A DNA stretch of 64,000 nt, from contig CAMTWI010000002.1 of NCBI GenBank assembly GCA_947085505.1, forward strand, positions 8,681 to 72,680, in the 5' to 3' direction. The stretch comes from an uncultured bacterium (GTDB lineage Bacteria; Patescibacteriota; Minisyncoccia; Phycocordibacterales; Phycocordibacteraceae). The notes beneath the pieces were generated by a model, which saw nothing but the letters and a program-made list of their open reading frames with translations, searched no databases and was not told the origin of the DNA. Made by a program: the position numbers and the translations under genes. Of this stretch, positions 1 to 64,000 are shown piece after piece; positions within the stretch are counted from its first letter, which is position 1; each line of letters starts with the position of its first letter.

Positions 1-150
1 GGCGGTACAATTGGAGGCCTTGTCGTGAGTCAGCTTATGGGCACCGCGCCCTCAACCGGATACGCTGGCTCCTGTCGTCCGTGGGGACCGGGACAGAATT
101 GGTGTGATTCATCATCTAATACCTACTACTGTCTCTGTAACCCATACTAG
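1..150 (+). CDS. 3' end of a truncated gene; Cys-rich secreted or pilin-like C-terminus (uncertain)
   Basis: Frame 1 is open from the window edge to TAG at 148-150. It translates to ...GYAGSCRPWGPGQNWCDSSSNTYYCLCNPY. This Gly/Cys/Trp-rich tail resembles the C-terminal parts of the two pilin-like proteins at 3892-4377 and 5419-5940. Confidence 0.25.
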   Translation, partial: GGTIGGLVVSQLMGTAPSTGYAGSCRPWGPGQNWCDSSSNTYYCLCNPY

Positions 151-159
151 GCCTCGTGC

Positions 160-165
160 TAAACT
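160..165 (+). promoter_or_regulatory. -10-like hexamer TAAACT, 7 nt upstream of the ATG at 173
   Basis: Sequence reads TAAACT cttgttc ATG with no Shine-Dalgarno (SD) motif in between. Confidence 0.3.
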
Positions 166-172
166 CTTGTTC

Positions 173-1168
173 ATGAGTATAGATATTCTCGCCATTGGCG
201 ACATCGTTACCGAACCATTTATCCGCCTCACGGACGCCCATGTCGAAGACATGAAAGATTCCGACGCGAAGCAGTTGTGCATGCGCTTCGGCGACAAGAT
301 TCCGTACGAGTATGCCGAGCTTGCGGTTGCGGTAGGCAACGCGAGTAACGCTGCTGTAGCGGCTTCCCGCCTCGGACTTTCGGCATCGCTTCGTTCCTAC
401 GTAGGAGACGATAGGTATGGTCCTGAATGTATTGCGAAACTTGTCGAGGAGGGCGTTGATACCTCTCTTATGGTTACGGAGGCTGGCAAGGCCACGAACT
501 ATCATTACGTCCTCTGGTATGGCAGCGAACGCACCATCCTCGTGAAGCACGAGGAGTTTGCGTACACAGTGCCGGAACTGTCTGAGAGTCCAAAGTGGTT
601 GTACCTCTCCTCACTTTCAGACAACTCACTTCCGTACCACGAAGCAATCCTCGAGCTTCTCAAGAAGCACCCTGAGACGAAACTCGCCTTCCAGCCAGGA
701 ACCTTCCAAATCAAGCTCGGCAAGGACGCCTTGAAAGGTCTCTATGAGCGCAGCGAGCTCTTCTTCTGCAACAAAGAGGAAGCGCAGCGCATCTTGAGTC
801 TTCCAAAGGAAGACGATATGGGTATCCTCCTCGAGCAATTTGCGGCACTCGGCCCAACGATTGTTGTTATCACGGACGGACGTGAAGGCGCGTATGCATA
901 CGACGGCACACGGAAGATGCACGTACCTATGTACCCGGATAGTCGTGCACCCTTCGAGCGCACCGGTGCCGGCGACTCCTTCGCGGCAACCGTAACCGCC
1001 GCACTCTCGCTTGGGAAGCCGCTCGAAGAAGCGCTTCTGTGGGGACCCATTAACTCGATGGCGGTAGTGCAGGAAGTCGGTGCACAAAAAGGCCTGCTCA
1101 CACGCCAGAAGCTCGAAGAATATCTGCGCGTTGCTCCTCCAGAGTACAAGATCTCAGACCTCGTCTAG
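173..1168 (+). CDS. PfkB/ribokinase-family carbohydrate kinase
   Basis: ORF 104-1168. The first ATG at 173 gives MSIDILAIGDIV, a typical family N-terminus. The C-terminal TGAGDSFAA motif is the ribokinase-family anion hole. Confidence 0.8.
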   Translation: MSIDILAIGDIVTEPFIRLTDAHVEDMKDSDAKQLCMRFGDKIPYEYAELAVAVGNASNAAVAASRLGLSASLRSYVGDDRYGPECIAKLVEEGVDTSLMVTEAGKATNYHYVLWYGSERTILVKHEEFAYTVPELSESPKWLYLSSLSDNSLPYHEAILELLKKHPETKLAFQPGTFQIKLGKDALKGLYERSELFFCNKEEAQRILSLPKEDDMGILLEQFAALGPTIVVITDGREGAYAYDGTRKMHVPMYPDSRAPFERTGAGDSFAATVTAALSLGKPLEEALLWGPINSMAVVQEVGAQKGLLTRQKLEEYLRVAPPEYKISDLV

Positions 1169-1169
1169 C

Positions 1170-1198
1170 AAAAACTCCCGCTCGTAGCGGGTTTTTTG
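1170..1198. terminator. bidirectional rho-independent terminator
   Basis: Sequence aaaaactCCCGCtcgtaGCGGGtttttt sits between convergent genes. It has an A-run on one side and a T-run on the other. Confidence 0.7.
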
Positions 1199-1393
1199 CT
1201 ATTCCACGGGACTTGGTGTGGGAACATTGTGTCCTTTCTCAAAATCCGCATCAGCCGCGAACGGATTAAATGGCTCCTGTTCATACGCGCTGTTGCTTGA
1301 GTTAACAGCGTCAACAATGAGCGCGATAGCACCAAGTGCGAGCACAACAATAAGGACTATGGCTGCGTAGGACGTGAGCTTCTTCCCTTTCAT
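1199..1393 (-). CDS. small single-pass membrane protein (hypothetical)
   Basis: 64-aa ORF MKGKKLTSYAAIVLIVVLALGAIALIV... It has a basic N-terminus followed by about 20 hydrophobic residues. It is the last gene of the minus-strand operon, directly before the terminator. Confidence 0.45.
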   Translation of the reverse strand: MKGKKLTSYAAIVLIVVLALGAIALIVDAVNSSNSAYEQEPFNPFAADADFEKGHNVPTPSPVE

Positions 1394-1400
1394 ATAAATA

Positions 1401-2390
1401 TCAGTATATACCCAAGGACGTGCGTACTGCTGCCACTATTCCTGGAGCTGTGAGGCCGTAGTGCTTAAGTAGCTCTTCTGGCTCTCCCGACTGCCCGAAT
1501 ACATCCTTCATCCCAAGACGCGTTACGGGGACTGGATACTGCTCGGAAAGAAACTCCGCAATCGCGCTTCCCAATCCCCCGGCTACCTGGTGCTCTTCTA
1601 TCGTTATGACGCGCCCAGCGCGCCGTGCCGCCTCTTCAACCTTCTCTTTGTCGAGTGGCTTAACCGAAGGCACATGGAGCACGGTAACCTCAATGTTGTC
1701 GGACGCTAAAGCACGTGCGGCAAGCAGCGCTTCGTAGGAAAGAGCGCCAGTACTCATGAGCGCAACCTTGGGTTTCGTACTCTCCCAAAGCTGGAGTGCT
1801 TTGCCGATCTCAAAAGGACTGTCAGTTGTTGTAAATACCGGCGTTGGTGCGCGTCCGAAGCGTAGATAGGTAGGCGTCTTTGATTCAGCAGCAGCGGCAG
1901 TTGCCTTCCTTGCTTCCTCTGCGTCTCCCGGAACTATTACATTCATACCGGGCAGCATACGCATCATGCCAATGTCCTCGAGCATCTGATGGGTTGCGCC
2001 ATCCGGACCTACCGACACACCCGCATGCATACCACAGACAACAACCGGCTGCTGGTTTAAGGCAATCGTTGTCCGGATCTGCTCGTAGTTACGTCCGGGA
2101 CTAAAGGCTGCGTAGCTCGCAATAAACGGACGCTTTCCAACCGCTGCCATACCGGCCGCAACCGTTGCCATATTCTGCTCTGCAACACCAACTTCAATGA
2201 AGCGGTCGGGGAATTCCTTCTCGAACCATTCAGCACGTGTACTCTCTTTAAGATCCGCACAGAGCACCACAACATTCGGGTCCTTCTTGCCGGCTTCAAC
2301 TGCACCCAAACCGAAGCCGTCGCGGGTCGCTTTCTTCTCTACGTCCTTTGAGAAGAGATCAGTATGAAGGTGTGCGTTTTTGTTAAGCAT
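1401..2390 (-). CDS. transketolase, C-terminal (pyrimidine-binding) subunit
   Basis: Motifs FIEVGVAEQNMATVAAGMA and GPDGATHQMLEDIGMMR. Start trimmed to the ATG at 2390 (MLNKNAHL...). Confidence 0.9.
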   Translation of the reverse strand: MLNKNAHLHTDLFSKDVEKKATRDGFGLGAVEAGKKDPNVVVLCADLKESTRAEWFEKEFPDRFIEVGVAEQNMATVAAGMAAVGKRPFIASYAAFSPGRNYEQIRTTIALNQQPVVVCGMHAGVSVGPDGATHQMLEDIGMMRMLPGMNVIVPGDAEEARKATAAAAESKTPTYLRFGRAPTPVFTTTDSPFEIGKALQLWESTKPKVALMSTGALSYEALLAARALASDNIEVTVLHVPSVKPLDKEKVEEAARRAGRVITIEEHQVAGGLGSAIAEFLSEQYPVPVTRLGMKDVFGQSGEPEELLKHYGLTAPGIVAAVRTSLGIY

Positions 2391-2397
2391 ACGAATA

Positions 2398-2676
2398 CTA
2401 TCGCACACTCACCTGCACTCGGAGATCAAGGGCGTCTGAAAGACGCTGAATAAAGGCAAGTGTGGGATTGGAGTTCCCTGCCTCAAACCGAGCAATCGCG
2501 GATTGCTTGGTTCCTATCTTCTTAGCCAGCTGCGCTTGCGTTACTCCTTTTATAGTGCGAGCTCTGATAAGCGCATCGATGAGTGCAAACTCAAGTTCAA
2601 GTTCATCATAGGATTTCTTAAAACCTGGTTTTCGTAGGAGTTTCTTTTGGAGCTCAGTGTGGCGTACAAGTTTCAT
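2398..2676 (-). CDS. XRE-family HTH antitoxin (HigA-like)
   Basis: 92 aa. The segment GVTQAQLAKKIGTKQSAIARFEAGNSNPTLAFIQRLSDAL is a classic XRE/Cro HTH. It lies directly downstream of a RelE/HigB-like toxin gene. Confidence 0.8.
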   Translation of the reverse strand: MKLVRHTELQKKLLRKPGFKKSYDELELEFALIDALIRARTIKGVTQAQLAKKIGTKQSAIARFEAGNSNPTLAFIQRLSDALDLRVQVSVR

Positions 2677-2682
2677 AAAGAG

Positions 2683-2688
2683 AGTATA
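2683..2688 (-). promoter_or_regulatory. -10-like hexamer TATACT, 6 nt upstream of the antitoxin ATG
   Basis: Minus strand reads TATACT ctcttt ATG. A 7-bp inverted repeat gtataac/gttatac (2684-2703) overlaps it. Confidence 0.4.
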
Positions 2689-2697
2689 ACGTATATG

Positions 2698-3012
2698 TTA
2701 TACGTCTGCAAGTACCTCCTTCTGTACTGCACGTGCGTGCGCTATATCCTTTGCCGAAAGAGCATTGCGTTTCTTTATAAGCGCATGCAGTATGATCGCC
2801 TGATTATTATGGAAACAGTAGAGGAGTCTCACCTGTACGGCTCCAAGGACACGTAATTCAAACAGATTGCGTGCTATTGATCGCGAATACGGCATTCGCA
2901 GGGTATGACCAAGCGCCTCAAGCAAATCGAGAGTTTTCTTCGTTCGCGCATCTAACGGATTGGGGAGGTCTTGAATAAACTGTGCTGCTTTGGGAACGTA
3001 GACGACCTCCAT
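2698..3012 (-). CDS. RelE/ParE-superfamily toxin (HigB / Gp49-like)
   Basis: 104 aa with LRMPYSRSIARNLFELRVLGAVQVRLLYCFHNNQAIILHALIKK, typical of Gp49/HigB-type toxins. The toxin-first gene order matches HigBA. Confidence 0.7.
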   Translation of the reverse strand: MEVVYVPKAAQFIQDLPNPLDARTKKTLDLLEALGHTLRMPYSRSIARNLFELRVLGAVQVRLLYCFHNNQAIILHALIKKRNALSAKDIAHARAVQKEVLADV

Positions 3013-3015
3013 ACA

Positions 3016-3873
3016 CTACGCGTATTCGTTTGGTACCCTTCCGGCTCCGTTGCGGAGCTCTTTCATAAAGCGTGCAGCCTCTTCCTTTGTTGGCGGCTTG
3101 CCATGCCATTTGTAATCGTATTCAATCTCAGGAACTCCCTTGCCCGGAATCGTATGCGCAATAATGAGGGTCGGTTTCTCGGGAATCGCACGTGCATGAT
3201 CACAGGCATCAACGAATGCTTCGATATTATGCCCGTCTATTTCCATTACGTGCCAGCCGAACGCTTCGTACTTCTCCTTAAGAGAGTTAAGCGGCATCAC
3301 ATCCTCGGTCATACCATCTATCTGGATGTTGTTGCGATCCATAACGGCAGTTAGGTTGCCAAGCTCGTATTTGGACGCAAACATAACCGCTTCCCAGGTG
3401 TTCCCCTCCTGCTGTTCTCCGTCCGACATCATGACAAACGTACGGTTCTTCTTCCCGTCCATCTTGAGTGCAAGCGCAATACCGGCAGCTTGCGAGAGTC
3501 CGCTCCCAAGAGGCCCCGAGGTTGTCTCAAGTCCCGGAAGACGGTCTCGTTCAGGATGTCCTTGAAGTCTCGAACCGAACTTGCGAAGCGTAAGGCATTC
3601 TTCAACTGGAAAATACCCTGCATGTGCCATAGCGGAGTAGCGAACCGGCACCGTGTGCCCGTTCGAAAGAATCAATCGATCACGCTCTTCCCAGTCCGGA
3701 TTCTTCGGATCATGTTTGAGTATATGAAAATAGAACGCCGCAAAGAGGTCACTCATACCAAGTGGACCCGCAGTGTGTCCACTTCCGGCTTGTACGAGCA
3801 TGTCGAGAATAGTCTCGCGGATTGCTTCTGCACGCGTCTCAATATTCTTAATGTCGGTGTCAGTGAGCGCCAT
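3016..3873 (-). CDS. transketolase, N-terminal (thiamine-diphosphate-binding) subunit
   Basis: Motifs GSGHTAGPLGMSDLFAAFYF, LSNGH and MSDGEQQEGNTWEA. Confidence 0.9.
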   Translation of the reverse strand: MALTDTDIKNIETRAEAIRETILDMLVQAGSGHTAGPLGMSDLFAAFYFHILKHDPKNPDWEERDRLILSNGHTVPVRYSAMAHAGYFPVEECLTLRKFGSRLQGHPERDRLPGLETTSGPLGSGLSQAAGIALALKMDGKKNRTFVMMSDGEQQEGNTWEAVMFASKYELGNLTAVMDRNNIQIDGMTEDVMPLNSLKEKYEAFGWHVMEIDGHNIEAFVDACDHARAIPEKPTLIIAHTIPGKGVPEIEYDYKWHGKPPTKEEAARFMKELRNGAGRVPNEYA

Positions 3874-3891
3874 GCTCCTTACGATATCATG

Positions 3892-4377
3892 CTAGTTGGC
3901 CGAAGACTTTGAGTATAAGTTCCCTCCCCACCAAGAACAGGTGTTCGTGGTGCCATCTAGCCATATTGCAGGAACACCTGAGCCGCACGTACCCTGCGGA
4001 TTCTCCATAGAGGTCCCGAGGAAATATGCTGATCCGGTTGAGTAGTAATGAAATGGAACGAGACCGCTTGAGGCGTACGGAGTGAGATCATGTGGCTGAG
4101 GATTGAGGTACGTCTGTAGCCCTGGTATCCAATTCGCCTGCTGCGTATCCACACACCATCCATCCGATCGACAACCTGCACTTGGTGGATAAGAACCGTT
4201 GGCGTCGTAATAGAATGCGAGCGCAAGAACTATTTGATTCATCGCTGCCTTTCGGCTCGCGTCGCGCGCCTTTGCACGTGCCGTATTCAAAGACGCGAGC
4301 ACTACTGACGAGAGCATACCGATGATCGCAATCACCACGAGGAGCTCAATGAGGGTAAATCCGCGGTCTTTCTTCAT
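3892..4377 (-). CDS. type IV pilin-like protein (prepilin N-terminal cleavage/methylation domain)
   Basis: An internal ATG at 4377 gives MKKDRG|FTLIELLVVIAIIGMLSSVVLASL, a class III signal peptide. The longer ORF to 4566 has an implausible N-terminal extension. Confidence 0.8.
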   Translation of the reverse strand: MKKDRGFTLIELLVVIAIIGMLSSVVLASLNTARAKARDASRKAAMNQIVLALAFYYDANGSYPPSAGCRSDGWCVDTQQANWIPGLQTYLNPQPHDLTPYASSGLVPFHYYSTGSAYFLGTSMENPQGTCGSGVPAIWLDGTTNTCSWWGGNLYSKSSAN

Positions 4378-4381
4378 ACAT

Positions 4382-4645
4382 CTATCGAGGAAGCGGCTCA
4401 ACAAACCCGTTCTTCGCCCGTAGCTCGTCAGGTGTGTACTGCTTGTTCTTGCTGCCCCCAAAGAGTGAGGAAAGTGCGAACACCATAATAAGGAACGCAA
4501 TCCCCGCAACCGCAAGGAGCACATATTCCGCATTCTTCTCATCTTTCGCAAATCCCCAGCGCACAACGAGTCGTACGAGTGCCGGCGACTGCGTAAGAGA
4601 TGGTACTGAAGCTATTGGCTCTTCGTCAAAAGATACGCCTGACAT
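4382..4645 (-). CDS. small membrane protein, paralog of 5943-6197 (hypothetical)
   Basis: 87 aa starting MSGVSFDEE, then GFAKDEKNAEYVLLAVAGIAFLIMVFAL. It shares MxxVSF(D/E)EE and GFAKDEK plus a TM helix with the 84-aa ORF at 5943-6197. Confidence 0.55.
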   Translation of the reverse strand: MSGVSFDEEPIASVPSLTQSPALVRLVVRWGFAKDEKNAEYVLLAVAGIAFLIMVFALSSLFGGSKNKQYTPDELRAKNGFVEPLPR

Positions 4646-4651
4646 AGGTAT

Positions 4652-4657
4652 ATTCTA
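4652..4657 (-). promoter_or_regulatory. -10-like hexamer TAGAAT, 6 nt upstream of the ATG at 4645
   Basis: Minus strand reads TAGAAT atacct ATG. Confidence 0.4.
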
Positions 4658-4666
4658 GCGTACAAA

Positions 4667-5389
4667 CTATTCGTAGAGACCGTGCCGCTGTGTGAGCTCA
4701 TTAAATTCCTGATACCGACTCCCGAGGTCTGGCGCTTTCCAGAGTGCAGACCCAACAACAAGCCGCTTCACGCCAGCATCAAGAAGCTTCGGCGCATTCT
4801 CAAGCGTAACCCCGCCGTCCACTTGTATCTCTATAGTTGGATAGCGCTTCCGAAAGAGCGCAATCTTTGCTAAGACACGCGTATCAAATGGCTCTCCCAT
4901 ATGTCCAATCTTTCGTATGCCCATGAACTGTACGTAATCGATCTTCTTCAGGTGCGGCTCAATAAGCGCAAGATCAGTCTCAATACCTATAGAAAGACCA
5001 AGTGCAAGGAGTCCTGGCGCAAATTCTGCATCGTGTCCATAGGTGCCATAAGTACTTGAAAGGAATCTCGGAATATAGCGCGTGCTCTCGCTATGCACCG
5101 TGAGTCTCGATGCTCCGAGTCCAATCCATGCACCAGCGGCACTTTCTGGATCAGCACTCATTAAATCAATCTCGAATGTAAGCTCCCCTGCGTACGGCAA
5201 CAGCTCGCCATCTGAGAGCATCTGATCAGGTTCTTTAGGGTCAGTACTGTAGGGCCAACTCGGTGGACCCGCAAACACGCCGTCTACAATATCAATCTGC
5301 ACCTCTTCGCATACCCCAGAGAGTTGCGAGAGTTTTTCTTCGAGGTCTTTTCGTGAGGTCGGGATAATAGCTGGAACGATGATTCCCAT
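4667..5389 (-). CDS. ribulose-phosphate 3-epimerase-like TIM-barrel protein
   Basis: Start trimmed to the ATG at 5389 (MGIIVPAIIP...). QIDIVDGVF and QVDGGVTLENAPKLLDAGVKRLVVGSALW match Rpe-family motifs. It carries an insertion relative to canonical Rpe. Confidence 0.6.
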   Translation of the reverse strand: MGIIVPAIIPTSRKDLEEKLSQLSGVCEEVQIDIVDGVFAGPPSWPYSTDPKEPDQMLSDGELLPYAGELTFEIDLMSADPESAAGAWIGLGASRLTVHSESTRYIPRFLSSTYGTYGHDAEFAPGLLALGLSIGIETDLALIEPHLKKIDYVQFMGIRKIGHMGEPFDTRVLAKIALFRKRYPTIEIQVDGGVTLENAPKLLDAGVKRLVVGSALWKAPDLGSRYQEFNELTQRHGLYE

Positions 5390-5395
5390 AGCTCC

Positions 5396-5401
5396 AGTAT
5401 A
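5396..5401 (-). promoter_or_regulatory. -10-like hexamer TATACT, 6 nt upstream of the ATG at 5389
   Basis: Minus strand reads TATACT ggagct ATG. Confidence 0.4.
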
Positions 5402-5418
5402 CCGCCTGAGTGTTGGTA

Positions 5419-5940
5419 CTAATTTTCGAAACGCCCCGTTACCCAACTGAACTCGCTTTGCCAGTTGCGCGTTGGGCACGACCATCCCGGACTTGTTGCA
5501 TGTCGAGCAGTCCCCGCCGTGTCGCTCGTACGGAATCCAAGGACGTAGAATGCTCCTCGCGATACATCACATCCTTCGTAGCCTGCCGGATAGCGATAGT
5601 ACGAAAAGTTTCCGCACGCGCTTTCATAACTCGCGTTCGAATCCTTCACCGCAGGGGTGAGGCCTCCCGAGACTAAGGCGTCAATGAACGTTGAAGAACT
5701 ACCGCTCGAGTGCCATCCTCCACATGATCCTCCTCCTACTGATGGATACACATTGTTTGTGAGTAGATAGAGATCCAGTCCCGTCCCGAGCGAATTAATT
5801 GTTGCCAGCCGAGAGGCGTCGTTTGCTCTGCCTCGTGCACTATTTAAAGAGGCGAGAACAACCGAGGACAAAACGCCAATGATGGCGATTACAACGAGGA
5901 GCTCTATAAGGGTGAATCCTTTTTGTGTAGGTCGCGCCAT
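5419..5940 (-). CDS. type IV pilin-like protein (second copy)
   Basis: An internal ATG at 5940 gives MARPTQKG|FTLIELLVVIAIIGVLSSVVLASLNSAR. The C-terminal part is Cys-containing and globular. Confidence 0.8.
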   Translation of the reverse strand: MARPTQKGFTLIELLVVIAIIGVLSSVVLASLNSARGRANDASRLATINSLGTGLDLYLLTNNVYPSVGGGSCGGWHSSGSSSTFIDALVSGGLTPAVKDSNASYESACGNFSYYRYPAGYEGCDVSRGAFYVLGFRTSDTAGTARHATSPGWSCPTRNWQSEFSWVTGRFEN

Positions 5941-5942
5941 AC

Positions 5943-6197
5943 CTATTGCTGCTGGAGCTGGATGATCCGTTGTATATCGTTGTCGTCGAGTCCTTGTGGC
6001 CGATTCATGTACATCCATGCAAAGAGTCCCGCAGCCAGTACGCACCCGATAATCGCGCTCCACAACAGAAACGTACTCGCTCCCTTCTCATCTTTAGCGA
6101 ATCCCATCGCCATAACAACACCCAAAAGTCCGCTTCCTTTCGTGGAGAGGCTCTGAGGTGCCTGATATGATTCTTCTTCAAAGGAAACGTTTGCCAT
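5943..6197 (-). CDS. small membrane protein, paralog of 4382-4645 (hypothetical)
   Basis: 84 aa starting MANVSFEEE, then GFAKDEKGASTFLLWSAIIGCVLAAGLFAW. Confidence 0.55.
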   Translation of the reverse strand: MANVSFEEESYQAPQSLSTKGSGLLGVVMAMGFAKDEKGASTFLLWSAIIGCVLAAGLFAWMYMNRPQGLDDNDIQRIIQLQQQ

Positions 6198-6200
6198 ACA

Positions 6201-6689
6201 TTATCCAAGCTTCTTAATGCGACGCTGGTGTCGCTCCTCGCCCGTAAATGGTGCTTCGAGGAAAATGCGCACCGCTTCCTTTGCATCGTCTTCAGTAAGG
6301 AAGCGAGCGGCAAGCGACAGCACATTCGCATCGTTATGCTCGCGCGAAAGACGCACGATATCGTATCCATCCAGCGCTGGCGCGCCTGCTGCGTCAATGG
6401 CACCTGTTGCATGCGCCTGCCCGTAATAAAGGGCACACCGCACACCCGGTACGCGATTCGCGGCCATTGCTTCTCCCTGTCCCGAGCCCCCAATAACAAT
6501 ACCGAGTGTGCCGGGAGTAGCTACCACTTTCTTCGCACACGGCGTGACGTAGTCTGGATAATCGTCGTCCCCGTCGAGGGTTGTTGCCCCGAGATCCTCC
6601 ACCTCATACATGAGTGCATCGCGCAGGTATTCGATGAGTACGCCTTTGAGGATGAATCCGGTGTGGTCTGCAGCGATGAATATCTTCAT
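6201..6689 (-). CDS. rpiB: ribose-5-phosphate isomerase B (RpiB/LacAB family)
   Basis: MKIFIAADHTGF N-terminus, GIVIGGSGQGEAMAANR motif, 162 aa. Confidence 0.85.
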   Translation of the reverse strand: MKIFIAADHTGFILKGVLIEYLRDALMYEVEDLGATTLDGDDDYPDYVTPCAKKVVATPGTLGIVIGGSGQGEAMAANRVPGVRCALYYGQAHATGAIDAAGAPALDGYDIVRLSREHNDANVLSLAARFLTEDDAKEAVRIFLEAPFTGEERHQRRIKKLG

Positions 6690-6692
6690 AGA

Positions 6693-7739
6693 TTAAATGG
6701 TTAGCTCAGGTTCTGGGGCTACGGAATTAATCTGCATATTCCCTGCTTTGAGTACGTGCTGGACCAGGGTTGCGGTATATCCGGCTTCGTTGTCGTACCA
6801 GGCGAGGACCTTAACGAGAGTCCCATCAACGACACGCGTCATACCAAGATCTGCAATACTTGCCGCCCGCTCCCCGACAATGTCACTTGAAACGAATTCC
6901 ATATCAGACGCTTCAAAGATTCCCTGCCAGCGAGGCAAGGCAGCAGCCTTCCGGAGCACATCGTTCACTTCTTCAACGGTTGTTGCGCGTTTTGCAATGA
7001 AGGTTATGTCGGCAATAGATCCAGCAGGTACGGGAACTCGAAGCGAGATGCCATCAAACTTGCCCGTGAGTGCCGGGTACGCCTTCGTAACCGCGATAGC
7101 GGAGCCCGTTGAGGTTGGGATAATGTTCTGCGCCGCTGCCCGTCCTTCTTTCATATCTTTGGACGGTCCGTCCACAATGGACTGCGTACCGGTGTAAGCA
7201 TGCGTGGTTGAGAGAATTGCTTTCTCAATACCAATAACTTCGTCGAGAATTGCGATAACCGGGGATGCCGAGTTTGTCGTGCACGATGCGTTACTCGTTA
7301 TGGGGCAGGTCTGAAGTTTTGATTCGTCGAGTCCCATAAGCACGGTTGCGCCGAGTGGGTGCTCGTCTTTTACCGGGCCCGTGATAACCACGCGCTTTGC
7401 GCCCGCAATAACGTGCGCGTTCGCTTTCTCGTAGTTGGTGAAGAATCCGGTTGACTCAACAACAACATCAACACCAATCTCTTTCCACGGAAGCAGTGCC
7501 GGATCTCGTTCAGAAACAAATCGAACTTCCTTCCCGTTTATTGAAAGTGCGCCTTCTTTCCAGGCAACTGGAAACGGTGCACGGCCATAGACCGTATCGA
7601 ACTGCAGCAGGTATGCCAGGTTCTCCGCGGAACCGAGATCATTCACCGCAACGATCTCAATCTCTGGGTTATCCCAGGTCTGCCTAACAAATGCCCTCCC
7701 TATTCTCCCGAACCCGTTTATTGCTACCCTGATGGCCAT
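6693..7739 (-). CDS. gap: type I glyceraldehyde-3-phosphate dehydrogenase
   Basis: INGFGRIGR Rossmann motif and the SNASCTTN catalytic-Cys motif, 348 aa. Confidence 0.95.
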   Translation of the reverse strand: MAIRVAINGFGRIGRAFVRQTWDNPEIEIVAVNDLGSAENLAYLLQFDTVYGRAPFPVAWKEGALSINGKEVRFVSERDPALLPWKEIGVDVVVESTGFFTNYEKANAHVIAGAKRVVITGPVKDEHPLGATVLMGLDESKLQTCPITSNASCTTNSASPVIAILDEVIGIEKAILSTTHAYTGTQSIVDGPSKDMKEGRAAAQNIIPTSTGSAIAVTKAYPALTGKFDGISLRVPVPAGSIADITFIAKRATTVEEVNDVLRKAAALPRWQGIFEASDMEFVSSDIVGERAASIADLGMTRVVDGTLVKVLAWYDNEAGYTATLVQHVLKAGNMQINSVAPEPELTI

Positions 7740-7753
7740 GAATGAAGTGCGCT

Positions 7754-7767
7754 ACCTATATAGGTAT
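7754..7767 (-). promoter_or_regulatory. palindromic ACCTATATAGGT / shared 12-mer CTATATAGGTAT upstream of gap (candidate -10 region or operator)
   Basis: A perfect 12-bp palindrome lies 16 nt upstream of the gap ATG. A possible -35 TTGGAG sits 16 nt upstream of TATATA on the minus strand. The same 12-mer recurs upstream of secA. Confidence 0.35.
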
Positions 7768-7890
7768 AAGTTTAGCATCTCCAAAGGGCTAGGGATTTCC
7801 CTCACCCATGAGCTCTACTTAGAGAAGTGGCTCGGATTGAACTTGCCCTGTACGTAGAGAATCATGGCCTGATTGGGTAGTGAATTCGTG

Positions 7891-10800
7891 CTAGGGGGCA
7901 GGGACTGGTGCTGGTGGCTCAGGCTCAGGCGTTGTTTCAGGAGCAGGTTCAGGTGTTGGCTCTGGTTCAACAGGAGTCTCGCCTGGTGTTGGTTCTTCCG
8001 CGGCAGGTGTTGGCTCAGGTGCCAGTGTAGGTGCCGGAGCTACAGGATCAGGCTGTGTACGATCTATTACCTGGCACTCCCCTTCGCGAATTATCTGTGC
8101 ACCATTGCGGATAGAGAGACAGTACGGCTCTCCGGTAACTTCGTCATAGAACGTAATACCGGTTGGCTTCTCCCTGCTTCCAACCGTGAGGCGATCAACA
8201 ACTAGTTCAACGGCAGCAAGCATACCGTTACGAATGCTGAATTTGTTGAGGATCTCGGTGAACGCTGCGAAGTCTGGGAATGGTTGAGCCTCAGGACGCG
8301 CTGCAAGGATCGCAAGCTGTTCTTCGATAGAGGAGAGGCGCTCCATGATAAGGTCGGTGCGACGAAGCGATTCTTCTCCAGCACGAATGGCAAAGCTCGC
8401 CATCTTGTACAGGTCAGCCTTGCCACCTGTGTAGACTTCTTCAGACAAGGTCTCCGTTGTTTGTGCAAGGAACGATTCTGCGGTCACTGAGCCTGTCGAA
8501 AGGATACTCGCCGCAGTAAGGGCGTCACTGAGTGTTACTGCACCAGAAACAGTGAGCTTCCCGGCAACCGCAGCGTCACTCGACACTTTAAGAGAGTATG
8601 CTAGAGCATTCTCTGCTACTGGCGCAAGAGCGAGTGTACGGGTGTCGAGCTCCTTGATAGCGTTCACGGATGCAGCAAGGATGGCCGTGGTGCTGATCTG
8701 CTTGTAGCCGTTCGCTCCTTCGTTCATCGCCTCAGGGATGTTCGCGCCTACGTTCTGAGCGATGAATCCAGAGTACTGAATGCCGCCGTCAAAGTATGGG
8801 GTGCCCTCCTTCCAAATGTAGGTCTGAGGATTGATACCGCGAAGTCCACTGAGTCCTGTGGTGAAAGCGCCTTGGGTGTTCTTGAGGTTCTCGTCCGAGG
8901 TACAGCTCATGAGACCTGAACCGTTGGTCTGGACACCGGCACAGGAGACGAGGTTTGCGACTGAGATGTTACCATCAGCAGCAACGCGCATACGTTCCGC
9001 GTTGTTGGTTATGACAGACAAGTTGGTGTTGCTTACTGTACCAAAAGAACTCGTACTTCCACCGCTATACAGCGTTAAGTGTCTCGTTCCATTGGTGAGC
9101 AAGTCTATAACACCACCATTTGTGGCGTGATTAATCGCCAACGTTGTGTAGCCAGAATACGCAGCAGGACTTGCAGTGCCAATACCAACGTTACCCGAAG
9201 CACCCAAGAATATTGCGTCTGCATTACTTGTATTGCCGATACTTAGGCTACCACTGCCAGTTGTGATACCAATGTAACCGTTACCATTCGATGAGGCCTC
9301 GAGACGAAGTTTATTGGTGTCGTTGTAGTTAGCATAGATGCCCGCACTGCTTGCCGTACGCTTCACCTCAAGCGCACTGCCTGGATTCGTCGTGCCGATA
9401 CCGACGTTTCCAGAAGAAGGCGGCATGATAATGAGGTTGTTTGATGACGTAGTGAACAGTTTTGTTGCCTGTGTCTGATTATCAAGATTAGTAGAATCAA
9501 AATTGTTTCCAACAAAGAGCGGTCCGTTGTTAACTCTCTTCAGAGTCACATGATCCATTTGTGTTACGGCGTCACTTGACGCAGTGTAGTTCATGAGTAC
9601 GAGCACCCGAACATACTTCGTACCAACCGGGAAATTAGGAAAGCTTGTTCCTTCGCCATGGGTGGTTGCCGAGTACTTATGCCACTGACCGTCAGCAGGT
9701 AATGTCATCCCTGCCGCGGCAAAGTAACAGTACGTGCCGCACGGTGCCGAAGTAATAGCAACCTTGTTAGCATCGTAGGCGATGTACCCGAAATAAATGA
9801 TTCCAGGACTTGCGCCCGCAACACTCTTCTTAAACCATCCTTCGAGCTGTAGTACATCGGTCACAGGGTTAACCGGGATATAGTCAGCACTTTCTACCTG
9901 TGAGTAACCTGTTGTTTGTGATGTGTAGTTCCCTGAATACCCGCCCGTTGTAACCGTAGTTAGTCCGGTCCACCCAGTAGTGCTATTGGTTTCAAAGTCT
10001 CCGTTCACGAGCAGATTGTCATTCGTGATGTCGTGGTATCCATTGATGTTAATCGCAGTGTTTGTGTATACCGTACGGAACCGGTTATCTGCACTACCCA
10101 AGTCATACGTATTATTTGTCTCAGGTCCAACATTCCCGGCAACTTGGAGTTTAAATACTGCAGGGTTTGTGGTGCCAATACCAATCCTGCCATCAGCCAG
10201 CACTGTCAGATGCGGAACGAATGTGGTTGAGCCGTTAAGGCTACTGTCGCTTGCGCTACCGATCTGATATTTGCGACCAGGATCACCAGTAAAACCAAAC
10301 GATACAACGTGATGTGGGTAACTGTTAATAAGATAAGAACCTTCAATCACATCATTATGAAGAAAGCCCGTATAATTCAGCGCAGTTGCGGAACCTGAGC
10401 CGCGTACCTTCATAAAGCCGCCACTAGAACCGAGATCGAGCCTAGCCTTTGGTTCTGAAGTACCAATACCAACATTACCTGATGTATCAAAAGTCATACG
10501 TACCGTTCCATTTGAAGCGAGCTGCAGTGCTGTTGCGTTTGATGAACCTAGTAGCGAGGAATAGGCTAGACTTCCAGCGAATATCTGTCCCGCGCTTGAT
10601 CCTTCAACTCCCCACCAGAGAGACCCGGTGGTATTTGATATAGACGCGTAATTGAATCCTGTCGTTGAGCCGCCTATATCAAGCGAGCGCGTGGGTGTAG
10701 CTGCAGCATTCGCTATGGTTAGTTTGTGTGTGGGATTCGTAGTGCCGATACCGACGTTGCCGTTTGAGTTAAGAATCGTCATCCTATCTGAGAATGAGAT

Positions 10801-13800
10801 TGTATTTCCTGCGCTTCCAGCTACAGCAGTCCTGAATTTTATGTTTCCACCAGCAAAATCCATAGCTGCAGCCGTATCGTTCCTGTCGTACAGATAGCTA
10901 TCGCCTGTTGAGGTAAAGCGGATGCCGTCTCCAATCAGCGGGTATCCAGACCCTGAACTACCAAGAGTAGCCAAACCTATCCTAGCGCCTCCCCAGCCAG
11001 CGCTAGGGGCACTCACTTGAAGATTGTAGTTGGCAGTATCCGTGGTACCAATACTCACGTTGCCGTTAGAGGCAAACGTGGTCGATGTGGTTGTGCCACC
11101 AACCTTAATAGTTAAAGCGCCATTTCCACCAACAATCTGTGATTGCCAGCCTTGGTCAACGAAGTCGATTGTGTTGGTTGTACCGACGCTATTATACAGA
11201 CGCAACTTATCAGTAGAGTCGCTTTCGATGCGCAGACGATACGAGCCAGGATCAGCCGTACCAATACCGACATTACCTGCATTTGTTATCTTCAATCGAG
11301 TTGTAGGTAGGTAATTAACTCCAACTGTTAATCCAGTGTCGGTGAGCAATTCTATTGATCCATCCTGTTTTAATTGAATACCTGAAGCCGAAGCTTGTGA
11401 CGGCGTATAATAATGGCTTGTGGCATAGAATGCATTATTGTAAACATATGAGCCCACAGAACTTTCTACGCTTCCTAAATTCAGAGTTTGAGAGCCAGTA
11501 GCACCTCCTTGAAGAGCCATTTGCCTGTAGCCAGAATTTACTACTGAAAGTGATGTTGCGGGAGTCGTCGTACCAATACCGACGTTGCCGCTGGCGTTTA
11601 AGAGTAGTCCCGGATTACCTCCTACCGCTAATACAGCCCCAGCATGGCCCCTTAATACTGCATATTGCTCATTATTATCCGGAGCAAACAATAAAGCGCT
11701 TCCGCTACCAAGGTAAAGCGGAGTACTCGGATTGCCAAATGCTAGATAGCTAGCGGATGTCGAAAGCTTTATGTTTCCAGAAACCTCTAGCTTTTCCCCG
11801 GGACTCGCAGTACCAATACCGACGTTGCCTCCATTCGGATTAAGTGCCAGATTACCAACGGTCGTACCTCCAACCGTGAGGTTCTCAATTATTCCATATG
11901 TATCTCCGCTCGTGGCCCCATGGCGAAGACGAATTGCTGAACCCGCAGAACCTGCAGAATATGTATTCGTAGTTACATTCAAACCACCCAGAGACACGTC
12001 ACCGGTAACTTGCAATGGGACTGAAGGGTTTGTCGTACCAATACCAATATTCCCTGAGTTCGCTACATACAGTGCATTATTTACCCCACCCGTTGAGATA
12101 CTGAGGACTCCAGATGCGGGGCTCTCTATCCTTGAGAAGTTGCTGTTGTCAGCATTATAGAACCTGAACGAACCACCATTGAGTACGGAACCGTTGCCAG
12201 CAATACTAAATGTGGTGAGAGGGTTCGTCGTCCCAATACCAACAGTTCCTTCTCCACCAGAATTGAGGGTTATGGGAGCACCCTGAAGACGGAGCTCCGT
12301 GAATGAGGAAGCGCTACGGTTTATCGCTATTATCCGGCCAGCACCTGAGCCAGAAGGATCGTAAGCGACCTCTAAGCCCGTACCTGAAGACGGGATGGTG
12401 TAGTTGAGGAAACGTGCTGCGCCATTCACATCCAATCTCGTCTCAGGGGTGGTTGTACCAATACCAACGTTACCTGTTTCGGTAATACTCATACGCTCAA
12501 GAAGACTGCCCGACTGCGCCCGCGTACTGAAATGAAGTGTTCCGTCTTCTGAGCTAGCTCCTCGCTTAAATGCGATCTTAGCGGCGAGCTGTGACGGCGT
12601 ATACCCATTTACGAAACCAATGTAGTTCGTCTCTCCATATGCAGCACCATCCTTTCCGTAGAAGATAAGATTGTTATTGTTGAGGAAATTAGTATCACCG
12701 ATGTGTACATCACCTCCCATGACCGTAAGTCTCGCTGTTGGTGTTATTGTGCCAATACCGACGTTGCCACCAAAGTATGACTGTGCTGTTCCACCAGAAT
12801 AAATGGCCCAGGTATTCGAAGCAGCGTTCATTCCAATCTGAACACCCATGTTGTACGTTGCGTTACTGCCTCCAAAATAACCACCGACGCTATAGTCACC
12901 GGCACCAATTGCAGTTGCGTAGACACCGAAGTTGCTACTAGTAGCTCTATAGTTATTGAACCGTCCAGCGATTTGAGTGGAACCGTCATCAACCGTGAAC
13001 TTGTAGCCAGGATTCGTGTTACCAATACCGACGTTGCCACTATTGTCTACGACAAAAGCTTTATTCGTGAAGATAGACCCCCCTGCGACTGTTGACGGAG
13101 TAATTTCGAAAAGGTTTGCAGAACTCTGACCAATACGGAAGTTCACCCCACCTGAGTATCCAAGGAAGTCCATGTACGCCCCATTATTATTCGACGCGTC
13201 ACCGAGACGAATATTTCCACCCACAACATGGAGCCTTTCAGCAGGGGTTGTAGTACCAATACCGACATTACCACCACTCGGATTAAGGAGAAGAGATTTC
13301 ACACCCACACCTGCCTGGGAGGACTGGAGGTAACTTGCGTCTATAGCTGAATCATAGCCAACGAAGAGTGACTTAGTAGGTGTTGTTGCATTACTTACCA
13401 TAAGTCCTGCACCGACGTCACTTGAGTATGTAGCGTTGTGTGCAACCTGCAGTTTCGCATTCGGGGTGGTTGTACCAATACCGACGTTGCCTGCATTAGT
13501 AATTGTAAGACGGTTAGTACCTGCCGTTTGAAGATTTATACCGTACCCCTCATTGTTTAGGGTCGTAAATCCTGTTGATCCATCATAGAGCTGAAGAGTG
13601 CTAAATGAGGCTGAAGTACCGCCTCCCGCATACCCAAGACCAGAGCCAATTAATGACGTTGGTGAGATACCGATACTGCCCATAACATCGAGCTTGCTAG
13701 TTGGGGTGGTCGTACCAATACCGACGTTACCACCCAAGAAATTGAACCTCGTTGATACGAATTCGAGAGGGATGTTCTCACTTACCGCGTCATTGAATGC

Positions 13801-16800
13801 TTCGATGCGAGCTCCCGAAGTTGCATCAGATCTCAATGAAATATTTTGATCAGTATTAACACGAACCTGAAGCGCACCTGAGTATGCTACCGGCACTGCC
13901 CCGATACCAACCTGGCCATTAGTATTAACAAGAAGAACGCGCTGATTCGTGCTCGTCGCTATCTGGAATAGATTCTGTCCTGTTGTACCGTTCACAACCA
14001 AGTTGGCAGCTGGAGTGGTGGTACCAATTCCCACGTTACCCGTAGAGGTGATGATCATGCGCTCATTAGCTGCAGCGACACCTCCTGTAAAGAAACGGAG
14101 ATTTGCTGCTGCATTCACTGCTGCGAGATCAAGACCCCCAGAACTACTGCCCCAGACGTAATTCCTGTTTGCAACATCAGCACCGCCTGACCCAACATAG
14201 TTCGCTCCCGTAGCACCAAGCCAGGTGTTTCCCGCGCTTGTCTTTACCGAGTATTCTGCGTATGCTCCCGAGCCTGTATTTTCGTTTGTGAGCAATGCTT
14301 GAGCGATGCCGTTGTTATTCTTATCTATATGGAGGGCACCAAGCGGGGTGCTGGTACCAACACCAACGTTGCCGTTTGAAGAAAGGAACAGGTGCGGAGC
14401 GCTGTCATACAGTGAGAAGGCTACTCCACCTGCAGTACTTCCTCCCTGACGGAATCGAAGCACGTTTGAAACTCCTTCATAGAGAGCATCGTGTCGGAGA
14501 TCAAGTCCATAGAGCATATTCGAAGTACCGCCATAGAATGCATGAACGCCTCTCGTAATTACGTTACCAGCAACATCGAGAGTCGACTGTGGCGTAGAGG
14601 TACCAATACCGACATTATTTCCGAGCGGATTAAGTGCTAGCGGCCGTGAGCCAAAACTCTGTAACTGTGCAAAAGTGCTTTCCTGACTAAGCACAACTGA
14701 CGCACCAATGGGACTCGTGTACGCTCCTGAAACTTCCAGCGCTCCCCCACTTACATGAAGTTTGTTGTTAGGCGCTGTAATGCCAATACCGACGTTGCCA
14801 CTCGTATCAATCGTAAGACGAGTTGCACCTCCTGTCTCAAACGCAAGATTGTTGCTGTCGTTGGTACCAAGTACCGCTGTTGCACCAAAGGAGTTCCCTC
14901 CTTGGCGGAAGAAGGTATCGTCCAGTGTATTGAGATCTGCCAAAAGTGTATTGGCACTCCAGGAGAGTCCAGAGCCAGCCGTAATACGAGTAGAAGGAGT
15001 GTCGTAGAAGGTGTTCCAGTTGGTAGTGGAGGCCGTAAGGGGGATGGTGTAGCCAGCGGTGAGGCTGAAGGCGCCCGTACCAGAAGTGTACGTGAGACCC
15101 GTTGCACTTGAGGAGAAGAGACCGCGGGCGGTTGTAGCGAAGTCTGAGATGGTATTCGCGAGTTGGGTACCTGAATGGTTGTCGCGGCTCTGGTACCAGG
15201 TGCCTTCTTGGCCGTCGAAGGTGCCGGTCCACGCACCGGTGCGGTCTAGCGTGAGAGCGCCTGCGGTATTGAGGAGTCCTGAGCCAAGAAGTGAGGTGAA
15301 GGTGTTGCTGCCAAGGCCGAAGTTTGTGGTTGTTGCGTTGGTTGCGATAAGGTCGCCGAAGGTCTGCAGCGGACCCCACGTGTTTGCGGTTGTGGTACCA
15401 AACGCAAGAGAGATGGCGTTTGTGGAGCGTACGAGCGGATAGTCAAAAGTGAGGGGGTTTTCGTAATCGATACCGGCAGTTGCTGCAGAGAGAACACCGG
15501 AGGTTGCTTTAACTAATCCGTTTGAAAGACCAGAGAACGTGATGGTGCCAGCAGACGTTAGGGACGAAAGCGTACCAACGCTCGTAAGTGAAGACGCAAG
15601 GATGTTAGAGGCGAGTGTTACTCCGGTTAGGGTGCCCGCAGGAGCGATAACCGGTACGGTGCCGGCTGCCGTAACAAGACCCTTGCCGTTAACGGTGAAC
15701 GTTGGAATGGCTGTCGAGGAACCGAACGAGCCGGTGTTTGCGTTAACGGTTGCAAGTGTTGCGGAAGCAGAACCAGGACCTGAGGCGGTTATGTCTCCGG
15801 TGAGGGCGGTTATGTAATTCCCTGCTGCTTGGTAGTCGGTACCGGCAACCGCTGACGTAACAACACCTGCCGTTGCCTTCAGAAGTCCGGTGAGTGAGGC
15901 AACGCGGGTCTCTCCTGAGATGTAGAGGTTGGTGGTTGTTGCGTTGGTTGCAACAAGGTCGCCGAAGGTTTGGAGCGGACCCCACGTGTTTGCGGTTGTG
16001 GTACCGAAGGCTAGAGAGAGGACGTTGGACGAGAACTGGAGCGGATACGATACGGACGCTATGCGCGAGGTGTACGCAGTATTCCATTCAGTTGTTGAAG
16101 CCGTTAACGGGATGGTGTATCCAGCAGTAAGGCTGAGAGCGCCGGTGCCTGAGGTGTATGTGAGCCCGGTTGCGGAACTAGAGAAGAGACCGCGAGCGCT
16201 TGCAGCGAAGTCTGAGATGGTTGAGGCGAGCTGGGTGCCGGTGTGGTTTGCGCGGGCGAGGTAGTATGTGCCTTCCTGTCCGTCGAACAAGCCTGTCCAG
16301 TTGCCGGTTACGTCTTGGACATAGTCGGTCCCCGCAAGCGCAGCAACAATAGTCCCTGCTGCGTTTGTTTTGAGGAGCGAGGACGCAATGCTTGAGATTG
16401 CGAAGTTTGTGGTTGTTGCGTTGCTGGCAGTTAGGTTCGCGAAGATGCTCGTTCCGGTGAAGGTTGGTGATGCATTGAATACCAGCGAACCAGTGCCAGT
16501 CTCGTCCGTAACAATGGCTGCGAGCTCGCTTGAAGTATCTATAGATGCATTCGTGAGATAGCCGGCTGATGCATGGTTGCCCCAATCAAAGGCGGTGTTC
16601 CAGTTTGTTGTTGAGGCCGTTAACGGGATGGTGTAGCCAGCAGTAAGGCTGAGGGCGCCGGTGCCTGAGGTGTATGTGAGGCCGGTTGCGGAACTTGAGA
16701 AGAGGCCGCGAGCTGTTGTGGTGAAGTCTGAAATGGTTGAAGCAAGTTGTGTGCCGGTGTGGTTTGCGCGGGCGAGGTATGCAGATCCTTCGATGCCGTC

Positions 16801-18861
16801 GAACAAGCCTGTCCAGTCTCCGGTTGTGTTGAGTGCAAACTGTCCGCTTGAGTATGTGAGACCAGAACCTGCTGAGAACATGCTGCGGATGGTTGTTGTT
16901 GCTGCAGCAACTCGCGCATCAGCTCGAGCGTTTGTGTAGTAGAGGTTGGTTGTGCCTTCAGCAAGAGCGTCGGTTGAGGTGCCCGCAAGTGCTGAAGCGA
17001 AGCGTGCAAGCGTGTAGTACTGGTTGGTACCTTCTGCAAGATCGGTTGTGCTCTTAGTTCCGAGCCAGCTGTTTGCAGACGTTGTTGAGAATGAGTTGGC
17101 GAGATAGTACGCACCTTCCTGTCCGTCGAACAAGCCTGCCCAATCTCCTGCAGTTGAAAGCGAGAGGACGTTGTTTGTAATAGAGAGAGGAGATGTGGCG
17201 GACGTGATGCGGTTCAAGTACGCCGTGTTCCATTCAGTTGTTGAAGCCGTGAGCGGGATGGTGTATCCGCTCGTGAGGGAGAAGGCGCCGGTTCCGCTTG
17301 TGTACGTAAGGCCGGTTGCTGTGCTTGAGAAGAGGCCGCGAGCTGTTGTGGTGAAGTCTGAAATGGTTGAAGCAAGTTGTGTGCCGGTGTGGTTTGCGCG
17401 GGCGAGGTAGAAACTTCCCTCTTGCCCGTCGAAGGTACCGGTCCAGTCTCCGGTTGTGTTGAGGGTTAAGACACCAGAGAGGTTCTGGAGACCGGCACCG
17501 GTGAGGTCGGTGAAGGTCTCGTTGTTAACGTTGATGCCAGACGTAAAGGTCTGAAGCTGGCTCCAGGTGTTTGCGGTTGTTGTCGATACTCCTCCGCCGC
17601 CGCCACCCGTGACGTTGAGGGTGTTGCCGCTCCAGGAGAGCCCAGTACCTGCCGTTATGCGGGAAGAAGGCGTGTCGTAGAAAGTGTTCCAGGCGGTGGT
17701 TGAAGCCGTTAACGGGATGGTGTATCCAGCAGTAAGGGAGAGAGCGCCGGTTCCGCTTGTGTACGTAAGGCCGGTTGCTGTGCTGGAGAAAGCGCTTCGT
17801 GCTCGCGCATTCGTGAAGTATAGATTCGTTGATCCTTCAGCTAGATCGTCAGTGTCTTTTGAGGTAAACCAGCTGTCTGCAGTACTGGTTGCAAAGGGAC
17901 TTGCCGCAAGTGTAACAACCAGCTGTCCGTTCTGAATATCGAGTCCATATCCCGTTATGTCTGTGAGGTAATCGAGTCCAATGCCGAAACCAGTGGTGTA
18001 GAGGTTGGTGGTGGTTGCGTTTGTCGCCGTAAGTGTGTTGGTGGTAACTGAGGTACCGCTGAAGGTTGCGTTTGTAATAGTGCTTCCATCAAGATTGCCG
18101 CTTGAAGTACTTGAGTCGCCTGCAGTTGAATAGTTCCGATCATTGATCTTTTTGAGAATGTCTTCGGTTGTCTGGTTTCGCGTCGTTAGAAGCCTCTCGT
18201 TGAGAATTGCTTCGGTTATTCCATTGATTGTGACTGATTCTGTAACGTACCTCGTCATGTGTACGGGTGTACGTTCAATAACACGTTCGGTTATTCGCTC
18301 GATGATTGTTTTTGTTTCTAGGGTAGGTGTTGCTATCGCCTCAGCAATTCCTGGTGTGCGCGTAGGGACGACACGTTGCACGAATCGATATACCGGATGC
18401 AGGAACCACTCTTTGAGTGTGTCGTACACACCTAGCACATTGAGCTCGAGTGAAGGAGCGGAAGCGAGTGCGCTTGCTACAGTGGTCTGCTTCTGTACAG
18501 GAGGTGTAACCAGTGTTCCTTCTGCCCATACTGCTCCTGCTACAAGAAAGAGCGTCGCAAACGACACCGCCATCGTTCGAGAAAGTGTTGGAGATCTCCG
18601 AGAACTCTTCTTTGGAACATTTGCGTAGTACTCTGCTGCGCGCTCCTGAGCCAACTTCTCCGCGCGCACTTTTTTCTCTGCAGCAACTTTTACGAGATAT
18701 ATTTCAAGCTCTGCTCTTTCAACAAACCATGATGCGTCTCTACGCACGCCTTTTAGTTTTCCTTCGCGACAAACACGCGTAATGTATCCACTCGTGACGC
18801 CAGCAATCTCTGCTGCCTCAGTAGACGAGAGAAGAATATTTTTATCAGAAGGAGCAGACAT
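7891..18861 (-). CDS. giant membrane-anchored fibre protein (3,656 aa): HTH, TM, repeat modules, CBM-like domain, S74 chaperone domain, Pro-rich tail
   Basis: One uninterrupted ORF of 10,971 nt with an ATG start at 18861. Domain calls are listed as separate features. About 22 GNVGIGTxxP-type modules by hand count. Confidence 0.85.
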   Translation of the reverse strand: MSAPSDKNILLSSTEAAEIAGVTSGYITRVCREGKLKGVRRDASWFVERAELEIYLVKVAAEKKVRAEKLAQERAAEYYANVPKKSSRRSPTLSRTMAVSFATLFLVAGAVWAEGTLVTPPVQKQTTVASALASAPSLELNVLGVYDTLKEWFLHPVYRFVQRVVPTRTPGIAEAIATPTLETKTIIERITERVIERTPVHMTRYVTESVTINGITEAILNERLLTTRNQTTEDILKKINDRNYSTAGDSSTSSGNLDGSTITNATFSGTSVTTNTLTATNATTTNLYTTGFGIGLDYLTDITGYGLDIQNGQLVVTLAASPFATSTADSWFTSKDTDDLAEGSTNLYFTNARARSAFSSTATGLTYTSGTGALSLTAGYTIPLTASTTAWNTFYDTPSSRITAGTGLSWSGNTLNVTGGGGGGVSTTTANTWSQLQTFTSGINVNNETFTDLTGAGLQNLSGVLTLNTTGDWTGTFDGQEGSFYLARANHTGTQLASTISDFTTTARGLFSSTATGLTYTSGTGAFSLTSGYTIPLTASTTEWNTAYLNRITSATSPLSITNNVLSLSTAGDWAGLFDGQEGAYYLANSFSTTSANSWLGTKSTTDLAEGTNQYYTLARFASALAGTSTDALAEGTTNLYYTNARADARVAAATTTIRSMFSAGSGLTYSSGQFALNTTGDWTGLFDGIEGSAYLARANHTGTQLASTISDFTTTARGLFSSSATGLTYTSGTGALSLTAGYTIPLTASTTNWNTAFDWGNHASAGYLTNASIDTSSELAAIVTDETGTGSLVFNASPTFTGTSIFANLTASNATTTNFAISSIASSLLKTNAAGTIVAALAGTDYVQDVTGNWTGLFDGQEGTYYLARANHTGTQLASTISDFAASARGLFSSSATGLTYTSGTGALSLTAGYTIPLTASTTEWNTAYTSRIASVSYPLQFSSNVLSLAFGTTTANTWGPLQTFGDLVATNATTTNLYISGETRVASLTGLLKATAGVVTSAVAGTDYQAAGNYITALTGDITASGPGSASATLATVNANTGSFGSSTAIPTFTVNGKGLVTAAGTVPVIAPAGTLTGVTLASNILASSLTSVGTLSSLTSAGTITFSGLSNGLVKATSGVLSAATAGIDYENPLTFDYPLVRSTNAISLAFGTTTANTWGPLQTFGDLIATNATTTNFGLGSNTFTSLLGSGLLNTAGALTLDRTGAWTGTFDGQEGTWYQSRDNHSGTQLANTISDFATTARGLFSSSATGLTYTSGTGAFSLTAGYTIPLTASTTNWNTFYDTPSTRITAGSGLSWSANTLLADLNTLDDTFFRQGGNSFGATAVLGTNDSNNLAFETGGATRLTIDTSGNVGIGITAPNNKLHVSGGALEVSGAYTSPIGASVVLSQESTFAQLQSFGSRPLALNPLGNNVGIGTSTPQSTLDVAGNVITRGVHAFYGGTSNMLYGLDLRHDALYEGVSNVLRFRQGGSTAGGVAFSLYDSAPHLFLSSNGNVGVGTSTPLGALHIDKNNNGIAQALLTNENTGSGAYAEYSVKTSAGNTWLGATGANYVGSGGADVANRNYVWGSSSGGLDLAAVNAAANLRFFTGGVAAANERMIITSTGNVGIGTTTPAANLVVNGTTGQNLFQIATSTNQRVLLVNTNGQVGIGAVPVAYSGALQVRVNTDQNISLRSDATSGARIEAFNDAVSENIPLEFVSTRFNFLGGNVGIGTTTPTSKLDVMGSIGISPTSLIGSGLGYAGGGTSASFSTLQLYDGSTGFTTLNNEGYGINLQTAGTNRLTITNAGNVGIGTTTPNAKLQVAHNATYSSDVGAGLMVSNATTPTKSLFVGYDSAIDASYLQSSQAGVGVKSLLLNPSGGNVGIGTTTPAERLHVVGGNIRLGDASNNNGAYMDFLGYSGGVNFRIGQSSANLFEITPSTVAGGSIFTNKAFVVDNSGNVGIGNTNPGYKFTVDDGSTQIAGRFNNYRATSSNFGVYATAIGAGDYSVGGYFGGSNATYNMGVQIGMNAASNTWAIYSGGTAQSYFGGNVGIGTITPTARLTVMGGDVHIGDTNFLNNNNLIFYGKDGAAYGETNYIGFVNGYTPSQLAAKIAFKRGASSEDGTLHFSTRAQSGSLLERMSITETGNVGIGTTTPETRLDVNGAARFLNYTIPSSGTGLEVAYDPSGSGAGRIIAINRSASSFTELRLQGAPITLNSGGEGTVGIGTTNPLTTFSIAGNGSVLNGGSFRFYNADNSNFSRIESPASGVLSISTGGVNNALYVANSGNIGIGTTNPSVPLQVTGDVSLGGLNVTTNTYSAGSAGSAIRLRHGATSGDTYGIIENLTVGGTTVGNLALNPNGGNVGIGTASPGEKLEVSGNIKLSTSASYLAFGNPSTPLYLGSGSALLFAPDNNEQYAVLRGHAGAVLAVGGNPGLLLNASGNVGIGTTTPATSLSVVNSGYRQMALQGGATGSQTLNLGSVESSVGSYVYNNAFYATSHYYTPSQASASGIQLKQDGSIELLTDTGLTVGVNYLPTTRLKITNAGNVGIGTADPGSYRLRIESDSTDKLRLYNSVGTTNTIDFVDQGWQSQIVGGNGALTIKVGGTTTSTTFASNGNVSIGTTDTANYNLQVSAPSAGWGGARIGLATLGSSGSGYPLIGDGIRFTSTGDSYLYDRNDTAAAMDFAGGNIKFRTAVAGSAGNTISFSDRMTILNSNGNVGIGTTNPTHKLTIANAAATPTRSLDIGGSTTGFNYASISNTTGSLWWGVEGSSAGQIFAGSLAYSSLLGSSNATALQLASNGTVRMTFDTSGNVGIGTSEPKARLDLGSSGGFMKVRGSGSATALNYTGFLHNDVIEGSYLINSYPHHVVSFGFTGDPGRKYQIGSASDSSLNGSTTFVPHLTVLADGRIGIGTTNPAVFKLQVAGNVGPETNNTYDLGSADNRFRTVYTNTAININGYHDITNDNLLVNGDFETNSTTGWTGLTTVTTGGYSGNYTSQTTGYSQVESADYIPVNPVTDVLQLEGWFKKSVAGASPGIIYFGYIAYDANKVAITSAPCGTYCYFAAAGMTLPADGQWHKYSATTHGEGTSFPNFPVGTKYVRVLVLMNYTASSDAVTQMDHVTLKRVNNGPLFVGNNFDSTNLDNQTQATKLFTTSSNNLIIMPPSSGNVGIGTTNPGSALEVKRTASSAGIYANYNDTNKLRLEASSNGNGYIGITTGSGSLSIGNTSNADAIFLGASGNVGIGTASPAAYSGYTTLAINHATNGGVIDLLTNGTRHLTLYSGGSTSSFGTVSNTNLSVITNNAERMRVAADGNISVANLVSCAGVQTNGSGLMSCTSDENLKNTQGAFTTGLSGLRGINPQTYIWKEGTPYFDGGIQYSGFIAQNVGANIPEAMNEGANGYKQISTTAILAASVNAIKELDTRTLALAPVAENALAYSLKVSSDAAVAGKLTVSGAVTLSDALTAASILSTGSVTAESFLAQTTETLSEEVYTGGKADLYKMASFAIRAGEESLRRTDLIMERLSSIEEQLAILAARPEAQPFPDFAAFTEILNKFSIRNGMLAAVELVVDRLTVGSREKPTGITFYDEVTGEPYCLSIRNGAQIIREGECQVIDRTQPDPVAPAPTLAPEPTPAAEEPTPGETPVEPEPTPEPAPETTPEPEPPAPVPAP
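7894..8055 (-). other. Pro/Glu/Thr/Ala-rich low-complexity C-terminal tail of giant protein 1 (aa 3603-3656)
   Basis: PDPVAPAPTLAPEPTPAAEEPTPGETPVEPEPTPEPAPETTPEPEPPAPVPAP. Confidence 0.8.
8632..8901 (-). other. peptidase S74-like intramolecular chaperone (tail-fibre/endosialidase type) domain of giant protein 1 (aa 3321-3410)
   Basis: C-T-SDENLKNTQG...GLRGINPQTYIWKE...YSGFIAQNV...IPEAM...ISTTAILAASVNAIKELD matches the S-D-x-x-x-K autoproteolysis signature. The Ser3322 codon is at 8896-8898. Confidence 0.75.
9142..14919 (-). repeat. array of about 22 degenerate 60-110-aa modules, each starting with a GNVGIGTTxP..(K)L.V motif (giant protein 1, aa 1315-3240)
   Basis: On the plus strand the motif appears as the recurring string accaataccgacgtt(g/a)cc, for example at 11570-11589, 11810-11829 and 13472-13491. 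Confidence 0.85.
9526..10029 (-). other. CBM4/9-like carbohydrate-binding jelly-roll domain inserted in giant protein 1 (aa 2945-3112)
   Basis: LVNGDFETNSTTGWTG opening motif followed by about 160 aa of non-repeat sequence (…GWFKKS…YFGYIAYD…KYVRVLVLMNY…VTLKRV). No counterpart in giant protein 2. Confidence 0.5.
15007..17844 (-). repeat. five dispersed copies of a roughly 77-aa module (GDWTGxFDGQEGxYYLARANHTGTQLASTISDF..ARGLFSSxATGLTYTSGTGALSLTAGYTIPLTASTTxWNT) in giant protein 1
   Basis: Copies lie at about 17683-17844 (partial), 17221-17451, 16591-16821, 16075-16305 and 15007-15237. Copies are about 90% identical at DNA level by eye. Confidence 0.8.
18523..18576 (-). other. predicted TM anchor of giant protein 1 (aa 96-113)
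   Basis: MAVSFATLFLVAGAVWA is preceded by the basic stretch PKKSSRRSPTLSR, which follows the positive-inside rule. Confidence 0.65.
18676..18861 (-). other. N-terminal excisionase/MerR-type HTH domain of giant protein 1 (aa 1-62)
   Basis: LLSSTEAAEIAGVTSGYITRVCREGKLKGVRRDASWFVERAELEIYL fits the HTH_17/excisionase pattern (..T..EAA...GV......L...G.L.....G..W.....L..). Confidence 0.65.
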
Positions 18862-18997
18862 GAAAGAGCGTGGAATATCTATATATTATCTAGAGATTCC
18901 ATTCACTCCTACACTATGACTGTTGACAAGAAACTCACTCGATAAGCAGTCAAACTTCCGCGAGTTGCTTCACTCACACTCTCTTCTCAAGCAGGTC

Positions 18998-19037
18998 TCT
19001 TGCACAGAATGGTCCCACACAAACAAGTAGTGCAAGA
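18998..19037. promoter_or_regulatory. inverted repeat TCTTGCAC-N24-GTGCAAGA upstream of giant gene 1
   Basis: Perfect 8-bp arms at 18998-19005 and 19030-19037. A related TCTTGC/GCAAGA repeat lies upstream of giant gene 2. Confidence 0.3.
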
Positions 19038-19364
19038 AGCAATCAATCGTGCCGTCACGCCTTAATTATTGGCACCAATGACTCTCTAGTCTGCCGAATT
19101 AGAACAAACACACATAGACACAGGATGTTGGATTTATTAGACATATCGCCTGCTATGTCTCGTATTGTTGAGCTGAAGGCATTAAAAGCTGCTCCTATGT
19201 ACCTAAAATCCCTCTTTGCTGTGGCAATGGTGATCTATTTACCTGTGATATACACTGTTTAACTTTGGAAAGGCCGCATATTAGCCCGGCAACACCTTGT
19301 TTAGAGGACTATTCAGTACACATTTCATGACAAATTAAGCTAAAAACTCGGCTATCCGAGATGG

Positions 19365-19389
19365 AAAAGCTTTTATATAAAAGGCTTTT
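19365..19389 (-). terminator. AT-rich hairpin just downstream of giant gene 2 (possible terminator)
   Basis: aaaagctttta-tat-aaaaggctttt, 5 nt after the stop codon. The stem is AU-rich, so it is weak. Confidence 0.3.
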
Positions 19390-19393
19390 GCGT

Positions 19394-22300
19394 TTATGGG
19401 GCGGGTGCAGGCTCAGGAGTTGATGTTGGCTCTGGTGCAGGTGCAGCTACTGCCTTTACAGACACAATTCTGGATACGTGTGCCTGGTTCCCTGCTGCAT
19501 CTGATACCGAATATGTGACTGTATACGTGCCTGGTGTGCTCGTATCAACTGTCCCTTGCACTTGTATAGAGGCTGTAAGGTCTCCGTCGGTCTCATCTGA
19601 TGCTGTAGCGCCCAGATCGATCCATGTAGCACCCTGGTCAATTTCGCGGGCTGCAGGGCCGTTTAGGGTTATTGAAGGCGGTGTGGTGTCTCCAGAGCTC
19701 ACAACAGGGGTAGTGGTACTCGTTCCCTCGCCCGGGAAGACTGGCGGAAGTGGCTCAGTTGACGGGCTTGGTGTCGGTTCGCTCTGTGTTTGTGTTTTGC
19801 CAGCAGCGCCTGGGGATGCAAGCTGTCCTTCGGTCTGGAGTATGAAGTAGTCGAAGGAGACGTCTGCTGATTGACCTTGCGCAAGCGTTACGCGGAACTT
19901 CCCGGCTTCCTTATTGCTTAGGTACCAGGCGCCCTGTATAGGGCCCGTGAAGGTAACGAAGATCTTTGAGGTTGGGAGCACATATGGGTTTTGAACTTCA
20001 ACAACGGTGTTCCCTGCAAGTATGGTCTGGCTACCTGCAGATGAGTCACCATTGGTGTCTTTAGCAACCGCAAGTTGGCGGAATACCAAGGTCTCAAACT
20101 GCGCGATACCATTCTCAAGATAGATACCGAGAGTTTGAAGCATGCTCTTGAGTGTTGCAAGCGTAAGGCCAACCGCTCCTGAGACTTGTTCAGTAGCTGA
20201 GCTTGCCTCAAGTAGAGCGAGACGAGTCTCAACCTCATCGATACGTACGGCAAGAAGATCTGTTCGCTCGGACAGTGCCTGCATGCTCGTTATGGCGTAA
20301 CTCGCCATCTTAAAGAGGTCTGCACTGCCATTTGTAAGAACCTCACTTGGGAGAGTTACTGCACTGTTAGTGAGGAATGCTACTGCAGTTACAGAGCCTT
20401 GTGTAAAGACACTCGCTGCCGTGAGAGAGTTGCTAAAGGTTCCGATGCCGGTAACCGTGAGTTTTCCGGCAATACTTGCATCAGTTGATACCGCAAGCGA
20501 ATGCGCTGCCTGGTTTTGTGCTGCTGGTGCGAGAGCGAGTGTACGGATGTCGAGCTCCTTGATAGCGTTCACGGACGCAGCGAGAATAGCCGTTGTACTG
20601 ATTTGTTTTATGCCATTTACACCTTCGTTCATTGCCTCTGGAATGTTTGCGCCTACGTTCTGAGCGATGAATCCAGAGTACTGAATGCCGCCATCGAAGT
20701 AGTCGGTGCCCTCCTTCCAGGTGTAGGTCTGAGGATTGATACCGCGAAGTCCACTGAGTCCTGTTGTAAACACACCTTGTATATCCTTGAGGTTCTCGTC
20801 CGACGCACAACTAATGACACCAGAACCATTTGTTTGGAGACCAGTACAGGAAACTGTTCCTGGGAGCGCAACACTTCCGCCATCCGGGTTGAGCAGAAGA
20901 GTTGCTGAGCTCCCGTATGCATTTGTATATGCCTGGATTCTGCCCTGAGTTGCATCTGCTCCGACCGTAGTTATCGCGCCACTTGCACCGAACTGGAAGG
21001 AACTGACGAGGTTGGTTGATCCATCATTAACCACGGTAAGTCTGCGCGATGCGTCTGCGGTTCCGATACCGACGTTGCCACCATTAAGAATCACCATATT
21101 TGCAGTACTGAGAGCCGCATTGAGAAACACTGCTCCAGCTGTGTTGTACCCGAAACCTCCACGACTAACAGTTGAACCCGTGAAGAACCGCACATACGAA
21201 GCATTGGCATCAGAAGTTGCCACATACACAGGAAGAGTGTCGGAGCCTAAGACATGTAATCTTGCACCTGGAGATGCCGTACCAATACCGACGTTGCCAC
21301 TAGCATTACCTCCAGTAATAGTCATCTTTACAGCACCATTAGTAACGAAATTTATGTTTCCATAGGGACCAGATGCATCCGTGAAATTATTGACGATATT
21401 TGTATCGACAAAAGTTCCATAAGTGAACGGGCCCGTGCCGCCGCTGTTCGTTTGGATATCTGTGGAATAACCATCTGAAGTCAGTCTAATTGATGCGCTA
21501 CCTCCCCCATTAGTTGTTGCCTTGGTGAATGAGCCAACAATCGTGTTTGTTCCTACAGCGCCCGTCACGTTTACAACCTCCAACCTATGAGTTGGATTTG
21601 TGGTACCGATACCAACGTTACCATCCCTATCTATGAATATCCTGTCTTGAAGCACGTCGGAACTATCTGCAGTCTGCAACTTCATCCATCCTCCTAAAAA
21701 GTTCCCGGTACGATCTTGCACACTAATGGCGCCCTTTACCACATCACCATAGCCAAGGAAATTAAGTGTTGCCGGCAGAGGAGAGGCATTGGATCCAGCA
21801 TTTCCAGCTGTGGAAATAGCGATAACTCCTCCTGTTGTTTTTCCAACCTCGAGTTGGTATGCAGGATCTGTCATACCAATACCTACGTTGCCAGTGCCAG
21901 CAATAAACATTGCCGTTGAACCACCCGGACGGAAGCCGATAGTGGAACCGTCGAAGTTCAGAGACGCATAAGCACCACCTGTGCGGTTGTATGCTTGAGC
22001 CACAATGCCCGAACCAGGGACAATCTCAAAACCCGCATTACCGGCCTGTGTGCCGCCAACAGCAAGTTGAGCAAGTGGGTTTGTAGTACCGATACCGACG
22101 TTACCGTTCTCAAGTATCGTCATCCGGTTACTCCTATTTGAGGTCTGGAAGGTGATCTTGCCGGTATAACTGCTGAGCACAAGCCCCCCAGTTGAGGCCG
22201 GCACCGCCTCAAGCACTGTGGAATTCGCCCAGTTACTAATACTGTGACCCGTTGAACCCATAACAAAAAGCGAAACGTACGACGAGTTACTTGCGTTAGT

Positions 22301-25300
22301 AACGTTAATACCATCTCCATCCCCTGTATTGACTACTACGGTAAGCTTGCTGCCGGGATTTGTCTCACCGATACCGACCCTACCACCATAAGGCTGCAGA
22401 GTGATGTTGCCGCTATTAGAGGAGCCGGACTCGTGTGTCTGGAGTGTAAATGTTCGATTCGCTTGACTGGCAGCACCTATACCGCGAATCTTGAGACCGA
22501 ACCAACCTGAACCATCATTGGAGCTAATCTCGAGTCCGGCACGCTCTGTCGTGTCTGTTTTTGCAAACGGATAAACAACATGGAGAGGGGCAGTCGGACT
22601 TACCGTTCCAATACCTACATTACTGCTGTTGGTTATAAAGAATGCAGATGAACCTCCACCCGGGTTAAAAGCAAACGTAGATGCTTGTATGGCAAGAGGA
22701 TCCCAGGCAACTCCCGGACGAATAGAACTTATGTATGCACTTCCTGCCGTTCCCTTAGAGAACGCCAGGCCGTCTGAAGTGGTGGGACCAAAGACTGTGT
22801 GTCGTGCATCAAATGCAGATATCGAATTAGGCGCAGTCTCTGCTGTAGTTAATACATGGAGTTTGCCCAGAGGTGCGGTGCTGCCAATACCGACGTTGCC
22901 ATCAACATATAATCTTCCGAAAACTCGAGCATAGCCGTTGGTGAATCCACCAGCTGCTATCTCCATAAGGTCACCAGCTCCCGCAGAGTTGAATATCCAT
23001 TTCTCTATACTTCCCCCTCCAGATGTACGGAAGAAGAATTTAGTTGTGCCTTCGGTATTTGAGTTATATGTACTGTTACCTCCTGCATAGAGATTGAACG
23101 TAGTTGCTGCATTGTCGCTAAAACTAAGACCGCGACGTTTTGTTGCAGACATATCAACAGAATCGATATACGCATCGCCCGTACCACTTAAGCGGATGTT
23201 TCCATTAGCTACTTCGAGCTTAGCGCCTGGATTTACTGTGCCGATACCAACGAAGCCTCCTGTAGTGATACGCATTCTTTCGGTCGGTGTCCCTGATACA
23301 TCAACAATAAAGGCAAGTGCGTTGCTGTTATTTGCAGCTGACCCCATTCCAACCTGCCAACTATTACCAGATGCATTGAAGACGATACCTGCAGTGGCAG
23401 ACGAACCAGCATCTTCATTCCTCATCCATAATCGCAGAGGGCCATTTGTGTTTTGGAGAATGGTAAGTTTTCCAAAACCAGTGTCGCTGGTACCAATACC
23501 GACGTTGCCCGTACTACTAATTGTCAGGTGAGTCGTTCCCCCAGCACCGCCAAGAGCAAGATTTGAACCCTCGATACGCAGTCCTGCGAGAGATCCTGCA
23601 TCATTAAGACCGGCAAGTGTCGTCTGGCCGCCGTTGTTGTACATAGCAACATGCTGATTTGTGGCCAGCTTCACACCAAACTTAATCACAGTACTTATGG
23701 CAGAACCGGCACCGACAGTGACATTGCCGTTGTCTTGGATAGTGAAGAGCGGACTGTTCGAGGAATTAGCTGTCTGAAAATTGATGCCAGTACCTGTTCC
23801 TCCTCCAGTCACGGAGAGCTTACCCACGGGTGTTGTTGTACCAATACCGACGTTCCCTGCAGCGCTGAGCGTAAAACCAACCTGTCCCTGATCGTAAATT
23901 AGCTGCGTAATACCACCAGCGGTATCAGAACCCGCACCAATTCGCATGGTCTTCGTAGACTGTTGATACTGAATTAATCCACCTATGTTATCAGCGGGGC
24001 TCCCAAATTGGATCTTGCTTAGACTTCCGTTAGGAACCAGTATCGATATACCGTTGGAACCATTACCCTCGAATACTCCGAGATTGGCATTACCGTGTGC
24101 CGTAACAGTTCCTGCCGTCCCTCCTAGAACATGGAATTTTCCTTCGGGCTCTGTAGTACCGATACCGACGTTACCATTTGAAAGCAAACTAAGCGGCGTA
24201 CCGAAAGTAGAAGCACCCGTGTCTAACAGACGGAAATCCAGCCGTGTGCTTGCCTGAATGCCAGTTGTTGTCTTTGCAATCCGCAGTTCTGCAACGCTCG
24301 GGTATACGTCCCCGGTTACACCAGGACGGACAAGAGTTAGGACATTTTCTGCGGCATTTGGTGCTGTTCCAGAGTTTGTCGCATTAACGGTTGGCGAAAC
24401 GAACACCGCTGCTCCGGCACGTGTATAGGCGTCGTATGCAGGAACCACACCACTTACCACTTCTAACTTAAGCCCTGGCGAGAGACTGCCAATACCGAGA
24501 TTTCCATTGGTATCCAATGTCATCTTCGGTGTATTGGTAATGGTGCCTTGAATGAACTGTAGGTTTGATCCCCCTGAGTAATCACCAATCATCCATTTTG
24601 GTGTACTTGCTGCACGCAGCTGCAGACCATAAAAACCTGTTGTTGCAGAATCAGCAACAAAGTACGCTCCTGCGACAGATGCACTTACCTTAATCACGGC
24701 GTCACTCCCAGTTTTACCGACATGAAGCAACTCATCGGGTCCTGTTGTACCAATACCGACCCTGCCCGAAGAAGTTAAGAATATTGCATCTGCGTTATTA
24801 GTATTGCCGATACTTAAGCTGCCACTGCCAGTTGTGATACCGAAATAACTGTTACCGTTTGATGCAGCCTCGAAGCGAATTTTATTAGTGTCGTTGTAGT
24901 TAGCATAGATACCTGCATTACTTGCCGTACGCTTCACCTCAAGCGCACTACCTGGGTCTGTTGTACCAATACCAACATTGCCCCCACTAAGAATCGTTAT
25001 CCTCTGATTTGCGTAAGTACCAACATAGTAGCTAGAGAGTGTATTGTTGTCGCCAAATGCCTGGAATCCACCTAATGCCGCTCCTGCATTACCTTCGAAA
25101 TTATAGCCGTACGCCCAGCCTCCCGTATCTCCAGCAAGTGCAACGCCATAAGGAGAATTATTACCGTACACCCTGAAACCTCGAGCGGCAGCACTTCCAA
25201 CCTGCAGAAGAGCGCCCGGGCTTGTGGTGCCAATACCAACATTACCCTCACCCGTAACAGCAACCCGAACTGTGCCTGGACTCGTACCACTTGAGATCAT

Positions 25301-28300
25301 CAAAGGAAAATCGGTTGAGGCGACTCCCTCACTATGTAGGCGCAATCCATATGCGCCACCTGCTGCTGCGCGGTTGCTAATAACTGCTGCCCAGTCATTT
25401 TGGGTGGTGCTCCAATAAAATGCGTCTGTCGCGGCACCCGAGGGTGCAGTACCGGAAACGTTTGTGAGGAGATAGCTTGGACTAGTGGTGCCAATACCAA
25501 CGTTCCCTCCCATGAACGTGAACGCTCCACCTGTGTTGAGACTGAGATTGCTCCCAACTTTTGCAACGTAATACGCATTATCAACTCCATAGTTAAAGCT
25601 CATCAAATTGCCCGAGGCGACATACACACCCCCACTTTCGACCGCCAAGTGGCCACCGGTAACGGTAAGCTTGTGCGCTGGTGTGGCAGTTCCAATACCA
25701 ACATTACCAGTTTGGGTAATGCGCATCTTTTCCGTTAGGCCTCCACCATAGGTATAGAACGCCAAGTGATAGTTATCCGGACCTACGATTAGATTACTAA
25801 TCTTTCCCGTAAGGAGACTGTTTGTGCTGTGGGCATTAAATCCAAGACTTACTGAGGTACCTGTTGTGTTAGCTGAGTTACTTAGATAGAGAGGTATGGA
25901 TTCTGCACCATCATTGAGCGTGGAAGCATGGAGTCTTCCTGCTGGATTTGTCGTGCCAACACCGACATTGCCAGCAAAATACGCACTACCATCTCTACCG
26001 ATGGCAGCAACGTCCCCGGCGAATGCGGTATTGAATATGAGTGGATCGCTCAACGAACCGAGACCTGCAGCCATATAAAGTCGCGTGTAGTCTGTATCGT
26101 TTGAACGAGTGATTTGCAGACCTTGTGCTGAAGTGTCGCTACCCTGAAGGATTTCTAGTTTTGCATCGGGAGTAGTGTCACCAAGACCGACGTTTCCTGC
26201 AGCATTTACGAATATTCCCTCGCTACCTCCATCTCCAGAGAGCCAGTTTCCATTCAACTGAATGTTCTGTGTAGCGATGTGGTTTCCGAGGTTATCACCT
26301 GTTGCAGATGCAAGACCACAATCTCCTGAAGATACACGAAGTACACCATTTAGATCTGCGTACACGCAGCGATTACCTGAACCAGCAAGATTTGAGGAAA
26401 GAATATTTCCGGTTACGGAGAGCTTCTCTGCAGCCGATGTGCCACCGATACTGACGTTACCTGCAGGTGTGATTACCAGACGCTGTGTCCCAGCAAGCGT
26501 GATTTCAAAACCGCCATTGTCTGCACCCGTGATGAAGGGGTTCAGGGCGACAGCATTCCCTCCAGAGAAGGTCGTCGTGAGTCGGAGGGCGTCTGCACCA
26601 CCGATCGTTCTCTCGATAATAAGATTAGGCGTAACACTACCAGCATCAGCGACGGTTAATTTTCCGGTTGGTGCGCTGTTCCCAATACCGACGTTACCCG
26701 AAGACAATATGTGGATTGCGCTAGTTCCAGCCCCGCCGCCAATAGTTGCTCCGACATTAATCTCAAATCCCCCCGTAGTAATGAACTGAGTTCTTGGCAC
26801 TGCCGCTCCCTGCGTTGCGACAAGAAGAAATCCTTCTGTTGCACTATTTTCCATCTGAATTGCTCCTGTTGTAGAGCCAGAATATGGCCTCCAGTCTGTT
26901 GGGCTGGCAACAGAGCCGAGATTAATGTGTCTACCAATAGACGTTCCAACGCCACCAACAGTATTGACGATCATTCCACCACCGCTCACGTGAAGCCTGG
27001 ACCCAGGAGCGGTAGTACCAATACCCACGTTACCGTTCGGATAACTGATATGAAAACGTACCTTTGCAGCGTCCCCAGCCTCAAGAATCTGGAAATGATC
27101 TCCTGCGGCTCGAAGTTCGTAGTTATAGTTTGTTGAAGAACGTAGTATTAAACTTCGATCGGCACCATTCGTAGTTTCTATATTCCCAGCAACAGTAAGT
27201 CTTGAAGGTGCGTTTGCAGTACCAATACCCACGTTACCGTCTTGGAGCACCGTTAGTGCAGCAATCGGATTGGCTGCGTTGTAAACATCGATGTTAAAGG
27301 AGTTGTCGGTACCGGCACGCATTCCCCACCACCCGTTCACATCAAAGAACGCAGTTGTGGCTCCCAGTGCGGCTGCAGAGCGAGTCGCCGAACCACCTTG
27401 AATAGGTCCAAGGACCGAGAGCACTGGATTGGTATTAACTCCGAGACCCACATAGATTGGATTCGTGTTACCAATACCGACGTTGCCGTTATCACGGAAT
27501 GTCACGTACTCCGTTGTTCCAGAGCCCCCACCCCAGAAATGAAGTCCGGTATTAGCAGATACGATGTAATTCTCATCTGCTATTGTCCCGCCCGTACCAT
27601 CTCCCACGAACATACGGAACCGCTGTGCCGCAGGGCTCGCTGTCCTATCGAGCGTAAGGCTAGTATTGTTTCCGCCTATAATATGCATCCTTGCTAATGG
27701 GCTTGTGGTATTTATACCGACATAACCAGTTGTATCGATTGTGAAAGGATACGTATCACCCGTGTCATTTAAAGCGATGCTTCGTACGCGAAATTGATTA
27801 CTACTGTTGAAGTCAACATAGTTTGGACCTGTCGTTCTCTGGAGGCGAAGGCGCGCATCGTTTCCAGTAATCAATACGCCACCAAATACATCTAATTTAT
27901 CGGCTGGCGTTGTTGTACCAATACCGACGTTGCCTGAAGAATTTATCGTAAGTACCGCTGCTGCAAGTGAGTCCTTATAGATTTGGAAATTGTCCGTATT
28001 GTTGTTTGTACTTACATCACTACCGATACGCCAGCCAGTACCTCCGTTATCTGTAAAGAGGAGTTGGGCATTCTTCGTTGTCCCTGATGTGTTCTGTATC
28101 TGGGCTTGTGCTACGCCGTTTGTTGCAACATGCAGTTTCGTGGTTGGTCCTGTTGTACCAATACCGACGTTGCCTGTAGCACGCTGGAAGTACATCACAT
28201 CGCTGTCGACACTCGACAATCGCCGTTTCAAAAACAGGTCGCCTGTGGTCAACTCGTCCTGCATGAGTTTCCAACCGAAGGTGCCATTGCCACCCGTTAC

Positions 28301-31300
28301 CCCTGTTTGCAGAATTATATTGTTAGCTACGCCTGCAAGCTCCGCATATATCGCTGGAGTGGACGCGCTTCCAACAACCTGTAACTTTCCAAGAGAAGGT
28401 GTTGCTGTACCAATACCAACGTTGCCCGCAGAGGTGATGGTGAGAGAGGTAGCAGCGTTACCAAGACCAGCAGCTCCGTAATCGTTGGTGAGGTATAGGT
28501 TTGAATCATTTGGCTTGCTTCCAAGTATCACTGACGCGACACCGGCTTGATGTAACAGGAGTGAAGCCGTGGTACCTGTTGGTTCTGCACCATAGAACGT
28601 CGCCCCACCTACGTTGAAGCCCTGGAAGGTGCCCGCACGGATACGGCCATTTACATTGAGTCTTTCGTCGCCCACAAAGACCGTGGTGCCAATGCCGATA
28701 TTGCCTGCGCTGTTTATATACAATGCGGACGTAAAGGTGCGAGAACCTGAACCAGCAGATGCCTGCACATAGTTCAGGGAACCGCTTGCTCCAAGAATAA
28801 GCGCGGAACCTGTTTGTGCTGTGTTATCAAGTGTTCCCGCTGTAGCTGAGGTAAGAAGTGCGTTATTGGAAAGCACTGGGGTGTCACCTGAATACTGAAC
28901 GCCAAACCGGTGCTTCATTCCTGACCAACCGGACGGCTCAAGAATGTAATTAAGTGTTGAGCCTGTTGCTCCTGCAACATGCAGCAAACTTGAAGGAGAG
29001 GTGGTGCCAATACCGACGTTTCCTGAACCAAGAATCGTCACTTGAGCAACGTTGTTTGTGCCAAACGTTAAGGGGCCATTCTGAACGTTAACAATATGGG
29101 CACCATTCACCGCATGGTATCCACTAGGGGTTATTCCAGAACCGTTGAAGCCGACAACAAGACCGTATCCTGTAGTATTCGTTATGTTGAGCTGGTTCAT
29201 AACGGTGCTTCCTGAACCTATATTTGAATTGAACTCCGCGGTGTTCCCACGAATTCCGCCGTTACCTACAATATTCAAAGGAGATGAGGGGGATGTTGTA
29301 CCAATACCGACATTACCTAATGAATTTATAATCATCCGATCTCCACCGCTTGTAGAGAACAAGTACTCGCCACCGGCCGAACCTATGGCGAACTTAAATC
29401 TGTTACCGTTTACGGCATCGGAATTCGTTTCAGACGTGATATCAAGGTTGTAGTTATTATTGCCAACGAGCCTCTGAATCACACTTGATAGAGTGCTGTT
29501 AACCACTTCTAACTTCGCTCCTGGATTCGTAGTACCAATACCGATATTTCCTGATGTATCGATGGTCATGCGCGTAGCATTGTTGGTCTCAAACGCGAGG
29601 TTGTTACTGTCGTTAGTACCAAGCACCGCAGTTGCACCAAACGAGTTCCCTCCTTGGCGGAAGAAGTCAGTAGCGAGATCGCTGTAGTTAACTGTGAGGG
29701 CGCCACCAATATTTGAGAGGCCGGTACCAAGAAGACTTGTGAAGAGGTTGCTGTTGAGGGTGAAGTTCGTGGTTGTGAAATTTGTTGTTGTCGCGCTCGT
29801 GAAGACACTATTCGCAGAGAAGACCGGCATATTGAACTCGAAGCGGTCCAGGGTGCTGTTCCAGGTCAAGAGCGCGTGTGGCGAAGCACTTCCACGATTG
29901 AAGATAAGGGTACTGTCTTCAGTGTCTGCGGTTGCGTTGTCTGCGTTTAGCGTGAACGAGCTTGAGACTGTGCCTGCAATTGAGGTTGAAGCAGCTGAGA
30001 GATTGTTAACCGTGAGCTCGTCTATATACCCGCGGCGCCAATAGCTTCCTGTTGATCCAAAGTCGTAGGTGTTGTTCGTGGTTGGAATCAGGCTTGAGCT
30101 AATCGTGCTGTTAACCGTAAGGAGATCAGCGGCACTGGTTCCCAACGTTGTGTTTCTGCCAACCGCGATGTTCCCTGAGAACGCAGAGGTAGCGGTTGTT
30201 GAAGTGGCGAGAATGTACGGGCCTGCGACGTACTGACCGCCCTCGATAAAGGTTGCTTGAATACCACCTCCAAACGTGGACGTAGCGCCGTTACTTGCGA
30301 TGGTGGTTGGCTGCGAGCTTCCAATCACGATTGTTGAAGGGAGCGACAGCGTTACACCCCCTATGCCGTTATCCGTTACCGTGAGCTGATTCAACGTTCC
30401 GGTAACCCATGAGGAGAGACTAGTTGAGGTTGCAACCCCATTTGCACCTACTGACAGGAGTCGGGACGGGGTGACATAGGTGAGAGCGAATGCGTTCGTT
30501 GAGGTTGCGTTGGTAAGCGTTGAGTTCGTTGCCGTGAGGTTTGTGATAATTGCGGTCGTTATGTTCGCAAGCGGTGAGGTAAGCGCATCAATGACGGCGG
30601 TCGTGAACCGTGCACCCGTGGCAAAGAGATTTGTTGATGTTGCGTTTGTAGCTGTAAGGTTGGTTGCAAAGAGATTCGTTGATGTAGCATTTGTCGATGT
30701 CGCGTTCGTAAATACCGCGTCAGTAGCCGTAAGGTTCGCAATCACTGCCGTTGTGATGTTCGCAAGTGTCGCCGTGAGGTTTGTGAAGAATCCGTCAAAG
30801 ATGGTGGCTAGTGTTGCGTAGAACGTTGTTGACGTTGCGTTCGTAATTGTCGCGTTCGTCCCAAGAAGATTCTCAACAGTGCCGTTCGTCGTGAACAGGT
30901 TAGTCGAAGTTGCATTCGTACTGGTTGCGTTTGTGAACACCGCGTCAGTTGCCGTGAGGTTTGTGATAACCGCATTCGTAATGGTTGCAAGTGTCGCCGT
31001 GAGGTTTGTGAAGAATCCGTCGACAACACTCGCAACTGCCGCATAGAAGTTTGTCGTGGTTGCGTTTGTAATTGTCGCGTTCTCGCCGAGAAGGTTGGTG
31101 AAGGATGCGTTCGTAGCAAAAAGATTTGTTGACGTTGCGTTCGTGCTCGTTGAGCTTGTTGAGACAATGCCATTCGCTACGATATCTCCGTTAACAGTTA
31201 GCGAACCTGTGATAGTCGTAGATGCGACATTGAGAGAAGAGCCGGTAATCGATCCCCCAGTGAAAGTTGAGTTGGTAATCGCACCGTCCTCAAATGTTGA

Positions 31301-33181
31301 ATCACTAATTCTGGTGTCGACGATACTACTGTTCATTATCTCGCCAGAGAACGTGTAGTTATTTGAAACATCTTCAATTCGGTTATAAAGCGTGCGACGA
31401 AGGAAATCGAAGCGCTCGTCGACATAGGACTGTGGTACCCCACCGTATGTCACCGTTGGGTATTCGTTACGCACGATGGTCACCGGTCCGGTATAGACTG
31501 TCGTGTTTCCTTTCACTGCCTCTTCCGTACCAGTAGTGCCACTCGGTACAGGGAATGAACTTGGATCGTTTGGAATAACGGCAAGTCCAACTTCTTCTGA
31601 TGCACCGAAGAAGCCAGCGAGCGGACCGAAGATTCCATGGAAGGCGCTTCCCACTGCGTGCGCAAAAACCGCTGTTACGTTTCGTAGGAACTCGGGAACG
31701 AATCGATCAATATCAAAAGAAGCCAGTGGCGACGCTGAGAGCATGCTGGTATCAACCGACTCGATACGAAGTGCAATACCTCCTACAACCCCGAGAGTCT
31801 TGTCAGTAGCGACTAAAGGCACTGATTCGATAGCAAGCACTGCATGTGCTACCCCGTTCTCAATACTTCTAACAGCCAACCTTGCTCGCTCTACTGACTG
31901 GACTACGGCTCGGTCTTGGGCTTCTAGAAGACCCCAAACAGTTCTGTCAGCTTCTTTTCCAAAGGCAAATGAGCCCTCAGAGATCATCAATCCTGCAGAT
32001 ACTGACTCTTCTACGAAGGCTAGTACGCTCTCTTCATAGACAACCGGTGCAGACTGTACGCCCATAGCCACCGTGCCGCCAATATAGTTCCCAATCCCAT
32101 ATACCGTACCGGTAATGGCACCCGGTATCACATCAATATTCTCGACATATGCATAGACCGCACGCTCATACGAAGACAGTACTGCAGAAGACGCTGTCAC
32201 AAATACGTTTCCAATAGCCAATGGTGTCCGTACTGCGATATCTCTCGTATTCAAGCTAACTGACACCAAGCCGTTCGCTGCCGCTTCAACTCCACGCAGG
32301 TGAAGAGCAAGGACTGTTTGAATATCGTTGAGTGCGTTCACACCAAGTCGGTTGTATGCGAGCATCGCCTCACGTGCAGTTGTTGCAAGTATTTCTTCGG
32401 GGTGAGTTGCAGCATGAGTGATTCCTGCAACGATTTGTGTAAACGTGAGAGGCTCAGGATACGTTTCAAAAATTTCTCTTGCGTGTACGTTCGCGAGCTT
32501 AGTCATCTCTACTGGCTCATGCGAATTCTTCATAGCTTCACCCAAGGTCAGGGGTAGCGTTGCCACTCGTGTGTCTGTCGCACGAACAAGTGCTATCTCT
32601 ATCTTTTTTATTTCATCTTCAGCAATTCTAGAAAATTCCGCAGTCTTCTCTACTGCGAGTGAATTCGAGGTATAGACAGCAGCAATAGCGAGTGCACGAA
32701 CTTCAAATGCTGAAGCGAGGATCATCTCACCTGCGCGTGCCACAACTCCACTGCCTGCGAGTGTTACACTCGCGCCAAGTACGAATGCAGTAAGTCCTGC
32801 GGCAAATGCGCGACCACTCATAACCGGCATAGAACGTGGTATGCGTACGGAAGAAAATGCTCCGAGCATCGACTGTGTTGCTACACGCATCCTATTTTCA
32901 AGATCATTCGCTACTCCAGAAACCTGGGTAACAGGACTATTTGCTTTACGATACTCAAGCTCTCTCTCGCGAGCAAGATTCTCAGCAAGTTCAATTTTTC
33001 TATCTAATTGAGTCTCCATGAAAACCTCAAGTGAGGCTCTCTCAATCAGCCACGTGCGGCCAACTTGTGAGCTTGCAATTTTCTTCTCACGACAAAGTCG
33101 CGACAAGTAGTCAGCGTTGTATCCGGAAAGTGCAGAGGCCTCTTTCGTTGAGATTAAATTTTTCTGGAGGAGAGAGTTCAA
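19394..33181 (-). CDS. giant membrane-anchored fibre protein (4,595 aa): HTH, TM, helical region, pentapeptide-like N/T array, about 33 GNVGIG modules, S74 chaperone domain, Ig-like domain
   Basis: One uninterrupted ORF of 13,788 nt. The only start-like codon after the upstream in-frame TAA that keeps the HTH domain is TTG at 33179-33181. The next Met is residue 55. Confidence 0.85.
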   Translation of the reverse strand: MNSLLQKNLISTKEASALSGYNADYLSRLCREKKIASSQVGRTWLIERASLEVFMETQLDRKIELAENLARERELEYRKANSPVTQVSGVANDLENRMRVATQSMLGAFSSVRIPRSMPVMSGRAFAAGLTAFVLGASVTLAGSGVVARAGEMILASAFEVRALAIAAVYTSNSLAVEKTAEFSRIAEDEIKKIEIALVRATDTRVATLPLTLGEAMKNSHEPVEMTKLANVHAREIFETYPEPLTFTQIVAGITHAATHPEEILATTAREAMLAYNRLGVNALNDIQTVLALHLRGVEAAANGLVSVSLNTRDIAVRTPLAIGNVFVTASSAVLSSYERAVYAYVENIDVIPGAITGTVYGIGNYIGGTVAMGVQSAPVVYEESVLAFVEESVSAGLMISEGSFAFGKEADRTVWGLLEAQDRAVVQSVERARLAVRSIENGVAHAVLAIESVPLVATDKTLGVVGGIALRIESVDTSMLSASPLASFDIDRFVPEFLRNVTAVFAHAVGSAFHGIFGPLAGFFGASEEVGLAVIPNDPSSFPVPSGTTGTEEAVKGNTTVYTGPVTIVRNEYPTVTYGGVPQSYVDERFDFLRRTLYNRIEDVSNNYTFSGEIMNSSIVDTRISDSTFEDGAITNSTFTGGSITGSSLNVASTTITGSLTVNGDIVANGIVSTSSTSTNATSTNLFATNASFTNLLGENATITNATTTNFYAAVASVVDGFFTNLTATLATITNAVITNLTATDAVFTNATSTNATSTNLFTTNGTVENLLGTNATITNATSTTFYATLATIFDGFFTNLTATLANITTAVIANLTATDAVFTNATSTNATSTNLFATNLTATNATSTNLFATGARFTTAVIDALTSPLANITTAIITNLTATNSTLTNATSTNAFALTYVTPSRLLSVGANGVATSTSLSSWVTGTLNQLTVTDNGIGGVTLSLPSTIVIGSSQPTTIASNGATSTFGGGIQATFIEGGQYVAGPYILATSTTATSAFSGNIAVGRNTTLGTSAADLLTVNSTISSSLIPTTNNTYDFGSTGSYWRRGYIDELTVNNLSAASTSIAGTVSSSFTLNADNATADTEDSTLIFNRGSASPHALLTWNSTLDRFEFNMPVFSANSVFTSATTTNFTTTNFTLNSNLFTSLLGTGLSNIGGALTVNYSDLATDFFRQGGNSFGATAVLGTNDSNNLAFETNNATRMTIDTSGNIGIGTTNPGAKLEVVNSTLSSVIQRLVGNNNYNLDITSETNSDAVNGNRFKFAIGSAGGEYLFSTSGGDRMIINSLGNVGIGTTSPSSPLNIVGNGGIRGNTAEFNSNIGSGSTVMNQLNITNTTGYGLVVGFNGSGITPSGYHAVNGAHIVNVQNGPLTFGTNNVAQVTILGSGNVGIGTTSPSSLLHVAGATGSTLNYILEPSGWSGMKHRFGVQYSGDTPVLSNNALLTSATAGTLDNTAQTGSALILGASGSLNYVQASAGSGSRTFTSALYINSAGNIGIGTTVFVGDERLNVNGRIRAGTFQGFNVGGATFYGAEPTGTTASLLLHQAGVASVILGSKPNDSNLYLTNDYGAAGLGNAATSLTITSAGNVGIGTATPSLGKLQVVGSASTPAIYAELAGVANNIILQTGVTGGNGTFGWKLMQDELTTGDLFLKRRLSSVDSDVMYFQRATGNVGIGTTGPTTKLHVATNGVAQAQIQNTSGTTKNAQLLFTDNGGTGWRIGSDVSTNNNTDNFQIYKDSLAAAVLTINSSGNVGIGTTTPADKLDVFGGVLITGNDARLRLQRTTGPNYVDFNSSNQFRVRSIALNDTGDTYPFTIDTTGYVGINTTSPLARMHIIGGNNTSLTLDRTASPAAQRFRMFVGDGTGGTIADENYIVSANTGLHFWGGGSGTTEYVTFRDNGNVGIGNTNPIYVGLGVNTNPVLSVLGPIQGGSATRSAAALGATTAFFDVNGWWGMRAGTDNSFNIDVYNAANPIAALTVLQDGNVGIGTANAPSRLTVAGNIETTNGADRSLILRSSTNYNYELRAAGDHFQILEAGDAAKVRFHISYPNGNVGIGTTAPGSRLHVSGGGMIVNTVGGVGTSIGRHINLGSVASPTDWRPYSGSTTGAIQMENSATEGFLLVATQGAAVPRTQFITTGGFEINVGATIGGGAGTSAIHILSSGNVGIGNSAPTGKLTVADAGSVTPNLIIERTIGGADALRLTTTFSGGNAVALNPFITGADNGGFEITLAGTQRLVITPAGNVSIGGTSAAEKLSVTGNILSSNLAGSGNRCVYADLNGVLRVSSGDCGLASATGDNLGNHIATQNIQLNGNWLSGDGGSEGIFVNAAGNVGLGDTTPDAKLEILQGSDTSAQGLQITRSNDTDYTRLYMAAGLGSLSDPLIFNTAFAGDVAAIGRDGSAYFAGNVGVGTTNPAGRLHASTLNDGAESIPLYLSNSANTTGTSVSLGFNAHSTNSLLTGKISNLIVGPDNYHLAFYTYGGGLTEKMRITQTGNVGIGTATPAHKLTVTGGHLAVESGGVYVASGNLMSFNYGVDNAYYVAKVGSNLSLNTGGAFTFMGGNVGIGTTSPSYLLTNVSGTAPSGAATDAFYWSTTQNDWAAVISNRAAAGGAYGLRLHSEGVASTDFPLMISSGTSPGTVRVAVTGEGNVGIGTTSPGALLQVGSAAARGFRVYGNNSPYGVALAGDTGGWAYGYNFEGNAGAALGGFQAFGDNNTLSSYYVGTYANQRITILSGGNVGIGTTDPGSALEVKRTASNAGIYANYNDTNKIRFEAASNGNSYFGITTGSGSLSIGNTNNADAIFLTSSGRVGIGTTGPDELLHVGKTGSDAVIKVSASVAGAYFVADSATTGFYGLQLRAASTPKWMIGDYSGGSNLQFIQGTITNTPKMTLDTNGNLGIGSLSPGLKLEVVSGVVPAYDAYTRAGAAVFVSPTVNATNSGTAPNAAENVLTLVRPGVTGDVYPSVAELRIAKTTTGIQASTRLDFRLLDTGASTFGTPLSLLSNGNVGIGTTEPEGKFHVLGGTAGTVTAHGNANLGVFEGNGSNGISILVPNGSLSKIQFGSPADNIGGLIQYQQSTKTMRIGAGSDTAGGITQLIYDQGQVGFTLSAAGNVGIGTTTPVGKLSVTGGGTGTGINFQTANSSNSPLFTIQDNGNVTVGAGSAISTVIKFGVKLATNQHVAMYNNGGQTTLAGLNDAGSLAGLRIEGSNLALGGAGGTTHLTISSTGNVGIGTSDTGFGKLTILQNTNGPLRLWMRNEDAGSSATAGIVFNASGNSWQVGMGSAANNSNALAFIVDVSGTPTERMRITTGGFVGIGTVNPGAKLEVANGNIRLSGTGDAYIDSVDMSATKRRGLSFSDNAATTFNLYAGGNSTYNSNTEGTTKFFFRTSGGGSIEKWIFNSAGAGDLMEIAAGGFTNGYARVFGRLYVDGNVGIGSTAPLGKLHVLTTAETAPNSISAFDARHTVFGPTTSDGLAFSKGTAGSAYISSIRPGVAWDPLAIQASTFAFNPGGGSSAFFITNSSNVGIGTVSPTAPLHVVYPFAKTDTTERAGLEISSNDGSGWFGLKIRGIGAASQANRTFTLQTHESGSSNSGNITLQPYGGRVGIGETNPGSKLTVVVNTGDGDGINVTNASNSSYVSLFVMGSTGHSISNWANSTVLEAVPASTGGLVLSSYTGKITFQTSNRSNRMTILENGNVGIGTTNPLAQLAVGGTQAGNAGFEIVPGSGIVAQAYNRTGGAYASLNFDGSTIGFRPGGSTAMFIAGTGNVGIGMTDPAYQLEVGKTTGGVIAISTAGNAGSNASPLPATLNFLGYGDVVKGAISVQDRTGNFLGGWMKLQTADSSDVLQDRIFIDRDGNVGIGTTNPTHRLEVVNVTGAVGTNTIVGSFTKATTNGGGSASIRLTSDGYSTDIQTNSGGTGPFTYGTFVDTNIVNNFTDASGPYGNINFVTNGAVKMTITGGNASGNVGIGTASPGARLHVLGSDTLPVYVATSDANASYVRFFTGSTVSRGGFGYNTAGAVFLNAALSTANMVILNGGNVGIGTADASRRLTVVNDGSTNLVSSFQFGASGAITTVGADATQGRIQAYTNAYGSSATLLLNPDGGSVALPGTVSCTGLQTNGSGVISCASDENLKDIQGVFTTGLSGLRGINPQTYTWKEGTDYFDGGIQYSGFIAQNVGANIPEAMNEGVNGIKQISTTAILAASVNAIKELDIRTLALAPAAQNQAAHSLAVSTDASIAGKLTVTGIGTFSNSLTAASVFTQGSVTAVAFLTNSAVTLPSEVLTNGSADLFKMASYAITSMQALSERTDLLAVRIDEVETRLALLEASSATEQVSGAVGLTLATLKSMLQTLGIYLENGIAQFETLVFRQLAVAKDTNGDSSAGSQTILAGNTVVEVQNPYVLPTSKIFVTFTGPIQGAWYLSNKEAGKFRVTLAQGQSADVSFDYFILQTEGQLASPGAAGKTQTQSEPTPSPSTEPLPPVFPGEGTSTTTPVVSSGDTTPPSITLNGPAAREIDQGATWIDLGATASDETDGDLTASIQVQGTVDTSTPGTYTVTYSVSDAAGNQAHVSRIVSVKAVAAPAPEPTSTPEPAPAP
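19454..19687 (-). other. DUF5011-type bacterial Ig-like domain near the C-terminus of giant protein 2 (aa 4499-4576)
   Basis: DTTPPSITLNGPAAREIDQGATWIDLGATASDETDGDLTASIQVQGTVDTSTPGTYTVTYSVSDAAGNQAHVSRIVSV matches the D.t.P.i.l.G...G..y.d.G..A.D..DGdlt...v.g.vd...pGtYtvtY.v.D.aGN pattern. Confidence 0.7.
20534..20806 (-). other. peptidase S74-like intramolecular chaperone domain of giant protein 2 (aa 4126-4216)
   Basis: C-A-SDENLKDIQG...GLRGINPQTYTWKE...YSGFIAQNVGANIPEAMNEG...ISTTAILAASVNAIKELD. The Ser4127 codon is at 20801-20803. Confidence 0.75.
20852..29668 (-). repeat. array of about 33 degenerate GNVGIGTTxP-initiated modules (giant protein 2, aa 1172-4110)
   Basis: The 20-mer gtaccaataccgacgttgcc recurs exactly at 21279-21298 and 23490-23509, and on the 27911-27940 and 28151-28180 lines. 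Many one- or two-mismatch copies also occur. Confidence 0.85.
30482..31156 (-). repeat. Asn/Thr-rich 5-residue-periodic array (pentapeptide-repeat-like) with two copies of a roughly 75-aa unit (giant protein 2, aa 676-900)
   Basis: STNAT STNLF ATNAS FTNLL GENAT ITNAT TTNFY... has Asn every fifth residue over long stretches. About 22 N-x-S/T sequons by hand count. Confidence 0.7.
32738..32812 (-). other. predicted TM anchor of giant protein 2 (aa 124-148)
   Basis: AFAAGLTAFVLGASVTLAGSGVVA is preceded by RIPRSMPVMSGR. Confidence 0.6.
33008..33181 (-). other. N-terminal excisionase/MerR-type HTH domain of giant protein 2 (aa 1-58)
   Basis: LISTKEASALSGYNADYLSRLCREKKIASSQVGRTWLIERASLEVFM aligns with the N-termini of the proteins starting at 18861 and 34703. 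Confidence 0.65.
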
Positions 33182-33260
33182 GGTGCAGTAGGTCGGATAT
33201 CCGAATTAACTACATTTTAGCTTGTTATTTAGCATTTACTGCATACTCATTTGTGGATAG

Positions 33261-33303
33261 TCTTGCACACACGTTTAGCAATTTATCGATCGCAATCGCA
33301 AGA
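33261..33303. promoter_or_regulatory. inverted repeat TCTTGC-N31-GCAAGA upstream of giant gene 2
   Basis: Arms at 33261-33266 and 33298-33303. It shares the 9-mer tcttgcaca with the repeat at 18998. Confidence 0.25.
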
Positions 33304-33665
33304 ATTTATTTAAAACAAAAAAATCAAAAAAACTTAGATAGAATTTTGATGTGACCGCAAATATTTCATGTCCAAGGTGTCTTAGTTAGCCCGCAAGGAA
33401 CCACACCTCAACAAAAAGCTTAAACCTTACTGAATCTATACATTAATTAAGAACATAGGGTCGGCAATCCGTAATAGTTAATACTTACCTATTAAGTCGG
33501 ATCGAAAGTGCGACAGTCTACGGCCTTAACGTATCCTATATATAGGTATAGTTGAGAATAATTGCAGATAAAGAGGTATTTTCACCAGTTAAATGCATTT
33601 ACAACCTAAATAAAGTAAATACTGCTTTATTCCTCTCTGTAGTAGTAATGCTCCTTAATATAGTC

Positions 33666-33691
33666 ATAAAGCCCTCATTTGAGGGCTTTAT
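33666..33691 (-). terminator. perfect 11-bp hairpin downstream of the 301-aa HTH-TM gene
   Basis: ataaagccctc-attt-gagggctttat lies about 105 nt after the stop at 33798. Only a weak T-tract follows on the minus strand. Confidence 0.45.
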
Positions 33692-33797
33692 CTTAAACAT
33701 TGTGTCTAAAGTAAGTAGTTTTGTTTGATGTCAGCGAGTCAGACTATCTCAGATCTTATAATTGTATCTTGTATATACGAGACGAGATATTGTTATT

Positions 33798-34703
33798 TTA
33801 TAAGCTACTTTTATAGGTACTCTTTCCTCCGAGAAAGTCTATTATGGACTTTTGAACTCCGTAGTCCAGACTCGTTCCAGAAAGAAGTCGTTCTGCATTC
33901 CCTGTTCCTATCAGAGCTACGAGCATTGCAGCAACGGATACGACGATGAGAATTGCACGAACAACGACACTGCTCGATGACTTCGTCTCAGCTACTACTG
34001 CTTTAGTTAATGGCTTTTGTGCTCGTTGGATAACCGGCTGCTCTGGGTAGACTTCCTCATATTCCTTGCGAGGAGTATTCGCTGTTGCATACGATCGATG
34101 TAGCTCAACTCTTTCTTCTTTTGGGATTGTCTCTTCTGCGGCTTTTGCTAGTTCTGGCTCAGGATTCCGAATTCGTGAGATAGCGACTACTTCTTCTTGG
34201 TCAGGGCTGTGGGTCACCGATACCTCCTGAGCCTCTAAAACAGCCTCAGGAGCGGTTTCGGGCACGATTACAGGTAGATACTCATCCTTAAAATCATCTG
34301 TGCCGTCAGGTAACGTTGCCTGTGGAGTCTTTTTTTCATCAAACCACTCTCTCCACGCAGACTGCATGTCAGCGATTGCCGGAGATCCAACGGTTTCTGC
34401 TGGCTTCCTGCTGAATTCAGGCACTAAAACAGGCGTTTCAGCCACATATTGAGGTTTCTGCCATGTAGAGACCCTATCAGTAGCTGGTTCTGCCTGTTCA
34501 ACTACTGGTTCGACATCATCTTCTTTTCCAAATCTATGCTCTCTGATAGCTGAGTCTAGTACGTACCAATTACGACCAACTAGACGAGCCTCCACCCTCC
34601 CTTCTCGACAAAGCTGACCGACATAGTCTTTCGCATAACCAGTAATTTTTGCCGCCTGCTTTGACGAGATGTAAGTCTTGTCACCAATAGTTATCTCATC
34701 CAT
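33798..34703 (-). CDS. HTH-domain protein with acidic linker and C-terminal TM anchor (short paralog of the giant-protein N-terminal module)
   Basis: 301 aa. The N-terminus YISSKQAAKITGYAKDYVGQLCREGRVEARLVGRNWYVLDSAI aligns with both giant proteins. A TM helix VVVRAILIVVSVAAMLVALIGTG spans aa 246-268 (33900-33968). Confidence 0.75.
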   Translation of the reverse strand: MDEITIGDKTYISSKQAAKITGYAKDYVGQLCREGRVEARLVGRNWYVLDSAIREHRFGKEDDVEPVVEQAEPATDRVSTWQKPQYVAETPVLVPEFSRKPAETVGSPAIADMQSAWREWFDEKKTPQATLPDGTDDFKDEYLPVIVPETAPEAVLEAQEVSVTHSPDQEEVVAISRIRNPEPELAKAAEETIPKEERVELHRSYATANTPRKEYEEVYPEQPVIQRAQKPLTKAVVAETKSSSSVVVRAILIVVSVAAMLVALIGTGNAERLLSGTSLDYGVQKSIIDFLGGKSTYKSSL

Positions 34704-34709
34704 GCATGG

Positions 34710-34715
34710 ATTATA
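34710..34715 (-). promoter_or_regulatory. consensus -10 TATAAT, 6 nt upstream of the ATG at 34703 (leaderless-type promoter)
   Basis: Minus strand reads TATAAT ccatgc ATG. A possible -35 CTGAAA lies 17 nt upstream. The site follows the gatB terminator. Confidence 0.5.
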
Positions 34716-34777
34716 ATACTTTCTTGCCTCGTTTCAGATAGGTTATGAACACCTGTATGTCGAGCTCGATTTTCAGA

Positions 34778-34820
34778 TAAAAGAAACTCCTCAGGAGAGA
34801 TCCTGAGGAGTTTCTTTTTT
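34778..34820. terminator. rho-independent terminator after gatB
   Basis: A perfect 15-bp stem agaaactcctcagga-gaga-tcctgaggagtttct is flanked by A- and T-runs. Confidence 0.8.
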
Positions 34821-34830
34821 ACCTGCTTGG

Positions 34831-36258
34831 CTAGAACGCCTTATGAAGCTCCTCCAGAAGAAGCTTCTTGAGTGTTCCAGGATTACCAGCTCCCTGGGTT
34901 GCCTTCATGCTCATGCCTATCAGGAACTGGAGCGACGACTCCTTGCCTGATCGGTATTCAGCTGCAGGACCTTCGTGGTCCTTGAGGACTCTGAGCACCG
35001 CCTCACGAAGAGCTCCTTCATCACTAACCTGGATTAGTCCTCGCTCCTTGGCGATAGACGCTGGATCACCTCCCTCCTCTAGGAGAACCACAAGGACATC
35101 CTTTGCTCCGCGAGAAGATAGGTCTCCCTTGGACACGAGACGGATTAGCGAGACAAATGAAGCAGGAGCGAGTCCTTCAAATTCTGACTTGCCACTCTTT
35201 GCATACCACCCAGCCACATCTGAGATGAGGTAGTTCGCACACGCAAGAAGGAGTGCAGAGTCGCCTTCAACTTCAGTAATGACTGTATCGAAAAATTCTC
35301 CCCGCTCCTTAGAGCCGGCGAGGACCGCTACGTCACTTTCCTTGAGGCCAAGCTCTCGGTATCGCGCCCTCCGTTCCCACGGAAGTTCTGGGAGCGACGC
35401 ACGCAAGGCTTCAGGAGCGAACTCAGGGATCTCAGAGAGAGCGAGTTTAGGTAAATCAGGTTCTGGGAAGTAGCGGTAGTCTGCACTGCCCTCCTTGAGG
35501 CGCTGTGAGAATGTCTTCTGTCCTCCTTCGTCCCATCCCCTCGTCTCCTGCAAAACGACGCCTCCCTCATCAAGGAGTTTGGACTGTCGCGCCACTTCAA
35601 ATGCGATTGCTCGCTCTACCGAACGAAACGAGTTTAAGTTTTTAACTTCAACTTTTGTTCCGAACGTATCATCTTTCGAGACAGAGATATTTGCCTCAAC
35701 ACGCATCTCTCCCTTCTCGAGGTTTGCATGGGACGCACCAATGGTGCGAAGGAGTAGCTGGAGTTCACGTGCAAATACTCCTGCGGTCTCTGCGTCATGG
35801 ATAACCGGTTCGGTTACAAGTTCCATGAGCGGCACACCTGCTCGATTGAAATCAACGAGACTGACTCCTTCGCTCGTCGTGTGAGACGAACGTGCAGTGT
35901 CCTCTTCAAGATGTACTCGCGTGATAGCAACGCCCGCGAGTTCACCCCCGGACACGAGCGGATGTTCGTACTGACTAATCTGATACCCCTTCGGGATGTC
36001 TGGATAGAAATAACTCTTGCGATCGAACTCAGTGAAGTCGGCAAGTGTGCTGCCAAGAGCGGTTCCAACCTGGAGCACCTTTCGCACTGCCTCCTTGTTC
36101 GCAACCGGGAGTGCTCCGGGGTGCGCCATGCAGACCGGGCAGACATGCACGTTTGGCTCAGAGCCCTCAGGCTCGTTCTTACACGAGCAGAACATCTTCG
36201 TTGAGGTGTTCAGCTCTACATGGATCTCAAGGCCAATGGTCGGCCGATAGTCGCTCAT
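34831..36258 (-). CDS. gatB: Asp-tRNA(Asn)/Glu-tRNA(Gln) amidotransferase subunit B
   Basis: The N-terminus MSDYRPTIGLEIHVELNTSTKMFCSC is the GatB hallmark. 475 aa. Confidence 0.95.
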   Translation of the reverse strand: MSDYRPTIGLEIHVELNTSTKMFCSCKNEPEGSEPNVHVCPVCMAHPGALPVANKEAVRKVLQVGTALGSTLADFTEFDRKSYFYPDIPKGYQISQYEHPLVSGGELAGVAITRVHLEEDTARSSHTTSEGVSLVDFNRAGVPLMELVTEPVIHDAETAGVFARELQLLLRTIGASHANLEKGEMRVEANISVSKDDTFGTKVEVKNLNSFRSVERAIAFEVARQSKLLDEGGVVLQETRGWDEGGQKTFSQRLKEGSADYRYFPEPDLPKLALSEIPEFAPEALRASLPELPWERRARYRELGLKESDVAVLAGSKERGEFFDTVITEVEGDSALLLACANYLISDVAGWYAKSGKSEFEGLAPASFVSLIRLVSKGDLSSRGAKDVLVVLLEEGGDPASIAKERGLIQVSDEGALREAVLRVLKDHEGPAAEYRSGKESSLQFLIGMSMKATQGAGNPGTLKKLLLEELHKAF

Positions 36259-36296
36259 AGAAGTGATGCTAGCACAGGCGCAAGTTCCCCCGCCAC

Positions 36297-37277
36297 CTAG
36301 GCGTCCTCCCTGGCAAGCTCCTTCGTAAGGGTATCGGAAAATGCCTTGAGGAGATTCTCGTCTGCAATGGAGAGCGCGAGCACCCTCTTCCCTGCTGCCT
36401 TCTCAAGGTCAATTCGTAGCTTTTCAGCCTCTTCTGGCGACAAAAGGTCCACTTTCGAGAGCACCACGAGTTCTTCTTTCTCGTCGAGTCCGTTACCAAA
36501 TGCCGTTAGCTCGTCCCGTATGGCCCTATAGGCTGCAACAACGTCTTCTTGCTCAACCGAGACGAGATGTACAAGAAACTTCGTACGTTCTATATGCTTG
36601 AGGAACCGAGAACCAAGACCTCGTCCCTCCGAGGCACCTTCGATAAGTCCTGGAATATCAGCCAGGATGCGTCCATAAAAGTCCCCGAGATGGGGGTCGA
36701 GTGTCGTGAAGGGGTATGCCCCGACTCGTGAGCGGGCGCGGGTCAGCTCATTCAAGAGAGAGGACTTTCCGGCATTCGGAAAGCCGATAAGGCCCGCGTC
36801 CGCGATGAGCTTTAGGGTGATATGGATATCCCCAGTCTGGCCGTTTCGCCCCGGCATGGAGTTCATAGGATTCTGGTTTGTGGGGCCTTTGTAGTGGGCA
36901 TTCCCATAGCCTCCAGGGCCTCCCTTGAGCACAACGATGCGCTCCCCTTCCTTAAGAAGATCGAACACGTCACCTGTTGAAGAAACCGCTACGGTGCTAC
37001 CAACCGGAAGCTTAAGCACCACTGGCTCCCCGTCCTTTCCATGACGGTCGTTCCCTTCCCCTGGTCCTCCGTTCTCTGCCTTAATGCGCTTCGTGTAGCG
37101 ATACGCTGCAAGCGCTCCGAGATCACGGACCGTCTCGACAATAATGTCGCCACCACGTCCCCCATCGCCTCCCGCAGGACCACCCTTATCCTTTCCTTTC
37201 ATGTGTAGCCATCGCACAACACCCGGACCTCCGTGTCCGGCTACTGCGTGTACGTGCATCTCATCGACGAAAGCCAT
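36297..37277 (-). CDS. obg: GTPase Obg
   Basis: MAFVDEMHVHAVAGHGGPG, the Gly-rich Obg fold, and the G-domain motifs GFPNAGKSSLL and DIPGLIEGA. Start trimmed from the GTG at 37286 to the ATG at 37277. Confidence 0.9.
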   Translation of the reverse strand: MAFVDEMHVHAVAGHGGPGVVRWLHMKGKDKGGPAGGDGGRGGDIIVETVRDLGALAAYRYTKRIKAENGGPGEGNDRHGKDGEPVVLKLPVGSTVAVSSTGDVFDLLKEGERIVVLKGGPGGYGNAHYKGPTNQNPMNSMPGRNGQTGDIHITLKLIADAGLIGFPNAGKSSLLNELTRARSRVGAYPFTTLDPHLGDFYGRILADIPGLIEGASEGRGLGSRFLKHIERTKFLVHLVSVEQEDVVAAYRAIRDELTAFGNGLDEKEELVVLSKVDLLSPEEAEKLRIDLEKAAGKRVLALSIADENLLKAFSDTLTKELAREDA

Positions 37278-37300
37278 TTTATGCACGATACCACAGAACG

Positions 37301-37329
37301 TTGACTTTACCTAGTATTATAGGCATGAT
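37301..37329 (+). promoter_or_regulatory. candidate sigma70-type promoter for the aspartate-kinase-like gene
   Basis: TTGACT (37301-37306), a 17-nt spacer, then CATGAT (37324-37329). Confidence 0.3.
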
Positions 37330-37372
37330 GCGAACAGGCGTTCCTTGAGAATGTATTCACTCACATCAGAAA

Positions 37373-37378
37373 AGGAGG
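37373..37378 (+). promoter_or_regulatory. Shine-Dalgarno AGGAGG for the GTG start at 37385
   Basis: aaAGGAGGtgcgccGTG, 6-nt spacing. Confidence 0.7.
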
Positions 37379-37384
37379 TGCGCC

Positions 37385-38725
37385 GTGGGCGACACCGTAC
37401 TCGAAATTGGCGACTCCTGTCTGACATCTGCTGAAGGGTTCAGGCAGGCTGTCAAAGTCATTCGCGGCGATCCGAAGCGTCGATACATTGTTGTGTCGGC
37501 CCCCGGAAAGCGTCTTGAACACGACACGAGTGTTACCGAGCTTCTGCAAAGCTTGCGTCACACAGAGCATCCGATTGAAACGATGCGCGCCGTGAAGGAG
37601 CGCTTCTTCGAAATCGCAAAGGATCTTGAACCCGAACAGGGTTTCGTGGATGCGCTTATCGCAAGCCTTGATGAGGCCGAAGATCGCTTCAAGAAGCTTC
37701 GGTGCGAGAATCGATTCGACTACATCGAAAGCCGTGGTGCATATCTAAACGCACTCAGGTTCACACAAATGCTCGGACCTGGTTGGCAGTGTATCGACGC
37801 AACGAAACTGATTCGATTCAGTATTTCAGGGCGGTATGACGCTGTTATGACTAGACGTGCAATTCGTCGCGCTAAACTTTCTGGCAATGTGGTTATCCCT
37901 GCAAACTACGCAGGCGATTCGCGCGGAAAGATTCACACTTTCTCGCGAGACGGTTCCGCTACCACCGGGGCGATTATTGCCGCAATGGTTGAAGCTGAAC
38001 TCTACGAGTATGCAACAAACATGCCCGCTGTGTATGTGGCCAATCCGCATATGCTTGCTATGACGCCGACCCTCATTGGTCGTATGTCGTACTCACAGAT
38101 GGAGGGAATGGCCTATCGCGACACAAACGTGCCCGGACATGAAGCAATCGGCCCGGTTCGAGAATCTGGGATTCCCACGAGACTCTTCGGTCTCGAGACA
38201 CCAAACAACCCCGGGACGTATGTGTACCCTGATGGCGACAAGCGAGCCGCCAGCAACCACTGCTTTACGGGTGTTACTGAGAAGTCAGGATTCACGATGT
38301 TTACCATCACGAATCCTGGCATGAACACAAACTACCAAGACACCCTCGGCGCGCTCTCAGCGCTTTCTGGGTTCGACCTCGGAGACTGTCATATAACAAC
38401 CGGGTTCGGCTCATTAGACGTCATCGTTCCGGACAAAAAAATCGGCGACCAGCGTGAGGCGATTGTGCGCGCAATCCGTGACACGTGCGGCGCTGAGGTC
38501 AGCCTAACGTCGGAGATCGGCATTGTCTGCGTTGTGGGCCAAGATCTCGGAAAAAGCTTTGTGCGAGTAACGCACATCCTGAATGAACTTGCGGTACGAG
38601 GCATAGAACCCATATTCTATGAACTCGGAGGAAGCCGCACGAACCTTGTCATTGGCGTTGCGCAGGTCCGACTACGTGACGCAGTCGGCACCATCTATGA
38701 GTACATGTTCCGAAATCACTTGTGA
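37385..38725 (+). CDS. aspartate kinase-like amino-acid kinase with C-terminal ACT-like region
   Basis: YIVVSAPGKRL amino-acid-kinase motif. The C-terminus IGIVCVVGQDL...NLVIGV is ACT-like. GTG start with a strong SD motif. Confidence 0.6.
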   Translation: MGDTVLEIGDSCLTSAEGFRQAVKVIRGDPKRRYIVVSAPGKRLEHDTSVTELLQSLRHTEHPIETMRAVKERFFEIAKDLEPEQGFVDALIASLDEAEDRFKKLRCENRFDYIESRGAYLNALRFTQMLGPGWQCIDATKLIRFSISGRYDAVMTRRAIRRAKLSGNVVIPANYAGDSRGKIHTFSRDGSATTGAIIAAMVEAELYEYATNMPAVYVANPHMLAMTPTLIGRMSYSQMEGMAYRDTNVPGHEAIGPVRESGIPTRLFGLETPNNPGTYVYPDGDKRAASNHCFTGVTEKSGFTMFTITNPGMNTNYQDTLGALSALSGFDLGDCHITTGFGSLDVIVPDKKIGDQREAIVRAIRDTCGAEVSLTSEIGIVCVVGQDLGKSFVRVTHILNELAVRGIEPIFYELGGSRTNLVIGVAQVRLRDAVGTIYEYMFRNHL

Positions 38726-38767
38726 CAAAAAAGAGCCGCCCCGGAAACGGGACGGCTCTTCTTCTTT
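38726..38767. terminator. bidirectional terminator between convergent genes
   Basis: aaaaAAGAGCCGcCCCGgaaaCGGGaCGGCTCTTcttcttt. Confidence 0.75.
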
Positions 38768-38775
38768 GCCGGGAA

Positions 38776-41307
38776 CTATTTCGAGACGATAACCCAACCC
38801 TCTGCAAGAAGCGGTTCTGCCTTCTTATACTTCAGGGTCTGCGTCTCCTCGCCCTTCTGTATTGTTACCTCGTCATTCCTGTTGTAGGTATTCTCGTTTC
38901 GGACCGGCTCCGGAGCCTCAGCACTTGTGTCGCTTCCTGCCGACGCTGCAACCAGTCTCGCACGAGTCTTCTCTTCTTCCGCACGAATGCGAGCGTCGTC
39001 GGCCGGCCGTATACGAGGAATGGCTTCCGCCACCGCTGTTGCGATGCTTTCCTGCATCGTCTTGAAACGCGCAAGACCTTCCTTTCGATACTCAATCAAC
39101 GGATCACGCTGTCCGTACGCACGAAGGGATACCGAGCGACGGAGATAATCCATGGTCTCGAGGTGCTCAAGCCAGAAGGTATCCGTAACCTGAAGGAGCA
39201 AACGGCGCATGAGCATCGCCACGGCCTCAGGTCCAAACTCCTCACGCTTCTGTTCGAACGCAACAAGCGCATCAGGGCTTCCGCTAATAAGCATGCGTAT
39301 CAAGTCTTCAATCTCCTCGTTCGTACCCTTAAGGGCGGTCATGCGCTCGCGGTATACCGACAAACGCTGGGTGTTAAGCACATCGTCGTAGGAGAGCACC
39401 TGCTTGCGTGAGTCAAAGTTGAAGCCTTCAATGCGCTTCTGTGCAGTCTCGAGAGCCTTGGTGATAAGCGAGCTCTGTATCGGCTCGTCTTCAGGGATCT
39501 TAAAGGATCCCATAACGTTCTTAACCATATCCGACGCGAAGACGCGCATGAGTTTGTCATCAAGCGAGACAAAGAATCGCGTCTCACCCGGATCGCCCTG
39601 GCGGCCAGAACGGCCACGTAACTGATCATCAATGCGCCGTGCCTCGTGACGCTCGGTACCAATAACCGCAAGACCACCGAAGGTCCTCACTTCTTCGCGC
39701 ATCTCTTCAGACGCCCCAATACCTCCAAGCTTGATGTCGACGCCGCGTCCTGCAAGGTTTGTTGCAACGGTAACCCCTCCCTTCCTGCCGGCACTCGCGA
39801 TAATCTCTCCTTCGCGCTCATGGTTCTTTGCGTTTAATACTTCGTGTGGAATACCCACCTCCCGCAACGCTTCGCTCACTACTTCATTGTCCTCAATAGA
39901 CACTGTACCGATGAGAACCGGCTGTCCCTTCTCATGCACCTCCTTTACGTGGGCCGCGAGTGCCTTGTACTTCCCGCGGGCATTCTGGAAGATAAGATCG
40001 TCATAGTCCTTACGGGCAATCGGACGATGGGTTGGTACCTGAACCACCTCAAGGCCGTAGACAGTAAAGAATTCCTCTTCTGAGGAGAGGCCGGTACCGG
40101 TCATACCTGCAACAGCCTCATACATACGGAAATAGTTCTGGAACGTAACCGACGCATACGTGCGCGTCTCTTTCTGAATCGGCACACCTTCCTTCGCCTC
40201 GATGGCCTGATGCAAGCCCTCGCTCCAACGACGTCCCGGCTGCAAACGCCCCGTAAACTCGTCAACAATAACGATTTCACCTTCCTTCACGACGTATTCC
40301 TTGTCACCTCTGAAGAGTGCTTTTGCGCGCACTGCCGTATCAAGGTGATGGGCATACTTCATACCCCCTTCTGCATAGAGGTTTTCAATTCCCAGCGCTT
40401 TCTCTGCCTTATTGATTCCTTGCTCCGTTATCTGTACGGCTCGCTGCTTCTCGTCAACGGTGTAGTCCTCTTCCTGTACATAGTTCTGCACAATGGATGC
40501 AAAGCGCTCGTAGAGCCCCTCTGCGTCGCCTGCAGGGCCCGAGATAATAAGCGGGGTACGTGCCTCGTCGATAAGGATGGAGTCGATCTCGTCGACAATC
40601 GCGTAATGGTGTCCGCGCTGTACGATCTGTGAGGCGTCGTAGGCGGTGTTGTCACGCAGATAATCGAACCCGAGTTCGTTGTTGGTGGCATACGTAATAT
40701 CAGCGGCATACGCCTCTTGTTTGGTTGCCGGACGCAGGAAGTCATAAAAGACCCGGAACGATCCTTCCTCGTCACGTGCCTTGTCTTCTTCAGACTCAAC
40801 GTGCGATGCGTCATAGACATATGCGCCTGCGCTGGTGACAACACCAACCGAAAGCCCGAGCGCTGCGTACACCTGGCCCATCCACGCCGCGTCACGACGC
40901 GCGAGATAATCGTTCACGGTCACGACATGCACCCCTTTCCCTGCGAGAGCAAAAAGCGTAACCGGAAGCGTCGCCACAAGCGTCTTTCCTTCTCCGGTAC
41001 GCATCTCGGCAATCTTTCCCTTTCCGAGAGCCAAGCCTCCAACGAGCTGTACATCGTAGTGTCGTTCGTTAAGGGTACGACGCGCAACCTCACGCACGAG
41101 TGCGAATACTTCGCCTATGTCTGCGGTCTCAGTTGGCACGCCCTTTGTGCGGTTCCGTACACCCGCAAGACGGGATCTAAGCTCTTCCTCTGAAAGACCT
41201 TCAAAAGTCTCTGAAAGGCTGTTTGCATGAGTAACGACAGGCTGTGCCTGCTTTACGAAGCCTTGCGACTGGTTTTTGGAGAAAATCTTGCTGAGGATAT
41301 TAGCCAT
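38776..41307 (-). CDS. secA: preprotein translocase ATPase SecA
   Basis: 843 aa with MRTGEGKTLVATLP (Walker A), DEIDSILIDEARTPLIISG and TNLAGRGVDIKLGG. Confidence 0.95.
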   Translation of the reverse strand: MANILSKIFSKNQSQGFVKQAQPVVTHANSLSETFEGLSEEELRSRLAGVRNRTKGVPTETADIGEVFALVREVARRTLNERHYDVQLVGGLALGKGKIAEMRTGEGKTLVATLPVTLFALAGKGVHVVTVNDYLARRDAAWMGQVYAALGLSVGVVTSAGAYVYDASHVESEEDKARDEEGSFRVFYDFLRPATKQEAYAADITYATNNELGFDYLRDNTAYDASQIVQRGHHYAIVDEIDSILIDEARTPLIISGPAGDAEGLYERFASIVQNYVQEEDYTVDEKQRAVQITEQGINKAEKALGIENLYAEGGMKYAHHLDTAVRAKALFRGDKEYVVKEGEIVIVDEFTGRLQPGRRWSEGLHQAIEAKEGVPIQKETRTYASVTFQNYFRMYEAVAGMTGTGLSSEEEFFTVYGLEVVQVPTHRPIARKDYDDLIFQNARGKYKALAAHVKEVHEKGQPVLIGTVSIEDNEVVSEALREVGIPHEVLNAKNHEREGEIIASAGRKGGVTVATNLAGRGVDIKLGGIGASEEMREEVRTFGGLAVIGTERHEARRIDDQLRGRSGRQGDPGETRFFVSLDDKLMRVFASDMVKNVMGSFKIPEDEPIQSSLITKALETAQKRIEGFNFDSRKQVLSYDDVLNTQRLSVYRERMTALKGTNEEIEDLIRMLISGSPDALVAFEQKREEFGPEAVAMLMRRLLLQVTDTFWLEHLETMDYLRRSVSLRAYGQRDPLIEYRKEGLARFKTMQESIATAVAEAIPRIRPADDARIRAEEEKTRARLVAASAGSDTSAEAPEPVRNENTYNRNDEVTIQKGEETQTLKYKKAEPLLAEGWVIVSK

Positions 41308-41314
41308 ACGTACT

Positions 41315-41326
41315 CTATATAGGTAT
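41315..41326 (-). promoter_or_regulatory. 12-mer CTATATAGGTAT; minus-strand TATATA lies 8 nt upstream of the secA ATG
   Basis: Minus strand reads gataccTATATAgagtacgtATG. The 12-mer is identical to the one upstream of gap. It follows the terminator at 41377-41402. Confidence 0.4.
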
Positions 41327-41376
41327 CGGCACTATACCGCATTCGGCCTCTCTGTAACAGTCGCGTGCTTAAACGT

Positions 41377-41402
41377 AAAAGTCTCCCGTACGGGAGACTT
41401 TT
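41377..41402 (-). terminator. rho-independent terminator after the histone-like gene
   Basis: aaaagtctcccg-ta-cgggagactttt. Confidence 0.75.
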
Positions 41403-41422
41403 ACTACAAGAGGTCCTAAGGA

Positions 41423-41614
41423 CTACTTGCGCTTCTTTGCAGCCTTGCGCTTCTTTGCAGGAGCCTTCTTTGCTGCTTTCTTGACGGACTTCTTCGCAGC
41501 CTTCTTAGCTGGCTTCCTCTTTGGTGCAGCCTTCTTAGCTGCCTTCCTCTTTGGAGCTGCCTTCTTAGCTGGCTTGCGAACTGCCTTCTTTGCAGACTTC
41601 TTCTTTGCGGCCAT
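41423..41614 (-). CDS. histone H1-like Lys/Ala-rich basic protein (63 aa)
   Basis: MAAKKKSAKKAVRKPAKKAAPKRKAAKKAAPKRK... By count it has 28 K, 5 R, 20 A and 5 P. It has its own terminator. Confidence 0.65.
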   Translation of the reverse strand: MAAKKKSAKKAVRKPAKKAAPKRKAAKKAAPKRKPAKKAAKKSVKKAAKKAPAKKRKAAKKRK

Positions 41615-41691
41615 AGGTCAATGAAAATTTTCTATGACTAGTATTGTCGACCCGCATAGAAGAAGTTTTTCTTACGAAAAATTTCTGTCGT

Positions 41692-41730
41692 ATGCGCGCT
41701 ATAAAATATTATGCGCGCATATAAAATATT
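41692..41730. repeat. tandem 19/20-bp direct repeat ATGCGCGC(T/AT)ATAAAATATT, two copies, in the AT-rich region upstream of the histone-like gene
   Basis: 41692-41710 reads atgcgcgctataaaatatt and 41711-41730 reads atgcgcgcatataaaatatt. The second copy holds the 10-bp palindrome atgcgcgcat. Confidence 0.7.
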
Positions 41731-41794
41731 TTGTAACAAAAAAACTTTTATGTGTGGATAAGTTTTAAAAAACTTTTTCCAAAAAATATTTTCT

Positions 41795-42808
41795 CTACGA
41801 CGGAAAATTTCTTACTTCGCGTTCAATCTCGATTCCTGTTGCGCTCCGGACACGTTCCGCAACATTGTTTGCAAAAGCATCGACCTCATCGGCGGTTGCA
41901 CCATCCCGCGTAACAAGTACGAGTGGCTGACGCTCAAACAAAGATACATTCCCTTCTGCATATCCGCGAAGATCAAGAACATGGTCGAGAATGAAGGCGA
42001 GCGGTACTTTCACGCCTTGCTCGTTCGGAAATCCTGGAAGATCTGGGTAGTGTTTTTTTAATGATGTGTACGTCTCCTCGGAGATTGTCGGATTCTTAAA
42101 GAACGAGCCGGCAGTACCCACCTGTGTAAGGTCTGGGAACTTGCGGGCGCGTATGGCACGAACTGCGTCACCAATAGATTCTGGTGAGGATAGGTCTACT
42201 CCCTCTGCGAAAGCGTTCGCAAGATCTTTATACCCAACCTGGGGTGCTCCATCCTTGGAAAGCAAAAACGACACCGACGTAATAATGAGGTTCGGTTCTT
42301 TCTTGAACCGGCTGTCGCGATACCCAAATGCGCACTCGGTATTTGTAAAGATACGTTCCTTTCCAGTACTCGCATCTATGGCGTGTACTTCATGCAATGT
42401 GTCCTTCACCTCCGCCCCATACGCCCCTATGTTCTGGACAGGTGCCGCACCCACGGTCCCTGGAATCCCTGCGAGGTTCTCAAGCCCCCACAGCGTGCGT
42501 GCTGCAGCATCTCCAACGAGCGTGTCCCAGTTCACACCCGCACCAACAGAAAGCAATACCGCACCATTGTGTGCGGTTTCAGTTATGCCCGGAATTCTTA
42601 CAAGGAGAATAATGCCTTCGTACCCGCTGTCACCGGCAAGTACGTTACTCCCTTCCCCAAGGACACTCCAGGGAAGATTATGTTCTCGCGCATGGAGGAG
42701 TGCTTCCTGTACGTCCTCTTTGGTTCTGCACTCTGCAACTAAGCGCGCGCGTCCTCCAACGCGCAGCGTTGTTAAGGAGGAGAGCGAAACGTTCTCTTGG
42801 ATACTCAT
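41795..42808 (-). CDS. murB: UDP-N-acetylmuramate dehydrogenase
   Basis: SLTTLRVGGRARL...LGEGSNVL FAD-binding motifs, 337 aa. Confidence 0.9.
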   Translation of the reverse strand: MSIQENVSLSSLTTLRVGGRARLVAECRTKEDVQEALLHAREHNLPWSVLGEGSNVLAGDSGYEGIILLVRIPGITETAHNGAVLLSVGAGVNWDTLVGDAAARTLWGLENLAGIPGTVGAAPVQNIGAYGAEVKDTLHEVHAIDASTGKERIFTNTECAFGYRDSRFKKEPNLIITSVSFLLSKDGAPQVGYKDLANAFAEGVDLSSPESIGDAVRAIRARKFPDLTQVGTAGSFFKNPTISEETYTSLKKHYPDLPGFPNEQGVKVPLAFILDHVLDLRGYAEGNVSLFERQPLVLVTRDGATADEVDAFANNVAERVRSATGIEIEREVRNFPS

Positions 42809-44982
42809 TGGGTCGCAAACATCCGGGCGAGGAGTTCTTCCGCGCTGGCGCGTACTTCCGGATGTGCCTTGATGGTTGCGAGTATTTCTGCCCGTGCTTC
42901 ATTGAAGCGTCCCGCTGCAGCGTACGCTTGAGCAAGCTGGAGTCTTGGTGCTGGTTCTTTAGGCCGAACAAGAACTGCTGCTTGCGCAACCGCAATAAGG
43001 TCATTCCATTGCTTGGTCATGTAGTACGCGTAGAAGAGAGACTCGCTGTGTGGCGTTGTGGTACCGAGTGCCTCCATGAGGATAGCCTTCCCTGCCGCAA
43101 GGTCGCCAGAAAGGATGATCCCAGCTGCGGTAGCTATCGCTACCCTCTGAAAGGACGGATCGAGCTCATACGCGTACTGGTATGTTGCTACCGCGTCTTC
43201 ACGTCTGCCAAGGTCGTAGAGACGGTATGCCCGGTTCAGGTGGAGAACCTGCTTCTGGGGAGACAATTCAATCCCGCGCTCTATTTGTGCAAGACTCTCC
43301 TCAGGAAATCCTGCAGTATCAAACGCAGCAGCATACTGTGTACGTAAGCGTGCATCGTTTGGCGAGGCAGCTACCTCTTTCTCCATTTCTTCAAGCGCGA
43401 ACATGGCAATCTCTTTTCGAAGAGGCGCGGGAATCTCTTCCTCTGCCGCTATCTTTGCGGCGAACATAACAAGCTGTTCGCGTATTTCTTGAGTTGCAAA
43501 TGATCCATCCGCAACCGCTTTCTTGAAGAAGCCTAGATTCTGATCAACGCCTTCCTGGTTCGGGGATATCGCATAAATCAGATGGTGTGCGGCACGCATA
43601 CTCGGCACGTTCACGGTCCAGATAATGACAATGGTGCAAGCAACAAGTGTCAGTCCCGCAACGGCGATTCCTGTCTGGGACCGGAGCTCCGACAGATTCT
43701 CAAGGCGCGTAATCTGCTTTCCTGACGCTGCATGGGCCATAGCGATGAGCATCACGAGTGGCACGTAGCTAAAGAGATTATCAAATACCACGAGCGCCTG
43801 GACCGCATACGCAACGAGCGCACTAATAAGCAGCACGCGCTCTGCCCGTGTCATGTCCGACGCGCGCAGGATTGCAAGCATTGCAAGAAGTAACAGCGCT
43901 ACAAAGAGCACGAACGCAGGAATGCCTCCGGCAACGAGCCAGTCTATGTACATATTGTGGGCCCGATCAAACCATGTCTCCTGCTCGTACAGGGACGGCT
44001 TGTAGTACTTGTTGAAGACTTGATTGAAGCCTTCTTGGCCCCACCCAGTTAATGGGTCTTCTTTCACACCCTCAAGGGCCATGCCCCAAATGGTCGAGCG
44101 CACGCGCAGCTCTTGGTTTAACGAAAAGACCGAAGCGGCACGTGAGAGAAATGGATTGCTCTGAACAACAGCACTCCCGCGCACCAGGAAGAGTGTGCCG
44201 GTGAGCACTATAATTGCTACAAGTCCGCCTGCTGTAAGCTTCAAACCAAGGGCGGTATTCCCTCCTTTCCATTCTTTGCGTGAGAGAAAGAGCCAAAGTA
44301 CTGCCGCGAATCCTATTCCCGCAACGAGTCCCAAGAGTGGTCCGCGAGATCCTGTATAGAAGAGGATGAGTCCCGCGAGCGGAATGAATGCAAGAAGGGC
44401 GTATCGTGCCCATCCCTCGCTACGGATAGCCAGCCAGCCAGCGGCAAAAATCCCAAACATAAGATACACCGCAAGGTATATGGCGTTTCCCAAGGAAGCG
44501 GTAAGACGGAGGCTACCCTGATGAATTTCGGCACCGCCGCCCAGCTGGATGAGTCCGTACGCACATACTGCTGTTGCAACCGACACGAAGAACAGCCACC
44601 ATCGGCGCCAGAGCTTTTCAACGGTAAGCACGGCTCCCGCAACGATAAAGAGCGCGAAGATGTGCACGAGTGTTACCCACCCGTCCATACGCTCGAAGTT
44701 GCTCCAGAATGCCTTATGCGGGTTCACGCCAAGCAGGTTCGCGATAGCCATCCATGCAACAAGTCCTGCGAACGTGACAAACATCCATGAGAATCGCGGA
44801 CGGTATCGCTTGTCCAGAAGCGTGAGCAACACGTAACTGGCGAGTGCTATCTCCACAAGAATACGGAATGCGAAGTTCTTGCCAGTTATGAACGGGAAGA
44901 ACAGCTCGTTCGATACATATAAAGGAAGGAACGGGATGGTGAAGAGCGCAATAATGGCGGTCCAGCGGGCGGCTTGTTTCAT
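42805..44982 (-). CDS. O-antigen ligase (Wzy_C)-like polytopic membrane protein with C-terminal TPR repeats
   Basis: About 12 hydrophobic segments with YTGSRGPLLGLVAGIGF (ligase-like loop). The C-terminal 250 aa carry TPR-like A..Y..A...P repeats. Confidence 0.6.
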   Translation of the reverse strand: MKQAARWTAIIALFTIPFLPLYVSNELFFPFITGKNFAFRILVEIALASYVLLTLLDKRYRPRFSWMFVTFAGLVAWMAIANLLGVNPHKAFWSNFERMDGWVTLVHIFALFIVAGAVLTVEKLWRRWWLFFVSVATAVCAYGLIQLGGGAEIHQGSLRLTASLGNAIYLAVYLMFGIFAAGWLAIRSEGWARYALLAFIPLAGLILFYTGSRGPLLGLVAGIGFAAVLWLFLSRKEWKGGNTALGLKLTAGGLVAIIVLTGTLFLVRGSAVVQSNPFLSRAASVFSLNQELRVRSTIWGMALEGVKEDPLTGWGQEGFNQVFNKYYKPSLYEQETWFDRAHNMYIDWLVAGGIPAFVLFVALLLLAMLAILRASDMTRAERVLLISALVAYAVQALVVFDNLFSYVPLVMLIAMAHAASGKQITRLENLSELRSQTGIAVAGLTLVACTIVIIWTVNVPSMRAAHHLIYAISPNQEGVDQNLGFFKKAVADGSFATQEIREQLVMFAAKIAAEEEIPAPLRKEIAMFALEEMEKEVAASPNDARLRTQYAAAFDTAGFPEESLAQIERGIELSPQKQVLHLNRAYRLYDLGRREDAVATYQYAYELDPSFQRVAIATAAGIILSGDLAAGKAILMEALGTTTPHSESLFYAYYMTKQWNDLIAVAQAAVLVRPKEPAPRLQLAQAYAAAGRFNEARAEILATIKAHPEVRASAEELLARMFATQ

Positions 44983-45093
44983 AGTATGGCCAGTATACTA
45001 CCCGCCGGGCAGGGTACCAGAATCTGCGACCTTAGAGGCTACCTGGTACGTTATAGACAATACGGCACCTATTGGTGCTACGATTCATCTCAT

Positions 45094-46371
45094 ATGAAAG
45101 TGCTCAGATTCCGCCTCATGTCCCTTCTGCGCTGGAGCGAGCAGTATACCAAGACGGATATGGTGTACCTGGCGTCAGGCGGCTCATGGCTTGGTATTGC
45201 TCAGATAGCAGCTTCTCTGGTCGGATTCCTCACAACAGTGGCCTTCGCTAACCTTCTCACCCAAGACACGCTGGGCGAGTACCGCTTCCTCCTTTCAGCG
45301 GTACTCATACTTTCTGTCTTCGCGCTTCCAGGAATGCGTTCGGCGATTCTTGAGTCGACTCCAAAGGGGTTTCGAGGAAATCTTCATGCCGCGTACATAG
45401 CGATGATGCGCTGGGCAACGATTGGTTCAGCGATTGCGCTCGCTACGGCGATGTACTACCTGTGGCAAGGAAATGCGATTCTCTCAATCGGATTCGCCAT
45501 CATTGCACTCCTACTTCCCTTGCTTGATGCGAGTGCGGTGCATCTTGAATATTTAAAGGCGCTTAGAGAGTTTAAGAAGGTTGCGATTTATACTCTCGTG
45601 ACGCGAAGTGTCCTTCTTGTTGCGTCTCTCACTGTCGCATTTATCTACCCTGAGTACGCGTGGGCAGTGCTTGCGGCATTTCTGGTTGGCAGCATTCTTC
45701 CAAATCTTCTCTTCCATAAAAAGACTGTACGTCAGTTCATGCACGCTGGTGATCCGTCTGACCCACAGCTCATGCCCTACGCGCGCCATCTCTCGATTAT
45801 GGTTGCTTTTAGTCTAATTGCTCTTCAACTCGACAAGGTGTTTGTGTGGCACTTCCTTGGCGCTGAAGAACTTGCCCTGTTCTTCATTGCCTATGCGATT
45901 CCTCAAGAAGCTTCGCGCTTCCTTCAAATTATACCGACGCTTGCCTTCCCTAAGTTTGCAGTCAGTACGCCCCAGACCATACGTCGGACACTGATGCCAA
46001 AAATGCTTGTACAGTTTGTAATTACAGCTGTACTTGTAACGGTATATATTCTGCTAGCCCCATTCATATTCAGCATACTGTTCCCTCAGTACATGGCAGC
46101 AGTGCCCTACTCGCAGGTACTCATGCTCTGCGCACTAGGATCGGTATTCCTTCCTATCAGTACGTACTTTACTGCACGTAAAGCAGTTCGAACATTGTAT
46201 TTCCTTTCGGTATTCCTCCCCTTCGTGCGCGTTAGTACTGCGCTCGTGCTCATAGCACTCTTTGGGCTGTGGGGTGCCGTGTATGCGCTTCTTGTAGAAG
46301 CATTTGTTTCCACACTCACTTTTATTCTATTGTTTCTGCGTGAGCCAAAACATTCGAACACGGCAGGTTAA
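45094..46371 (+). CDS. polysaccharide/oligosaccharide flippase (MOP/Wzx-like) membrane protein
   Basis: About 12 TM segments and its glycan-cluster context. Start trimmed to the ATG at 45094 (MKVLRFRL...). Confidence 0.5.
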   Translation: MKVLRFRLMSLLRWSEQYTKTDMVYLASGGSWLGIAQIAASLVGFLTTVAFANLLTQDTLGEYRFLLSAVLILSVFALPGMRSAILESTPKGFRGNLHAAYIAMMRWATIGSAIALATAMYYLWQGNAILSIGFAIIALLLPLLDASAVHLEYLKALREFKKVAIYTLVTRSVLLVASLTVAFIYPEYAWAVLAAFLVGSILPNLLFHKKTVRQFMHAGDPSDPQLMPYARHLSIMVAFSLIALQLDKVFVWHFLGAEELALFFIAYAIPQEASRFLQIIPTLAFPKFAVSTPQTIRRTLMPKMLVQFVITAVLVTVYILLAPFIFSILFPQYMAAVPYSQVLMLCALGSVFLPISTYFTARKAVRTLYFLSVFLPFVRVSTALVLIALFGLWGAVYALLVEAFVSTLTFILLFLREPKHSNTAG

Positions 46372-47504
46372 TCTTCTAGCTGATCTAGAATTGATACGAA
46401 TGAGCTTGCAATTACCCCCACTGAGAAATAGGTCTCGATGCGCTTGCGTGCGGCGAGACCGTACTCTTTTCGAAGGGCGGGGTCCGCGAGCTTCTCGATA
46501 CATCTAGCTAAGTGCTCCGCGTTTCCAGTCTTAAAAATAAGACCTGTTTCTCCTTCCTCCACGTACACATTGCCGCCCACAGTATCACTGGTTATCGTTG
46601 GGAGGCCGCATGCCATTGCCTCTGGAACCACCATGCCAATAGCCTCGCCATGTGTTGGAAGCACCAGTATGTCGTGATCCGCATAGACTTTAGGCATTTC
46701 GCGAGTTGGTACGCACGGAAGAAATATCACCTTATCTTCAACCCCGAGAGACCGTGCCTCTGCGGCAATAGCATCCTTAAGATGGCCTCCGCTTCCTATG
46801 AGTGAGAGCCTGAGATTGATCGATTCGTCAGCAAGCAGACGAAGCGCCCTGAGCATGTCCGTATGCCGCTTGTATGGCACGAACCGAGCATTCATTAGTA
46901 TGCGCACACCATCGTTTAGCGCACTCTTCGATTCAAGGCGTGGTTGAAATAGGACACTATCAACTGGTGCTGGAAGAACCGTTATCCGACACCCTGGCAG
47001 AAGATTCTTAAGGAACGCTTGTTCCTCGGGAGTATAGACAAGGATCGCATCGATATATGCTGCACTCCCTTTCAAAAATCCTATGAAGAACCGTAGCGCC
47101 AGACGAGAAAGAGGATTCTCTGGCCAGCGTCGTGTCTCACTATAGAGTACGAATTTTGTTTCTGGGTGTCTCTTCTTATGTGCCAGGGCTTGAAGCGTGT
47201 ACCAGTGATATACATCGAAAACAACAACGACCGCCGGCATCTCCTTTTCAAGAAAGCGCCGAAGTCCTGATACATACAGTGGAGCTTGTGTTTCGCGTCG
47301 AAGAAACTGCATCAGGCCATGTAGGCCGAAGGTGTGTAATGGCGTGCGCCATATGCGCATGAAGCGCTCTTCTGGAAGCTGAGGCGTGGCCCTTGCAGCA
47401 ATACCTATTAGCCCGTATGTCTCCGAGAGTTGCCCATACAAGGAAACGAGATGTGTCTTGTGGACTACGAGACACACGCTTTTCGTACTTCCTCGCTGTA
47501 CCAT
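46368..47504 (-). CDS. glycosyltransferase family 4 (GT-B)
   Basis: The C-terminal half has LPTHGEAIGMVVPEAMACGLPTITSDTVGG, the E-x7-E GT4 signature. Confidence 0.8.
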   Translation of the reverse strand: MVQRGSTKSVCLVVHKTHLVSLYGQLSETYGLIGIAARATPQLPEERFMRIWRTPLHTFGLHGLMQFLRRETQAPLYVSGLRRFLEKEMPAVVVVFDVYHWYTLQALAHKKRHPETKFVLYSETRRWPENPLSRLALRFFIGFLKGSAAYIDAILVYTPEEQAFLKNLLPGCRITVLPAPVDSVLFQPRLESKSALNDGVRILMNARFVPYKRHTDMLRALRLLADESINLRLSLIGSGGHLKDAIAAEARSLGVEDKVIFLPCVPTREMPKVYADHDILVLPTHGEAIGMVVPEAMACGLPTITSDTVGGNVYVEEGETGLIFKTGNAEHLARCIEKLADPALRKEYGLAARKRIETYFSVGVIASSFVSILDQLED

Positions 47505-47510
47505 ATGCCA

Positions 47511-47519
47511 ATTATATCA
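47511..47519 (-). promoter_or_regulatory. extended -10 TGaTATAAT, 6 nt upstream of the ATG at 47504
   Basis: Minus strand reads TGATATAAT tggcat ATG. Confidence 0.5.
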
Positions 47520-47555
47520 ATCACGCCTCGTTTAACCTTGAACCGGGGTATTCTC

Positions 47556-48377
47556 TCAATCGTTCTTGTACATAAAAGAATTATTGCCGAGATTGTTAGT
47601 TGTTTTAATATTTGTGAGTTGGAATGCCGGATACTCCTTCTTGATAAATCCAAACACTTCCTCAACCGTTGCATACTCATACGGATACCCGCCCACCCAG
47701 TCCACGATATCGCACCAGTAATCCATACCGCGATTCCCTCGATATTCACGCATCATACGTAATGGATTCTGAAACCGCATGAGCGGCGCGAGAATGTAGT
47801 ACACAAAGAGATATGCATACTCAATGCATCTCTTTGTTAGAGTTGATCCTTGTACATAACGCCGTTTTACACCAAGCCAGAAGTTCGAACCTCGACCTCC
47901 ATCTACACGGTTATAGAGCGCAATGTAAAAAAGTCCTCGAGGGGCGACGAGCCGGGCGGCATTTCGTATTGCCTCCCACATGGATCCTGTGTGATGAAGC
48001 ACTCCCCACGAATAGACAATATCGAAGGTCCCGAGACTTTCAATGTACTCAATATCAAGCACCGACCCCTGTTCAATCTTCCAGTGCGAAGGCTTCCCTG
48101 CCTTCTCCCAAAGTGCACGTGTCGCTTCAACAGAATCCTTGTCGAAATCAAAACTAACTATACGCTCGGCACCAAGAAGAAAAGCGGAATATGAGAAGAG
48201 GCCACTGCCGCAGCCAACATCTATGAGGGACTTGTCTTTTAGGTTCTCGAATCCTGTGAATTCAACGATTGATTCTTTGGCAAGATTGACACGTCCTTCG
48301 TCTAAATCAGAAAGAAATGTCTTCCAATTCTTACCGAATCCAAACCGGGCACTTTTTTCACTTGGGCGTATATTCAT
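47556..48377 (-). CDS. class I SAM-dependent methyltransferase
   Basis: LIDVGCGSGLFS motif I. Confidence 0.75.
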   Translation of the reverse strand: MNIRPSEKSARFGFGKNWKTFLSDLDEGRVNLAKESIVEFTGFENLKDKSLIDVGCGSGLFSYSAFLLGAERIVSFDFDKDSVEATRALWEKAGKPSHWKIEQGSVLDIEYIESLGTFDIVYSWGVLHHTGSMWEAIRNAARLVAPRGLFYIALYNRVDGGRGSNFWLGVKRRYVQGSTLTKRCIEYAYLFVYYILAPLMRFQNPLRMMREYRGNRGMDYWCDIVDWVGGYPYEYATVEEVFGFIKKEYPAFQLTNIKTTNNLGNNSFMYKND

Positions 48378-48383
48378 GGAAGC

Positions 48384-48389
48384 ATTATA
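48384..48389 (-). promoter_or_regulatory. consensus -10 TATAAT, 6 nt upstream of the ATG at 48377
   Basis: Minus strand reads TATAAT gcttcc ATG. Confidence 0.5.
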
Positions 48390-48659
48390 GATTGGGCTTT
48401 TTCATTCCGCTAGCAACGACTGTAATGAGTGTGCCACCCGTTATTAAAGACTACATTCGACCTAAGTGCCTTATATGCTTCTCTGGGGCTTGCTCTGTCT
48501 GGTCTTTGAGAACAATCTCAAACATTGGTAAATCGAGCTGTCCTTCCTCGGACCAAAGTGGTACATACTCTGCGAATTCCCAAAGCACTTCTGGAGTTAG
48601 AAGTATCGTGAGAATAACAATCGGTGTCTTGTGGTGGTGAGTTATGGATCTGTCGATAT

Positions 48660-50540
48660 CTATCGAGCAACCCACTTCTCATACCACTTCTGGAACAAAA
48701 ACAGGCGCACGAGGTACGTCTTATCATCCGCACTCCGCGTCGTGAGTCGTTCCTGATACCACGACGCAATTTCAGGAACAATTTTTTCAAGATTCCTCAC
48801 GCCATCAGAAAGTGTCGCGTCGTACGTCCCGTCCAGCATCCAGTCTGCAATCGGTGGCTCAAAGCCCTGCTTGTTACGGTATACGATACCTGCTGGGAGC
48901 ATATCTGTAATGATGTCCCGCATGAGTATCTTGGTGTTTTTGATGCCCGCCTTCCATTTAGATGGAATGCGCTGCGCATATTCGAAGAAACGATAGTCAA
49001 GAAATGGACTCCGGACTTCAAGTGCATGGAACATGGAGGCCCGATCCACCTTTACCAAGAAGGCGTTCGGTAGTGTGTTGAACAACGCATCGTAGATACG
49101 CATTGCCTCGGCATGTGAGTTTCCTCCCCTTTCAAGCGCGTACGCGTACTCTTTACGCATCCGTGCGCGGGCCGATTCCGTTCGTATACCCTTTCCGAGA
49201 GTTGCGCCTGCGAGAAAATTTCCTGGGTCACTAAGACTTGCTCGACAGGCAGCAACAAGCGTACCAAGCTTGGTACGCTTGAGCCTTGATGGCAAGGACA
49301 GCTTCGCAACAACTGCACGCACGAAACGAGGTAGTCTCACGAGAAGATCGAGCTGATAACCCATTACATGTGCTGGGTACCCTCCAAACACCTCATCTCC
49401 GCCATCTCCGGAAAGTGAGACAGTGACGTGCTTCCTCGCATGCTCGCTCACCAGTCGTGTTGGAAAACCAGAATAATCTGCCATGGGCTCGTCATACATT
49501 GTAACGAAGTCATCAACATGCTCCTCAAAGTCTTCCCGCTTGAAGTATGCGTGGTGATGGTTAGTTCCGAGATATGCACGCACGATATCGATATAGGAAG
49601 TTTCGTCGTACCGTCCCTCAAAGCCAATAGAGAACGTGTGTAGCATGGGTGCGTCTATCTGCTTCTTCATTTCTGCAACAATCGCAGAACTGTCGAGACC
49701 TCCTGAGAGAAACGCGCCGACCGGTACGTCTGCATGGAGACGTAGCTTCACTGCATCAGTGAGAAGTTCAGCTCCTTCTTGAATCAGGTCTTTCTTTCGC
49801 CCATGTGGTGCATACCGGGGCAGTTCCCAGTACCGAGCGACACTAACCTCATGAGTAGTGAGGTTGAAGGAAAGATTATGTGCTGCCTCCAGCTTTCGCA
49901 CATTCTTATATATGGTGAGCGGTGCAGGAATGTAACCGAATGAGAAATAAAGCTCTACAGCCTCAGTATCTATATTCGTCGGTTCGTTTATCCTGAGATT
50001 CTCATGGGCAAGGAGTCCTTTTATTTCTGAAGAGAAGAGGAACGTGCTCGCCTCATGATAGTAGTAGAGTGGTTTTACTCCCATTCTGTCACGACTGCAG
50101 AATAGTACGCGCCTCTTTCGGTCATATATACAAAAGGCCCACATGCCGTTAAAGCGGGTGACGCATGACTCCCCCCAGGCCGCATAGCTAGCCAAGATTA
50201 CCTCACTATCTGTTTGGGTCGTGAAGACGTAACCTTCTTTCGATAATTGGTCACGGATATAAGCGTAGTTGTATATCTCACCATTAAATACCAGTCCGTA
50301 GTCGCCAGTCGCCATTCTTTCTGGATGGAATTGCTCCGAAGAGGCTCCTTGGTCCCTTCGATACCACATCGGTTGAGAGCCTGCCGGAGACAAGTCTATG
50401 ACAGAGAGACGGAGATGACCCAGCGAAATCTGTTCATCGGTAAATAATCCGCGAGCATCGGGTCCACGATGACCAATCGCATTATTCATCTTTTCGACTA
50501 CCGTTTTGTTCGAAAAGGTGCCTCCGTTAATTCCACACAT
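48660..50540 (-). CDS. asnB: asparagine synthase (glutamine-hydrolysing) family amidotransferase
   Basis: MCGI N-terminal nucleophile Cys and the SGGLDSS PP-loop, 626 aa. Confidence 0.9.
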   Translation of the reverse strand: MCGINGGTFSNKTVVEKMNNAIGHRGPDARGLFTDEQISLGHLRLSVIDLSPAGSQPMWYRRDQGASSEQFHPERMATGDYGLVFNGEIYNYAYIRDQLSKEGYVFTTQTDSEVILASYAAWGESCVTRFNGMWAFCIYDRKRRVLFCSRDRMGVKPLYYYHEASTFLFSSEIKGLLAHENLRINEPTNIDTEAVELYFSFGYIPAPLTIYKNVRKLEAAHNLSFNLTTHEVSVARYWELPRYAPHGRKKDLIQEGAELLTDAVKLRLHADVPVGAFLSGGLDSSAIVAEMKKQIDAPMLHTFSIGFEGRYDETSYIDIVRAYLGTNHHHAYFKREDFEEHVDDFVTMYDEPMADYSGFPTRLVSEHARKHVTVSLSGDGGDEVFGGYPAHVMGYQLDLLVRLPRFVRAVVAKLSLPSRLKRTKLGTLVAACRASLSDPGNFLAGATLGKGIRTESARARMRKEYAYALERGGNSHAEAMRIYDALFNTLPNAFLVKVDRASMFHALEVRSPFLDYRFFEYAQRIPSKWKAGIKNTKILMRDIITDMLPAGIVYRNKQGFEPPIADWMLDGTYDATLSDGVRNLEKIVPEIASWYQERLTTRSADDKTYLVRLFLFQKWYEKWVAR

Positions 50541-50548
50541 AAATATTT

Positions 50549-51325
50549 TTATAGCGTCTTGATGCCACTATCATGATAGCTGCTTTTCTGGAGAAGAAAA
50601 ATATGTATCGAGGATCCGAGGAGGCGAGCCAACAAGCGTCGCACTGACCACGGGAGATTCTGACCGAACCTGAGCCGACCAGTATAGAACAATCCTCCAC
50701 CGTGCGCTTTAATCACTTGCCATTTCAGACGCAGAAAATGTTTAACCCAGACGTGTGGCATGAAGTGATAGACCTCCATTACAGTATTACCAAATTCGCC
50801 ATGGCGATCACCCACCAGAAAGTCCAGTAGCCCGTTATACCTCCTAAAGCGCGATTGTCCTCCAAGAGCTTTATAGAAAAGTAGCGCAGCTCTCACCGGA
50901 AAGATAATAAAATTTTCGAGCATGTCTCGTAGCTTCCACCAGTGGGTTGGCATGCTGTGAATAGCATGGCCACCTGGTTTCAACACCCGTGCGAGCTCCT
51001 CTTGAAAAGAGTCACGGTGCGCGATATGTTCGAGCACATTCGAGCTGTACACCACATCAAACGACGCATCGGGGAATGGAATATGATGACCATCATAGAG
51101 CGCAACACGGTGATTAGCACTTTCGCGATAATTACTTTCTGCGATTTCCAAGCTTACAACCTCGCCAGCGAGACTTGCAAGAAACTCAGCTTGCACGCCA
51201 GTGCCACCGCCTATCTCTAAAACACGCTTTCCTCGAAAAAGATCACCGTATAGCTCGATGATATCTTGAATCTCCCGTTCGCGGAGTGAATTCAAAAACG
51301 AGATGTTCATATAAGTTTTTGCCAT
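50549..51325 (-). CDS. class I SAM-dependent methyltransferase
   Basis: VLEIGGGTGVQAEFLA motif I. Confidence 0.75.
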   Translation of the reverse strand: MAKTYMNISFLNSLREREIQDIIELYGDLFRGKRVLEIGGGTGVQAEFLASLAGEVVSLEIAESNYRESANHRVALYDGHHIPFPDASFDVVYSSNVLEHIAHRDSFQEELARVLKPGGHAIHSMPTHWWKLRDMLENFIIFPVRAALLFYKALGGQSRFRRYNGLLDFLVGDRHGEFGNTVMEVYHFMPHVWVKHFLRLKWQVIKAHGGGLFYTGRLRFGQNLPWSVRRLLARLLGSSIHIFLLQKSSYHDSGIKTL

Positions 51326-52560
51326 TCAGCAATGATTCTCTCCGGAGAAAAATCAGCAGCAACGAGATCTGCCGTAGCGGCATTGTCTGGCATAGTTCTC
51401 AGTACCTTGGCCAATTCGGTATATGCACCATCCTTCACTTCAAAGAGTGTCGGCTCATCCTCATCTGGAAATGGTGTAACTAGTACACCGCGCGATGCCT
51501 GATACGGGTAGGTAACAGTATCTGACAGCGACAACTCAGGCGCAATAAGTTCCCGCATGCCGCTCGTAGAGTCAACTGAAACTACTGGTACTTCCATAGC
51601 AAGCGCCTCAAGGACAACGTTTGGTAAACCCTCCCAAAGCGAGGTGAGTACGAAACAGCGAGCGTGCCGTAGGAATGGATAAACATTATCCTGTTGTCCA
51701 ATAAAGTGCACCGAGTCTGCAATACCAAGCCGAGCAGCTAGTTGCGGAAGCGCTTCGCGATAGTCTCCATCACCCAAAATGACCAGTGTCGCATCTGGCT
51801 GCTGCTCAAGTAGACGCGCAAAAGCACGTAAGAGATGCCACTGTCCTTTCTGGTACGTAAGGCGACCTATATTGAGATAATATCCACCTTCATCAGCCAG
51901 AAATGCCCATTGCTTTGGTAATGATTCCTTGGCACGTTCTTCAATCAGCACACGATTTATAGGATTATAAATCGTGTGCACGTTTTCCAGACCGAACTCC
52001 GTACGAAGCGTCTCTTCCACACCTCTCGTGACTGCGACTACTGAATCTGCGTGTCGGTAAAGTCTCCGCATCAAGAATTTATAGAAAGGACCGTACCGTC
52101 GCGGATCCATCCGAACAGATACAATTACTTTCAATGGCAGACGGAACAGCAACTTTGCACAAACAACATAGAAGTTTGACTCCTCCAAGAACGAGATGAC
52201 GCTCGTAATTTTGTGTTCTCGGCACACTCGTGCAGTACCGAACATTCTGGCTGTGGCGCGTACGAGTTTTGTGAGACGCCTGCGCCACCGTGGCATTAAT
52301 TGGTAGTCCTTGAGAGCAATACTTAGATTCACGTGCGGCACTATCACATGGTGCTCATTGGTATCTGCATACTGCGTAAGTAACATTGTATTAAGGCCTT
52401 TTTCTTGAAGACCGTTTGCAACCATCGCCGCGACCTTTTCTGCACCACCTCCAACTGCAATAGTCGTGACCGCAACCAAGACTCTCCTAGAGTCTTCACT
52501 TGATCTTGAGGAAGCCATGAGCGTGTTGGCACTCTCCTGCAAAATCGAATTCTCAATCAT
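51307..52560 (-). CDS. glycosyltransferase family 4 (GT-B)
   Basis: GGAEKV N-terminal motif and C-terminal TSLWEGLPNVVLEALAMEVPVVS. Confidence 0.8.
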   Translation of the reverse strand: MIENSILQESANTLMASSRSSEDSRRVLVAVTTIAVGGGAEKVAAMVANGLQEKGLNTMLLTQYADTNEHHVIVPHVNLSIALKDYQLMPRWRRRLTKLVRATARMFGTARVCREHKITSVISFLEESNFYVVCAKLLFRLPLKVIVSVRMDPRRYGPFYKFLMRRLYRHADSVVAVTRGVEETLRTEFGLENVHTIYNPINRVLIEERAKESLPKQWAFLADEGGYYLNIGRLTYQKGQWHLLRAFARLLEQQPDATLVILGDGDYREALPQLAARLGIADSVHFIGQQDNVYPFLRHARCFVLTSLWEGLPNVVLEALAMEVPVVSVDSTSGMRELIAPELSLSDTVTYPYQASRGVLVTPFPDEDEPTLFEVKDGAYTELAKVLRTMPDNAATADLVAADFSPERIIAEWQKLI

Positions 52561-52566
52561 GCGTGC

Positions 52567-52572
52567 ATAGTA
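52567..52572 (-). promoter_or_regulatory. -10-like hexamer TACTAT, 6 nt upstream of the ATG at 52560
   Basis: Minus strand reads TACTAT gcacgc ATG. Confidence 0.35.
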
Positions 52573-52597
52573 CTCTTCTCCATAATTTGTGTCAGCA

Positions 52598-53116
52598 TTA
52601 GGGAAGCTCCGAAAGCACCCCTATAACCGGCCACCTCCCATCCCCCTCTTCCCCATCCCGCCGCATCTCAAACAGCTGCAAAGACGGACACCGTGCCCCA
52701 AGTATCTCAAGCTCCACCGGAGAATCGTCGACCAGCACCGCATCGTTATGAAGGTGCGTATGAGGAGCTAGAAACTCTCCTTTGCGGACCTCCCCCGTAT
52801 ACATAACCGACATTCTCGGAATACCCTGCAACGCACTCTTCACCTTTATCTCCTGAAACTCCTTATTCCCAAAGGTAATGATAGTTACGGCATTCTCTTT
52901 CTCACGCAGGAAGCTTGCGGCATCAGGATACAGAAACCGCGAGAGCTCACCTGGTTCGAACGTCAACGACCCGTCCTTAGCGAGATCGTTAATCGCTCGA
53001 TAAAACTCAACAAGCGGTAGCTCGTTTATGGCTTGCCCTTCGAAGCGCTCTCGCAGGTACGGCGTAAACGTATCGGTATCAAACAACGTCCTATCGAAAT
53101 CAAGATAGTACCTCAT
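52598..53116 (-). CDS. HAD-superfamily hydrolase-like protein
   Basis: The N-terminal YLDFDRTLFDT fits HAD motif I (DxDxT). 172 aa. Confidence 0.5.
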   Translation of the reverse strand: MRYYLDFDRTLFDTDTFTPYLRERFEGQAINELPLVEFYRAINDLAKDGSLTFEPGELSRFLYPDAASFLREKENAVTIITFGNKEFQEIKVKSALQGIPRMSVMYTGEVRKGEFLAPHTHLHNDAVLVDDSPVELEILGARCPSLQLFEMRRDGEEGDGRWPVIGVLSELP

Positions 53117-54081
53117 ACAAATAGTGTTGCTATGGCTGCCGCAAGCTTAGCTGGATCGTGACGTACTAGCGATCGAGGGAGCGGGTCGCCCGGTATCGCG
53201 GGTACCGCGTACACCGATACGAGCGGCAATCTGCGCACGCGGGCATCGGACGAAAGATAGTCATCCTTGGGTGGATACTCTCCCTCTTCCGCATACTTTT
53301 GAAGCACATCCTTGGTAAGGTCGCCTTGGTTTATAAAAATAATATCCGGTTCCCTACCGGCATACCGTGCGATTTCCTCTACATGCTCCCGCACCGTATA
53401 GTCTTCAGTCTGACCCATCTTAGTAAAAAGGTTCGAGACATACACCAACCGCGCTTTCGACCCCGCAATGGTCTCCTTTATTCCTTCAGGAAGGAGCGCT
53501 GCGATACTCGACGTGTAGAGATCGCCCGGTCCTATAACGATGAGATCCGCATTCTCTAACGCACTACGCGCTCCCGGCGACATAGGAACAGGATTCTCAA
53601 AGGAAAGCGACGCAATGCGCGAGCGCCCTCCTATGCGCTCATCTATCGCACGCTCGTTTCGCACCGTAACACCGTCTGCGAGCCTTGCAACAAGCGTACT
53701 TGGTGTCTCGGTAGCTGGGATAACGGTTCCGCTCACCCTAAGAATACGTGAGGCTTCTTCAAGTGCTGCCGCATCAGACCCAAGAAGATCGGTAAGCGCA
53801 GTAAGAAAGAGGTTGCCAAGGTTATGCCCCGCAACCGCACCCTTCTCGAACCGATACGCAAAAAGGTCTCGAAGTACGTTCCCGTCCTCAGCTAACGCAA
53901 CCAGGGCCTGGCGTGCATCTCCTGCCGGCAGAAACCCATAGGCGTCCCTCAAATGCCCCGTTGAGCCCCCATCGTCAGCTGAGGTAACTATGGCAGAAAG
54001 AGAGACGTCCGGTAGCCTCCGAAGGCCCGTGAGGACAACGAACGTACCCGTCCCTCCACCAATAGTAACTATGTTCGTCAT
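53113..54081 (-). CDS. YvcK/CofD-family (UPF0052, gluconeogenesis factor-like) protein
   Basis: The N-terminus IVTIGGGTGTFVVLTGL and the size of 322 aa. Confidence 0.7.
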   Translation of the reverse strand: MTNIVTIGGGTGTFVVLTGLRRLPDVSLSAIVTSADDGGSTGHLRDAYGFLPAGDARQALVALAEDGNVLRDLFAYRFEKGAVAGHNLGNLFLTALTDLLGSDAAALEEASRILRVSGTVIPATETPSTLVARLADGVTVRNERAIDERIGGRSRIASLSFENPVPMSPGARSALENADLIVIGPGDLYTSSIAALLPEGIKETIAGSKARLVYVSNLFTKMGQTEDYTVREHVEEIARYAGREPDIIFINQGDLTKDVLQKYAEEGEYPPKDDYLSSDARVRRLPLVSVYAVPAIPGDPLPRSLVRHDPAKLAAAIATLFV

Positions 54082-54087
54082 ACACCG

Positions 54088-54093
54088 ATATTA
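54088..54093 (-). promoter_or_regulatory. -10-like hexamer TAATAT, 6 nt upstream of the ATG at 54081
   Basis: Minus strand reads TAATAT cggtgt ATG. The hexamer overlaps the upstream stop codon. Confidence 0.3.
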
Positions 54094-55227
54094 CTTGGAA
54101 GGTGCGGTATTGTCGCCAGGCTGAATAAAGGCCGCTATGCGCTCCGCTATATCCCCCGCTGCCTGAATATGCCGCTTGGCTGCAGCCTCAGCGTTCATCG
54201 CAAGAAGTTGTCTTGCCTGCCCATCCTCGGTTAGTCCCATAATATGAACTGAAATCGCTGCAGGGTCTCCCGGCGGCATGGCAAGCACGTCATCGTATCC
54301 CTTGAACACTTCCCCAACAATTCCTACGTCAGTTGTAATAATTGGTATACGCGCAAGTGCCGCCTGCAGAAGCCGGCGACCATACCCTTCATACGCACTT
54401 GCCTGAACAAACACATGGGCACTGCGCATGAGGCCCCACGTATCGCGCCGGTCTCCAAGAAATATCACTCGATCCTTCAGCTTCAGCCGTTTTGCATGCC
54501 GCTCAAGCGACTCGCGCTCAGGACCGTCCCCAACCACAAACAGTCCGGTGCCAGGATACCGATCTTTTATACGCGCGAGCGCATCGAGAACGTCAACAAC
54601 TCGTCGCGACGCATCGAGCCTTCCTGCAACCATAAGCCGGAAGGTGAACGGGTGCGGCGGGAACTCAACCGCCTCTGGTATGTGCGCTATAGCAACAGGA
54701 ATAACAACAGGCTCTGGTATCTGGTCTCCATACTTTTTCAGAAGCGACTCCTTCACGCGCTCAGACATAACCCGAATGCCCGTAGCTTCTGGAAGAACCT
54801 TGTCCGCAATCCTGAGTCGTTTCCGGTTCACCCGCGGAACACGTACCTGTGTAGAACGAAACATCCCCGTCATTGAATACCAGGGCGACAAGAAATCAGT
54901 ATCGACATTCACATATAGCGGCAACTTTTCTTTCTTAGCAACCCTCGCACCGAGGGTACCGCGCTCAAACGCATCTTGTGTCCACACCGCATCAATACCA
55001 TGTTCTGCAACAAGAGTATGTGCCTTCGCTAAAAGCGAGGGCTTGAGGAAACCCTCTGTGTTAACGGTATGAATACGCAGACTGCCCTCGTCCCGATCCT
55101 CTGATACGGGAGCCCCAAGGAGAACATGTAGTTCGCCAATAGCGAGTGCATTGTCCCGAACATTCTTGTGTCCAGAACTCCCTTGATCGAGTATGGAAAT
55201 GTCACTTGAAATCAGGAGTACTTTCAT
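54091..55227 (-). CDS. glycosyltransferase (GT-B, family 1/4-like)
   Basis: C-terminal FVQASAYEGYGRRLLQAALARIPIITTDVG. Confidence 0.7.
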   Translation of the reverse strand: MKVLLISSDISILDQGSSGHKNVRDNALAIGELHVLLGAPVSEDRDEGSLRIHTVNTEGFLKPSLLAKAHTLVAEHGIDAVWTQDAFERGTLGARVAKKEKLPLYVNVDTDFLSPWYSMTGMFRSTQVRVPRVNRKRLRIADKVLPEATGIRVMSERVKESLLKKYGDQIPEPVVIPVAIAHIPEAVEFPPHPFTFRLMVAGRLDASRRVVDVLDALARIKDRYPGTGLFVVGDGPERESLERHAKRLKLKDRVIFLGDRRDTWGLMRSAHVFVQASAYEGYGRRLLQAALARIPIITTDVGIVGEVFKGYDDVLAMPPGDPAAISVHIMGLTEDGQARQLLAMNAEAAAKRHIQAAGDIAERIAAFIQPGDNTAPSK

Positions 55228-56522
55228 AAGGAAGCGAGACGCAAGAAGGGCGCAAACAGCGCCTGAAACGCAGAACGCGTCCCTGCCCTGACAGGTTCAA
55301 CTGTCTGGGCAGGGACTACTATCGTTGGAGCATGGATGGGAACTTCCTTACGAACTGGTATCTCGACCGCTCTCAATATAGTAGAACCAGTACCCGGCTC
55401 CACAGGTAGCAGCGTTGGTGTCGATATTGCCGGAGGATACACAAAAGCCACTTCCCCACTCGGATAGCGAAGCTCCATGGAGAGCGTACTTGTTGAAAGA
55501 CCTGTTACCTCAGGCGGAAATATAACGGTACGTCCTGGAAGAATCTGGGTATCCTCAGGAATCTTAAACCGCTCCCTTCCTGAAACTAACTGGTACCGAG
55601 AAAGATCAAGAATTCTTGTGTCGCTATTCTTAAGCGTAACGCCTTTCTCTGAGAGATGAGTGATGCTGATATCAGCGGGATCCGCGATAACAACGAACGA
55701 GGCAGTGCCGTGACTGTAGCTCTCCTGCGCCCGCACCACGACAAGATACTCTCCCGGCTCACGATACACATGCTCAACATCGGTTCCTATATGCCGTCCA
55801 CCATCCCCGAACGCCCACGTGACATACGGATACTTCACATGGCGACCCGTGCTGTCGTACACAATTGGCTGATACTTCGTATGAGTTTTCGTCGACACAA
55901 TACGATCGCCACCAGTCTCTATATAGAGTGTGGGGACGGGGTTCCCGATAACCTTCTTTGTGCTAGGCGTACTCCCCGAAGAGGTCGTACTCGGCGTTAT
56001 AACAGACTCCGTCGCATTCACTGCACGTGGCGTTGCCACGGCCGTAACCCACGACGAGCCATTTCTTTGCGCCGTATACTTGAGTGCACTATCGCCCCCT
56101 ACAACACCTTCCCATCCTCCAGACGCATCAATACGATCCACTTCAGTGGTGCCGTCCATAAGCACGAGTATCTCGCCTGCGTTTGAAAGGCCTCCTCCAA
56201 ACGAGCGAGCGAGATCGGCATCAATACCAGGAACCGGATCAGGACACGCTGTTGGTGTTGAGCGCTCGATAAGATAGAAACCACCCGCATCAATGGAACC
56301 CGAAAGCGTCACCGTCATACCGCCGTCAAGAGTCTTTAAGGTCCAGCCAGACAAAGATACTGATTCAAGACCATCATTTGCAAGCTCTACCCATTCGCAA
56401 AAACTTCCGTTATCAACAGAAGTTCCCATCCAGGCAATCTCGTTTATCACCACCGCAGCACTGGTTGTCATTGGGGCGAATGCTCCAGCAACAACGAGCC
56501 CCATGGCGAGAATTTTATACAT
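55224..56522 (-). CDS. secreted lamin-tail-domain (LTD) protein with PKD-like domain
   Basis: Start trimmed to the ATG at 56522 (MYKILAMGLVVAGAFAPMTTSAA, a signal peptide). VVINEIAWMG...CEWVELANDG...LSGWTL is LTD. WAFGDGG...HVYREPGEYLVVV is PKD-like. Confidence 0.7.
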   Translation of the reverse strand: MYKILAMGLVVAGAFAPMTTSAAVVINEIAWMGTSVDNGSFCEWVELANDGLESVSLSGWTLKTLDGGMTVTLSGSIDAGGFYLIERSTPTACPDPVPGIDADLARSFGGGLSNAGEILVLMDGTTEVDRIDASGGWEGVVGGDSALKYTAQRNGSSWVTAVATPRAVNATESVITPSTTSSGSTPSTKKVIGNPVPTLYIETGGDRIVSTKTHTKYQPIVYDSTGRHVKYPYVTWAFGDGGRHIGTDVEHVYREPGEYLVVVRAQESYSHGTASFVVIADPADISITHLSEKGVTLKNSDTRILDLSRYQLVSGRERFKIPEDTQILPGRTVIFPPEVTGLSTSTLSMELRYPSGEVAFVYPPAISTPTLLPVEPGTGSTILRAVEIPVRKEVPIHAPTIVVPAQTVEPVRAGTRSAFQALFAPFLRLASL

Positions 56523-58212
56523 CTTTAAATAGAGACCGGAGTGTCTCCTCTGGTACCTCAAACACGGGCTTCGGTTCTTTGGGTGCAGACTTTGGAGGAG
56601 GTGGCGCTTCTGGCTTCGGCACAGTCCCAATAGTTGAACGGAGCGCGTCCTTGAGTGACTCTTGCTTCCCTCCCTGCTTCTTCTGCTTGTCCTTCTCGAC
56701 GTTTGCAACGGTTGCTCGCAGAATCGCTTTCAAATCGTCTGCAGTCTTTGCAGCTGCCGGAGGCGCTGGGCGCTCGGTACGCTCCGGTCTTGATGTAGCT
56801 CGCACTTCCTGACGCGAATCTCGAGATAGAGGACGCTCTTCTCTACGCGGCGCGGACATGCCCGGCTTCTTGTTTGATGGACCTGCTGACGCTGCCTTGT
56901 GATTTTGCGCTGCTTCTTCCGCTGCCTGAGAGAGCTCCGTAAGAATAGCGTTCTCAATACCGGCACGCTTAGTTGCGAACTGCTGGCGAGAATTCTCAAG
57001 CACCTCCTGGCGATAGGAACGCGGGGGTGGCTCGATACCCGGAATTGTAACCGCAGAGAATGGCTGGGAACCCACACCGTCAATCATGAGAGACAGATAG
57101 ATCTGTGTGAACCCAAGATTAACTAAATCCTCCTGCAGGAACTTCGGCATGAATACTTTCTCAAGAAGCTCCGCATCAAGCGGTCCCACACGGAAGGACA
57201 CCGTACTGCCCACGTTGCCAAACACGGCAGCCTGCACCTCTTCTTCCATCTGCGCCACGTACTGATGCGCGATAATAAGGCTCAACTGATACTTGCGAGC
57301 TTCAGAGAGAATTTCTGAGAAGCTCTCGTTCGCGAAGTTCTGGAACTCATCGACATAGAAGTAGAAGCTCGGTACTTTCGCGAGCTCATGCGAAGGCAAA
57401 TCTGCACGACTCATGGCACCGAGGAAAATGCGGGTCGTTAACATGGAACCCAAAAGCTGCATGTTCGTGTCGCCAACAAGTCCCTTTGAAAGGTTCACAA
57501 GAAGAATCTTCTTGCTATCCATGAGATCGCGGATATCAAACGACGAATGCGGCTGCCCGATGATGTTTCGGATGAGCGGATTACTCGTAAACTGGCCGAT
57601 CTTGTTCTGAATGGCAGGCGTCGCTTCCTGTGTGTAGCGATCACCGTAGTTCGCGAACTCACTTATCCAGAAATCCTTAACAACCGGGTCCTTAATGTTC
57701 TCCACCACCTTCTTGCGATAATTCTTATCTGTATACATTCGGTTCACACCAAGCAGAGTTGCGCCAGGGTACTCCAGAAGCGCGAGCAAGGTGTTCGTAA
57801 GGATGTACTCCATACGAGCGGACCACGCATCCACCCAAATCTTCTTGAAAGTGGCCATGAGGCCCGACACCACAAGGTGACGCTTGTCGTATCCCACGTC
57901 CTCCATCACGTTAAACGCAATCGGGTTATCAAGATCGAACGGTGCAAAATAAACCACATCCTTCACCCGATCGGCTGGTATGAAATCAAGCAGCTTATCA
58001 ACCGCACTGCCGTGCGGATCAATAAAGGCCATGCCTTCCCCATTCCGGATATCTTGAATGGCCATGTTCTCAAGCATCGTTGACTTACCCATGCCAGTCT
58101 TCCCAATGACATACATGTGCTTCGAACGATCCTTTGCCTTTATCCCAAACGGTACGCGCTTGCCGCGCGCATCCGTCGCGGCAAAATACGTGACGCGGTC
58201 CGGATTCTCCAT
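56515..58212 (-). CDS. TraD/TraG/VirD4-like (type IV secretion coupling protein family) P-loop ATPase with disordered basic C-terminus
   Basis: Walker A is GKTGMGKST and Walker B-like is FYFYVDEFQNF. It also has IDPHG and no TM segment. The last roughly 150 aa are K/P/A/E-rich. Confidence 0.55.
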   Translation of the reverse strand: MENPDRVTYFAATDARGKRVPFGIKAKDRSKHMYVIGKTGMGKSTMLENMAIQDIRNGEGMAFIDPHGSAVDKLLDFIPADRVKDVVYFAPFDLDNPIAFNVMEDVGYDKRHLVVSGLMATFKKIWVDAWSARMEYILTNTLLALLEYPGATLLGVNRMYTDKNYRKKVVENIKDPVVKDFWISEFANYGDRYTQEATPAIQNKIGQFTSNPLIRNIIGQPHSSFDIRDLMDSKKILLVNLSKGLVGDTNMQLLGSMLTTRIFLGAMSRADLPSHELAKVPSFYFYVDEFQNFANESFSEILSEARKYQLSLIIAHQYVAQMEEEVQAAVFGNVGSTVSFRVGPLDAELLEKVFMPKFLQEDLVNLGFTQIYLSLMIDGVGSQPFSAVTIPGIEPPPRSYRQEVLENSRQQFATKRAGIENAILTELSQAAEEAAQNHKAASAGPSNKKPGMSAPRREERPLSRDSRQEVRATSRPERTERPAPPAAAKTADDLKAILRATVANVEKDKQKKQGGKQESLKDALRSTIGTVPKPEAPPPPKSAPKEPKPVFEVPEETLRSLFKDV

Positions 58213-58218
58213 ACAGGA

Positions 58219-58224
58219 AGTATA
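58219..58224 (-). promoter_or_regulatory. -10-like hexamer TATACT, 6 nt upstream of the ATG at 58212
   Basis: Minus strand reads TATACT tcctgt ATG. Confidence 0.4.
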
Positions 58225-58230
58225 CCGCGC

Positions 58231-59622
58231 CTAGATCAGGCAGCGCTGGTCCACAGGGTCGAATATGGAACGTTCTGGTGTCTCTCCTGAAAGGATGCGC
58301 GCAATGCGCTTGGCACCATAGATAGACGGCAAGATACCCACGCCGTTGCAGCCGAGGTTGTAGAGCAACACGGGATTGCACGGCTCAGCACCAATGCGAC
58401 GCAATCCTCCCGGGGTATACCCCATAAGCCCGTGCCAGCAGAATGCGTATTCTGCGTCTGGTCCCGGGTGATGGTGATACGTAGTTCGAAGAAACTCGTC
58501 CAAGGACTCACGCACGTCCTCGCGACAGTGTTCCTCGCGGGTGTAGTGTGCCTGGTTGGGCAGCACCTGCTCAGGACCTCCAGCACACACCAAATTCTTC
58601 GCGACCCCCTCGTCTTCTCCATGCGGCCGGCGCGTCAAATAGAAATACGTCTCCCCTGTTGGATCCCCGGTCTCAGGTATACCCTTTGGGAAGTAGCTTA
58701 TGGCCGTAGGTGCTGCGTTCAGCGATTCAAGATATCCCGCCATATAGCCAATGCGTCCTTGCACGAGGTGATGGAACTTCGTGTCAATATCACTTCCCGA
58801 CTCATTCTCAATATGGAACTGCTCGAACCCGTTTGTACACAGAACAACACGCAGGGCTTCAACAGTGTGCTCCTGCTTGGTCAGAAGAAGTGCACGATCT
58901 TCTGAGAGCGTCACCTTCGTAACCATGGTCTCTTCAAAAAGACTGAAGCGCCCTGGGTACGAAGCCATGAGATATCCCACGAGCTCCTCCGTGAAGACTG
59001 CGCTGTTCATGCAGCCCTTCTGACTTGCGATACAGGCCAGGTACCGACGATCATCCGTCTCAAGAAGCGCAAGTAGATCGTCTTGCGGCACTATGGAGTA
59101 CAGATCTTTATAGAAAAGCGGGAGTGCCTCTTCCCAGTTAGATTCCTTCGCTATGAGGACGCTTTCTGGTGCCAGGCCCGCAGCCGCACGGTCCTTGTTC
59201 TCCTCAAGGTGTTCAACTAGTTGCTCGAACTCAGAACAGCCCGCATAGCCCGTAAATCGGTATACGGGGGTACGGAGTGCCGCATCAGCCATAATCTCGT
59301 CCAGGAGACCCCATGCAGACTCAATGGAGCGTTGTCCCGCACTCGCGAGCTCGAGACCAAACTCCTGCACAATAGACTCGAAGGGCCGCTCGAAGTACGA
59401 GGTAATCTGGCCAGCATTATGTCCGGTTGCGCCATGAGCGACCCGGTCCGCTTCAAGAATAACAACGCTACTCTCTGTGTTCTTGAGTGTGAAGTATGCC
59501 GTTACGGCACCTGCAATGCCACCACCCACAATAACCACGTCCGTGGCCATATCTTGGGCAAGTGGTATCGCGGGACGGGAACGGTTTAGCTGTGAGAGCC
59601 ACGGGGAACGGTTTGGAATCAT
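58231..59622 (-). CDS. FAD-dependent oxidoreductase (DAO family-like)
   Basis: DVVIVGGGIAGAVTAYF dinucleotide-binding motif. Confidence 0.7.
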   Translation of the reverse strand: MIPNRSPWLSQLNRSRPAIPLAQDMATDVVIVGGGIAGAVTAYFTLKNTESSVVILEADRVAHGATGHNAGQITSYFERPFESIVQEFGLELASAGQRSIESAWGLLDEIMADAALRTPVYRFTGYAGCSEFEQLVEHLEENKDRAAAGLAPESVLIAKESNWEEALPLFYKDLYSIVPQDDLLALLETDDRRYLACIASQKGCMNSAVFTEELVGYLMASYPGRFSLFEETMVTKVTLSEDRALLLTKQEHTVEALRVVLCTNGFEQFHIENESGSDIDTKFHHLVQGRIGYMAGYLESLNAAPTAISYFPKGIPETGDPTGETYFYLTRRPHGEDEGVAKNLVCAGGPEQVLPNQAHYTREEHCREDVRESLDEFLRTTYHHHPGPDAEYAFCWHGLMGYTPGGLRRIGAEPCNPVLLYNLGCNGVGILPSIYGAKRIARILSGETPERSIFDPVDQRCLI

Positions 59623-59624
59623 AG

Positions 59625-60707
59625 TTACTGATACTGAATAAACATTGGCTGAGGCGTGAGCTTCAAGAGGTCGCCCGGGGTAAGTAATCGCTCAGAGGGA
59701 GGCTTCAGATCATTCTTATAGAAGATCTTGAATCCCGTGAACTGTACCGGCTCTGGTGCAACGAATTGTCGATAGGTCCCGAGCTTTAAGGTCGGCGGAC
59801 CCCACCCGTCCATATCCATGACAATCTGCACCTCAGGGAGTGGGCGTATGTTCTGATAGTTCGTCACCATCTTCTGCGTGAAGCGATGCACGATGAGCAC
59901 TTTCGGTGGCAAGTCATGCTTCTGTACCAGCTCCGCCATGTACTCAGCCGCATAGTTAATGTCACGTGCATCAAACGAACCGATAACATCTCCGGGTACG
60001 TCGCCATTTGGCATATGGAACTCTGGGTCGAGTCCAAGGTGCACGTTCGGCATAGAGAGGTACTTCTCAAGGAGCGGTAGCTCGTACTCAAGCGTTGAGT
60101 GACCAATCTGAATATCGAGAATAACAATGCCGTCAATCTTCTTGGCAATCTCAACTGCCTTGTCTATCTCAGTGTCCGGCATACGGAGCATGTACCGGTT
60201 CTCCCTTCCCGGTAACGACTGTGCCGTTATCGCGATGTAGTTTATAGCCGGAACGGTTGGCGTTTCCGGGTCCGCCGTCTCCCACTTCTTTTGTTCGCTG
60301 GCTAACATCTGGAGCATCTGAGCTTCCGGGTATTCGCCAAGAACACCCATACGGGTTGAGTAGAAGTTCCCGTAATACGCAATGATGCGATTAAACGGGA
60401 GGAGTGCACCAGCCTTAGGGTACGGTGTTCCCTTCGCAGGCCAGATGCGCTCAGTAGTAGTGGAGGTCGTTGACGCGTAGTTCGCCATCGACAGCATCTT
60501 TGCGTTATACGCCGCAGTATCAAAGACCGGCTTCTCTGGCTCTTTTTTAAAAAGCGTATCGAGTGTTGAGGTACTCGTCTCGCTACCGCGATCGAATCGT
60601 GTTGCGGCTGCGTGCGGAATAACAAGAAGACCGAGAAGGAGTATGACAAGACCGAGCCCAATGATCAAAACGAGCGGATTACGAAGATGTGGAAAGAGAT
60701 GCTTCAT
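59625..60707 (-). CDS. membrane-anchored hypothetical protein (possible TIM-barrel glycoside-hydrolase-like fold)
   Basis: Start trimmed to the ATG at 60707 (MKHLFPHLRNPLVLIIGLGLVILLLGLLVI). No motif was recognised with confidence. Confidence 0.5.
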   Translation of the reverse strand: MKHLFPHLRNPLVLIIGLGLVILLLGLLVIPHAAATRFDRGSETSTSTLDTLFKKEPEKPVFDTAAYNAKMLSMANYASTTSTTTERIWPAKGTPYPKAGALLPFNRIIAYYGNFYSTRMGVLGEYPEAQMLQMLASEQKKWETADPETPTVPAINYIAITAQSLPGRENRYMLRMPDTEIDKAVEIAKKIDGIVILDIQIGHSTLEYELPLLEKYLSMPNVHLGLDPEFHMPNGDVPGDVIGSFDARDINYAAEYMAELVQKHDLPPKVLIVHRFTQKMVTNYQNIRPLPEVQIVMDMDGWGPPTLKLGTYRQFVAPEPVQFTGFKIFYKNDLKPPSERLLTPGDLLKLTPQPMFIQYQ

Positions 60708-60897
60708 GAGAAACGCGGGCAGCTGGCTTTCTGCGGTATGACACGCCAACCGCAACAACACCAAGACCAAAGAATGGCAGTATCCAGGTAAGGATACTCA
60801 TAGGAAGTCCTGAAAACGGCGCCAAGAGCGTGAGAGCGCCGAGCACAATGAGCATAAGACTTCGAGACATTGAGGACAGTATACCCTGCCCCTGCAT
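60679..60897 (-). CDS. small two-TM membrane protein (hypothetical)
   Basis: 72 aa with two hydrophobic helices. The ATG is 5 nt after the rsmI stop. It overlaps the next gene start by 29 nt. Confidence 0.35.
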   Translation of the reverse strand: MQGQGILSSMSRSLMLIVLGALTLLAPFSGLPMSILTWILPFFGLGVVAVGVSYRRKPAARVSHEASLSTSS

Positions 60898-60902
60898 GAG
60901 CG

Positions 60903-61589
60903 CTACGCGGGGGTGACAACAACGACAAACTCGCCCCGTACCTGGTCCTGCTTTTCTCTAAAATGGGCTGCAACCTCAGCAGCCGTACCTTCAACAAAGG
61001 ACTCGAACATCTTCGTGAGCTCGCGAAGCACAATAACCTTCCGATCCTCCTCAAGAACTTCTGTTAATGAGGCCAGCGCCTTCTCGATCCGGTGTGGAGA
61101 CTCGTAAAAGACCATGGTTCGCGTTGAGTCTGCGATTTCCTTGAACATGGTCTGTCTGCCCTTCTTATGCGGAAGGAATCCGAGGAAGGTGAATTCGTCG
61201 GTTGGTACACCGGCAATAGAGAGTGCGGCCGTTACCGCGGCAGGCCCTGGGATAACCTCAATACGAGCATCGTCTCGGAGCGTATTGCGAACCTCACACA
61301 CTAAGGCACTTCCGGGGTCTGAGATACCTGGAGTCCCCGCGTCTGTCACAAGCGCAATGTGCTTCCCTTCCGCAAGCATTTGTAGGATACGGGTCGATGC
61401 ATGGCGGCCGCTTTGTGCATGAAAGATAAGGAGAGGCTTCTGTATATCGTATCGCGCGAGGAGCTTGGCTGTTACGCGCGTATCCTCGCAGGCGATAGCG
61501 TCAGCCGCTTTCAAGGTATCGAGCGCACGGAGCGTGATATCGGCGAGATTGCCGATAGGGGTGGCGACAACGGAGAGAGTGCCCTGCAT
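60903..61589 (-). CDS. rsmI: 16S rRNA (cytidine1402-2'-O)-methyltransferase
   Basis: GTLSVVATPIGNLADITLRALDTLKAADAIACEDTR is the hallmark N-terminus. Start trimmed to the ATG at 61589. Confidence 0.9.
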   Translation of the reverse strand: MQGTLSVVATPIGNLADITLRALDTLKAADAIACEDTRVTAKLLARYDIQKPLLIFHAQSGRHASTRILQMLAEGKHIALVTDAGTPGISDPGSALVCEVRNTLRDDARIEVIPGPAAVTAALSIAGVPTDEFTFLGFLPHKKGRQTMFKEIADSTRTMVFYESPHRIEKALASLTEVLEEDRKVIVLRELTKMFESFVEGTAAEVAAHFREKQDQVRGEFVVVVTPA

Positions 61590-61595
61590 GGAAAG

Positions 61596-61601
61596 ACTGT
61601 A
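61596..61601 (-). promoter_or_regulatory. -10-like hexamer TACAGT, 6 nt upstream of the rsmI ATG
   Basis: Minus strand reads TACAGT ctttcc ATG, directly after a terminator hairpin. Confidence 0.35.
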
Positions 61602-61602
61602 C

Positions 61603-61646
61603 CAGAATAAAAGGAATCTGCCCGTCTGCATGGTGCAGGCGGGCAG
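61603..61646 (-). terminator. rho-independent terminator (13-bp stem) after the small ORF and murC
   Basis: The hairpin ctgcccgtctgca-tgg-tgcaggcgggcag (61618-61646) is followed on the minus strand by attccttttatt. Confidence 0.7.
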
Positions 61647-61656
61647 ACTGGGGCCC

Positions 61657-61800
61657 TTACTCGTACACGTCCTTCATGGGACGCATGTTCGGATGCTCGT
61701 TGTAGAAGTCTTCGCGGTCTTGCCGAAGCTGGGCAAGTTGCCGGAAAAACGCCTTCACCCTGATACACATCCGGTGCAGAAAAGTCTTACGCTTTTTCAT
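61657..61800 (-). CDS. small basic protein, 47 aa (below the ORF-track length cutoff)
   Basis: MKKRKTFLHRMCIRVKAFFRQLAQLRQDREDFYNEHPNMRPMKDVYE. It is preceded by a strong SD motif (aaaGGAGGagtgctATG) and followed by a terminator. Confidence 0.5.
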   Translation of the reverse strand: MKKRKTFLHRMCIRVKAFFRQLAQLRQDREDFYNEHPNMRPMKDVYE

Positions 61801-61852
61801 AGCACTCCTCCTTTCTGAGGAAAAGAATGCCTCGAAACGGCAGGCGTGTCAA

Positions 61853-63154
61853 TTAGGCCTGTGGCACAACGAGCCTGTCAGCGACGGTATAGATATCTCC
61901 TGCTCCCATGGTCATAACAATGTCACCCTCCTCAGACTCTCGATTGAGTATCTCCTCAATCTCATCGAACGTAGCCGCCTCGGCATGCACCCCAGTCTTT
62001 CTGATATGTTCAGCAAGTTTCTCGCTTGATGTAACCCCATCATCAGGTTCACGCGCTGCAAAGATTGGCGCAATGAGAACTTTGTCAGCACCTTGAAACG
62101 CAGTAGTGAACTCTTCGAACAGGTCGCGTGTTCGGCTGTAAGTATGAGGATGGAATGCAACGAGAAGTTTTTCGTATCCTTTCTCCCGAGCTGCTGCAAT
62201 AGTCTTTTGTATCGCAGTTGGGTGATGCGCGTAGTCGTCATACACATCAGCACCAGTCTTGGTCTTCCCTTTATATTCAAATCGTCGCCACGTGCCTTCG
62301 AACGCAGCAAGGGATTCCTGTATCACGTCCTCAGAGATGTGCAGAAATGCTGCTCTCGCGGCAGCGGCAGCGGCACGTGCGTTCATACGATTAAACTCTC
62401 CCGGCATACGGAGTACCGGAACTTCTTCACGAGTGTAATCAATAATCGGAGCAGCAAGTCCCCTAAGGAGCGGCGCAATATTAGGATCGTTCGGATTAGT
62501 AACAATAGCTCCCTCTTCCGGGACCTTTTCCATAAAGGAACGGAACGCAGCCTGCACGTCGGCCAGATCCTTGAAGTAGTCAGAGTGATCGAACTCTATG
62601 TTCGTCACGACGAGTACGGTCGGTGTAAGGTTCAGAAAATGCCGACGGTACTCACACGACTCAACAACAAACAAATCTGACGTGCCCGCCAAATAGTTCG
62701 AATCAAACTCGCGAACAACCGAGCCAACAATCGCCGTTGGCGACGCCTCGGCATCGCGAAGAACACGTGCGAGCATTGCAGTTGTCGTTGTCTTGCCATG
62801 GGTACCAGCAACCGCGATAGTGGTCTTCCCGAGCGAAACATCGCCAAGCATCTGGAAGTATGACTTCATTGGTATGCCGCGTGCAGCGATTGCTTCCATG
62901 AACTCCGGTGCACGTGTCTCCCATGCCGCGCTATACACGACAAGGTCCGTATCCGGATCGATATTCTCTATATCAGCGCCTATGTGTATGAGGACACCGA
63001 GCGCACGGATGCGATCCAGTGTTTCCGGGCTTTCGCTATCGTTCGTACCGGAAATTGTATATCCATCGTGATGCAGGAGCTGCGCGAGCGCGCTAATCCC
63101 AATCCCGCCAACACCGACGAGATGGATTTTTTGTATACCGGTAATGCGAGTCAT
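61853..63154 (-). CDS. murC: UDP-N-acetylmuramate--L-alanine ligase
   Basis: IHLVGVGGIGISALAQLL and the GTHGKTTTTAM P-loop, 433 aa. Confidence 0.9.
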   Translation of the reverse strand: MTRITGIQKIHLVGVGGIGISALAQLLHHDGYTISGTNDSESPETLDRIRALGVLIHIGADIENIDPDTDLVVYSAAWETRAPEFMEAIAARGIPMKSYFQMLGDVSLGKTTIAVAGTHGKTTTTAMLARVLRDAEASPTAIVGSVVREFDSNYLAGTSDLFVVESCEYRRHFLNLTPTVLVVTNIEFDHSDYFKDLADVQAAFRSFMEKVPEEGAIVTNPNDPNIAPLLRGLAAPIIDYTREEVPVLRMPGEFNRMNARAAAAAARAAFLHISEDVIQESLAAFEGTWRRFEYKGKTKTGADVYDDYAHHPTAIQKTIAAAREKGYEKLLVAFHPHTYSRTRDLFEEFTTAFQGADKVLIAPIFAAREPDDGVTSSEKLAEHIRKTGVHAEAATFDEIEEILNRESEEGDIVMTMGAGDIYTVADRLVVPQA

Positions 63155-64000
63155 AGACCCTTAACGATAGCAGTAAACTGGTCGCCCCGGTCGTACTCGT
63201 TCGTAAACATACCGAAGGACGCGAAGGCCGGAGAAAGGAGTATGGTATCTCCAGGCTCTGCATGATTCCTGGCATCGGTAACAGCCTCTTCGAGAGAATC
63301 AAAGATAGGCGCGTCCGGAAGAAACTCCTTCACGCGGTCAGTACCAGTACCCGCAAGCAACGACACATGCTTCGTGCTCTCGCCGATAAGCTCGAGAAGA
63401 TTCTTCATTTCAAGTCCTTTGTCGTGCCCGCCCATGATGAGATTGATGCGTGCACCTCCCTCTTGAGCGAGTGCATGCAGGGCTACAATCGTTGCTTCAG
63501 GTGTCGTTGAGTTTGAGTCGTTATAGAACGAAACCCCGTCCTTGAGCGCAACGAGTTCTAATCTTCCAGGAATCCCGAGGAATGCTTCGAGCGCCTTTAC
63601 GCTTATGGCGTCGTCTACCCCAAGCGCTCGAGCGGCTGCAAGCGCGAGAGCGGCATCATAGCGATTATGCTCGCCTGGCACCAAGAGCTCGAGTCCTTCA
63701 GGAAGGACCTTCTCTCCAGCAACCACGACCTTCGATGCAATCTGGCTCTCATACTTATCAATAACCGTAAGTGCCATCTGCTCGCCAAGAATTAAGGTGT
63801 CCTCCGGCTTCTGGTACAGGAAGATGTTTGCCTTGTCTGCGAGGTACGCGTCAATGTCGTCCTTGTAATACGAAAGATGGTCTGGATAGAACGTTGTGAA
63901 GAGAGCAAGCTCCGGGCTCATACGGTCTTCGCCAAATCCTTGAAGCTGCCAGGAGTCGAGTTCAAAGAGTGCGGTGTGCTCCGGTGTCGCTTCTTCAAGA
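63151..64000 (-). CDS. murD: UDP-N-acetylmuramoylalanine--D-glutamate ligase (C-terminal part; the 5' end lies beyond the window)
   Basis: The frame stays open to the window edge (…FELDSWQLQGFGEDRMSPELALFTTFYPDHL…). It has Mur-ligase central and C-terminal motifs. The ATGA overlap links it to the murC start. Confidence 0.8.
   Translation of the reverse strand, partial: LEEATPEHTALFELDSWQLQGFGEDRMSPELALFTTFYPDHLSYYKDDIDAYLADKANIFLYQKPEDTLILGEQMALTVIDKYESQIASKVVVAGEKVLPEGLELLVPGEHNRYDAALALAAARALGVDDAISVKALEAFLGIPGRLELVALKDGVSFYNDSNSTTPEATIVALHALAQEGGARINLIMGGHDKGLEMKNLLELIGESTKHVSLLAGTGTDRVKEFLPDAPIFDSLEEAVTDARNHAEPGDTILLSPAFASFGMFTNEYDRGDQFTAIVKGL

Follow-up and report, generated by a model that had tools for sequence, protein, structure and literature searches.

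Half of the gene starts in the stretch of DNA analysed here (the window, 64,000 nucleotides) carry a TAnnnT hexamer a few nucleotides upstream of the start codon. At 10 of 38 starts the hexamer lies exactly 6 nt from the ATG (binomial P 2e-10), which bears out the excess over chance claimed in an earlier sequence-only reading and confirms the TAnnnT-N6 pattern as real and far beyond chance. The hexamers appear to be -10 boxes that are, with good probability, placed for transcription to begin at the A of the ATG or within 3 nt of it, giving leaderless mRNAs for about half of the genes. The window belongs to a contig of an ultrasmall bacterium of the Patescibacteria (CPR; Paceibacteria-like) with a GC content of ~51%, and its table of 38 genes was built from public gene calls.

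Hexamers at the gene starts of the window

All ten minus-strand TAnnnT-N6-ATG strings of the sequence-only reading are present in the window, with the hexamers, 6-nt spacers and positions that it gave, and all ten genes start with ATG:

2674..2688, minus strand: TATACT-N6-ATG, 92-aa HTH (antitoxin-like) gene 2676..2398; co-directional gap 21 nt
4643..4657, minus strand: TAGAAT-N6-ATG, 87-aa gene 4645..4382; gap 21 nt
5387..5401, minus strand: TATACT-N6-ATG, ribulose-phosphate 3-epimerase 5389..4667 (240 aa); gap 29 nt
34701..34715, minus strand: TATAAT-N6-ATG, 301-aa gene 34703..33798; gap 127 nt
47502..47519, minus strand: TGaTATAAT-N6-ATG (extended -10), glycosyltransferase gene 47504..46368; gap 51 nt
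48375..48389, minus strand: TATAAT-N6-ATG, methyltransferase gene 48377..47556; gap 282 nt
52558..52572, minus strand: TACTAT-N6-ATG, 417-aa gene 52560..51307; gap 37 nt
54079..54093, minus strand: TAATAT-N6-ATG, 322-aa gene 54081..53113; gap 9 nt
58210..58224, minus strand: TATACT-N6-ATG, VirD4/TraG-like ATPase gene 58212..56515; gap 18 nt
61587..61601, minus strand: TGgTACAGT-N6-ATG, RsmI, 228-aa form, 61589..60903

At nine of the ten sites (2676, 4645, 5389, 34703, 47504, 48377, 52560, 54081 and 58212) the genes in the public collection are called from exactly this ATG. The tenth is RsmI, for which the public call of this contig begins at 61631 and yields 242 aa, while most members of its cluster (at least 90% identity) have the 228-aa form, equivalent to start 61589. 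A structural feature includes the longer form's start:

61605..61649, minus strand: terminator-like hairpin and U-tract (-30.8 kcal/mol, z -3.9), just ahead of the -10 box of RsmI

The alternative ATG at 61631 is situated in the loop of this hairpin; homologues and hairpin together support the start at 61589.

Nine more genes have a box at N7 or N9, which brings the total to 19 of 38 for N6-9 (15 of 38 for N6-7):

160..175, plus strand: TGcTAAACT-N7-ATG, PfkB kinase gene 173..1168
3871..3886, minus strand: TGaTATCGT-N7-ATG, transketolase N-terminal subunit gene 3873..3016
36256..36271, minus strand: TGcTAGCAT-N7-ATG, gatB 36258..34831
37275..37290, minus strand: TGgTATCGT-N7-ATG, obg 37277..36297
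56502..56517, minus strand: TAAAAT-N7-ATG, lamin-tail-domain gene 56504..55224; gap 10 nt
63152..63169, minus strand: TGcTATCGT-N9-ATG, MurC-like ligase gene 63154..61853
44980..44997, minus strand: TATACT-N9-ATG, 725-aa gene 44982..42805, divergent from the flippase gene
45079..45096, plus strand: TGcTACGAT-N9-ATG, flippase gene 45094..46371
1391..1408, minus strand: TATACT-N9-ATG, 64-aa gene 1393..1199

Two of these, at 173 (TAAACT, plus strand, N7) and 36258 (TAGCAT, N7), had been listed as near misses and are true TANNNT hexamers; the other two near misses, at 41307 (TATATA) and 50540 (TATAAA), have A as their last base and do not belong to the class. The spacer at 3873 contains AAGGAG (AAGGGG in the related locus L087).

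Start-aligned peaks, conservation and promoter-like features

The start-aligned TANNNT peak is also present in relatives. Among the 215 starts of 18 CPR secA genome loci, 30 have the motif at offset 12, compared with a background of ~7.5 and with 2 at offset 11; in 80 independent metagenome loci the motif stands at offset 12 in 113 of 727 starts (P 4e-66) and at offset 11 in 21. The abrupt onset at N6 fits a minimum distance from a -10 box to the transcription start. No peak was seen in 41 non-CPR control loci processed identically (5 of 628 starts at offset 12).

It is hardly credible that the pattern is an artefact of selective start reading, of A+T-rich intergenic composition or of upstream stop codons in a compact genome. 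The ATG is the first of its own ORF at eight of the ten N6 sites; at 5389 and 61589 a slightly longer ORF has an earlier ATG, and two sites head short ORFs (2676, 92 aa; 4645, 87 aa); a gene caller trained on upstream motifs might prefer such starts, and the TANNNT background reaches 2-4% per offset in the A+T-rich relatives. Against this stand the neighbouring offsets, which serve as internal controls (offset 11 does not exceed background), and the non-CPR loci, which show nothing. A motif-blind rule that takes the first ATG of every ORF of at least 100 aa still places the hexamer at N6 in 6 and at N7 in 4 of 34 cases. The artefact reading is further contradicted by the peaks in the relatives, where the signal persists when genes separated by 30 nt or less from a co-directional neighbour are left out (20/135, P 4e-7), and by the count of TANNNT-N6-ATG strings on both strands of the window: there are 22 where composition predicts ~29, hence no general excess, and 10 of the 22 open ORFs of at least 87 aa. 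When all 64 X1X2nnnX6 patterns were scanned at 20 offsets, TAnnnT at offset 12 ranked first of the 1,280 tests (P 1.6e-10).

Comparison of nine orthologous pairs reveals that T1, A2 and T6 are kept in 27 of 27 instances together with the spacing, whereas the N positions and flanks vary and other upstream positions are kept in 221 of 297. L087 has an identical hexamer and spacing at 4645, retains the box and N6 spacing at 5389 amid otherwise unalignable flanks, and differs at the PfkB box (173) by a change at an N position only (TAGACT). In L088, the ATPase gene at 58212 has a counterpart with TATAAT at N6, and RsmI has TGaTACAGT at N6 in very different surroundings. Orthologues of the 34703 gene have the box at N6 (L020) or N7 (L006). 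Diverged orthologues of the 58212 ATPase carry a TATACT or TATAAT box 5-10 nt from the ATG in 67 of 77 cases, often as TTTGnTATACT, and a box at N5-10 precedes the secA orthologue in 15 of 26 CPR loci. A 44-bp divergent intergenic region in L087 contains two back-to-back N6 boxes and nothing else.

The boxes near starts also have features of promoters. TGn extended -10 elements accompany 29% of them versus 5.7% of hexamers elsewhere in a first comparison, and 40% versus 5.2% in a second (OR 12, p 3e-61). At least five of six positions match TATAAT in 51% of start-proximal hexamers as opposed to 19%, the commonest being TATACT and TATAAT. Hexamers resembling a -35 element, 16-18 nt upstream, are in modest excess at start-proximal boxes; the 34703 and 52560 genes have CTGAAA (16 nt) and CTGACA (17 nt), respectively, and complete TTGACA-N17-TATAAT promoters were found in some relatives. 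The window shows no excess of canonical two-hexamer promoters (8 vs 16.9 expected, 8 vs 8.2, 3 vs 5.6). A pyrimidine at -1 would suit the context of a transcription start, but box-less starts have it as well (35/38), so it is not specific evidence. Taken from sequence, the start-proximal boxes seem to behave like sigma-70-like promoters and not like ribosome signals.

Probable routes of translation initiation and the possible role of short-gap boxes

The hexamers would be the -10 elements of housekeeping (sigma-70-type) promoters, many of them of the extended -10 type (TGnTAnnnT) with a weak or absent -35. A box 6-9 nt before the ATG would have RNA polymerase start at its A or 1-3 nt earlier, and the mRNA would therefore lack a usable 5' leader; ribosome and initiator tRNA would then bind the 5'-terminal AUG directly, without Shine-Dalgarno (SD) pairing. 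The N9 spacing would yield leaders of 2-3 nt, not strictly leaderless mRNA. Position, promoter features, conservation and low SD use give in silico support to the leaderless-type reading originally proposed.

Two strong SD motifs had been named, of which the first stands on a verified gene:

37372..37387, plus strand: AAGGAGGTG-N4-GTG, perfect 9-nt SD, amino-acid kinase family gene 37385..38725
61798..61813, minus strand: AAGGAGG-N6-ATG, 47-aa ORF 61800..61657

The second heads an ORF that none of the public gene calls includes and that L088 lacks. The GTG-started gene at 37385 is the only verified gene of the window with a strong SD motif. The statement that none of the ten N6 genes has an SD motif needs one amendment: 5389 carries GGAG at -6..-3, which is too close to act as an SD and is not conserved in L087. 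SD motifs are not enriched at the starts of the window (3/38 versus 8.6% of all ATGs), and the CPR relatives likewise have neither SD nor G enrichment upstream of their starts, in contrast to the non-CPR controls. SD-led initiation would be rare in this genome. The proposed coexistence of two initiation modes relies on 37385 for its SD-led member and overlooked a third class: ~14 genes that overlap the preceding gene or follow it within 10 nt have neither box nor SD and are probably translationally coupled. Most genes outside the box class lie this close to, or overlap, an upstream gene, and would probably be reached by termination-reinitiation. Roughly one in two Parcubacteria 16S rRNAs lacks the anti-SD motif (Tsurumaki et al. 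2022, PMC9297842). No rRNA is encoded within the window; the perfect SD at 37385 suggests that this genome may have retained the anti-SD.

An unlikely reading takes the hexamer for a non-SD translation signal on leadered or polycistronic mRNA, as in the Bacteroidetes (group B), perhaps a site with constant spacing to the AUG that is A/U-rich, unstructured or bound by S1. Such a signal would account for a motif about as frequent in 1-30-nt co-directional gaps (25%) as at divergent or long gaps (17-33%); with SD not generally used, genes inside transcripts would need another ribosome-recruiting feature, and starts in the lineage generally have T at -1 and an A-rich second codon. This reading fits poorly with the 7-12-fold enrichment of TGn and the enrichment of -35-like hexamers at 16-18 nt, both of which are RNA-polymerase contacts, and with the invariance of T1, A2 and T6 alone beside variable positions 3-5, which is the signature of recognition by sigma region 2. 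The sharp lower bound at N6, the near absence of the box from overlapping gene pairs (1/17) and its frequent location directly 3' of terminator hairpins also count against it.

Internal promoters within packed arrays, as claimed earlier, are a separate matter. Six of the ten boxes do lie in co-directional gaps of 9-37 nt, but overlap with a stop codon occurs only at 54081, where the hexamer's TAA doubles as the stop of the preceding glycosyltransferase gene. Judged from the sequence, it is plausible that these boxes are active as internal promoters. For this sub-claim only, there is an appreciable though lesser chance that active promoters occur solely after terminators, in long gaps and at divergent junctions, the boxes at 2676, 4645, 5389, 52560, 54081 and 58212 being weak, silent or incidental and their genes served by upstream promoters and translational coupling. 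In relatives, the upstream stop codon supplies the TA of over half of the hexamers in short gaps, as it does at 54081; TGn accompanies 3 of 19 boxes in the short-gap class versus 7 of 20 at divergent junctions, and many neighbours with 2-10-nt gaps have no box. The stop codon is, however, uninvolved in five of the six window cases, the boxes and spacings of 5389, 4645 and 58212 survive in L087 or L088 while the surrounding gap sequence changes, and the ATPase box is kept in 67 of 77 orthologues regardless of upstream context.

Relation to known systems

In group C of GeneMarkS-2, the mark by which leaderless genes are recognised is a TANNNT box at 6-8 nt from the start (Lomsadze et al. 2018, PMC6028130), and this layout was verified by mapping of transcription starts in M. 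tuberculosis (Cortes et al. 2013, PMC3898074). Group C (Actinobacteria, Deinococcus-Thermus) and the present genome share the box and its distance, a poorly conserved -35, an ATG at the 5' end, a share of ~25-50% of transcription units, a coexisting SD-led minority, a toxin-antitoxin gene in the leaderless set and a motif that corrects miscalled gene starts. They differ in that the present case is from Patescibacteria with ~51% rather than high GC and is predicted from sequence, and in that TGn precedes 29-40% of start-proximal boxes versus 7% in M. tuberculosis. Box-less genes here are mostly without SD and within 10 nt of the upstream stop, whereas the internal genes of group C are modelled as SD-led. 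Here, moreover, the box is no less frequent in very short co-directional gaps than elsewhere; by the logic of GeneMarkS-2, such equal frequency favours a translation signal over a promoter.

The classical extended -10 (TGnTATAAT) promoters of E. coli and Gram-positive bacteria drive leadered mRNAs. They share with the present boxes the TG one base upstream of the hexamer, a weak or dispensable -35 and the invariant A2 and T6; here, the box would be placed such that +1 is the start codon. Archaeal leaderless genes (GeneMarkS-2 group D) likewise have a fixed promoter-start distance, no 5' UTR and no SD, but their signal is a TATA box/BRE ~22-26 nt upstream, read by a different polymerase machinery. 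Bacteroidetes of group B resemble the present genome in lacking general SD use and in having an A/T-rich motif near starts, co-directional arrays included. That motif precedes essentially all genes and is without TAnnnT, TGn or -35 structure (PMC6028130), whereas the motif here is promoter-like, comes after terminators and is lacking where genes overlap or are coupled.

Anti-SD loss in Parcubacteria was described for the same broad lineage and agrees with the almost complete lack of SD motifs at starts here and in relatives; that study (PMC9297842) covers the rRNA, not the replacement for SD-led initiation. We found no published description of the leaderless box layout in this CPR lineage. The mechanism itself is a known one, that of GeneMarkS-2 group C, in a new lineage.

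Boxes at the gene starts of the window

The ten minus-strand strings of the form TANNNT-N6-ATG claimed in the sequence-only reading are all present, with hexamer, 6-nt spacer and ATG exactly as it described them. The TANNNT hexamer is a −10-like box, N6, N7 and N9 give the nucleotides between it and the ATG (N6 is offset 12), and each site is named by its start-codon position. Further starts carry the box at N7 or N9.

Box-bearing starts of the window, with gap to the upstream gene for short-gap N6 sites
2676, minus strand: N6 box, HTH_3 antitoxin; gap 21 nt
4645, minus strand: N6 box; gap 21 nt
5389, minus strand: N6 box, RPE; gap 29 nt
34703, minus strand: N6 box
47504, minus strand: N6 box
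48377, minus strand: N6 box
52560, minus strand: N6 box; gap 37 nt
54081, minus strand: N6 box; gap 9 nt
58212, minus strand: N6 box, VirD4/TraG-like ATPase; gap 18 nt
61589, minus strand: N6 box, RsmI
173, plus strand: N7 box
3873, minus strand: N7 box
36258, minus strand: N7 box
37277, minus strand: N7 box
56504, minus strand: N7 box
1393, minus strand: N9 box
44982, minus strand: N9 box
45094, plus strand: N9 box
63154, minus strand: N9 box

Four starts had earlier been named as near misses; those at 173 and 36258 are N7 sites, and those at 41307 (TATATA) and 50540 (TATAAA) fall outside TANNNT. The start codon is ATG at 19/19 box-bearing starts. The statement that the ten N6 genes have no Shine-Dalgarno (SD) motif stands overall: among the 19 starts the only SD-like strings are GGAG at 5389 and AAGGAG at 3873, both in the spacer at −8 to −3 and neither conserved in the closer relative L087.

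At eight of the ten N6 sites the ATG is the first of its own ORF; those at 5389 and 61589 are internal, and the ORFs could run 32 and 14 codons further upstream, respectively. The ORFs headed by 2676 and 4645 encode 92 and 87 aa. Independent public gene calls use the same start codon for 9/10 sites, matched by exact-sequence look-up in a public protein collection (2676, 4645, 5389, 34703, 52560, 54081 and 58212) or via gene calls on contigs L001/L002 (47504 and 48377) and L085 (5389, 4645 and 2676). Logan contigs that carry window proteins match the window at 100% identity and served for gene calls only. RsmI is called at 61631 (242 aa) in the window's own record. Since most members of its 90%-identity cluster have 228 aa, the length from the 61589 start, and since a strong terminator-like hairpin (−30.8 kcal/mol, z = −3.9) has the ATG at 61631 in its loop, 61589 is the better start. 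The U-tract of the hairpin upstream of RsmI leads directly into the TACAGT box.

On both strands of the window TANNNT-N6-ATG is found 22 times, compared with ~29 expected from base composition. Without a general excess, 10/22 of these strings open ORFs of at least 87 aa, and they are the ten N6 sites. In a table of 38 gene starts built from public gene calls, the N6 box occurs at 10/38, which bears out the claimed excess over a chance of ~1/64 (binomial P = 2e-10); a box at N6-7 stands at 15/38 and at N6-9 at 19/38. A motif-blind rule, which takes the first ATG of each non-overlapping ORF of at least 100 aa and ignores upstream sequence, gives 34 genes with six boxes at N6, four at N7, three at N9 and none at N5. 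When all 64 X1X2nnnX6 patterns were tested at 20 offsets, TAnnnT at offset 12 ranked first (P = 1.6e-10), and offsets 13 and 15 of the same pattern were also among the top five pairs. By several independent tests, the box is in excess at starts beyond chance.

Six of the ten N6 boxes stand between co-directional genes only 9-37 nt apart, too close for a terminator; these six, if active, would be promoters within gene arrays, and such a role is likely though unproven. Internal promoters in packed arrays, as proposed earlier, are favoured by the boxes at 5389, 4645 and 58212, which are kept with their spacing in diverged relatives. Counting against them, more than half of the short-gap hexamers in relatives borrow the ‘TA’ of an upstream TAA or TAG stop, and TGn, the extended −10 element, is rarer in this short-gap class (3/19). 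Within the window, the overlap of hexamer and upstream stop codon noted in the sequence-only reading applies to 54081 and to no other site.

Several loci differ from the closer relatives or stand apart in organization. A toxin-antitoxin pair (2392-3016, minus strand; Gp49/HigB-like 3012..2698 and HTH_3 2676..2398) forms a ~625-bp insertion exactly between the genes for the transketolase N- and C-terminal subunits, and its second gene, the antitoxin, has its own TATACT-N6 box; in L087 the pair is absent and the transketolase genes overlap by 8 nt. L088, the other closer relative, has a 167-aa NUDIX gene (8205-8722) between MurD and MurC that is missing from the window. The same string, TGcTATCGT-N9-ATG, together with the first codons, stands before NUDIX in L088 but before MurC in the window (63124-63169, minus strand), so that an indel has transferred the promoter and start between the two genes. 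On the plus strand, TAGTTT-N6-ATG heads a 73-aa ORF (33716-33949) that is not in the public gene collection and lies in the 617-nt gap between a 301-aa gene and the start of a 4,595-aa gene. The latter (19394-33181, called with a TTG start) and the adjacent 3,656-aa gene (7891-18861), both on the minus strand, have in common a 161-nt stretch that is 86% identical (about 8613-8773 and 20519-20678); sources name fragments of these giant genes ‘helix-turn-helix domain-containing protein’.

Promoter or ribosome signal

The box is found in 25% of 1-30-nt co-directional gaps and at 17-33% of divergent or long gaps. Because it is equally frequent in short gaps, whether it addresses RNA polymerase or the ribosome is the key question. 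The frequency in short gaps resembles that of a Bacteroidetes-type non-SD ribosome-binding site (GeneMarkS-2 group B), a reading that keeps a small probability. That type of site is an A/T-rich motif on leadered mRNA, shared by essentially all genes whether first or internal, whereas the box stands at about half of the starts and at 1/17 overlapping pairs, and it carries the promoter-specific features TGn and −35.

TG occurs one base before the hexamer in 29% of start-proximal boxes and in 5.7% of other TANNNT strings of the same DNA (p = 1e-11); in a second set, the metagenome loci, the figures are 40% and 5.2% (odds ratio 12, p = 3e-61). At the N6 sites of the window TGn is present at only 2/10, and G at −14 in 6/10. 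Of the start-proximal boxes, 47-51% match TATAAT in at least 5/6 positions, compared with 19-22% of hexamers elsewhere, and the commonest forms are TATACT and TATAAT. Relatives show a modest excess of TTGACA-like hexamers 16-18 nt upstream (33% vs 13%; 17% vs 11%), and some of them, several in number, have a perfect TTGACA-N17-TATAAT-N6-ATG. A passable −35 is found in the window only at 34703 and 52560, besides a −35-like match for a leadered secA promoter. A two-hexamer consensus promoter scan of the window gave no over-representation and is therefore not taken as support.

Conservation follows the same hexamer positions. Across nine orthologous pairs (window and L087 or L088), T1, A2 and T6 are kept 27/27, compared with 221/297 for other upstream positions (p = 7e-4), and changes between orthologues fall on N positions (TAAACT/TAGACT, TATACT/TATAAT). 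Box and spacing form a conserved island amid unalignable sequence at three genes, those of RPE, RsmI and the ATPase. The comparison of the ATPase covered 77 distinct orthologues (65-83% protein identity), and in 67 of them a box of the TATACT/TATAAT type precedes the ATG by 5-10 nt, typically as TTTGnTATACT and often directly behind a hairpin; for secA the box is present in 15/26 CPR loci. In relatives the boxes set in sharply at N6; from any closer, the polymerase could not place +1 on the A of the ATG. In L087 a divergent intergenic region of 44 bp (8950-8995) separates a pilin-like gene from fructose-bisphosphate aldolase. It holds only two back-to-back boxes, TAGAAT and TACACT, one per gene and both with exactly 6 nt between hexamer and ATG.

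TGn, the −35 and the A2/T6 pattern are not expected of a ribosome-binding element. Extended −10, consensus, conservation, and onset with geometry are four lines of sequence evidence that point to RNA polymerase. The leaderless-type promoter interpretation of the sequence-only reading thus draws support from sequence statistics and comparative genomics, and we hold it to be probable that the boxes are promoters making leaderless or near-leaderless mRNAs.

The pyrimidine at −1 (10/10 sites) was dropped as evidence of transcription start: T or C stands there at 35/38 window starts and G never, with or without a box. In the CPR loci L003-L022 and L091-L170, −1 is T in 45-50% and G in 8-12%, and non-CPR controls are flat. 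The preference may reflect transcription-start context, reinitiation context, or both.

Relatives, controls and known systems

SecA of the window (41307..38776) is 71% identical to SecA of a Hainich groundwater ‘Patescibacteria group bacterium’ and 53-61% identical to those of Paceibacterota, Wolfebacteria, Vogelbacteria, Nealsonbacteria and similar genomes. CPR-typical gene content includes the split transketolase, type IV pilin-like genes, the VirD4/TraG-like ATPase, the two giant genes (3,656 and 4,595 aa) and a polysaccharide gene cluster. tRNA and Rfam scans of the window gave no match, so it holds no 16S 3′ end to read.

A positional peak upstream of starts was sought in relatives by the same motif-blind procedure and was found at offset 12. 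In 18 CPR secA loci TANNNT stands at this offset in 30/215 starts and at offset 11 in 2, on a background of ~7.5 per offset; 41 non-CPR secA loci (Bacillus, Geobacter, Nitrospira, Veillonella and others) have 5/628 at offset 12. The CPR peak survives the removal of genes at most 30 nt behind a co-directional neighbour (20/135, P = 4e-7). A second, independent set comprises 80 metagenome loci (L091-L170) found with the 58212 ATPase, with 920 kb, 727 starts and a background of 1.9% per offset.

TANNNT upstream of 727 starts in the 80 metagenome loci
Offset 11 (N5): 21/727
Offset 12 (N6): 113/727 (15.5%, P = 4e-66)
Offset 13 (N7): 66/727
Offset 14 (N8): 41/727
Offset 15 (N9): 45/727

The same profile shows a dip at offset 16 (16) and secondary bumps at 17-18 (49, 34), which may stem from promoters with short leaders or from the way starts were called. 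With public gene-caller starts, an N6-9 box stands at 7/16 genes of L087, assembly GCA_022844065.1 (84-91% DNA identity), and 8/19 of L088 (~77%).

The box is not universal across CPR, because the ATPase orthologues of more distant secA-linked loci (L013-L017, L041) have none. Several distant loci among L013-L017, L019, L026, L041, L051 and L064 lack the peak, their ATPase orthologues being boxless, and some distant CPR loci (e.g. L064, L018) have more SD-like motifs. This patchiness is in line with the patchy loss of the anti-SD reported for Parcubacteria, where the motif is missing from about half of the 16S rRNAs (PMC9297842).

That a −10 box 6-8 nt from the ATG gives leaderless mRNA is textbook knowledge in Actinobacteria, Deinococcus and archaea, and modern gene finders incorporate it. 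Published work recognizes leaderless genes of bacteria by a TANNNT at 6-8 nt from the start codon, and this feature defines GeneMarkS-2 group C (PMC6028130), which covers ~90% of Actinobacteria and 97% of Deinococcus-Thermus, with 25-50% of transcripts per genome (PMC6028130; MetaGeneMark-2 preprint). Mapping of transcription starts in M. tuberculosis confirmed the leaderless layout, with TANNNT as the only conserved promoter element and no −35; toxin-antitoxin genes there are mostly leaderless (PMC3898074). The CPR boxes resemble group C in the peak ~6-8 nt before the start over many genes, in ATG starts and in having no conserved SD before box-bearing genes. Unlike in its dual model, the remaining genes lack SD almost completely; unlike in the actinobacterial case, GC content is mid-range and the box is as frequent in very short gaps as elsewhere. 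The extended −10, found in 7% in M. tuberculosis, is frequent here. The near-TATAAT consensus, the retention of T1, A2 and T6 and the enrichment of TGn are those of sigma-70 extended −10 promoters. No paper stating leaderless initiation in CPR bacteria was found in the library searched, and an earlier mention may exist elsewhere.

Shine-Dalgarno use, gene organization and meaning

The 38 window starts fall into four classes. The first is the 19 genes with an N6-9 box. The second, of ~14 genes, has neither box nor SD and lies 2-10 nt behind the upstream gene or overlaps it, with TAAtctATG, TAAtgtATG, TAGgtATG and ATGA as recurring junctions; these genes are probably translated by termination-reinitiation. 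Stop-N2-4-ATG junctions between co-directional genes, TAGtgtATG and TAActATG among them, occur with no box and no SD at 6689, 6197, 5940, 4377, 3012 and 59622 (minus strand) and in the pilin genes of L087, and their recurrence suggests a stereotyped termination-reinitiation junction. The third class is one verified strong-SD gene, 37385, with AAGGAGGTG and a GTG start. The fourth consists of a few genes, namely secA, GAPDH and the giant genes, whose −10-like boxes stand 17-32 nt before the start, which implies short SD-less leaders.

SD matches of at least 5 nt occur at 3/38 starts and at 8.6% of all window ATGs, so there is no enrichment. Position-specific base frequencies likewise gave no G enrichment upstream of CPR starts, whereas non-CPR controls have the usual G peak at −15 to −6. 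The SD-type sites that a dual model places at the remaining genes were not found, boxless genes being mostly at gaps of at most 10 nt or overlaps. Of the two SD motifs on which the coexistence of two initiation modes was proposed earlier, the one at 37385 stands before a verified gene, whereas 61800 only heads a 47-aa ORF outside public gene calls. This ORF (61800..61657, within 61605-61813, minus strand), between MurC and RsmI, opens behind a perfect AAAGGAGGAG SD, and a strong terminator hairpin comes after it. L088 lacks the ORF and has a 16-nt gap at this place. The ORF could represent a small gene or an element resembling a leader peptide.

The mechanism is well known and not new biology; the lineage is new for it, and what merits recording is this lineage and how widely the box is used there. 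No start-associated signal other than the box is seen in this CPR genome and in ~100 loci related to it, and SD plays essentially no part, which fits and functionally complements the published anti-SD loss in about half of Parcubacteria. A broader reading, which we put forward tentatively and rate somewhat below even, is that a large Patescibacteria clade (Paceibacteria/Parcubacteria-like) is almost SD-free, with a third to a half of its genes leaderless under their own promoters and nearly all others dependent on termination-reinitiation. A minimal extended −10 promoter would abut the ATG of each such gene, even 9-40 nt behind the previous one, and the remaining genes would reinitiate across 2-10-nt junctions.

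For practical work, gene starts in metagenome-assembled CPR genomes can be corrected by the box, as for RsmI from 61631 to 61589, TGnTATACT-N6-ATG cassettes could serve in expression tools for the few cultivable Patescibacteria, and short-gap operon predictions may mislead in these genomes. The findings are of some interest for translation initiation in such reduced organisms. If true, the almost SD-free system would correspond in function to the losses reported for the anti-SD motif and for ribosomal components in these organisms, and the ‘operons’ of these genomes would largely be arrays of one-gene transcription units.

Follow-up and report, generated by a model that had tools for sequence, protein, structure and literature searches.

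Giant fibre proteins with a cytoplasmic winged HTH and a predicted membrane anchor at a conserved chromosomal locus of Patescibacteria

What might a bacterium do with a fibre of the phage tail-fibre type that is joined, through a membrane anchor, to a DNA-binding-type domain in its own cytoplasm? The question is raised by three consecutive minus-strand genes, A, B, and C (301, 4,595, and 3,656 aa), sited between gatB and gap in the window, i.e., the whole stretch of 64,000 nucleotides analysed here (Table 1). They fill 26,813 nt (41.9%) of it, in full agreement with the arrangement, ORF coordinates, and share (42%) given in a first-pass annotation of this DNA. As that annotation also stated, both giant ORFs (B and C) are free of interruptions and the genes are set apart by hairpins and long non-coding gaps (A-B, 616 nt; B-C, 532 nt), which we could locate; the separate transcription units that it proposed are plausible. 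Its suggestion of a CPR-type cell holds as well: close relatives carry the label Candidatus Paceibacterota or Patescibacteria group, and the source organism is an ultra-small, Paceibacteria-class Patescibacterium. The genes flanking the locus have housekeeping and envelope functions only. Polysaccharide envelope genes (Wzy_C, a flippase, glycosyltransferases) adjoin it, and the window also encodes a T4SS coupling protein and pseudopilins.

Table 1. Features of the locus and its flanks (positions in the window; aa, residues of the encoded protein).
Feature	Position	Strand	Basis or remark
gap	6693-7739		flank on gene C side
Gene C, second giant HTH-TM fibre protein, 3,656 aa	7891..18861	-	ORF; extra paralogue
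C C-terminal tail, Pro/Glu/Thr-rich	7894..8079	-	PEPTPEP type
C Peptidase_S74 start, aa 3322-3379, S3322-D-E-N-L-K	8725..8898	-	Pfam, 25.4 bits
C fibre modules, 20 GNVGIGT, aa ~1321-3300	8962..14901	-	motif and homology
C N-proximal region, aa 260-1320	14902..18084	-	five copies of ~85-aa unit
C TM helix, aa 93-111	18529..18585	-	after basic stretch KKSSRRSPTLSR
C HTH and helix, aa 1-85	18607..18861	-	HTH_17, 21.3 bits; alignments
B-C intergenic region, 532 nt	18862..19393	-	terminator-like hairpin inside
Hairpin and T-run downstream of B	19347-19360		terminator-like
Gene B, giant HTH-TM-anchored fibre protein, 4,595 aa	19394..33181	-	ORF; TTG start
B Bact_surface_Ig-like (DUF5011), aa 4504-4575	19457..19672	-	Pfam, E 9.6e-23
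B Peptidase_S74/intramolecular chaperone start, aa 4127-4184	20630..20803	-	S4127-D-E-N-L-K
B fibre modules, 32 GNVGIGT-initiated, aa ~1191-4110	20852..29611	-	motif and homology
B Thr/Asn/Ala-rich short-repeat region, aa ~651-1190	29612..31231	-	
B conserved extracellular base, aa ~149-650	31232..32737	-	predicted helical
B TM signal-anchor, aa 125-148	32738..32809	-	hydropathy; Arg-rich stretch before
B winged HTH and conserved helix after it, aa 1-85	32927..33181	-	
A-B intergenic region, 616 nt, AT-rich	33182..33797	-	B's own promoter region
Palindrome TTCGGATATCCGA	33193..33205	-	exact match, 11 nt upstream of B's TTG
-10-like hexamer TAAAAT (TAnAAT in orthologues)	33214..33219	-	block of conserved columns
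TTATCC(A/C)CA box, here CTATCCACA	33252..33260	-	DnaA-box-like; ~75 nt upstream of B start
Palindromic hairpin downstream of A	~33668-33690		
Gene A, small HTH-linker-TM protein, 301 aa	33798..34703	-	ORF
A TM helix, aa 245-268	33900..33971	-	hydropathy
A HTH domain, aa 1-60	34524..34703	-	HTH_17 match and conservation
Promoter-like site of A	34710-34737		
Hairpin of gatB itself	34787-34810		
gatB	34831-36258		flank on gene A side

Each of the three proteins has an N-terminal winged HTH of the excisionase/MerR type and one predicted TM segment preceded by an Arg/Lys-rich stretch. Their earlier description as three HTH-TM-anchored proteins is correct in this respect, but in A the TM helix lies near the C-terminus and there is no fibre. 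The predicted HTH_17 match is found at aa ~10-57 of A, B, and C, albeit with 20.2 (A) to 25.7 bits and thus under the Pfam cut-off of 27, which relatives do pass. In B and C the ~80 N-terminal residues are a cytoplasmic winged HTH of excisionase/MerR/TraN type. AF2 models aa 1-80 of B as a confident winged HTH (pLDDT 87-90; topology b-a-a-b-b-long helix; pLDDT is below 50 throughout beyond aa 80), and Foldseek places the B domain with TraN (34-35% identity), Pukovnik Xis, RacA-DNA, and BldC-DNA at probabilities of 0.96-1.0; a sequence profile likewise matches TraN (E 0.004). The HTH carries a net charge of no more than +1 to +3, and the wing and recognition-helix residues R28, R31, G41, R42, and W44 are conserved. 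The HTH of C departs at residues that are invariant among the B orthologues (Y21V, D24G, G41D, R42A). Because all close structural relatives bind DNA, the cytoplasmic HTHs most probably do so too.

The TM calls combine hydropathy with the positive-inside rule and with a conserved location, a TM segment being predicted at aa ~100-160 in 72 of the 77 B orthologues. Kyte-Doolittle values are 2.84 for A (19-residue window; same position in its orthologues), 1.79 for B, and 1.62 for C, where the basic stretch was read from the translation; hydrophobicity is only moderate in the B and C helices. Since a folded domain of 80 aa precedes it, the segment in B and C is not a cleavable signal peptide. The HTH family to which A, B, and C belong comprises 2,443 clusters at E≤1e-10 and 8,250 at E≤1e-3, with all named members from Patescibacteria. 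A TM segment follows the HTH in 135 of the 151 top-scoring members, and most of the best 150 matches, a ranking that favours two-HTH proteins, consist of two HTHs, a linker, a TM segment, and a tail of ~50 aa. Among 2.9 M viral contigs (IMG/VR), no relative of the N-terminal module was found.

Beyond the TM helix, B and C consist of ~3,200-4,000 residues of repeats ending in Peptidase_S74, and the order first described, in which an HTH, a basic stretch, and a TM helix lead into repeats, GNVGIGT modules, S74, and extra C-terminal parts, is right for both. In B only the ~650 N-terminal residues are conserved, most of all the HTH, and the remainder is variable; the base behind the TM helix, which AF2 models as all-helical with pLDDT below 50, is kept in about 35-48 of the 77 orthologues. 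The short-repeat region that follows has a T23 A12 N10 composition and contains TNATSTNLFAT five times, while the ~85-aa unit of C is marked by GYTIPLTASTT (aa 379, 532, 742, 914, and 1270), its copies being 67-85% identical at the DNA level. A strict regular expression for the GNVGIGT-type motif yields module counts of 32 for B (motifs at aa 1211-4035) and 20 for C (motifs at aa 1355-3223), with intervals of 65-120 aa; the modules reported earlier are therefore present, although their numbers (~33 and ~22 of a GNVGIGTTxP type) come out somewhat lower. By sequence comparison, the modules are homologues of the prey-binding fibres of Bdellovibrio and of phage tail fibres. In phmmer searches of the PDB those of C match Bd2133 8ond (E 2.6e-11) and 8ojn (E 3.9e-7), and those of B are homologous to the same two structures, with 8oml also matched; PHROG tail-fibre families are matched by B with E 1e-71 and 9e-49 and by C with E 1.7e-30.

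The S74-like domain proposed earlier is confirmed, as both giants score above the Pfam cut-off of 22 (B, 29.4 bits) with the Ser-Lys motif intact, and S, D, and K of SDxxxK are invariant in a 46-sequence alignment. The S74 region of C is modelled with pLDDT above 90 at aa ~3329-3414 and has the MyRF ICA domain (7dc3; probability 1.0) as its best fold match. Counting from the catalytic Ser itself, 469 residues follow in B and 335 in C. S74 proteins of phages and MATs end soon after the chaperone. In B this part, C-terminal of the predicted cleavage site, holds an Ig-like domain, succeeded by a Pro-rich tail, that matches 2kpn and 4hmc by sequence; the DUF5011 domain foreseen in the first-pass annotation is strongly matched in Pfam, but CBM_4_9 and Pentapeptide, also foreseen, gave no match at E≤0.1. 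A stretch of C (aa 2948-3022) is weakly NTTRR-F1-like, with an NCBIfam match far under the cut-off.

Protein A consists of the winged HTH, an acidic and Pro-rich linker, which joins the HTH to the membrane by a flexible tether of ~180 aa, the C-terminal TM helix, and an external tail of ~30 aa. Its HTH is highly conserved, with a median identity of 80% over 65 species (GatB, 67%; Obg, 66%; SecA, 74%) and an almost invariant consensus (SSKRAAKITGYAKDYVGQLCREGRV.ARLVGRSWYV), and the orthologues (246-377 aa) also keep the linear motifs TWExPxY and MQxAWxEWF. In about 75 loci they are encoded by the gene that immediately precedes the giant one, and A appears to be a conserved partner of the giant fibre gene.

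The small and giant HTH-TM pair follows gatB in about 76 of 80 species representatives, so that the gatB-A-giant arrangement, for which a synteny check had been proposed, recurs in related species. The order secA-obg-gatB-A-giant is found in 76/72/63 of the 80 loci, with secA adjoining in 63, at GatB identities as low as 54-60%, and the giants range from 1,617 to 7,214 aa. Judged from this comparison of sequences, the A-giant locus is core chromosomal and vertically inherited, not prophage, and no peculiarity of the source genome. That A, B, and C represent a prophage remnant or a horizontally gained tail-fibre cassette has next to no probability: the matches to PHROG tail-fibre families and S74 would suit this idea, but the window is without phage, integrase, or tRNA genes, the flanks hold no phage genes of the kind the first-pass annotation had allowed for, the same chromosomal position is filled in nearly all species, and the N-terminal module is missing from IMG/VR. 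A prophage origin of the whole locus is refuted on these grounds. Ancient swapping of fibre modules with phages is likely. It is also very improbable that the giant ORFs arose in assembly from collapsed or chimeric repeats. Many public homologues are cut at contig ends, which indicates that such genes are hard to assemble; however, B is colinear in one HSP (aa 18-4580 versus 2-4494; 38% identity) with an independent orthologue of 4,524 aa (P0076), full-length giants are present in contigs of 132 kb and 674 kb, the DNA repeat copies have diverged and TRF finds no tandem DNA repeats, and the domain order from HTH through S74 is unbroken.

The start of the giant gene is marked by a conserved block. 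The TTG of B lines up with the ATG starts of its orthologues, and the counterpart of the A-B gap in 75 loci has a median length of 600 nt and a median GC content of 37%; the gap matched no family in Rfam. TATCC[AC]CA is found at -130 to 0 of the giant start in 74 loci and is not enriched across the whole window. A TAnAAT block is conserved in the alignment of 75 upstream regions, and the hexamer TAAAAT in front of B is a putative -10 promoter element. In most orthologues the palindrome directly adjoins the ATG; allowing one mismatch or none, at least 57 loci have it at the giant start, and the rest of the 1.15 Mb of loci is almost free of it. The aligned regions upstream of the giant gene contain no Shine-Dalgarno sequence. 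Upstream of C the palindrome was not found. Variants of its left half-site tend to accompany GHSW/LARSG variants of the HTH, an association confounded by phylogeny and with L077 as a counter-example.

The fibre part has a known counterpart in the mosaic adhesive trimer (MAT) fibres of Bdellovibrio bacteriovorus and other predators (8ond, 8ojn, 8onb, 8onc, and 8oml), which are surface-displayed trimeric beta-helices that carry S74 or non-S74 tips and are conserved at one end and variable at the other (Caulton et al., 2024; PMC10769870). Shared with MATs are the homologous modules (best E 2.6e-11), the S74 with SDxxxK that ends the fibre, the conserved end and mosaic distal end, and the fact that the fibres are encoded by a cell, not a phage, in organisms that live on other cells. 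MATs, however, have a cleavable signal peptide where B and C have a cytoplasmic HTH and a TM anchor, and a conserved, beta-rich N-terminal domain of ~130 aa, presumably attached to a surface element, where B has a helical base. The listed MATs measure 417-1,915 aa, far less than B and C, whose relatives reach 7,214 aa; in B and C 335-469 residues run from the S74 Ser to the C-terminus; and the monoderm-like Patescibacteria are absent from the MAT list (PMC10769870). With phage fibres and tailspikes (endosialidase K1F 3gw6, T5 pb1; PF13884; PHROG 9942, 18345) the giants share fibre repeats, the S74 Ser-Lys autoproteolytic chaperone, and an expected trimeric folding from the C-terminus, but they are not virion parts, have no phage genes nearby, are membrane-anchored and far longer, and carry further domains after the chaperone.

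To our knowledge, no well-known protein type other than MYRF, a eukaryotic membrane-bound transcription factor whose ICA domain trimerises and self-cleaves, unites a DNA-binding domain (DBD) with an S74/ICA domain and a TM helix. The S74 region of C has its best fold match in the ICA domain of MYRF, but the Ndt80-like DBD of MYRF is unrelated to HTH_17, and the MYRF order, DBD-ICA-TM on one membrane side, means that cleavage frees the DBD; in B and C (HTH-TM-fibre-S74) S74 cleavage outside the cell cannot free the HTH. TraN of Enterococcus pIP501 (4p0z, 4pm3, 6g1t) shares the winged HTH over ~55 residues and has two in tandem, as do most listed members of the A/B/C family, while TraN, Xis/excisionases, BldC, and RacA, all with this fold and all binding dsDNA, are soluble cytoplasmic proteins without TM or extracellular part. 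ToxR/CadC/TcpP and RodZ do have an N-terminal cytoplasmic HTH joined by a single TM helix to a C-terminal part outside the cytoplasm, but their HTHs are of OmpR/PhoB or XRE type and their periplasmic sensor or scaffold domains are small compared with a fibre of 3,000-4,000 aa. The claim that the architecture could not be assigned to a described system hence needs to be narrowed: the fibre is of a known type (MAT/phage tail fibre), and what is new is its membrane anchoring with a cytoplasmic HTH, conserved across Patescibacteria species, a fusion that was not found in the MAT or Patescibacteria literature.

We consider it probable, though by no means settled, that B and C are Sec-inserted, N-in/C-out, trimeric host-binding fibres of the Patescibacterium, matured by S74. 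By analogy with the homologues, trimerisation, export, cleavage, and surface display may be expected. The hydrophobic helix would act as an uncleaved signal-anchor for Sec/SRP insertion, and the extracellular part would trimerise from its C-terminal end under control of the S74 chaperone, which would then release itself by cutting at Ser4127 (B) or Ser3322 (C). The product would be a fibre of ~130-280 nm, as extrapolated from the 0.4-0.7 Å per residue of MAT fibres, fixed in the membrane of its own cell with the variable tip exposed. Their conserved base and mosaic distal part follow the design principle of MAT adhesins. Most likely the fibres recognise and hold the surface of a host or prey cell or a substratum; attachment to host or prey was also named as a candidate role, beside contact sensing, in the first-pass annotation. 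A structural coat (glycocalyx, spacer, or shield against phages and grazers), whose variable part diversifies under antigenic or phage pressure instead of host matching, is an unlikely but not negligible option. It would suit a core locus that holds one giant at an unchanged position in nearly all species, the hypervariable distal parts, and the nearby Wzy_C, flippase, and glycosyltransferases that build envelope polysaccharide, but among characterised proteins the nearest relatives serve as adhesins or receptor-binding fibres (PMC10769870), S74 maturation uncovers a binding tip in the known cases, and cultured relatives live attached to hosts (PMC12281837).

The role of the HTHs is a separate matter. 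A candidate target is the conserved palindrome that lies at the start of the giant gene itself. With some reserve, one may think of a contact sensor or membrane-tethered regulator of ToxR/CadC kind, in which engagement or loading of the fibre alters the state of the three HTHs and these, possibly together with A, bind the palindrome and the TTATCC box in the promoter of the giant gene and so tune its transcription; this is unlikely, and would not conflict with an adhesin role of the fibre. The layout fits, the palindrome is locus-specific and abuts the start codon in no fewer than 57 species, the HTH is the best conserved part of B and that of A surpasses SecA, and half-site variants tend to track HTH variants. 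Any other regulator could bind the palindrome, however, the half-site association has the phylogenetic confounding and the counter-example described above, and C is without the palindrome. Most listed members of the HTH family expose ~50 residues outside, too few for a sensor, and we know of no precedent for signalling through one TM helix along a fibre of 3,000-4,000 aa.

Rather improbable, in our opinion, is a DNA-to-membrane tether of the kind of RacA, which links the chromosome to the pole, or of the eukaryotic HeH/LEM proteins of the inner nuclear membrane. By it the family, with its many small 2xHTH-TM members, would fasten the nucleoid to the membrane and, in the giants, bring DNA to lie beneath the base of the fibre or the site of host contact. 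The size of the family (8,250 clusters at E≤1e-3) and the prevalence of the 2xHTH-linker-TM-short tail layout among the best 150 matches point this way, as do RacA-DNA among the best structural matches, TraN, the closest solved sequence relative, being a tandem-HTH dsDNA binder, and the flexible tether of A; yet the HTH charge is modest, and the extreme conservation of the A HTH with TWExPxY and MQxAWxEWF suits a specific partner better than general binding to the nucleoid. Such a partner is central to the equally doubtful notion that the HTH is a RodZ-like protein-protein module that binds no DNA and links A and the base of the fibre to a conserved cytoplasmic protein, for example one of the cytoskeleton, the secretion machinery, or T4SS/T4P. 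The HTH of RodZ binds MreB, not DNA, and RodZ has the same HTH-TM-extracytoplasmic layout; the 80% identity of the A HTH, beyond that of housekeeping enzymes, is expected of an interface with a conserved protein, secA adjoins the locus in 63 of 80 cases, and the window also contains genes for a T4SS coupling protein and pseudopilins. Against this, the close relatives by structure and by sequence all bind dsDNA, the five wing and recognition-helix residues are conserved, and the RodZ HTH is of XRE type, not HTH_17.

Gene C is a diverged paralogue of B (27-41% identity). In relatives with a single giant, that giant is directly followed by gap (L010, L083); the close relative JAUPKX also carries C, cut by the contig end. 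The PEPTPEP-type tail of C also terminates P0076, P0012, P0074, P0071, and P0157, and, in keeping with a mosaic distal part, C and P0012 share one module block with 76% identity where the background is 25-39%.

The open reading frames recovered from the window agreed exactly in coordinates, length and strand with those of the first-pass annotation: the small gene A and the two giant genes B and C, which share one strand downstream of gatB. Non-coding stretches of 616 nt and 532 nt separate the three genes, hairpins occur 3' of gatB, A and B, and a promoter-like site is present at A. Elsewhere the window has genes of the Mur, envelope-polysaccharide and pentose-phosphate types as well as pseudopilin and T4SS-coupling-protein genes, but neither phage genes nor an integrase, a reverse transcriptase or a tRNA, and a comparison with Rfam gave no match in it. 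An assembly artefact is ruled out by the divergence between repeat copies, by a colinear, independently assembled orthologue and by complete giants on long contigs. B and C are diverged paralogues (identity 27-41%), TRF detected no tandem DNA repeats, and the five ~85-aa units in the N-proximal region of C are merely 67-85% identical at the DNA level. Residues 18-4580 of B align in one HSP with residues 2-4494 of the orthologue (4,524 aa), and contigs 132 kb and 674 kb long carry complete giants. The first-pass annotation had left room for a conventional prophage context, but a prophage tail-fibre gene is likewise ruled out: the flanking genes are all cellular, synteny is conserved in ~76 of 80 related species, and the HTH-TM N-terminus has no relative in the viral contigs of IMG/VR.

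Positions of the genes and other features discussed in the text
Feature	Window positions	Strand	Length or residues	Remarks
gap	6693-7739			downstream of the three genes
Gene C	7891-18861	-	3,656 aa	ORF
Part of C from the S74 Ser onward	7891-8898	-	3322-3656	
TM helix of C			~93-111	after HTH; hydropathy
Gene B	19394-33181	-	4,595 aa	ORF, TTG start
Part of B from the S74 Ser onward	19394-20803	-	4127-4595	
TM helix of B			~125-148	after HTH; hydropathy
Conserved block before B	33182-33300	-		
Palindrome at the start codon of B	33193-33205			
Gene A	33798-34703	-	301 aa	ORF
HTH of A	34524-34703		1-60	
TM helix of A			245-268	near C-terminus; hydropathy
gatB	34831-36258			upstream of the three genes
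Gene of 63-aa protein	41423-41614	-	63 aa	
cTTATCCACACA box	41753-41761			upstream of the 63-aa gene
Gene of 494-aa protein	55224-56708	-	494 aa	
Coupling protein gene	56515-58212	-		

The HTH_17 domain (PF12728) that had been expected at the N-terminus is matched at residues ~10-57 of A, B and C, although the scores (20.2-25.7 bits) fall just under the Pfam cut-off of 27; TIGR01764 reaches 21.3 bits against a cut-off of 28.8. Family members retrieved with a profile of the window proteins score 34-64 bits for HTH_17, i.e., above the cut-off. Residues 1-80 of B were modelled by AF2 with a pLDDT of 87-90 and the topology b-a-a-b-b-long helix, and the model was confident for these residues only and not for the base at residues 149-650. 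The top Foldseek matches of this HTH fold are TraN of pIP501 (34-35% identity), Pukovnik Xis, RacA-DNA and BldC-DNA, with target-normalised TM-scores of 0.7-0.8 and an rmsd of 1.4-1.7 Å for Xis and BldC, and TraN is also matched by sequence with the HTH-TM profile (E 0.004). TraN, Xis, RacA and BldC are all binders of double-stranded DNA; by analogy, we would give roughly even chances that the HTH domains of A, B and C bind DNA as well. A hydropathy scan identified a single TM segment per protein, with Arg/Lys-rich sequence ahead of each. The order HTH, basic stretch, TM thus stands for B and C, whereas A differs in having its helix near the C-terminus. The HTH of A has a median identity of 80% over 65 species, with SecA (74%), GatB (67%) and Obg (66%) all lower in the same comparison. 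The linker of A is acidic, Pro-rich and variable except for the short conserved motifs TWExPxY (residues ~80-86) and MQxAWxEWF (residues 113-121), and ~30 residues alone lie beyond the membrane.

The HTH-TM region defines a family that is apparently large and Patescibacteria-specific, comprising thousands of clusters. Word-index searches with the N-termini yielded just 2 and 6 relatives and, consequently, an exhaustive HMMER search was needed, in which a profile of 85 positions from the N-termini of A, B and C was compared with 1.84 billion representative proteins; 8,250 clusters passed E≤1e-3, and 2,443 of these also passed E≤1e-10. We surveyed 151 sequences, i.e., 149 of the 150 top-scoring matches listed and two further relatives (P0001 and P0002). 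Two tandem HTH copies occur in 135 of these 151 top-scoring sequences, a ranking that favours two-HTH proteins, and a hydrophobic helix follows the HTH in 135 of them as well. The typical member among the listed matches (P0003-P0151) has 300-400 aa, with two HTHs, a linker, one TM helix and a tail of ~50 aa, while GNVGIG repeats and S74 occur in a minority of those listed, giants of 1,900-7,214 aa. As in most listed members, the HTH is present as two tandem copies in TraN, the closest relative of solved structure. All named family members belong to Candidatus Paceibacterota.

Beyond the TM helix, the giants contain 32 (B) and 20 (C) GNVGIGT-type motifs, which open successive fibre modules at a spacing of 65-120 aa. 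Phmmer searches of the PDB with either giant led to fibres of Bdellovibrio bacteriovorus that belong to the superfamily of mosaic adhesive trimers (MATs), i.e., Bd2133 (8ond) and 8ojn/8onb/8onc/8oml: residues 1487-1624 of C match 8ond (E 2.6e-11) and residues 1332-1392 match 8ojn (E 3.9e-7), with corresponding values of 5e-8 and 3e-6 for B. PHROG tail-fibre families match B strongly (E 1e-71 and 9e-49) and the label "tail-fibre-like" is, therefore, correct. The predicted Peptidase_S74 domain (PF13884) also exceeds its Pfam cut-off of 22 in both giants, with 29.4 bits in B (residues 4127-4184) and 25.4 bits in C (residues 3322-3379). Its SDxxxK motif is intact (SDENLK, with Ser at position 4127 of B and 3322 of C), and its S, D and K do not vary across an alignment of 46 sequences. 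Among 71 homologues of the C-terminal region of C, 69 contain PF13884 and the remaining 2 contain PF16403. The S74 region of C, modelled by AF2 from 46 homologues, has a pLDDT >90 at residues ~3329-3414, and its best Foldseek match is the ICA domain of MyRF (7dc3; probability 1.0, E 2e-3); endosialidase 3gw6 matches weakly (probability ≤0.15). An HTH-TM-fibre-S74 architecture of both giants is, in our assessment, highly probable.

The chaperone is not located at the end of either protein. In S74 chaperone proteins ~150 aa are released and the chaperone forms the C-terminal end, whereas 469 residues in B and 335 in C extend from the Ser (itself counted) to the C-terminus, with helical segments, Pro-rich tails and, in B, an Ig-like domain. 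The latter is a strong Pfam match to Bact_surface_Ig-like/DUF5011 (PF16403; residues 4504-4575), as had been anticipated; CBM_4_9 and Pentapeptide domains, anticipated as well, are absent from the Pfam results, and matches to NTTRR-F1 and Phage_T4_gp36 are far under the cut-off. Pro-rich tails of the PEPAP type recur at the C-termini of relatives. If S74 cleavage occurs, a sizeable fragment with domains of its own would be set free outside the cell. The GC skew at 14000-18000, within the N-proximal repeats of C, is strongly positive (+0.12 to +0.23), whereas the background is negative; Thr/Ser/Gly/Ala-rich coding on the minus strand, and not replication, is the probable cause.

The locus itself is conserved. 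A scan of GTDB with one genome per species gave 247 confirmed loci, of which the best 80 were analysed. Their labels are of Patescibacteria type (Paceibacterota, Parcubacteria, Kaiserbacteria, Minisyncoccia and some auto-labelled Saccharibacteria) or lack a phylum, a few titles being merely "bacterium" or "uncultured bacterium". In ~75 of these best 80 loci a giant HTH-TM gene has upstream of it, at a distance of 263-999 nt (median 600), a gene resembling A (246-377 aa, with an HTH, a linker and a C-terminal TM helix), and ahead of this pair lie gatB (76 loci), obg (72) and secA (63), with GatB identities across loci down to 54-60%. A two-HTH giant of 7,214 aa occupies the same chromosomal slot. 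On the 674.6-kb contig Ga0181347_1000001, which shares the synteny of the window from Wzy_C/murB to transketolase, and at locus L010 of a related species, a single giant precedes gap, and C is therefore an added paralogue; a close relative (assembly JAUPKX) also has C. Two or three consecutive HTH-TM genes after gatB, including two-HTH giants, are present in some species (loci L017, 18566-20245, and L022, 6385-13912), indicating that tandem expansion, of which C is one case, occurred more than once. Of 77 orthologues, 35-48 have recognisable counterparts of the first ~650 residues of B, which comprise the HTH, the TM helix and an extracellular base predicted to be helical, and about 7-13 have counterparts of the rest. 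Single module blocks may far exceed the background similarity; residues 2697-2814 of C are 76% identical to the relative P0012 and residues 3127-3304 are 49.5% identical to B.

Despite the strong divergence of the proteins, the last ~110 nt before the start codon of the giant gene are conserved across ~75 species (loci L003-L081). This block has the order cTTATCC(A/C)CAcA ... CCGAAATAACAAG-TAnAAT-TAGTTAA-TTCGGATATCCGAC-ATG, contains no Shine-Dalgarno sequence, and includes a palindrome, TTCGGATATCCGA, that touches the start codon. With ≤1 mismatch the palindrome is found at the giant start of at least 57 loci and is almost absent elsewhere in 1.15 Mb; it is absent upstream of C. The alignment of these upstream regions supports the TTG start of B. 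The AT-rich A-B gap, which has a TTATCCACA-like box, was also considered as oriC and rejected: there is one box only, the window shows no enrichment of the motif (8 observed vs 11.5 expected), and genes keep their orientation across the gap. Variants of the left half-site (TTCGG[C/T]TATCCGA) tend to pair with giant HTH variants with GHSW/LARSG, and the perfect palindrome with GR(T/S)W/LCRE (L003-L081), a suggestive pattern, which, however, follows phylogeny and has a counter-example in L077. The TTATCCACACA box of the giant gene also occurs, with an exact cTTATCCACACA copy, upstream of a gene between murB and secA that encodes a basic, histone-H1-like, Lys/Ala-rich protein of 63 aa; locus L083 has a 61-aa gene at the matching position.

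MATs are surface-displayed trimeric beta-helix fibres for prey recognition with variable tips, S74-terminated or other, and all 21 Bdellovibrio MATs possess a signal peptide and a conserved beta-rich N-terminal domain of ~130 aa (PMC10769870). Outside Bdellovibrio they have been reported from several predatory lineages (417-1,915 aa), a list that includes neither Patescibacteria nor proteins with an HTH or TM anchor (PMC10769870). The stalk modules of B and C are homologous to those of MATs and both have an S74 SDxxxK tip, but the signal peptide and beta-rich domain are replaced by a winged HTH, a basic stretch, a TM helix and a predicted helical region, in a comparison of domain types. Related to the MAT/tail-fibre kind and resembling its members, the fibre of B and C nevertheless lacks the MAT N-terminus. 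One source names the relative P0032 a trimeric autotransporter adhesin; such adhesins are anchored by a C-terminal YadA-type beta-barrel, whereas B and C have an N-terminal TM helix and no Pfam match to YadA_anchor or related families. From the positive-inside rule and the folded domain ahead of it, the TM helix would act as a signal-anchor, with the HTH on the inner and the fibre on the outer side of the membrane. The fibre would trimerise from the S74 end and then cleave itself, as in phage and MAT proteins, and the product would be a fibre fixed in the membrane and about 130-280 nm long, as scaled from the 550 Å of Bd3182 and ~145 Å per 370 aa of Bd2133 (PMC10769870). Its variable distal part would bind host or prey surfaces, and we slightly favour a role in adhesion or host recognition.

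What the HTH would contribute to such a fibre can be approached from known membrane proteins. The striking fold match with MyRF brings to mind a MYRF-type mechanism, in which the DNA-binding and ICA domains reside on one side, N-terminal to the TM helix, and cleavage frees the DNA-binding domain; with the order HTH-TM-fibre-S74, cleavage at S74 cannot free the HTH, so this mechanism is ruled out. The HTH may serve in ToxR-like autoregulation at the palindrome, for which the conserved block supplies a concrete site. ToxR and CadC combine a cytoplasmic DNA-binding domain, a single TM helix and an extracytoplasmic domain, but B and C resemble them in topology only, the HTH of ToxR and CadC being of the OmpR/PhoB type (Trans_reg_C) and that of the window proteins HTH_17-like; none of A, B and C has a Pfam match to Trans_reg_C. 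The HTH may also tether DNA to the membrane in the manner of RacA/HeH, or may be a protein adaptor like that of RodZ. It is a tentative and rather doubtful further step to regard the locus as a vertically inherited device shared throughout the class Paceibacteria, with one polypeptide that joins a giant host-binding fibre to a cytoplasmic DNA-binding domain and, with A and the operator-like palindrome, links the host-contact surface directly to DNA. Such coupling, if true, could take the form of contact-dependent control of transcription or of chromosome anchoring beneath the contact site, and would be a new outside-in route without a kinase, a sigma/anti-sigma pair or a second messenger.

Outside Saccharibacteria, for which type IV pili and a small number of adhesins have been implicated, little is understood of how the ultra-small CPR/Patescibacteria locate their hosts and stay attached to them. 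For Paceibacteria, the largest class of Patescibacteria, the locus provides a concrete candidate for host attachment, i.e., a MAT-like fibre whose length can equal the width of the cell, and its fixed position in nearly every species examined combined with a variable distal end is what one would expect of a host-range determinant. The apparently Patescibacteria-specific family of membrane-tethered HTH proteins may also bear on DNA organisation or regulation in minimal cells. The literature searched on CPR/Patescibacteria, giant proteins and MATs contained no description of this architecture, and neither the HTH-TM anchor, the partner A, the fixed class-wide locus nor the cis block was found there. 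Both the fibre and the HTH ideas are open to direct tests, the HTH domains being small and soluble and the candidate DNA site defined, and an organism of the class Paceibacteria is now in co-culture (PMC12281837).

Two further genes of the window deserve mention. One encodes a type IV secretion coupling protein of the VirD4/TrwB type (TrwB_AAD_bind, TraG-D_C). A preprint on the T4SS of Patescibacteria reported that PrgB-like adhesins were not detected in CPR and, speculatively, the giant fibres are candidates for the contact function of these missing adhesins. The other encodes a 494-aa protein, probably also secreted or exposed at the surface, in which PKD domains and a Lamin Tail Domain are present; the ORF as called overlaps its neighbour by ~190 nt and its true start, therefore, probably lies further downstream.

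What the first reader, a model, noticed from the sequence alone, without database searches (positions are those of the whole stretch)
9142..29668. Module-boundary motif is conserved at the nucleotide level, including synonymous positions, across about 55 modules in both genes
The GNVGIGT motif is nearly always encoded by the same codons. The plus strand shows gtaccaataccgacgttgcc exactly at 11570-11589, 11810-11829, 13472-13491, 21279-21298, 23490-23509 and on the lines starting 27911 and 28151. Most other modules differ at 1-3 positions. The sequence between motifs is highly diverged.

Protein-level selection alone would not fix the third codon positions. Identical 17-20-nt microhomologies at every module boundary, in two adjacent same-orientation paralogs, form an ideal substrate for recombination. 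Such recombination could add, delete or swap modules, giving fibre-length or antigenic variation.
Basis: partly seen in the sequence, partly recalled or inferred. Interest (0 to 1): 0.6.

Follow-up and report, generated by a model that had tools for sequence, protein, structure and literature searches.

The report
Recombination joints in giant fibre genes
Each of the ~58 modules in two giant surface-fibre genes of a tiny uncultured (Patescibacteria) bacterium starts with a short DNA stretch kept alike even at silent codon positions, and relatives show whole modules swapped, added or lost exactly at these stretches.

Summary
The 20-mer occurs exactly at the 7 listed sites and 40 times with up to 3 mismatches (0.01 expected). 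All copies lie on one strand, inside two minus-strand giant genes: A (7891-18861) and B (19394-33181).

Silent positions of motif codons 1-6 are far more uniform than background codon usage predicts: V3 GTC 61% vs 17%, G4 GGT 96% vs 35% (p down to 5e-21). Dipeptide context does not explain this. Equally conserved neighbouring codons (T7, P10, L14, V16) show no such bias. Flanks are diverged (about 30% nt identity).

The genes encode membrane-anchored, S74-chaperone trimeric fibres, like phage tail fibres and Bdellovibrio MAT fibres. The motif appears to be their beta-helix "capping loop".

The silent-site effect is family-wide, seen in 240 viral and bacterial loci. Variants are fixed within a lineage and differ between lineages, which is a concerted-evolution signature.

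Recombination junctions sit at the motif in three settings:
- the A/B shared blocks;
- the B ortholog, whose homology ends at the first motif (lengths 4595, 4480 and 3484 aa);
- natural alleles of homologs that swap cassettes.

"Identical microhomology at every boundary" is overstated: only 7% of module pairs share 17 nt or more. Why the silent sites are held, by conversion or by selection, is unresolved. This is a new variant of the known motif-mediated shuffling of fibre genes.

The parts
7891..18861 (-). Gene A, 3656-aa giant fibre protein. Order: N-terminal HTH_17-like domain, one hydrophobic anchor, an 80-aa-type repeat region, the GNVGIGT module array, the S74 chaperone, and a Pro/Glu-rich tail.
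   Evidence: ORF; translation; Pfam
19394..33181 (-). Gene B, 4595-aa paralog in the same orientation. Order: HTH_17-like domain, anchor, unique N-terminal region, the GNVGIGT module array, the S74 chaperone, and a bacterial surface Ig-like domain.
   Evidence: The ortholog in L245 is called as 4480 aa with S74 and Ig-like domains.
9175..14799 (-). Module array of A: 23 motif instances spaced 17-260 aa apart (typically 62-111 aa).
21059..29551 (-). Module array of B: 35 motif instances (32 by the stricter pattern), typically 67-116 aa apart.
11570..11589 (-). One of the 7 exact copies of the 20-mer. The others start at 11810, 13472, 21279, 23490, 27915 and 28155.
9175..9411 (-). Module of A (aa 3151-3229) shared with B. 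It is 82.6% nt identical over 236 nt, and similarity starts and stops at motif copies.
24746..24982 (-). The matching module of B (aa 2734-2812). It sits at a different array position from the A copy.
14776..14916 (-). Pre-array block of A (aa 1316-1362), shared with B at 79% nt identity. It ends at the first motif.
29528..29668 (-). Pre-array block of B (aa 1172-1218), ending at B's first motif. This is also where homology to the L245 ortholog collapses.
8725..8898 (-). Peptidase_S74 intramolecular-chaperone domain of A (aa 3322-3379), with the SDENLK catalytic motif.
20630..20803 (-). Peptidase_S74 domain of B (aa 4127-4184), with the SDENLK catalytic motif.
19457..19672 (-). Bact_surface_Ig-like domain at the C-terminus of B (aa 4504-4575).
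   Evidence: E=1e-22

Best explanation
What it is (shown). The 20-mer encodes the glycine-rich turn GNVGIGT(T)xPxxxL that opens every 65-115-aa module of two giant surface fibres. Both fibres are anchored by an N-terminal transmembrane segment and end in an S74 self-cleaving chaperone. They belong to the phage-tail-fibre / Bdellovibrio MAT kind, and sit on the chromosome of a Paceibacterota (Patescibacteria) bacterium. The amino-acid motif fixes 14 of 21 bases. It is therefore the only place where otherwise unrelated modules share sequence.

How it most likely works (inferred). Ectopic exchange starts and ends in these stretches. The exchange could be short-patch gene conversion, template switching or short-homology crossover. 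It could act between modules, between genes A and B, and between alleles in the population. This has two consequences.

1. The silent positions of the motif are homogenised within a lineage. This is concerted evolution confined to about 15-20 nt, strongest at the centre (V3-G4-I5) and fading to nothing by T7.
2. Module cassettes are replaced, duplicated or deleted in frame with junctions at the motif. This changes fibre length and surface specificity.

A family-wide pull towards GGC-AAC-GTC and a local GC3 spike is layered on top. I attribute it tentatively to biased conversion, or to selection for a stable joint. This step is not resolved.
For: Identity of the proteins:
- Peptidase_S74 scores above the curated cut-off in both genes, and B has an Ig-like domain.
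- SDENLK is present in both.
- PDB sequence hits to Bdellovibrio MAT fibres: 8OND at E=5.6e-10, also 8OJN and 8OML, aligned across the motif.
- PMC10769870 describes a recurring capping-loop motif, V-G-G/N-pi-x-x-P-x-x-x-L, on the edges of a trimeric beta-helix.
- Cultured-phage tail fibres match at 27-40% identity.
- The context is chromosomal and housekeeping (SecA, MurB, GatB, Obg), with no integrase. SecA hits are named Paceibacterota/Patescibacteria.

Silent-site constraint:
- The bias is sharp and bell-shaped over codons 1-6, and absent or marginal at the conserved T7, T8, P10, L14 and V16.
- Dipeptide context does not explain it.
- There are no recently duplicated modules.
- The codon uniformity raises the share of module pairs with >=14-nt and >=17-nt exact matches 10-fold and 19-fold over a synonymous-redraw null.

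Concerted-evolution signature:
- The same effect appears in many unrelated loci, each with its own variant. L125 uses GGC AAC GTC GGC ATC GGG ACG in 6/6 copies. L110 uses GTT GGT ATA GGA ACA. L100 matches the window.
- After correcting for each locus's codon usage and a common shift, C-versus-T choice is strongly heterogeneous among loci: G4 p=2e-14, I5 2e-12, N2 2e-9, V3 1e-7, T7 not significant.
- Relatives of this genome keep G4 as GGT against their own GGC-rich background, although their arrays are non-homologous.
- A and B use the same variant.

Junctions at the motif:
- the A/B shared module and the pre-array block;
- window B against the L245 ortholog;
- P0100/P0159;
- P0060/P0078/P0035, with variable segments of about 190-230 aa (P0060, P0078) versus 567 aa (P0035), carrying 1-8 motifs.
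At least 10 junctions all fall in or next to a motif.

The family-wide GC3 spike is confined to motif codons 1-7.
Against: - Adjacent silent sites in the 38 strict copies show no linkage, so no shared haplotypes. Conversion tracts spanning the whole motif would tend to create such linkage. Power is limited.
- The same codons (G1 GGC, V3 GTC) are favoured across phyla and viruses whatever the host codon usage. Neutral within-lineage homogenisation does not predict this.
- In the window, G4-G6 prefer T-ending codons, opposite to the family GC3 trend.
- Most pairs of modules share fewer than 14 identical bases. That is below the length usually needed for RecA-dependent exchange (established knowledge), so the enzymology is unclear.
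- Most 90%-identity clusters of homologs are length-invariant.
- No population data were available for this genome.
Confidence: 0.6

Rival explanations
1. Direct translational selection. The invariant Gly, Asn, Val and Ile residues of a structurally critical turn are encoded by particular codons. These are mainly NNY codons, read by G34 tRNAs. The selected benefit would be accuracy, speed or co-translational folding. On this view recombination at the motif is a by-product.
For: - R-ending codons are strongly avoided in the motif. In the window, GGY is 98% at G4, GTY 88% at V3 and ATY 98% at I5, against 61%, 54% and 76% in the fibres' non-motif codons.
- GGA, GTA and ATA are avoided family-wide, with z from -3 to -7.
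- Silent sites behave independently of one another, as site-wise selection predicts.
Against: - The choice between C and T, which are read by the same tRNA, alternates by position: V3 is C, G4 is T 51:1, I5 is T. It also differs between lineages irrespective of their codon usage.
- The same codons are favoured where they are the rarest (L020 and L040: GTC 0-5% and ATC 4-5% of background) and where they are common (GC-rich loci). Neither rarity (pausing) nor optimality is therefore what is conserved.
- The conserved T7, P10, L14 and V16 show little or no bias.
- Housekeeping genes of the window show no NNY preference for Gly (50% GGY).
Confidence: 0.2
2. The stretch is a sequence-specific nucleic-acid signal. 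It could be a site for a recombinase or a DNA- or RNA-binding factor, for example the excisionase-type HTH at the N-terminus of these same proteins. It could instead be an RNA element.
For: - A family-wide 'master' sequence, GGCAACGTCGGYATCGGGACG, is favoured independently of host composition.
- A, B and the next gene upstream of B (33798-34703) all carry HTH_17-like N-termini.
Against: - Lineages fix different variants.
- All 40 copies are in direct orientation.
- No recombinase, integrase or reverse transcriptase was found among the window's large ORFs.
- There is no consistent RNA fold (z about 0) and no Rfam family.
- The motif occurs in phages and in many bacterial phyla that share no obvious dedicated factor.
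- The HTH_17 hits are below Pfam's cut-off.
Confidence: 0.07
3. It is an ordinary consequence of codon bias, codon-pair bias, chance, or recently duplicated modules.
For: Codon-pair effects outside motifs point the same way, but weakly. Observed/expected is 1.1-1.2 for GGC before Asn, GTC before Gly and GGT before Ile.
Against: - Background usage is nearly even.
- Observed/expected in the motif is about 2-3.6, with p down to 5e-21.
- Context controls are negative.
- Flanks and neighbouring conserved codons are randomised.
- 0.01 matches are expected by chance.
Confidence: 0.02

Closest known systems
Conserved-motif recombination in T-even phage tail-fibre adhesins: His boxes of gp37 and glycine-rich motifs (GRMs) of gp38. 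Sources: Tetart et al. 1996/1998 as cited in Trojet et al. 2011, PMC3157838.
   Same: Short, conserved, glycine-rich motifs separate hypervariable segments of a receptor-binding fibre. [quoted passage not shown]
   Different: Here the motif is different (GNVGIGT) and recurs about 58 times in two chromosomal genes of a bacterium, not a phage. The exchanged units are whole 65-115-aa beta-helix modules. Silent-site uniformity is measured and shown to be family-wide and lineage-specific. No experimental crosses exist.
Bdellovibrio bacteriovorus mosaic adhesive trimer (MAT) fibres: Bd2133, Bd3182, Bd1334. Source: Caulton et al. 2024, PMC10769870.
   Same: Direct sequence similarity to solved MAT fibres (8OND at E=5.6e-10). 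Both have the S74 chaperone with SDxxxK, a recurring capping-loop motif on a trimeric beta-helix, and chimeric tips.
   Different: MATs are about 1000 aa, with a signal peptide and a conserved beta-rich N-domain. A and B are 3656 and 4595 aa, with a cytoplasmic HTH-like domain and a membrane anchor. The paper does not discuss nucleotide-level conservation or recombination at the motif.
S74-chaperone phage fibres and spikes (T5 L-shaped tail fibre pb1, K1F endosialidase) and annotated tail fibres of Synechococcus, Thermus and Roseobacter phages.
   Same: Peptidase_S74 C-terminal domain and GNVGIGT-type modules. tblastn hits to tail-fibre genes are at 27-40% identity. The motif is abundant in IMG/VR contigs.
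   Different: The genes here are cellular, not viral. They are far longer and sit among housekeeping genes with no phage genes nearby.
Concerted evolution of repeats in bacterial surface proteins: tandem repeats kept identical by unequal crossover or gene conversion. Named from established knowledge, not tested against a specific family.
   Same: Repeat copies are more alike within a genome than between genomes. Copy number differs among relatives.
   Different: In classic cases the whole repeat unit is homogenised. Here only about 15-20 nt at each boundary is, while the remaining 200-330 nt of each module is saturated with change.

Membership tests
S74-chaperone trimeric fibre (phage tail-fibre / MAT superfamily) | C-terminal Peptidase_S74 intramolecular chaperone domain | tested here: met
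   PF13884: A scores 25.4 bits and B 29.4 bits, against a cut-off of 22.
S74-chaperone trimeric fibre (phage tail-fibre / MAT superfamily) | Catalytic SDxxxK motif | tested here: met
   SDENLK is present in both translations. The motif definition comes from PMC10769870.
S74-chaperone trimeric fibre (phage tail-fibre / MAT superfamily) | Recurring capping-loop motif (V-G-G/N-pi-x-x-P-x-x-x-L) in a beta-helical shaft | tested here: inconclusive
   The module consensus is GNVGIGTTxPxxxLxV. This fits the published consensus in its P-x-x-x-L and G-pi-x-x-P parts, but has one extra residue (Ile) compared with the consensus as printed in the text. The three-dimensional position was not modelled.
S74-chaperone trimeric fibre (phage tail-fibre / MAT superfamily) | Sequence similarity to solved members | tested here: met
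   8OND (Bd2133) at E=5.6e-10; 8OJN and 8OML at about 1e-3.
S74-chaperone trimeric fibre (phage tail-fibre / MAT superfamily) | Homotrimer formation and autoproteolytic release of the chaperone | not testable with these tools
   Needs protein expression.
Bdellovibrio MAT family in the strict sense | Signal peptide followed by a conserved ~130-aa beta-rich domain | tested here: not met
   The N-termini are HTH_17-like (below the Pfam cut-off) followed by a hydrophobic segment about 100-145 aa in. The ~130-aa domain itself was not searched for.
Motif-mediated shuffling of fibre/adhesin genes (T-even His-box / GRM model) | Short conserved motifs separating highly variable segments | tested here: met
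Motif-mediated shuffling of fibre/adhesin genes (T-even His-box / GRM model) | Exchange junctions of natural variants lie in or next to the motifs | tested here: met
   A/B blocks; B against the L245 ortholog; homolog alleles P0100/P0159 and P0035/P0060/P0078.
Motif-mediated shuffling of fibre/adhesin genes (T-even His-box / GRM model) | Recombinants recovered experimentally with crossovers in the motif | not testable with these tools
   Needs genetic crosses or a reporter assay.
Concerted evolution by ectopic conversion | Copies more alike within a lineage than between lineages, beyond codon usage | tested here: met
   Residual heterogeneity is p=2e-14 at G4, 2e-12 at I5 and 1e-7 at V3.
Concerted evolution by ectopic conversion | Linked variants (shared tracts) among copies | tested here: not met
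   No significant association between any pair of silent sites within the motif (G1-T7) in 38 copies. The only nominal hit, G1 against codon 8 (p=0.024), does not survive correction for 28 tests. Power is low.
Shufflon-type site-specific inversion (Rci/sfx) | Inverted copies of the repeat and an adjacent tyrosine recombinase | tested here: not met
   All 40 copies are on one strand. No recombinase was found in the Pfam scans of the large ORFs.

The most novel reading that the evidence does not exclude
The 15-21-nt stretch may be under direct selection as a nucleic-acid 'shuffling joint'. On this reading, a GC-rich master sequence (about GGCAACGTCGGYATCGGGACG) is maintained across phages and many bacterial phyla regardless of host codon usage. 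It would be maintained because modules are exchanged through it within a shared, cross-phylum pool of fibre modules, or because biased gene conversion acts at a true recombination hotspot. If so, this would be a clean natural case of recombination shaping silent sites in prokaryotic coding DNA.
Probability: 0.15. Interest if true: 0.8.

Novelty: new variant of a known kind. Interest (0 to 1): 0.55.

Why it matters
Giant fibre adhesins are among the largest and fastest-changing genes of Patescibacteria, predatory bacteria and phages. How they diversify is poorly understood.

This locus and its relatives show that the conserved turn at each module boundary doubles as the joint at which modules are swapped, gained and lost. 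The joint also carries a measurable silent-site signature that can be scanned for in any genome.

Three uses follow:
- It marks module boundaries and likely recombination points.
- It suggests natural splice points for engineering fibres with new specificities.
- It offers a tractable test of whether recombination (conversion, possibly GC-biased) or selection holds silent sites in prokaryotes.

Tried and rejected
I used a fully degenerate DNA pattern instead, which avoids codon ascertainment bias.
- A literature search for 'GNVGIGT' returned nothing.
- Protein searches with the array and with B's N-terminus returned no close relative. The true ortholog (4480 aa, L245) surfaced only through SecA synteny.
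- The metagenome scan with B's C-terminus did not return the L245 contig, so the rest of that ortholog and any A ortholog could not be read.
- Length variation inside 90% clusters is mostly absent.
- The linkage test among silent sites gave no signal.
- RNA folding of four exact copies gave different folds with z about 0. The Rfam scan was empty.
- A search for one conserved module type (KLSVKGAGTTTG.NFQTTNS...) in fetched DNA found only 2 copies, about 73% identical at protein level. That is too few to test horizontal transfer.
- Rare-codon pausing and codon optimality were rejected, because the same codons are favoured whether rare or common locally.
- A shufflon-like mechanism was rejected: all copies are direct and there is no recombinase. 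The resemblance to sfx repeats was only a recollection and was not tested.
- Structure prediction was not run. A monomer model of a trimeric beta-helix was judged uninformative.

Full report
**1. What is there**

The window holds two adjacent minus-strand giant ORFs: A (7891-18861, 3656 aa) and B (19394-33181, 4595 aa). Both have the same layout:
- an excisionase-type HTH-like N-terminus, below Pfam's cut-off;
- a hydrophobic anchor;
- a long region in which GNVGIGT recurs every 65-115 aa;
- a C-terminal Peptidase_S74 chaperone domain, above Pfam's cut-off, with the SDENLK catalytic motif.

B also has a surface Ig-like domain.

The neighbours are housekeeping genes: split transketolase, GAPDH, GatB, Obg, SecA, MurB, Mur ligases and a polysaccharide cluster. 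None is a phage, integrase or recombinase gene. SecA hits at 75-98% identity are named Paceibacterota/Patescibacteria.

The nearest solved structures by sequence are the Bdellovibrio MAT fibres: 8OND at E=5.6e-10, plus 8OJN and 8OML. These alignments run across the motif. Caulton et al. 2024 (PMC10769870) describe these as trimeric beta-helix/beta-prism fibres. They report a recurring 'capping loop' motif, V-G-G/N-pi-x-x-P-x-x-x-L. The module consensus here, GNVGIGTTxPxxxLxV, fits that description apart from one residue. Annotated tail fibres of Synechococcus, Thermus and Roseobacter phages match at 27-40% identity.

**2.

The 20-mer is exact at the seven stated positions. It occurs 40 times with up to 3 mismatches, against 0.01 expected. 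All copies are on one strand and all lie inside A and B.

A loose protein pattern finds 58 motif instances, 23 in A and 35 in B. Between motifs the modules are about 17% identical per alignment column and about 30% identical in nucleotides. blastn aligns modules only over 29-58 nt around the motif.

**3. Codon bias does not explain it**

Background usage in this 51% GC window is nearly even. Motif codons compare with the non-motif codons of A and B as follows:

| Position | Codon | Count | Expected | p |
|---|---|---|---|---|
| G1 | GGC | 27/56 | 0.26 | 2e-4 |
| V3 | GTC | 30/49 | 0.17 | 3e-12 |
| G4 | GGT | 51/53 | 0.35 | 5e-21 |
| I5 | ATT | 40/54 | 0.40 | 4e-7 |
| G6 | GGT | 33/55 | 0.35 | 1.6e-4 |

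T7, L14 and V16 are also conserved residues, yet they use background codons. T8 and P10 deviate only marginally. The signal is therefore a bell centred on V3-G4-I5, about 15 nt wide.

Dipeptide and next-base context outside motifs do not reproduce it. Val before Gly is GTC in 16% of cases, and Gly before Ile is GGT in 42%. A and B use the same variant.

The uniformity multiplies the share of module pairs with an exact run of >=14, >=17 and >=20 nt by 10, 19 and 20 times over a synonymous-redraw null. The absolute shares are only 15%, 6.9% and 2.5%. 'Identical microhomology at every boundary' is therefore an overstatement.

**4. The effect belongs to the whole repeat family**

I scanned with a fully degenerate pattern, GGNAAYGTNGGNATHGGNACN7CC, which cannot favour any codon. 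It returned 120 viral loci and 120 loci from genomes of many phyla.

Each motif codon was normalised to the usage of its own ORF. Both sets show the same biases:
- G1 GGC: z=+11 (viral) and +8 (genomes).
- V3 GTC: z=+9 in both.
- GGA avoided at G4: z=-7 and -5.
- G6 GGG: z=+9.5 and +6.
- T7 ACG: z=+12 and +3.5.
- L14 and V16, scored only in the genome set: no bias.

Context controls outside motifs go the same way, but only at observed/expected of 1.1-1.2. The favoured codons are the same in AT-rich loci, where they are the rarest, and in GC-rich loci, where they are common. This excludes both rare-codon pausing and codon optimality. Overall there is a local GC3 spike confined to codons 1-7.

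**5. Fixed within a lineage, variable between lineages**

Loci with six or more copies often carry their own near-fixed variant:
- L125 uses GGC AAC GTC GGC ATC GGG ACG in 6/6 copies. Silent-site identity is 0.94 against 0.32 expected.
- L110 uses GTT GGT ATA GGA ACA.
- L051 and L064 use AT-rich versions.
- L100 uses the same version as the window.
- A few loci show no effect.

I allowed for each locus's own C:T usage and for a common family shift. The residual heterogeneity among loci is then p=2e-14 at G4, 2e-12 at I5, 2e-9 at N2 and 1e-7 at V3. It is not significant at T7.

Relatives of this genome (L247, L248, L249, L245) keep GGT at G4 against a GGC-rich background, even though their arrays are not homologous to B's. 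This is the classic signature of concerted evolution, here restricted to the module boundary.

Against simple whole-motif conversion tracts, adjacent silent sites show no linkage in 38 copies. The power of that test is limited.

**6. Recombination junctions sit at the motif**

(a) Inside the window. The single module shared by A (aa 3151-3229) and B (aa 2734-2812) is about 85-95% identical between two motif copies and random outside them. It lies at different array positions in the two genes. The pre-array block shared by A and B ends at the first motif.

(b) At this locus in relatives. A contig with 93% identical SecA keeps the synteny and carries a 4480-aa ortholog of B. Its N-terminal ~1100-1200 aa align colinearly with B's. 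At the nucleotide level, identity is about 75% up to the first motif and random from about 20 nt after it. A more distant relative has a 3484-aa ortholog with conserved ends and about half the number of motifs.

(c) In homologous fibre genes.
- Alleles P0100 and P0159 are 100% identical in DNA from one motif onwards and near-identical (mosaic) upstream. Between two consecutive motifs, one module is replaced by an unrelated one, 27 aa longer.
- Alleles P0035, P0060 and P0078 have identical flanks. Their variable segments are about 190-230 aa (P0060, P0078) versus 567 aa (P0035), carrying 1-8 motifs. Both junctions lie inside motif-coding DNA.

At least ten junctions all fall in or beside a motif. 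Most 90% clusters, however, have constant length. Turnover is therefore episodic rather than rapid.

**7. Mechanism**

My best reading (confidence about 0.6) is as follows. The structural motif creates the only shared sequence among diverged modules. Ectopic exchange uses it. The exchange homogenises the motif's silent sites within a lineage and reshuffles modules.

Shown:
- the silent-site constraint;
- its family-wide and lineage-specific pattern;
- the placement of junctions.

Inferred:
- that exchange causes the homogeneity;
- the type of exchange involved (short-patch conversion, template switching, or annealing by phage-type recombinases).

Unexplained: why G1 GGC and V3 GTC are favoured everywhere. 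Biased conversion, selection for a stable joint, or a shared module pool are candidates.

Rivals:
- Translational selection (0.2). It explains the avoidance of A/G-ending codons. It does not explain the position- and lineage-specific choice between C and T.
- A sequence-specific signal (0.07). There is no factor, no consistent RNA structure, no Rfam hit, and only direct repeats.
- Codon bias or chance (0.02). This is refuted.

**8. Relation to what is known**

Exchange within conserved motifs of phage adhesins is established for T-even His boxes and gp38 glycine-rich motifs (PMC3157838). The MAT paper establishes the fibre family and the loop. It is silent on nucleotide-level conservation.

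What is new here:
- the scale, about 58 joints in two chromosomal genes of a Patescibacteria bacterium;
- the quantified silent-site constraint;
- its family-wide extent with lineage-specific variants.

I therefore rate this as a new variant of a known kind.

Noticed in passing
window 14944-17790 (A aa 358-1306): The N-terminal half of A holds a different repeat family: units of about 80 aa containing TGLTYTSGTGALSLTAGYTIPLTASTT. Copies are 73-87% identical in DNA over 107-242 nt. These are therefore recently duplicated whole units, unlike the GNVGIGT array, where only the boundary is alike.
   Followed up: partly
window ~30480-31330 (B aa 617-900); L245 18209-22531: B has a low-complexity 'TNATSTNLF...' repeat region. 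The ortholog in L245 is about 90 aa shorter there. This is a second length polymorphism in the same gene, unrelated to the GNVGIGT motif.
   Followed up: partly
window 18694-18834, 33008-33154, 33798-34703: Three consecutive genes (A, B and a 301-aa protein) start with an excisionase-type HTH_17-like domain and also have a hydrophobic segment. A DNA-binding-type domain on membrane or surface proteins is odd. All three hits are below Pfam's cut-off.
   Followed up: no
window 44974-52560 vs L245 1-6185 and L246 1-6190: The polysaccharide-synthesis genes next to the conserved Wzy_C-MurB-SecA block differ completely in content among genomes whose SecA is 93-98% identical. This is a second hypervariable surface locus in the same neighbourhood.
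   Followed up: partly
window 9412-10190 (A aa 2891-3150): A 260-aa gap in the motif spacing of A holds a non-repeat insert (…LLVNGDFETNSTTGWTG…HVTLKRV). It reads like a carbohydrate-binding jelly-roll. No Pfam hit at E<=0.01.
   Followed up: no
window 23700-23857 (B aa 3109-3160); L245 ~21892; proteins P0124, P0120: One module type (KLSVKGAGTTTG.NFQTTNS..PLFTVLD.GNVGIGT) recurs at different array positions. It is in B, in the L245 ortholog, in a Campbellbacteria fibre (five copies) and in another metagenomic protein. This hints at mobile module types.
   Followed up: partly
window 55224-58212: A Lamin-tail-domain plus PKD protein overlaps the start of a TrwB/TraG-like coupling ATPase. This may be part of a secretion or DNA-transfer apparatus.
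   Followed up: no
Word-seeded protein searches with the repetitive fibre missed its true 4480-aa ortholog, which was found only by synteny. For such repeat proteins, 'no close homolog' from that tool is unreliable.
   Followed up: yes
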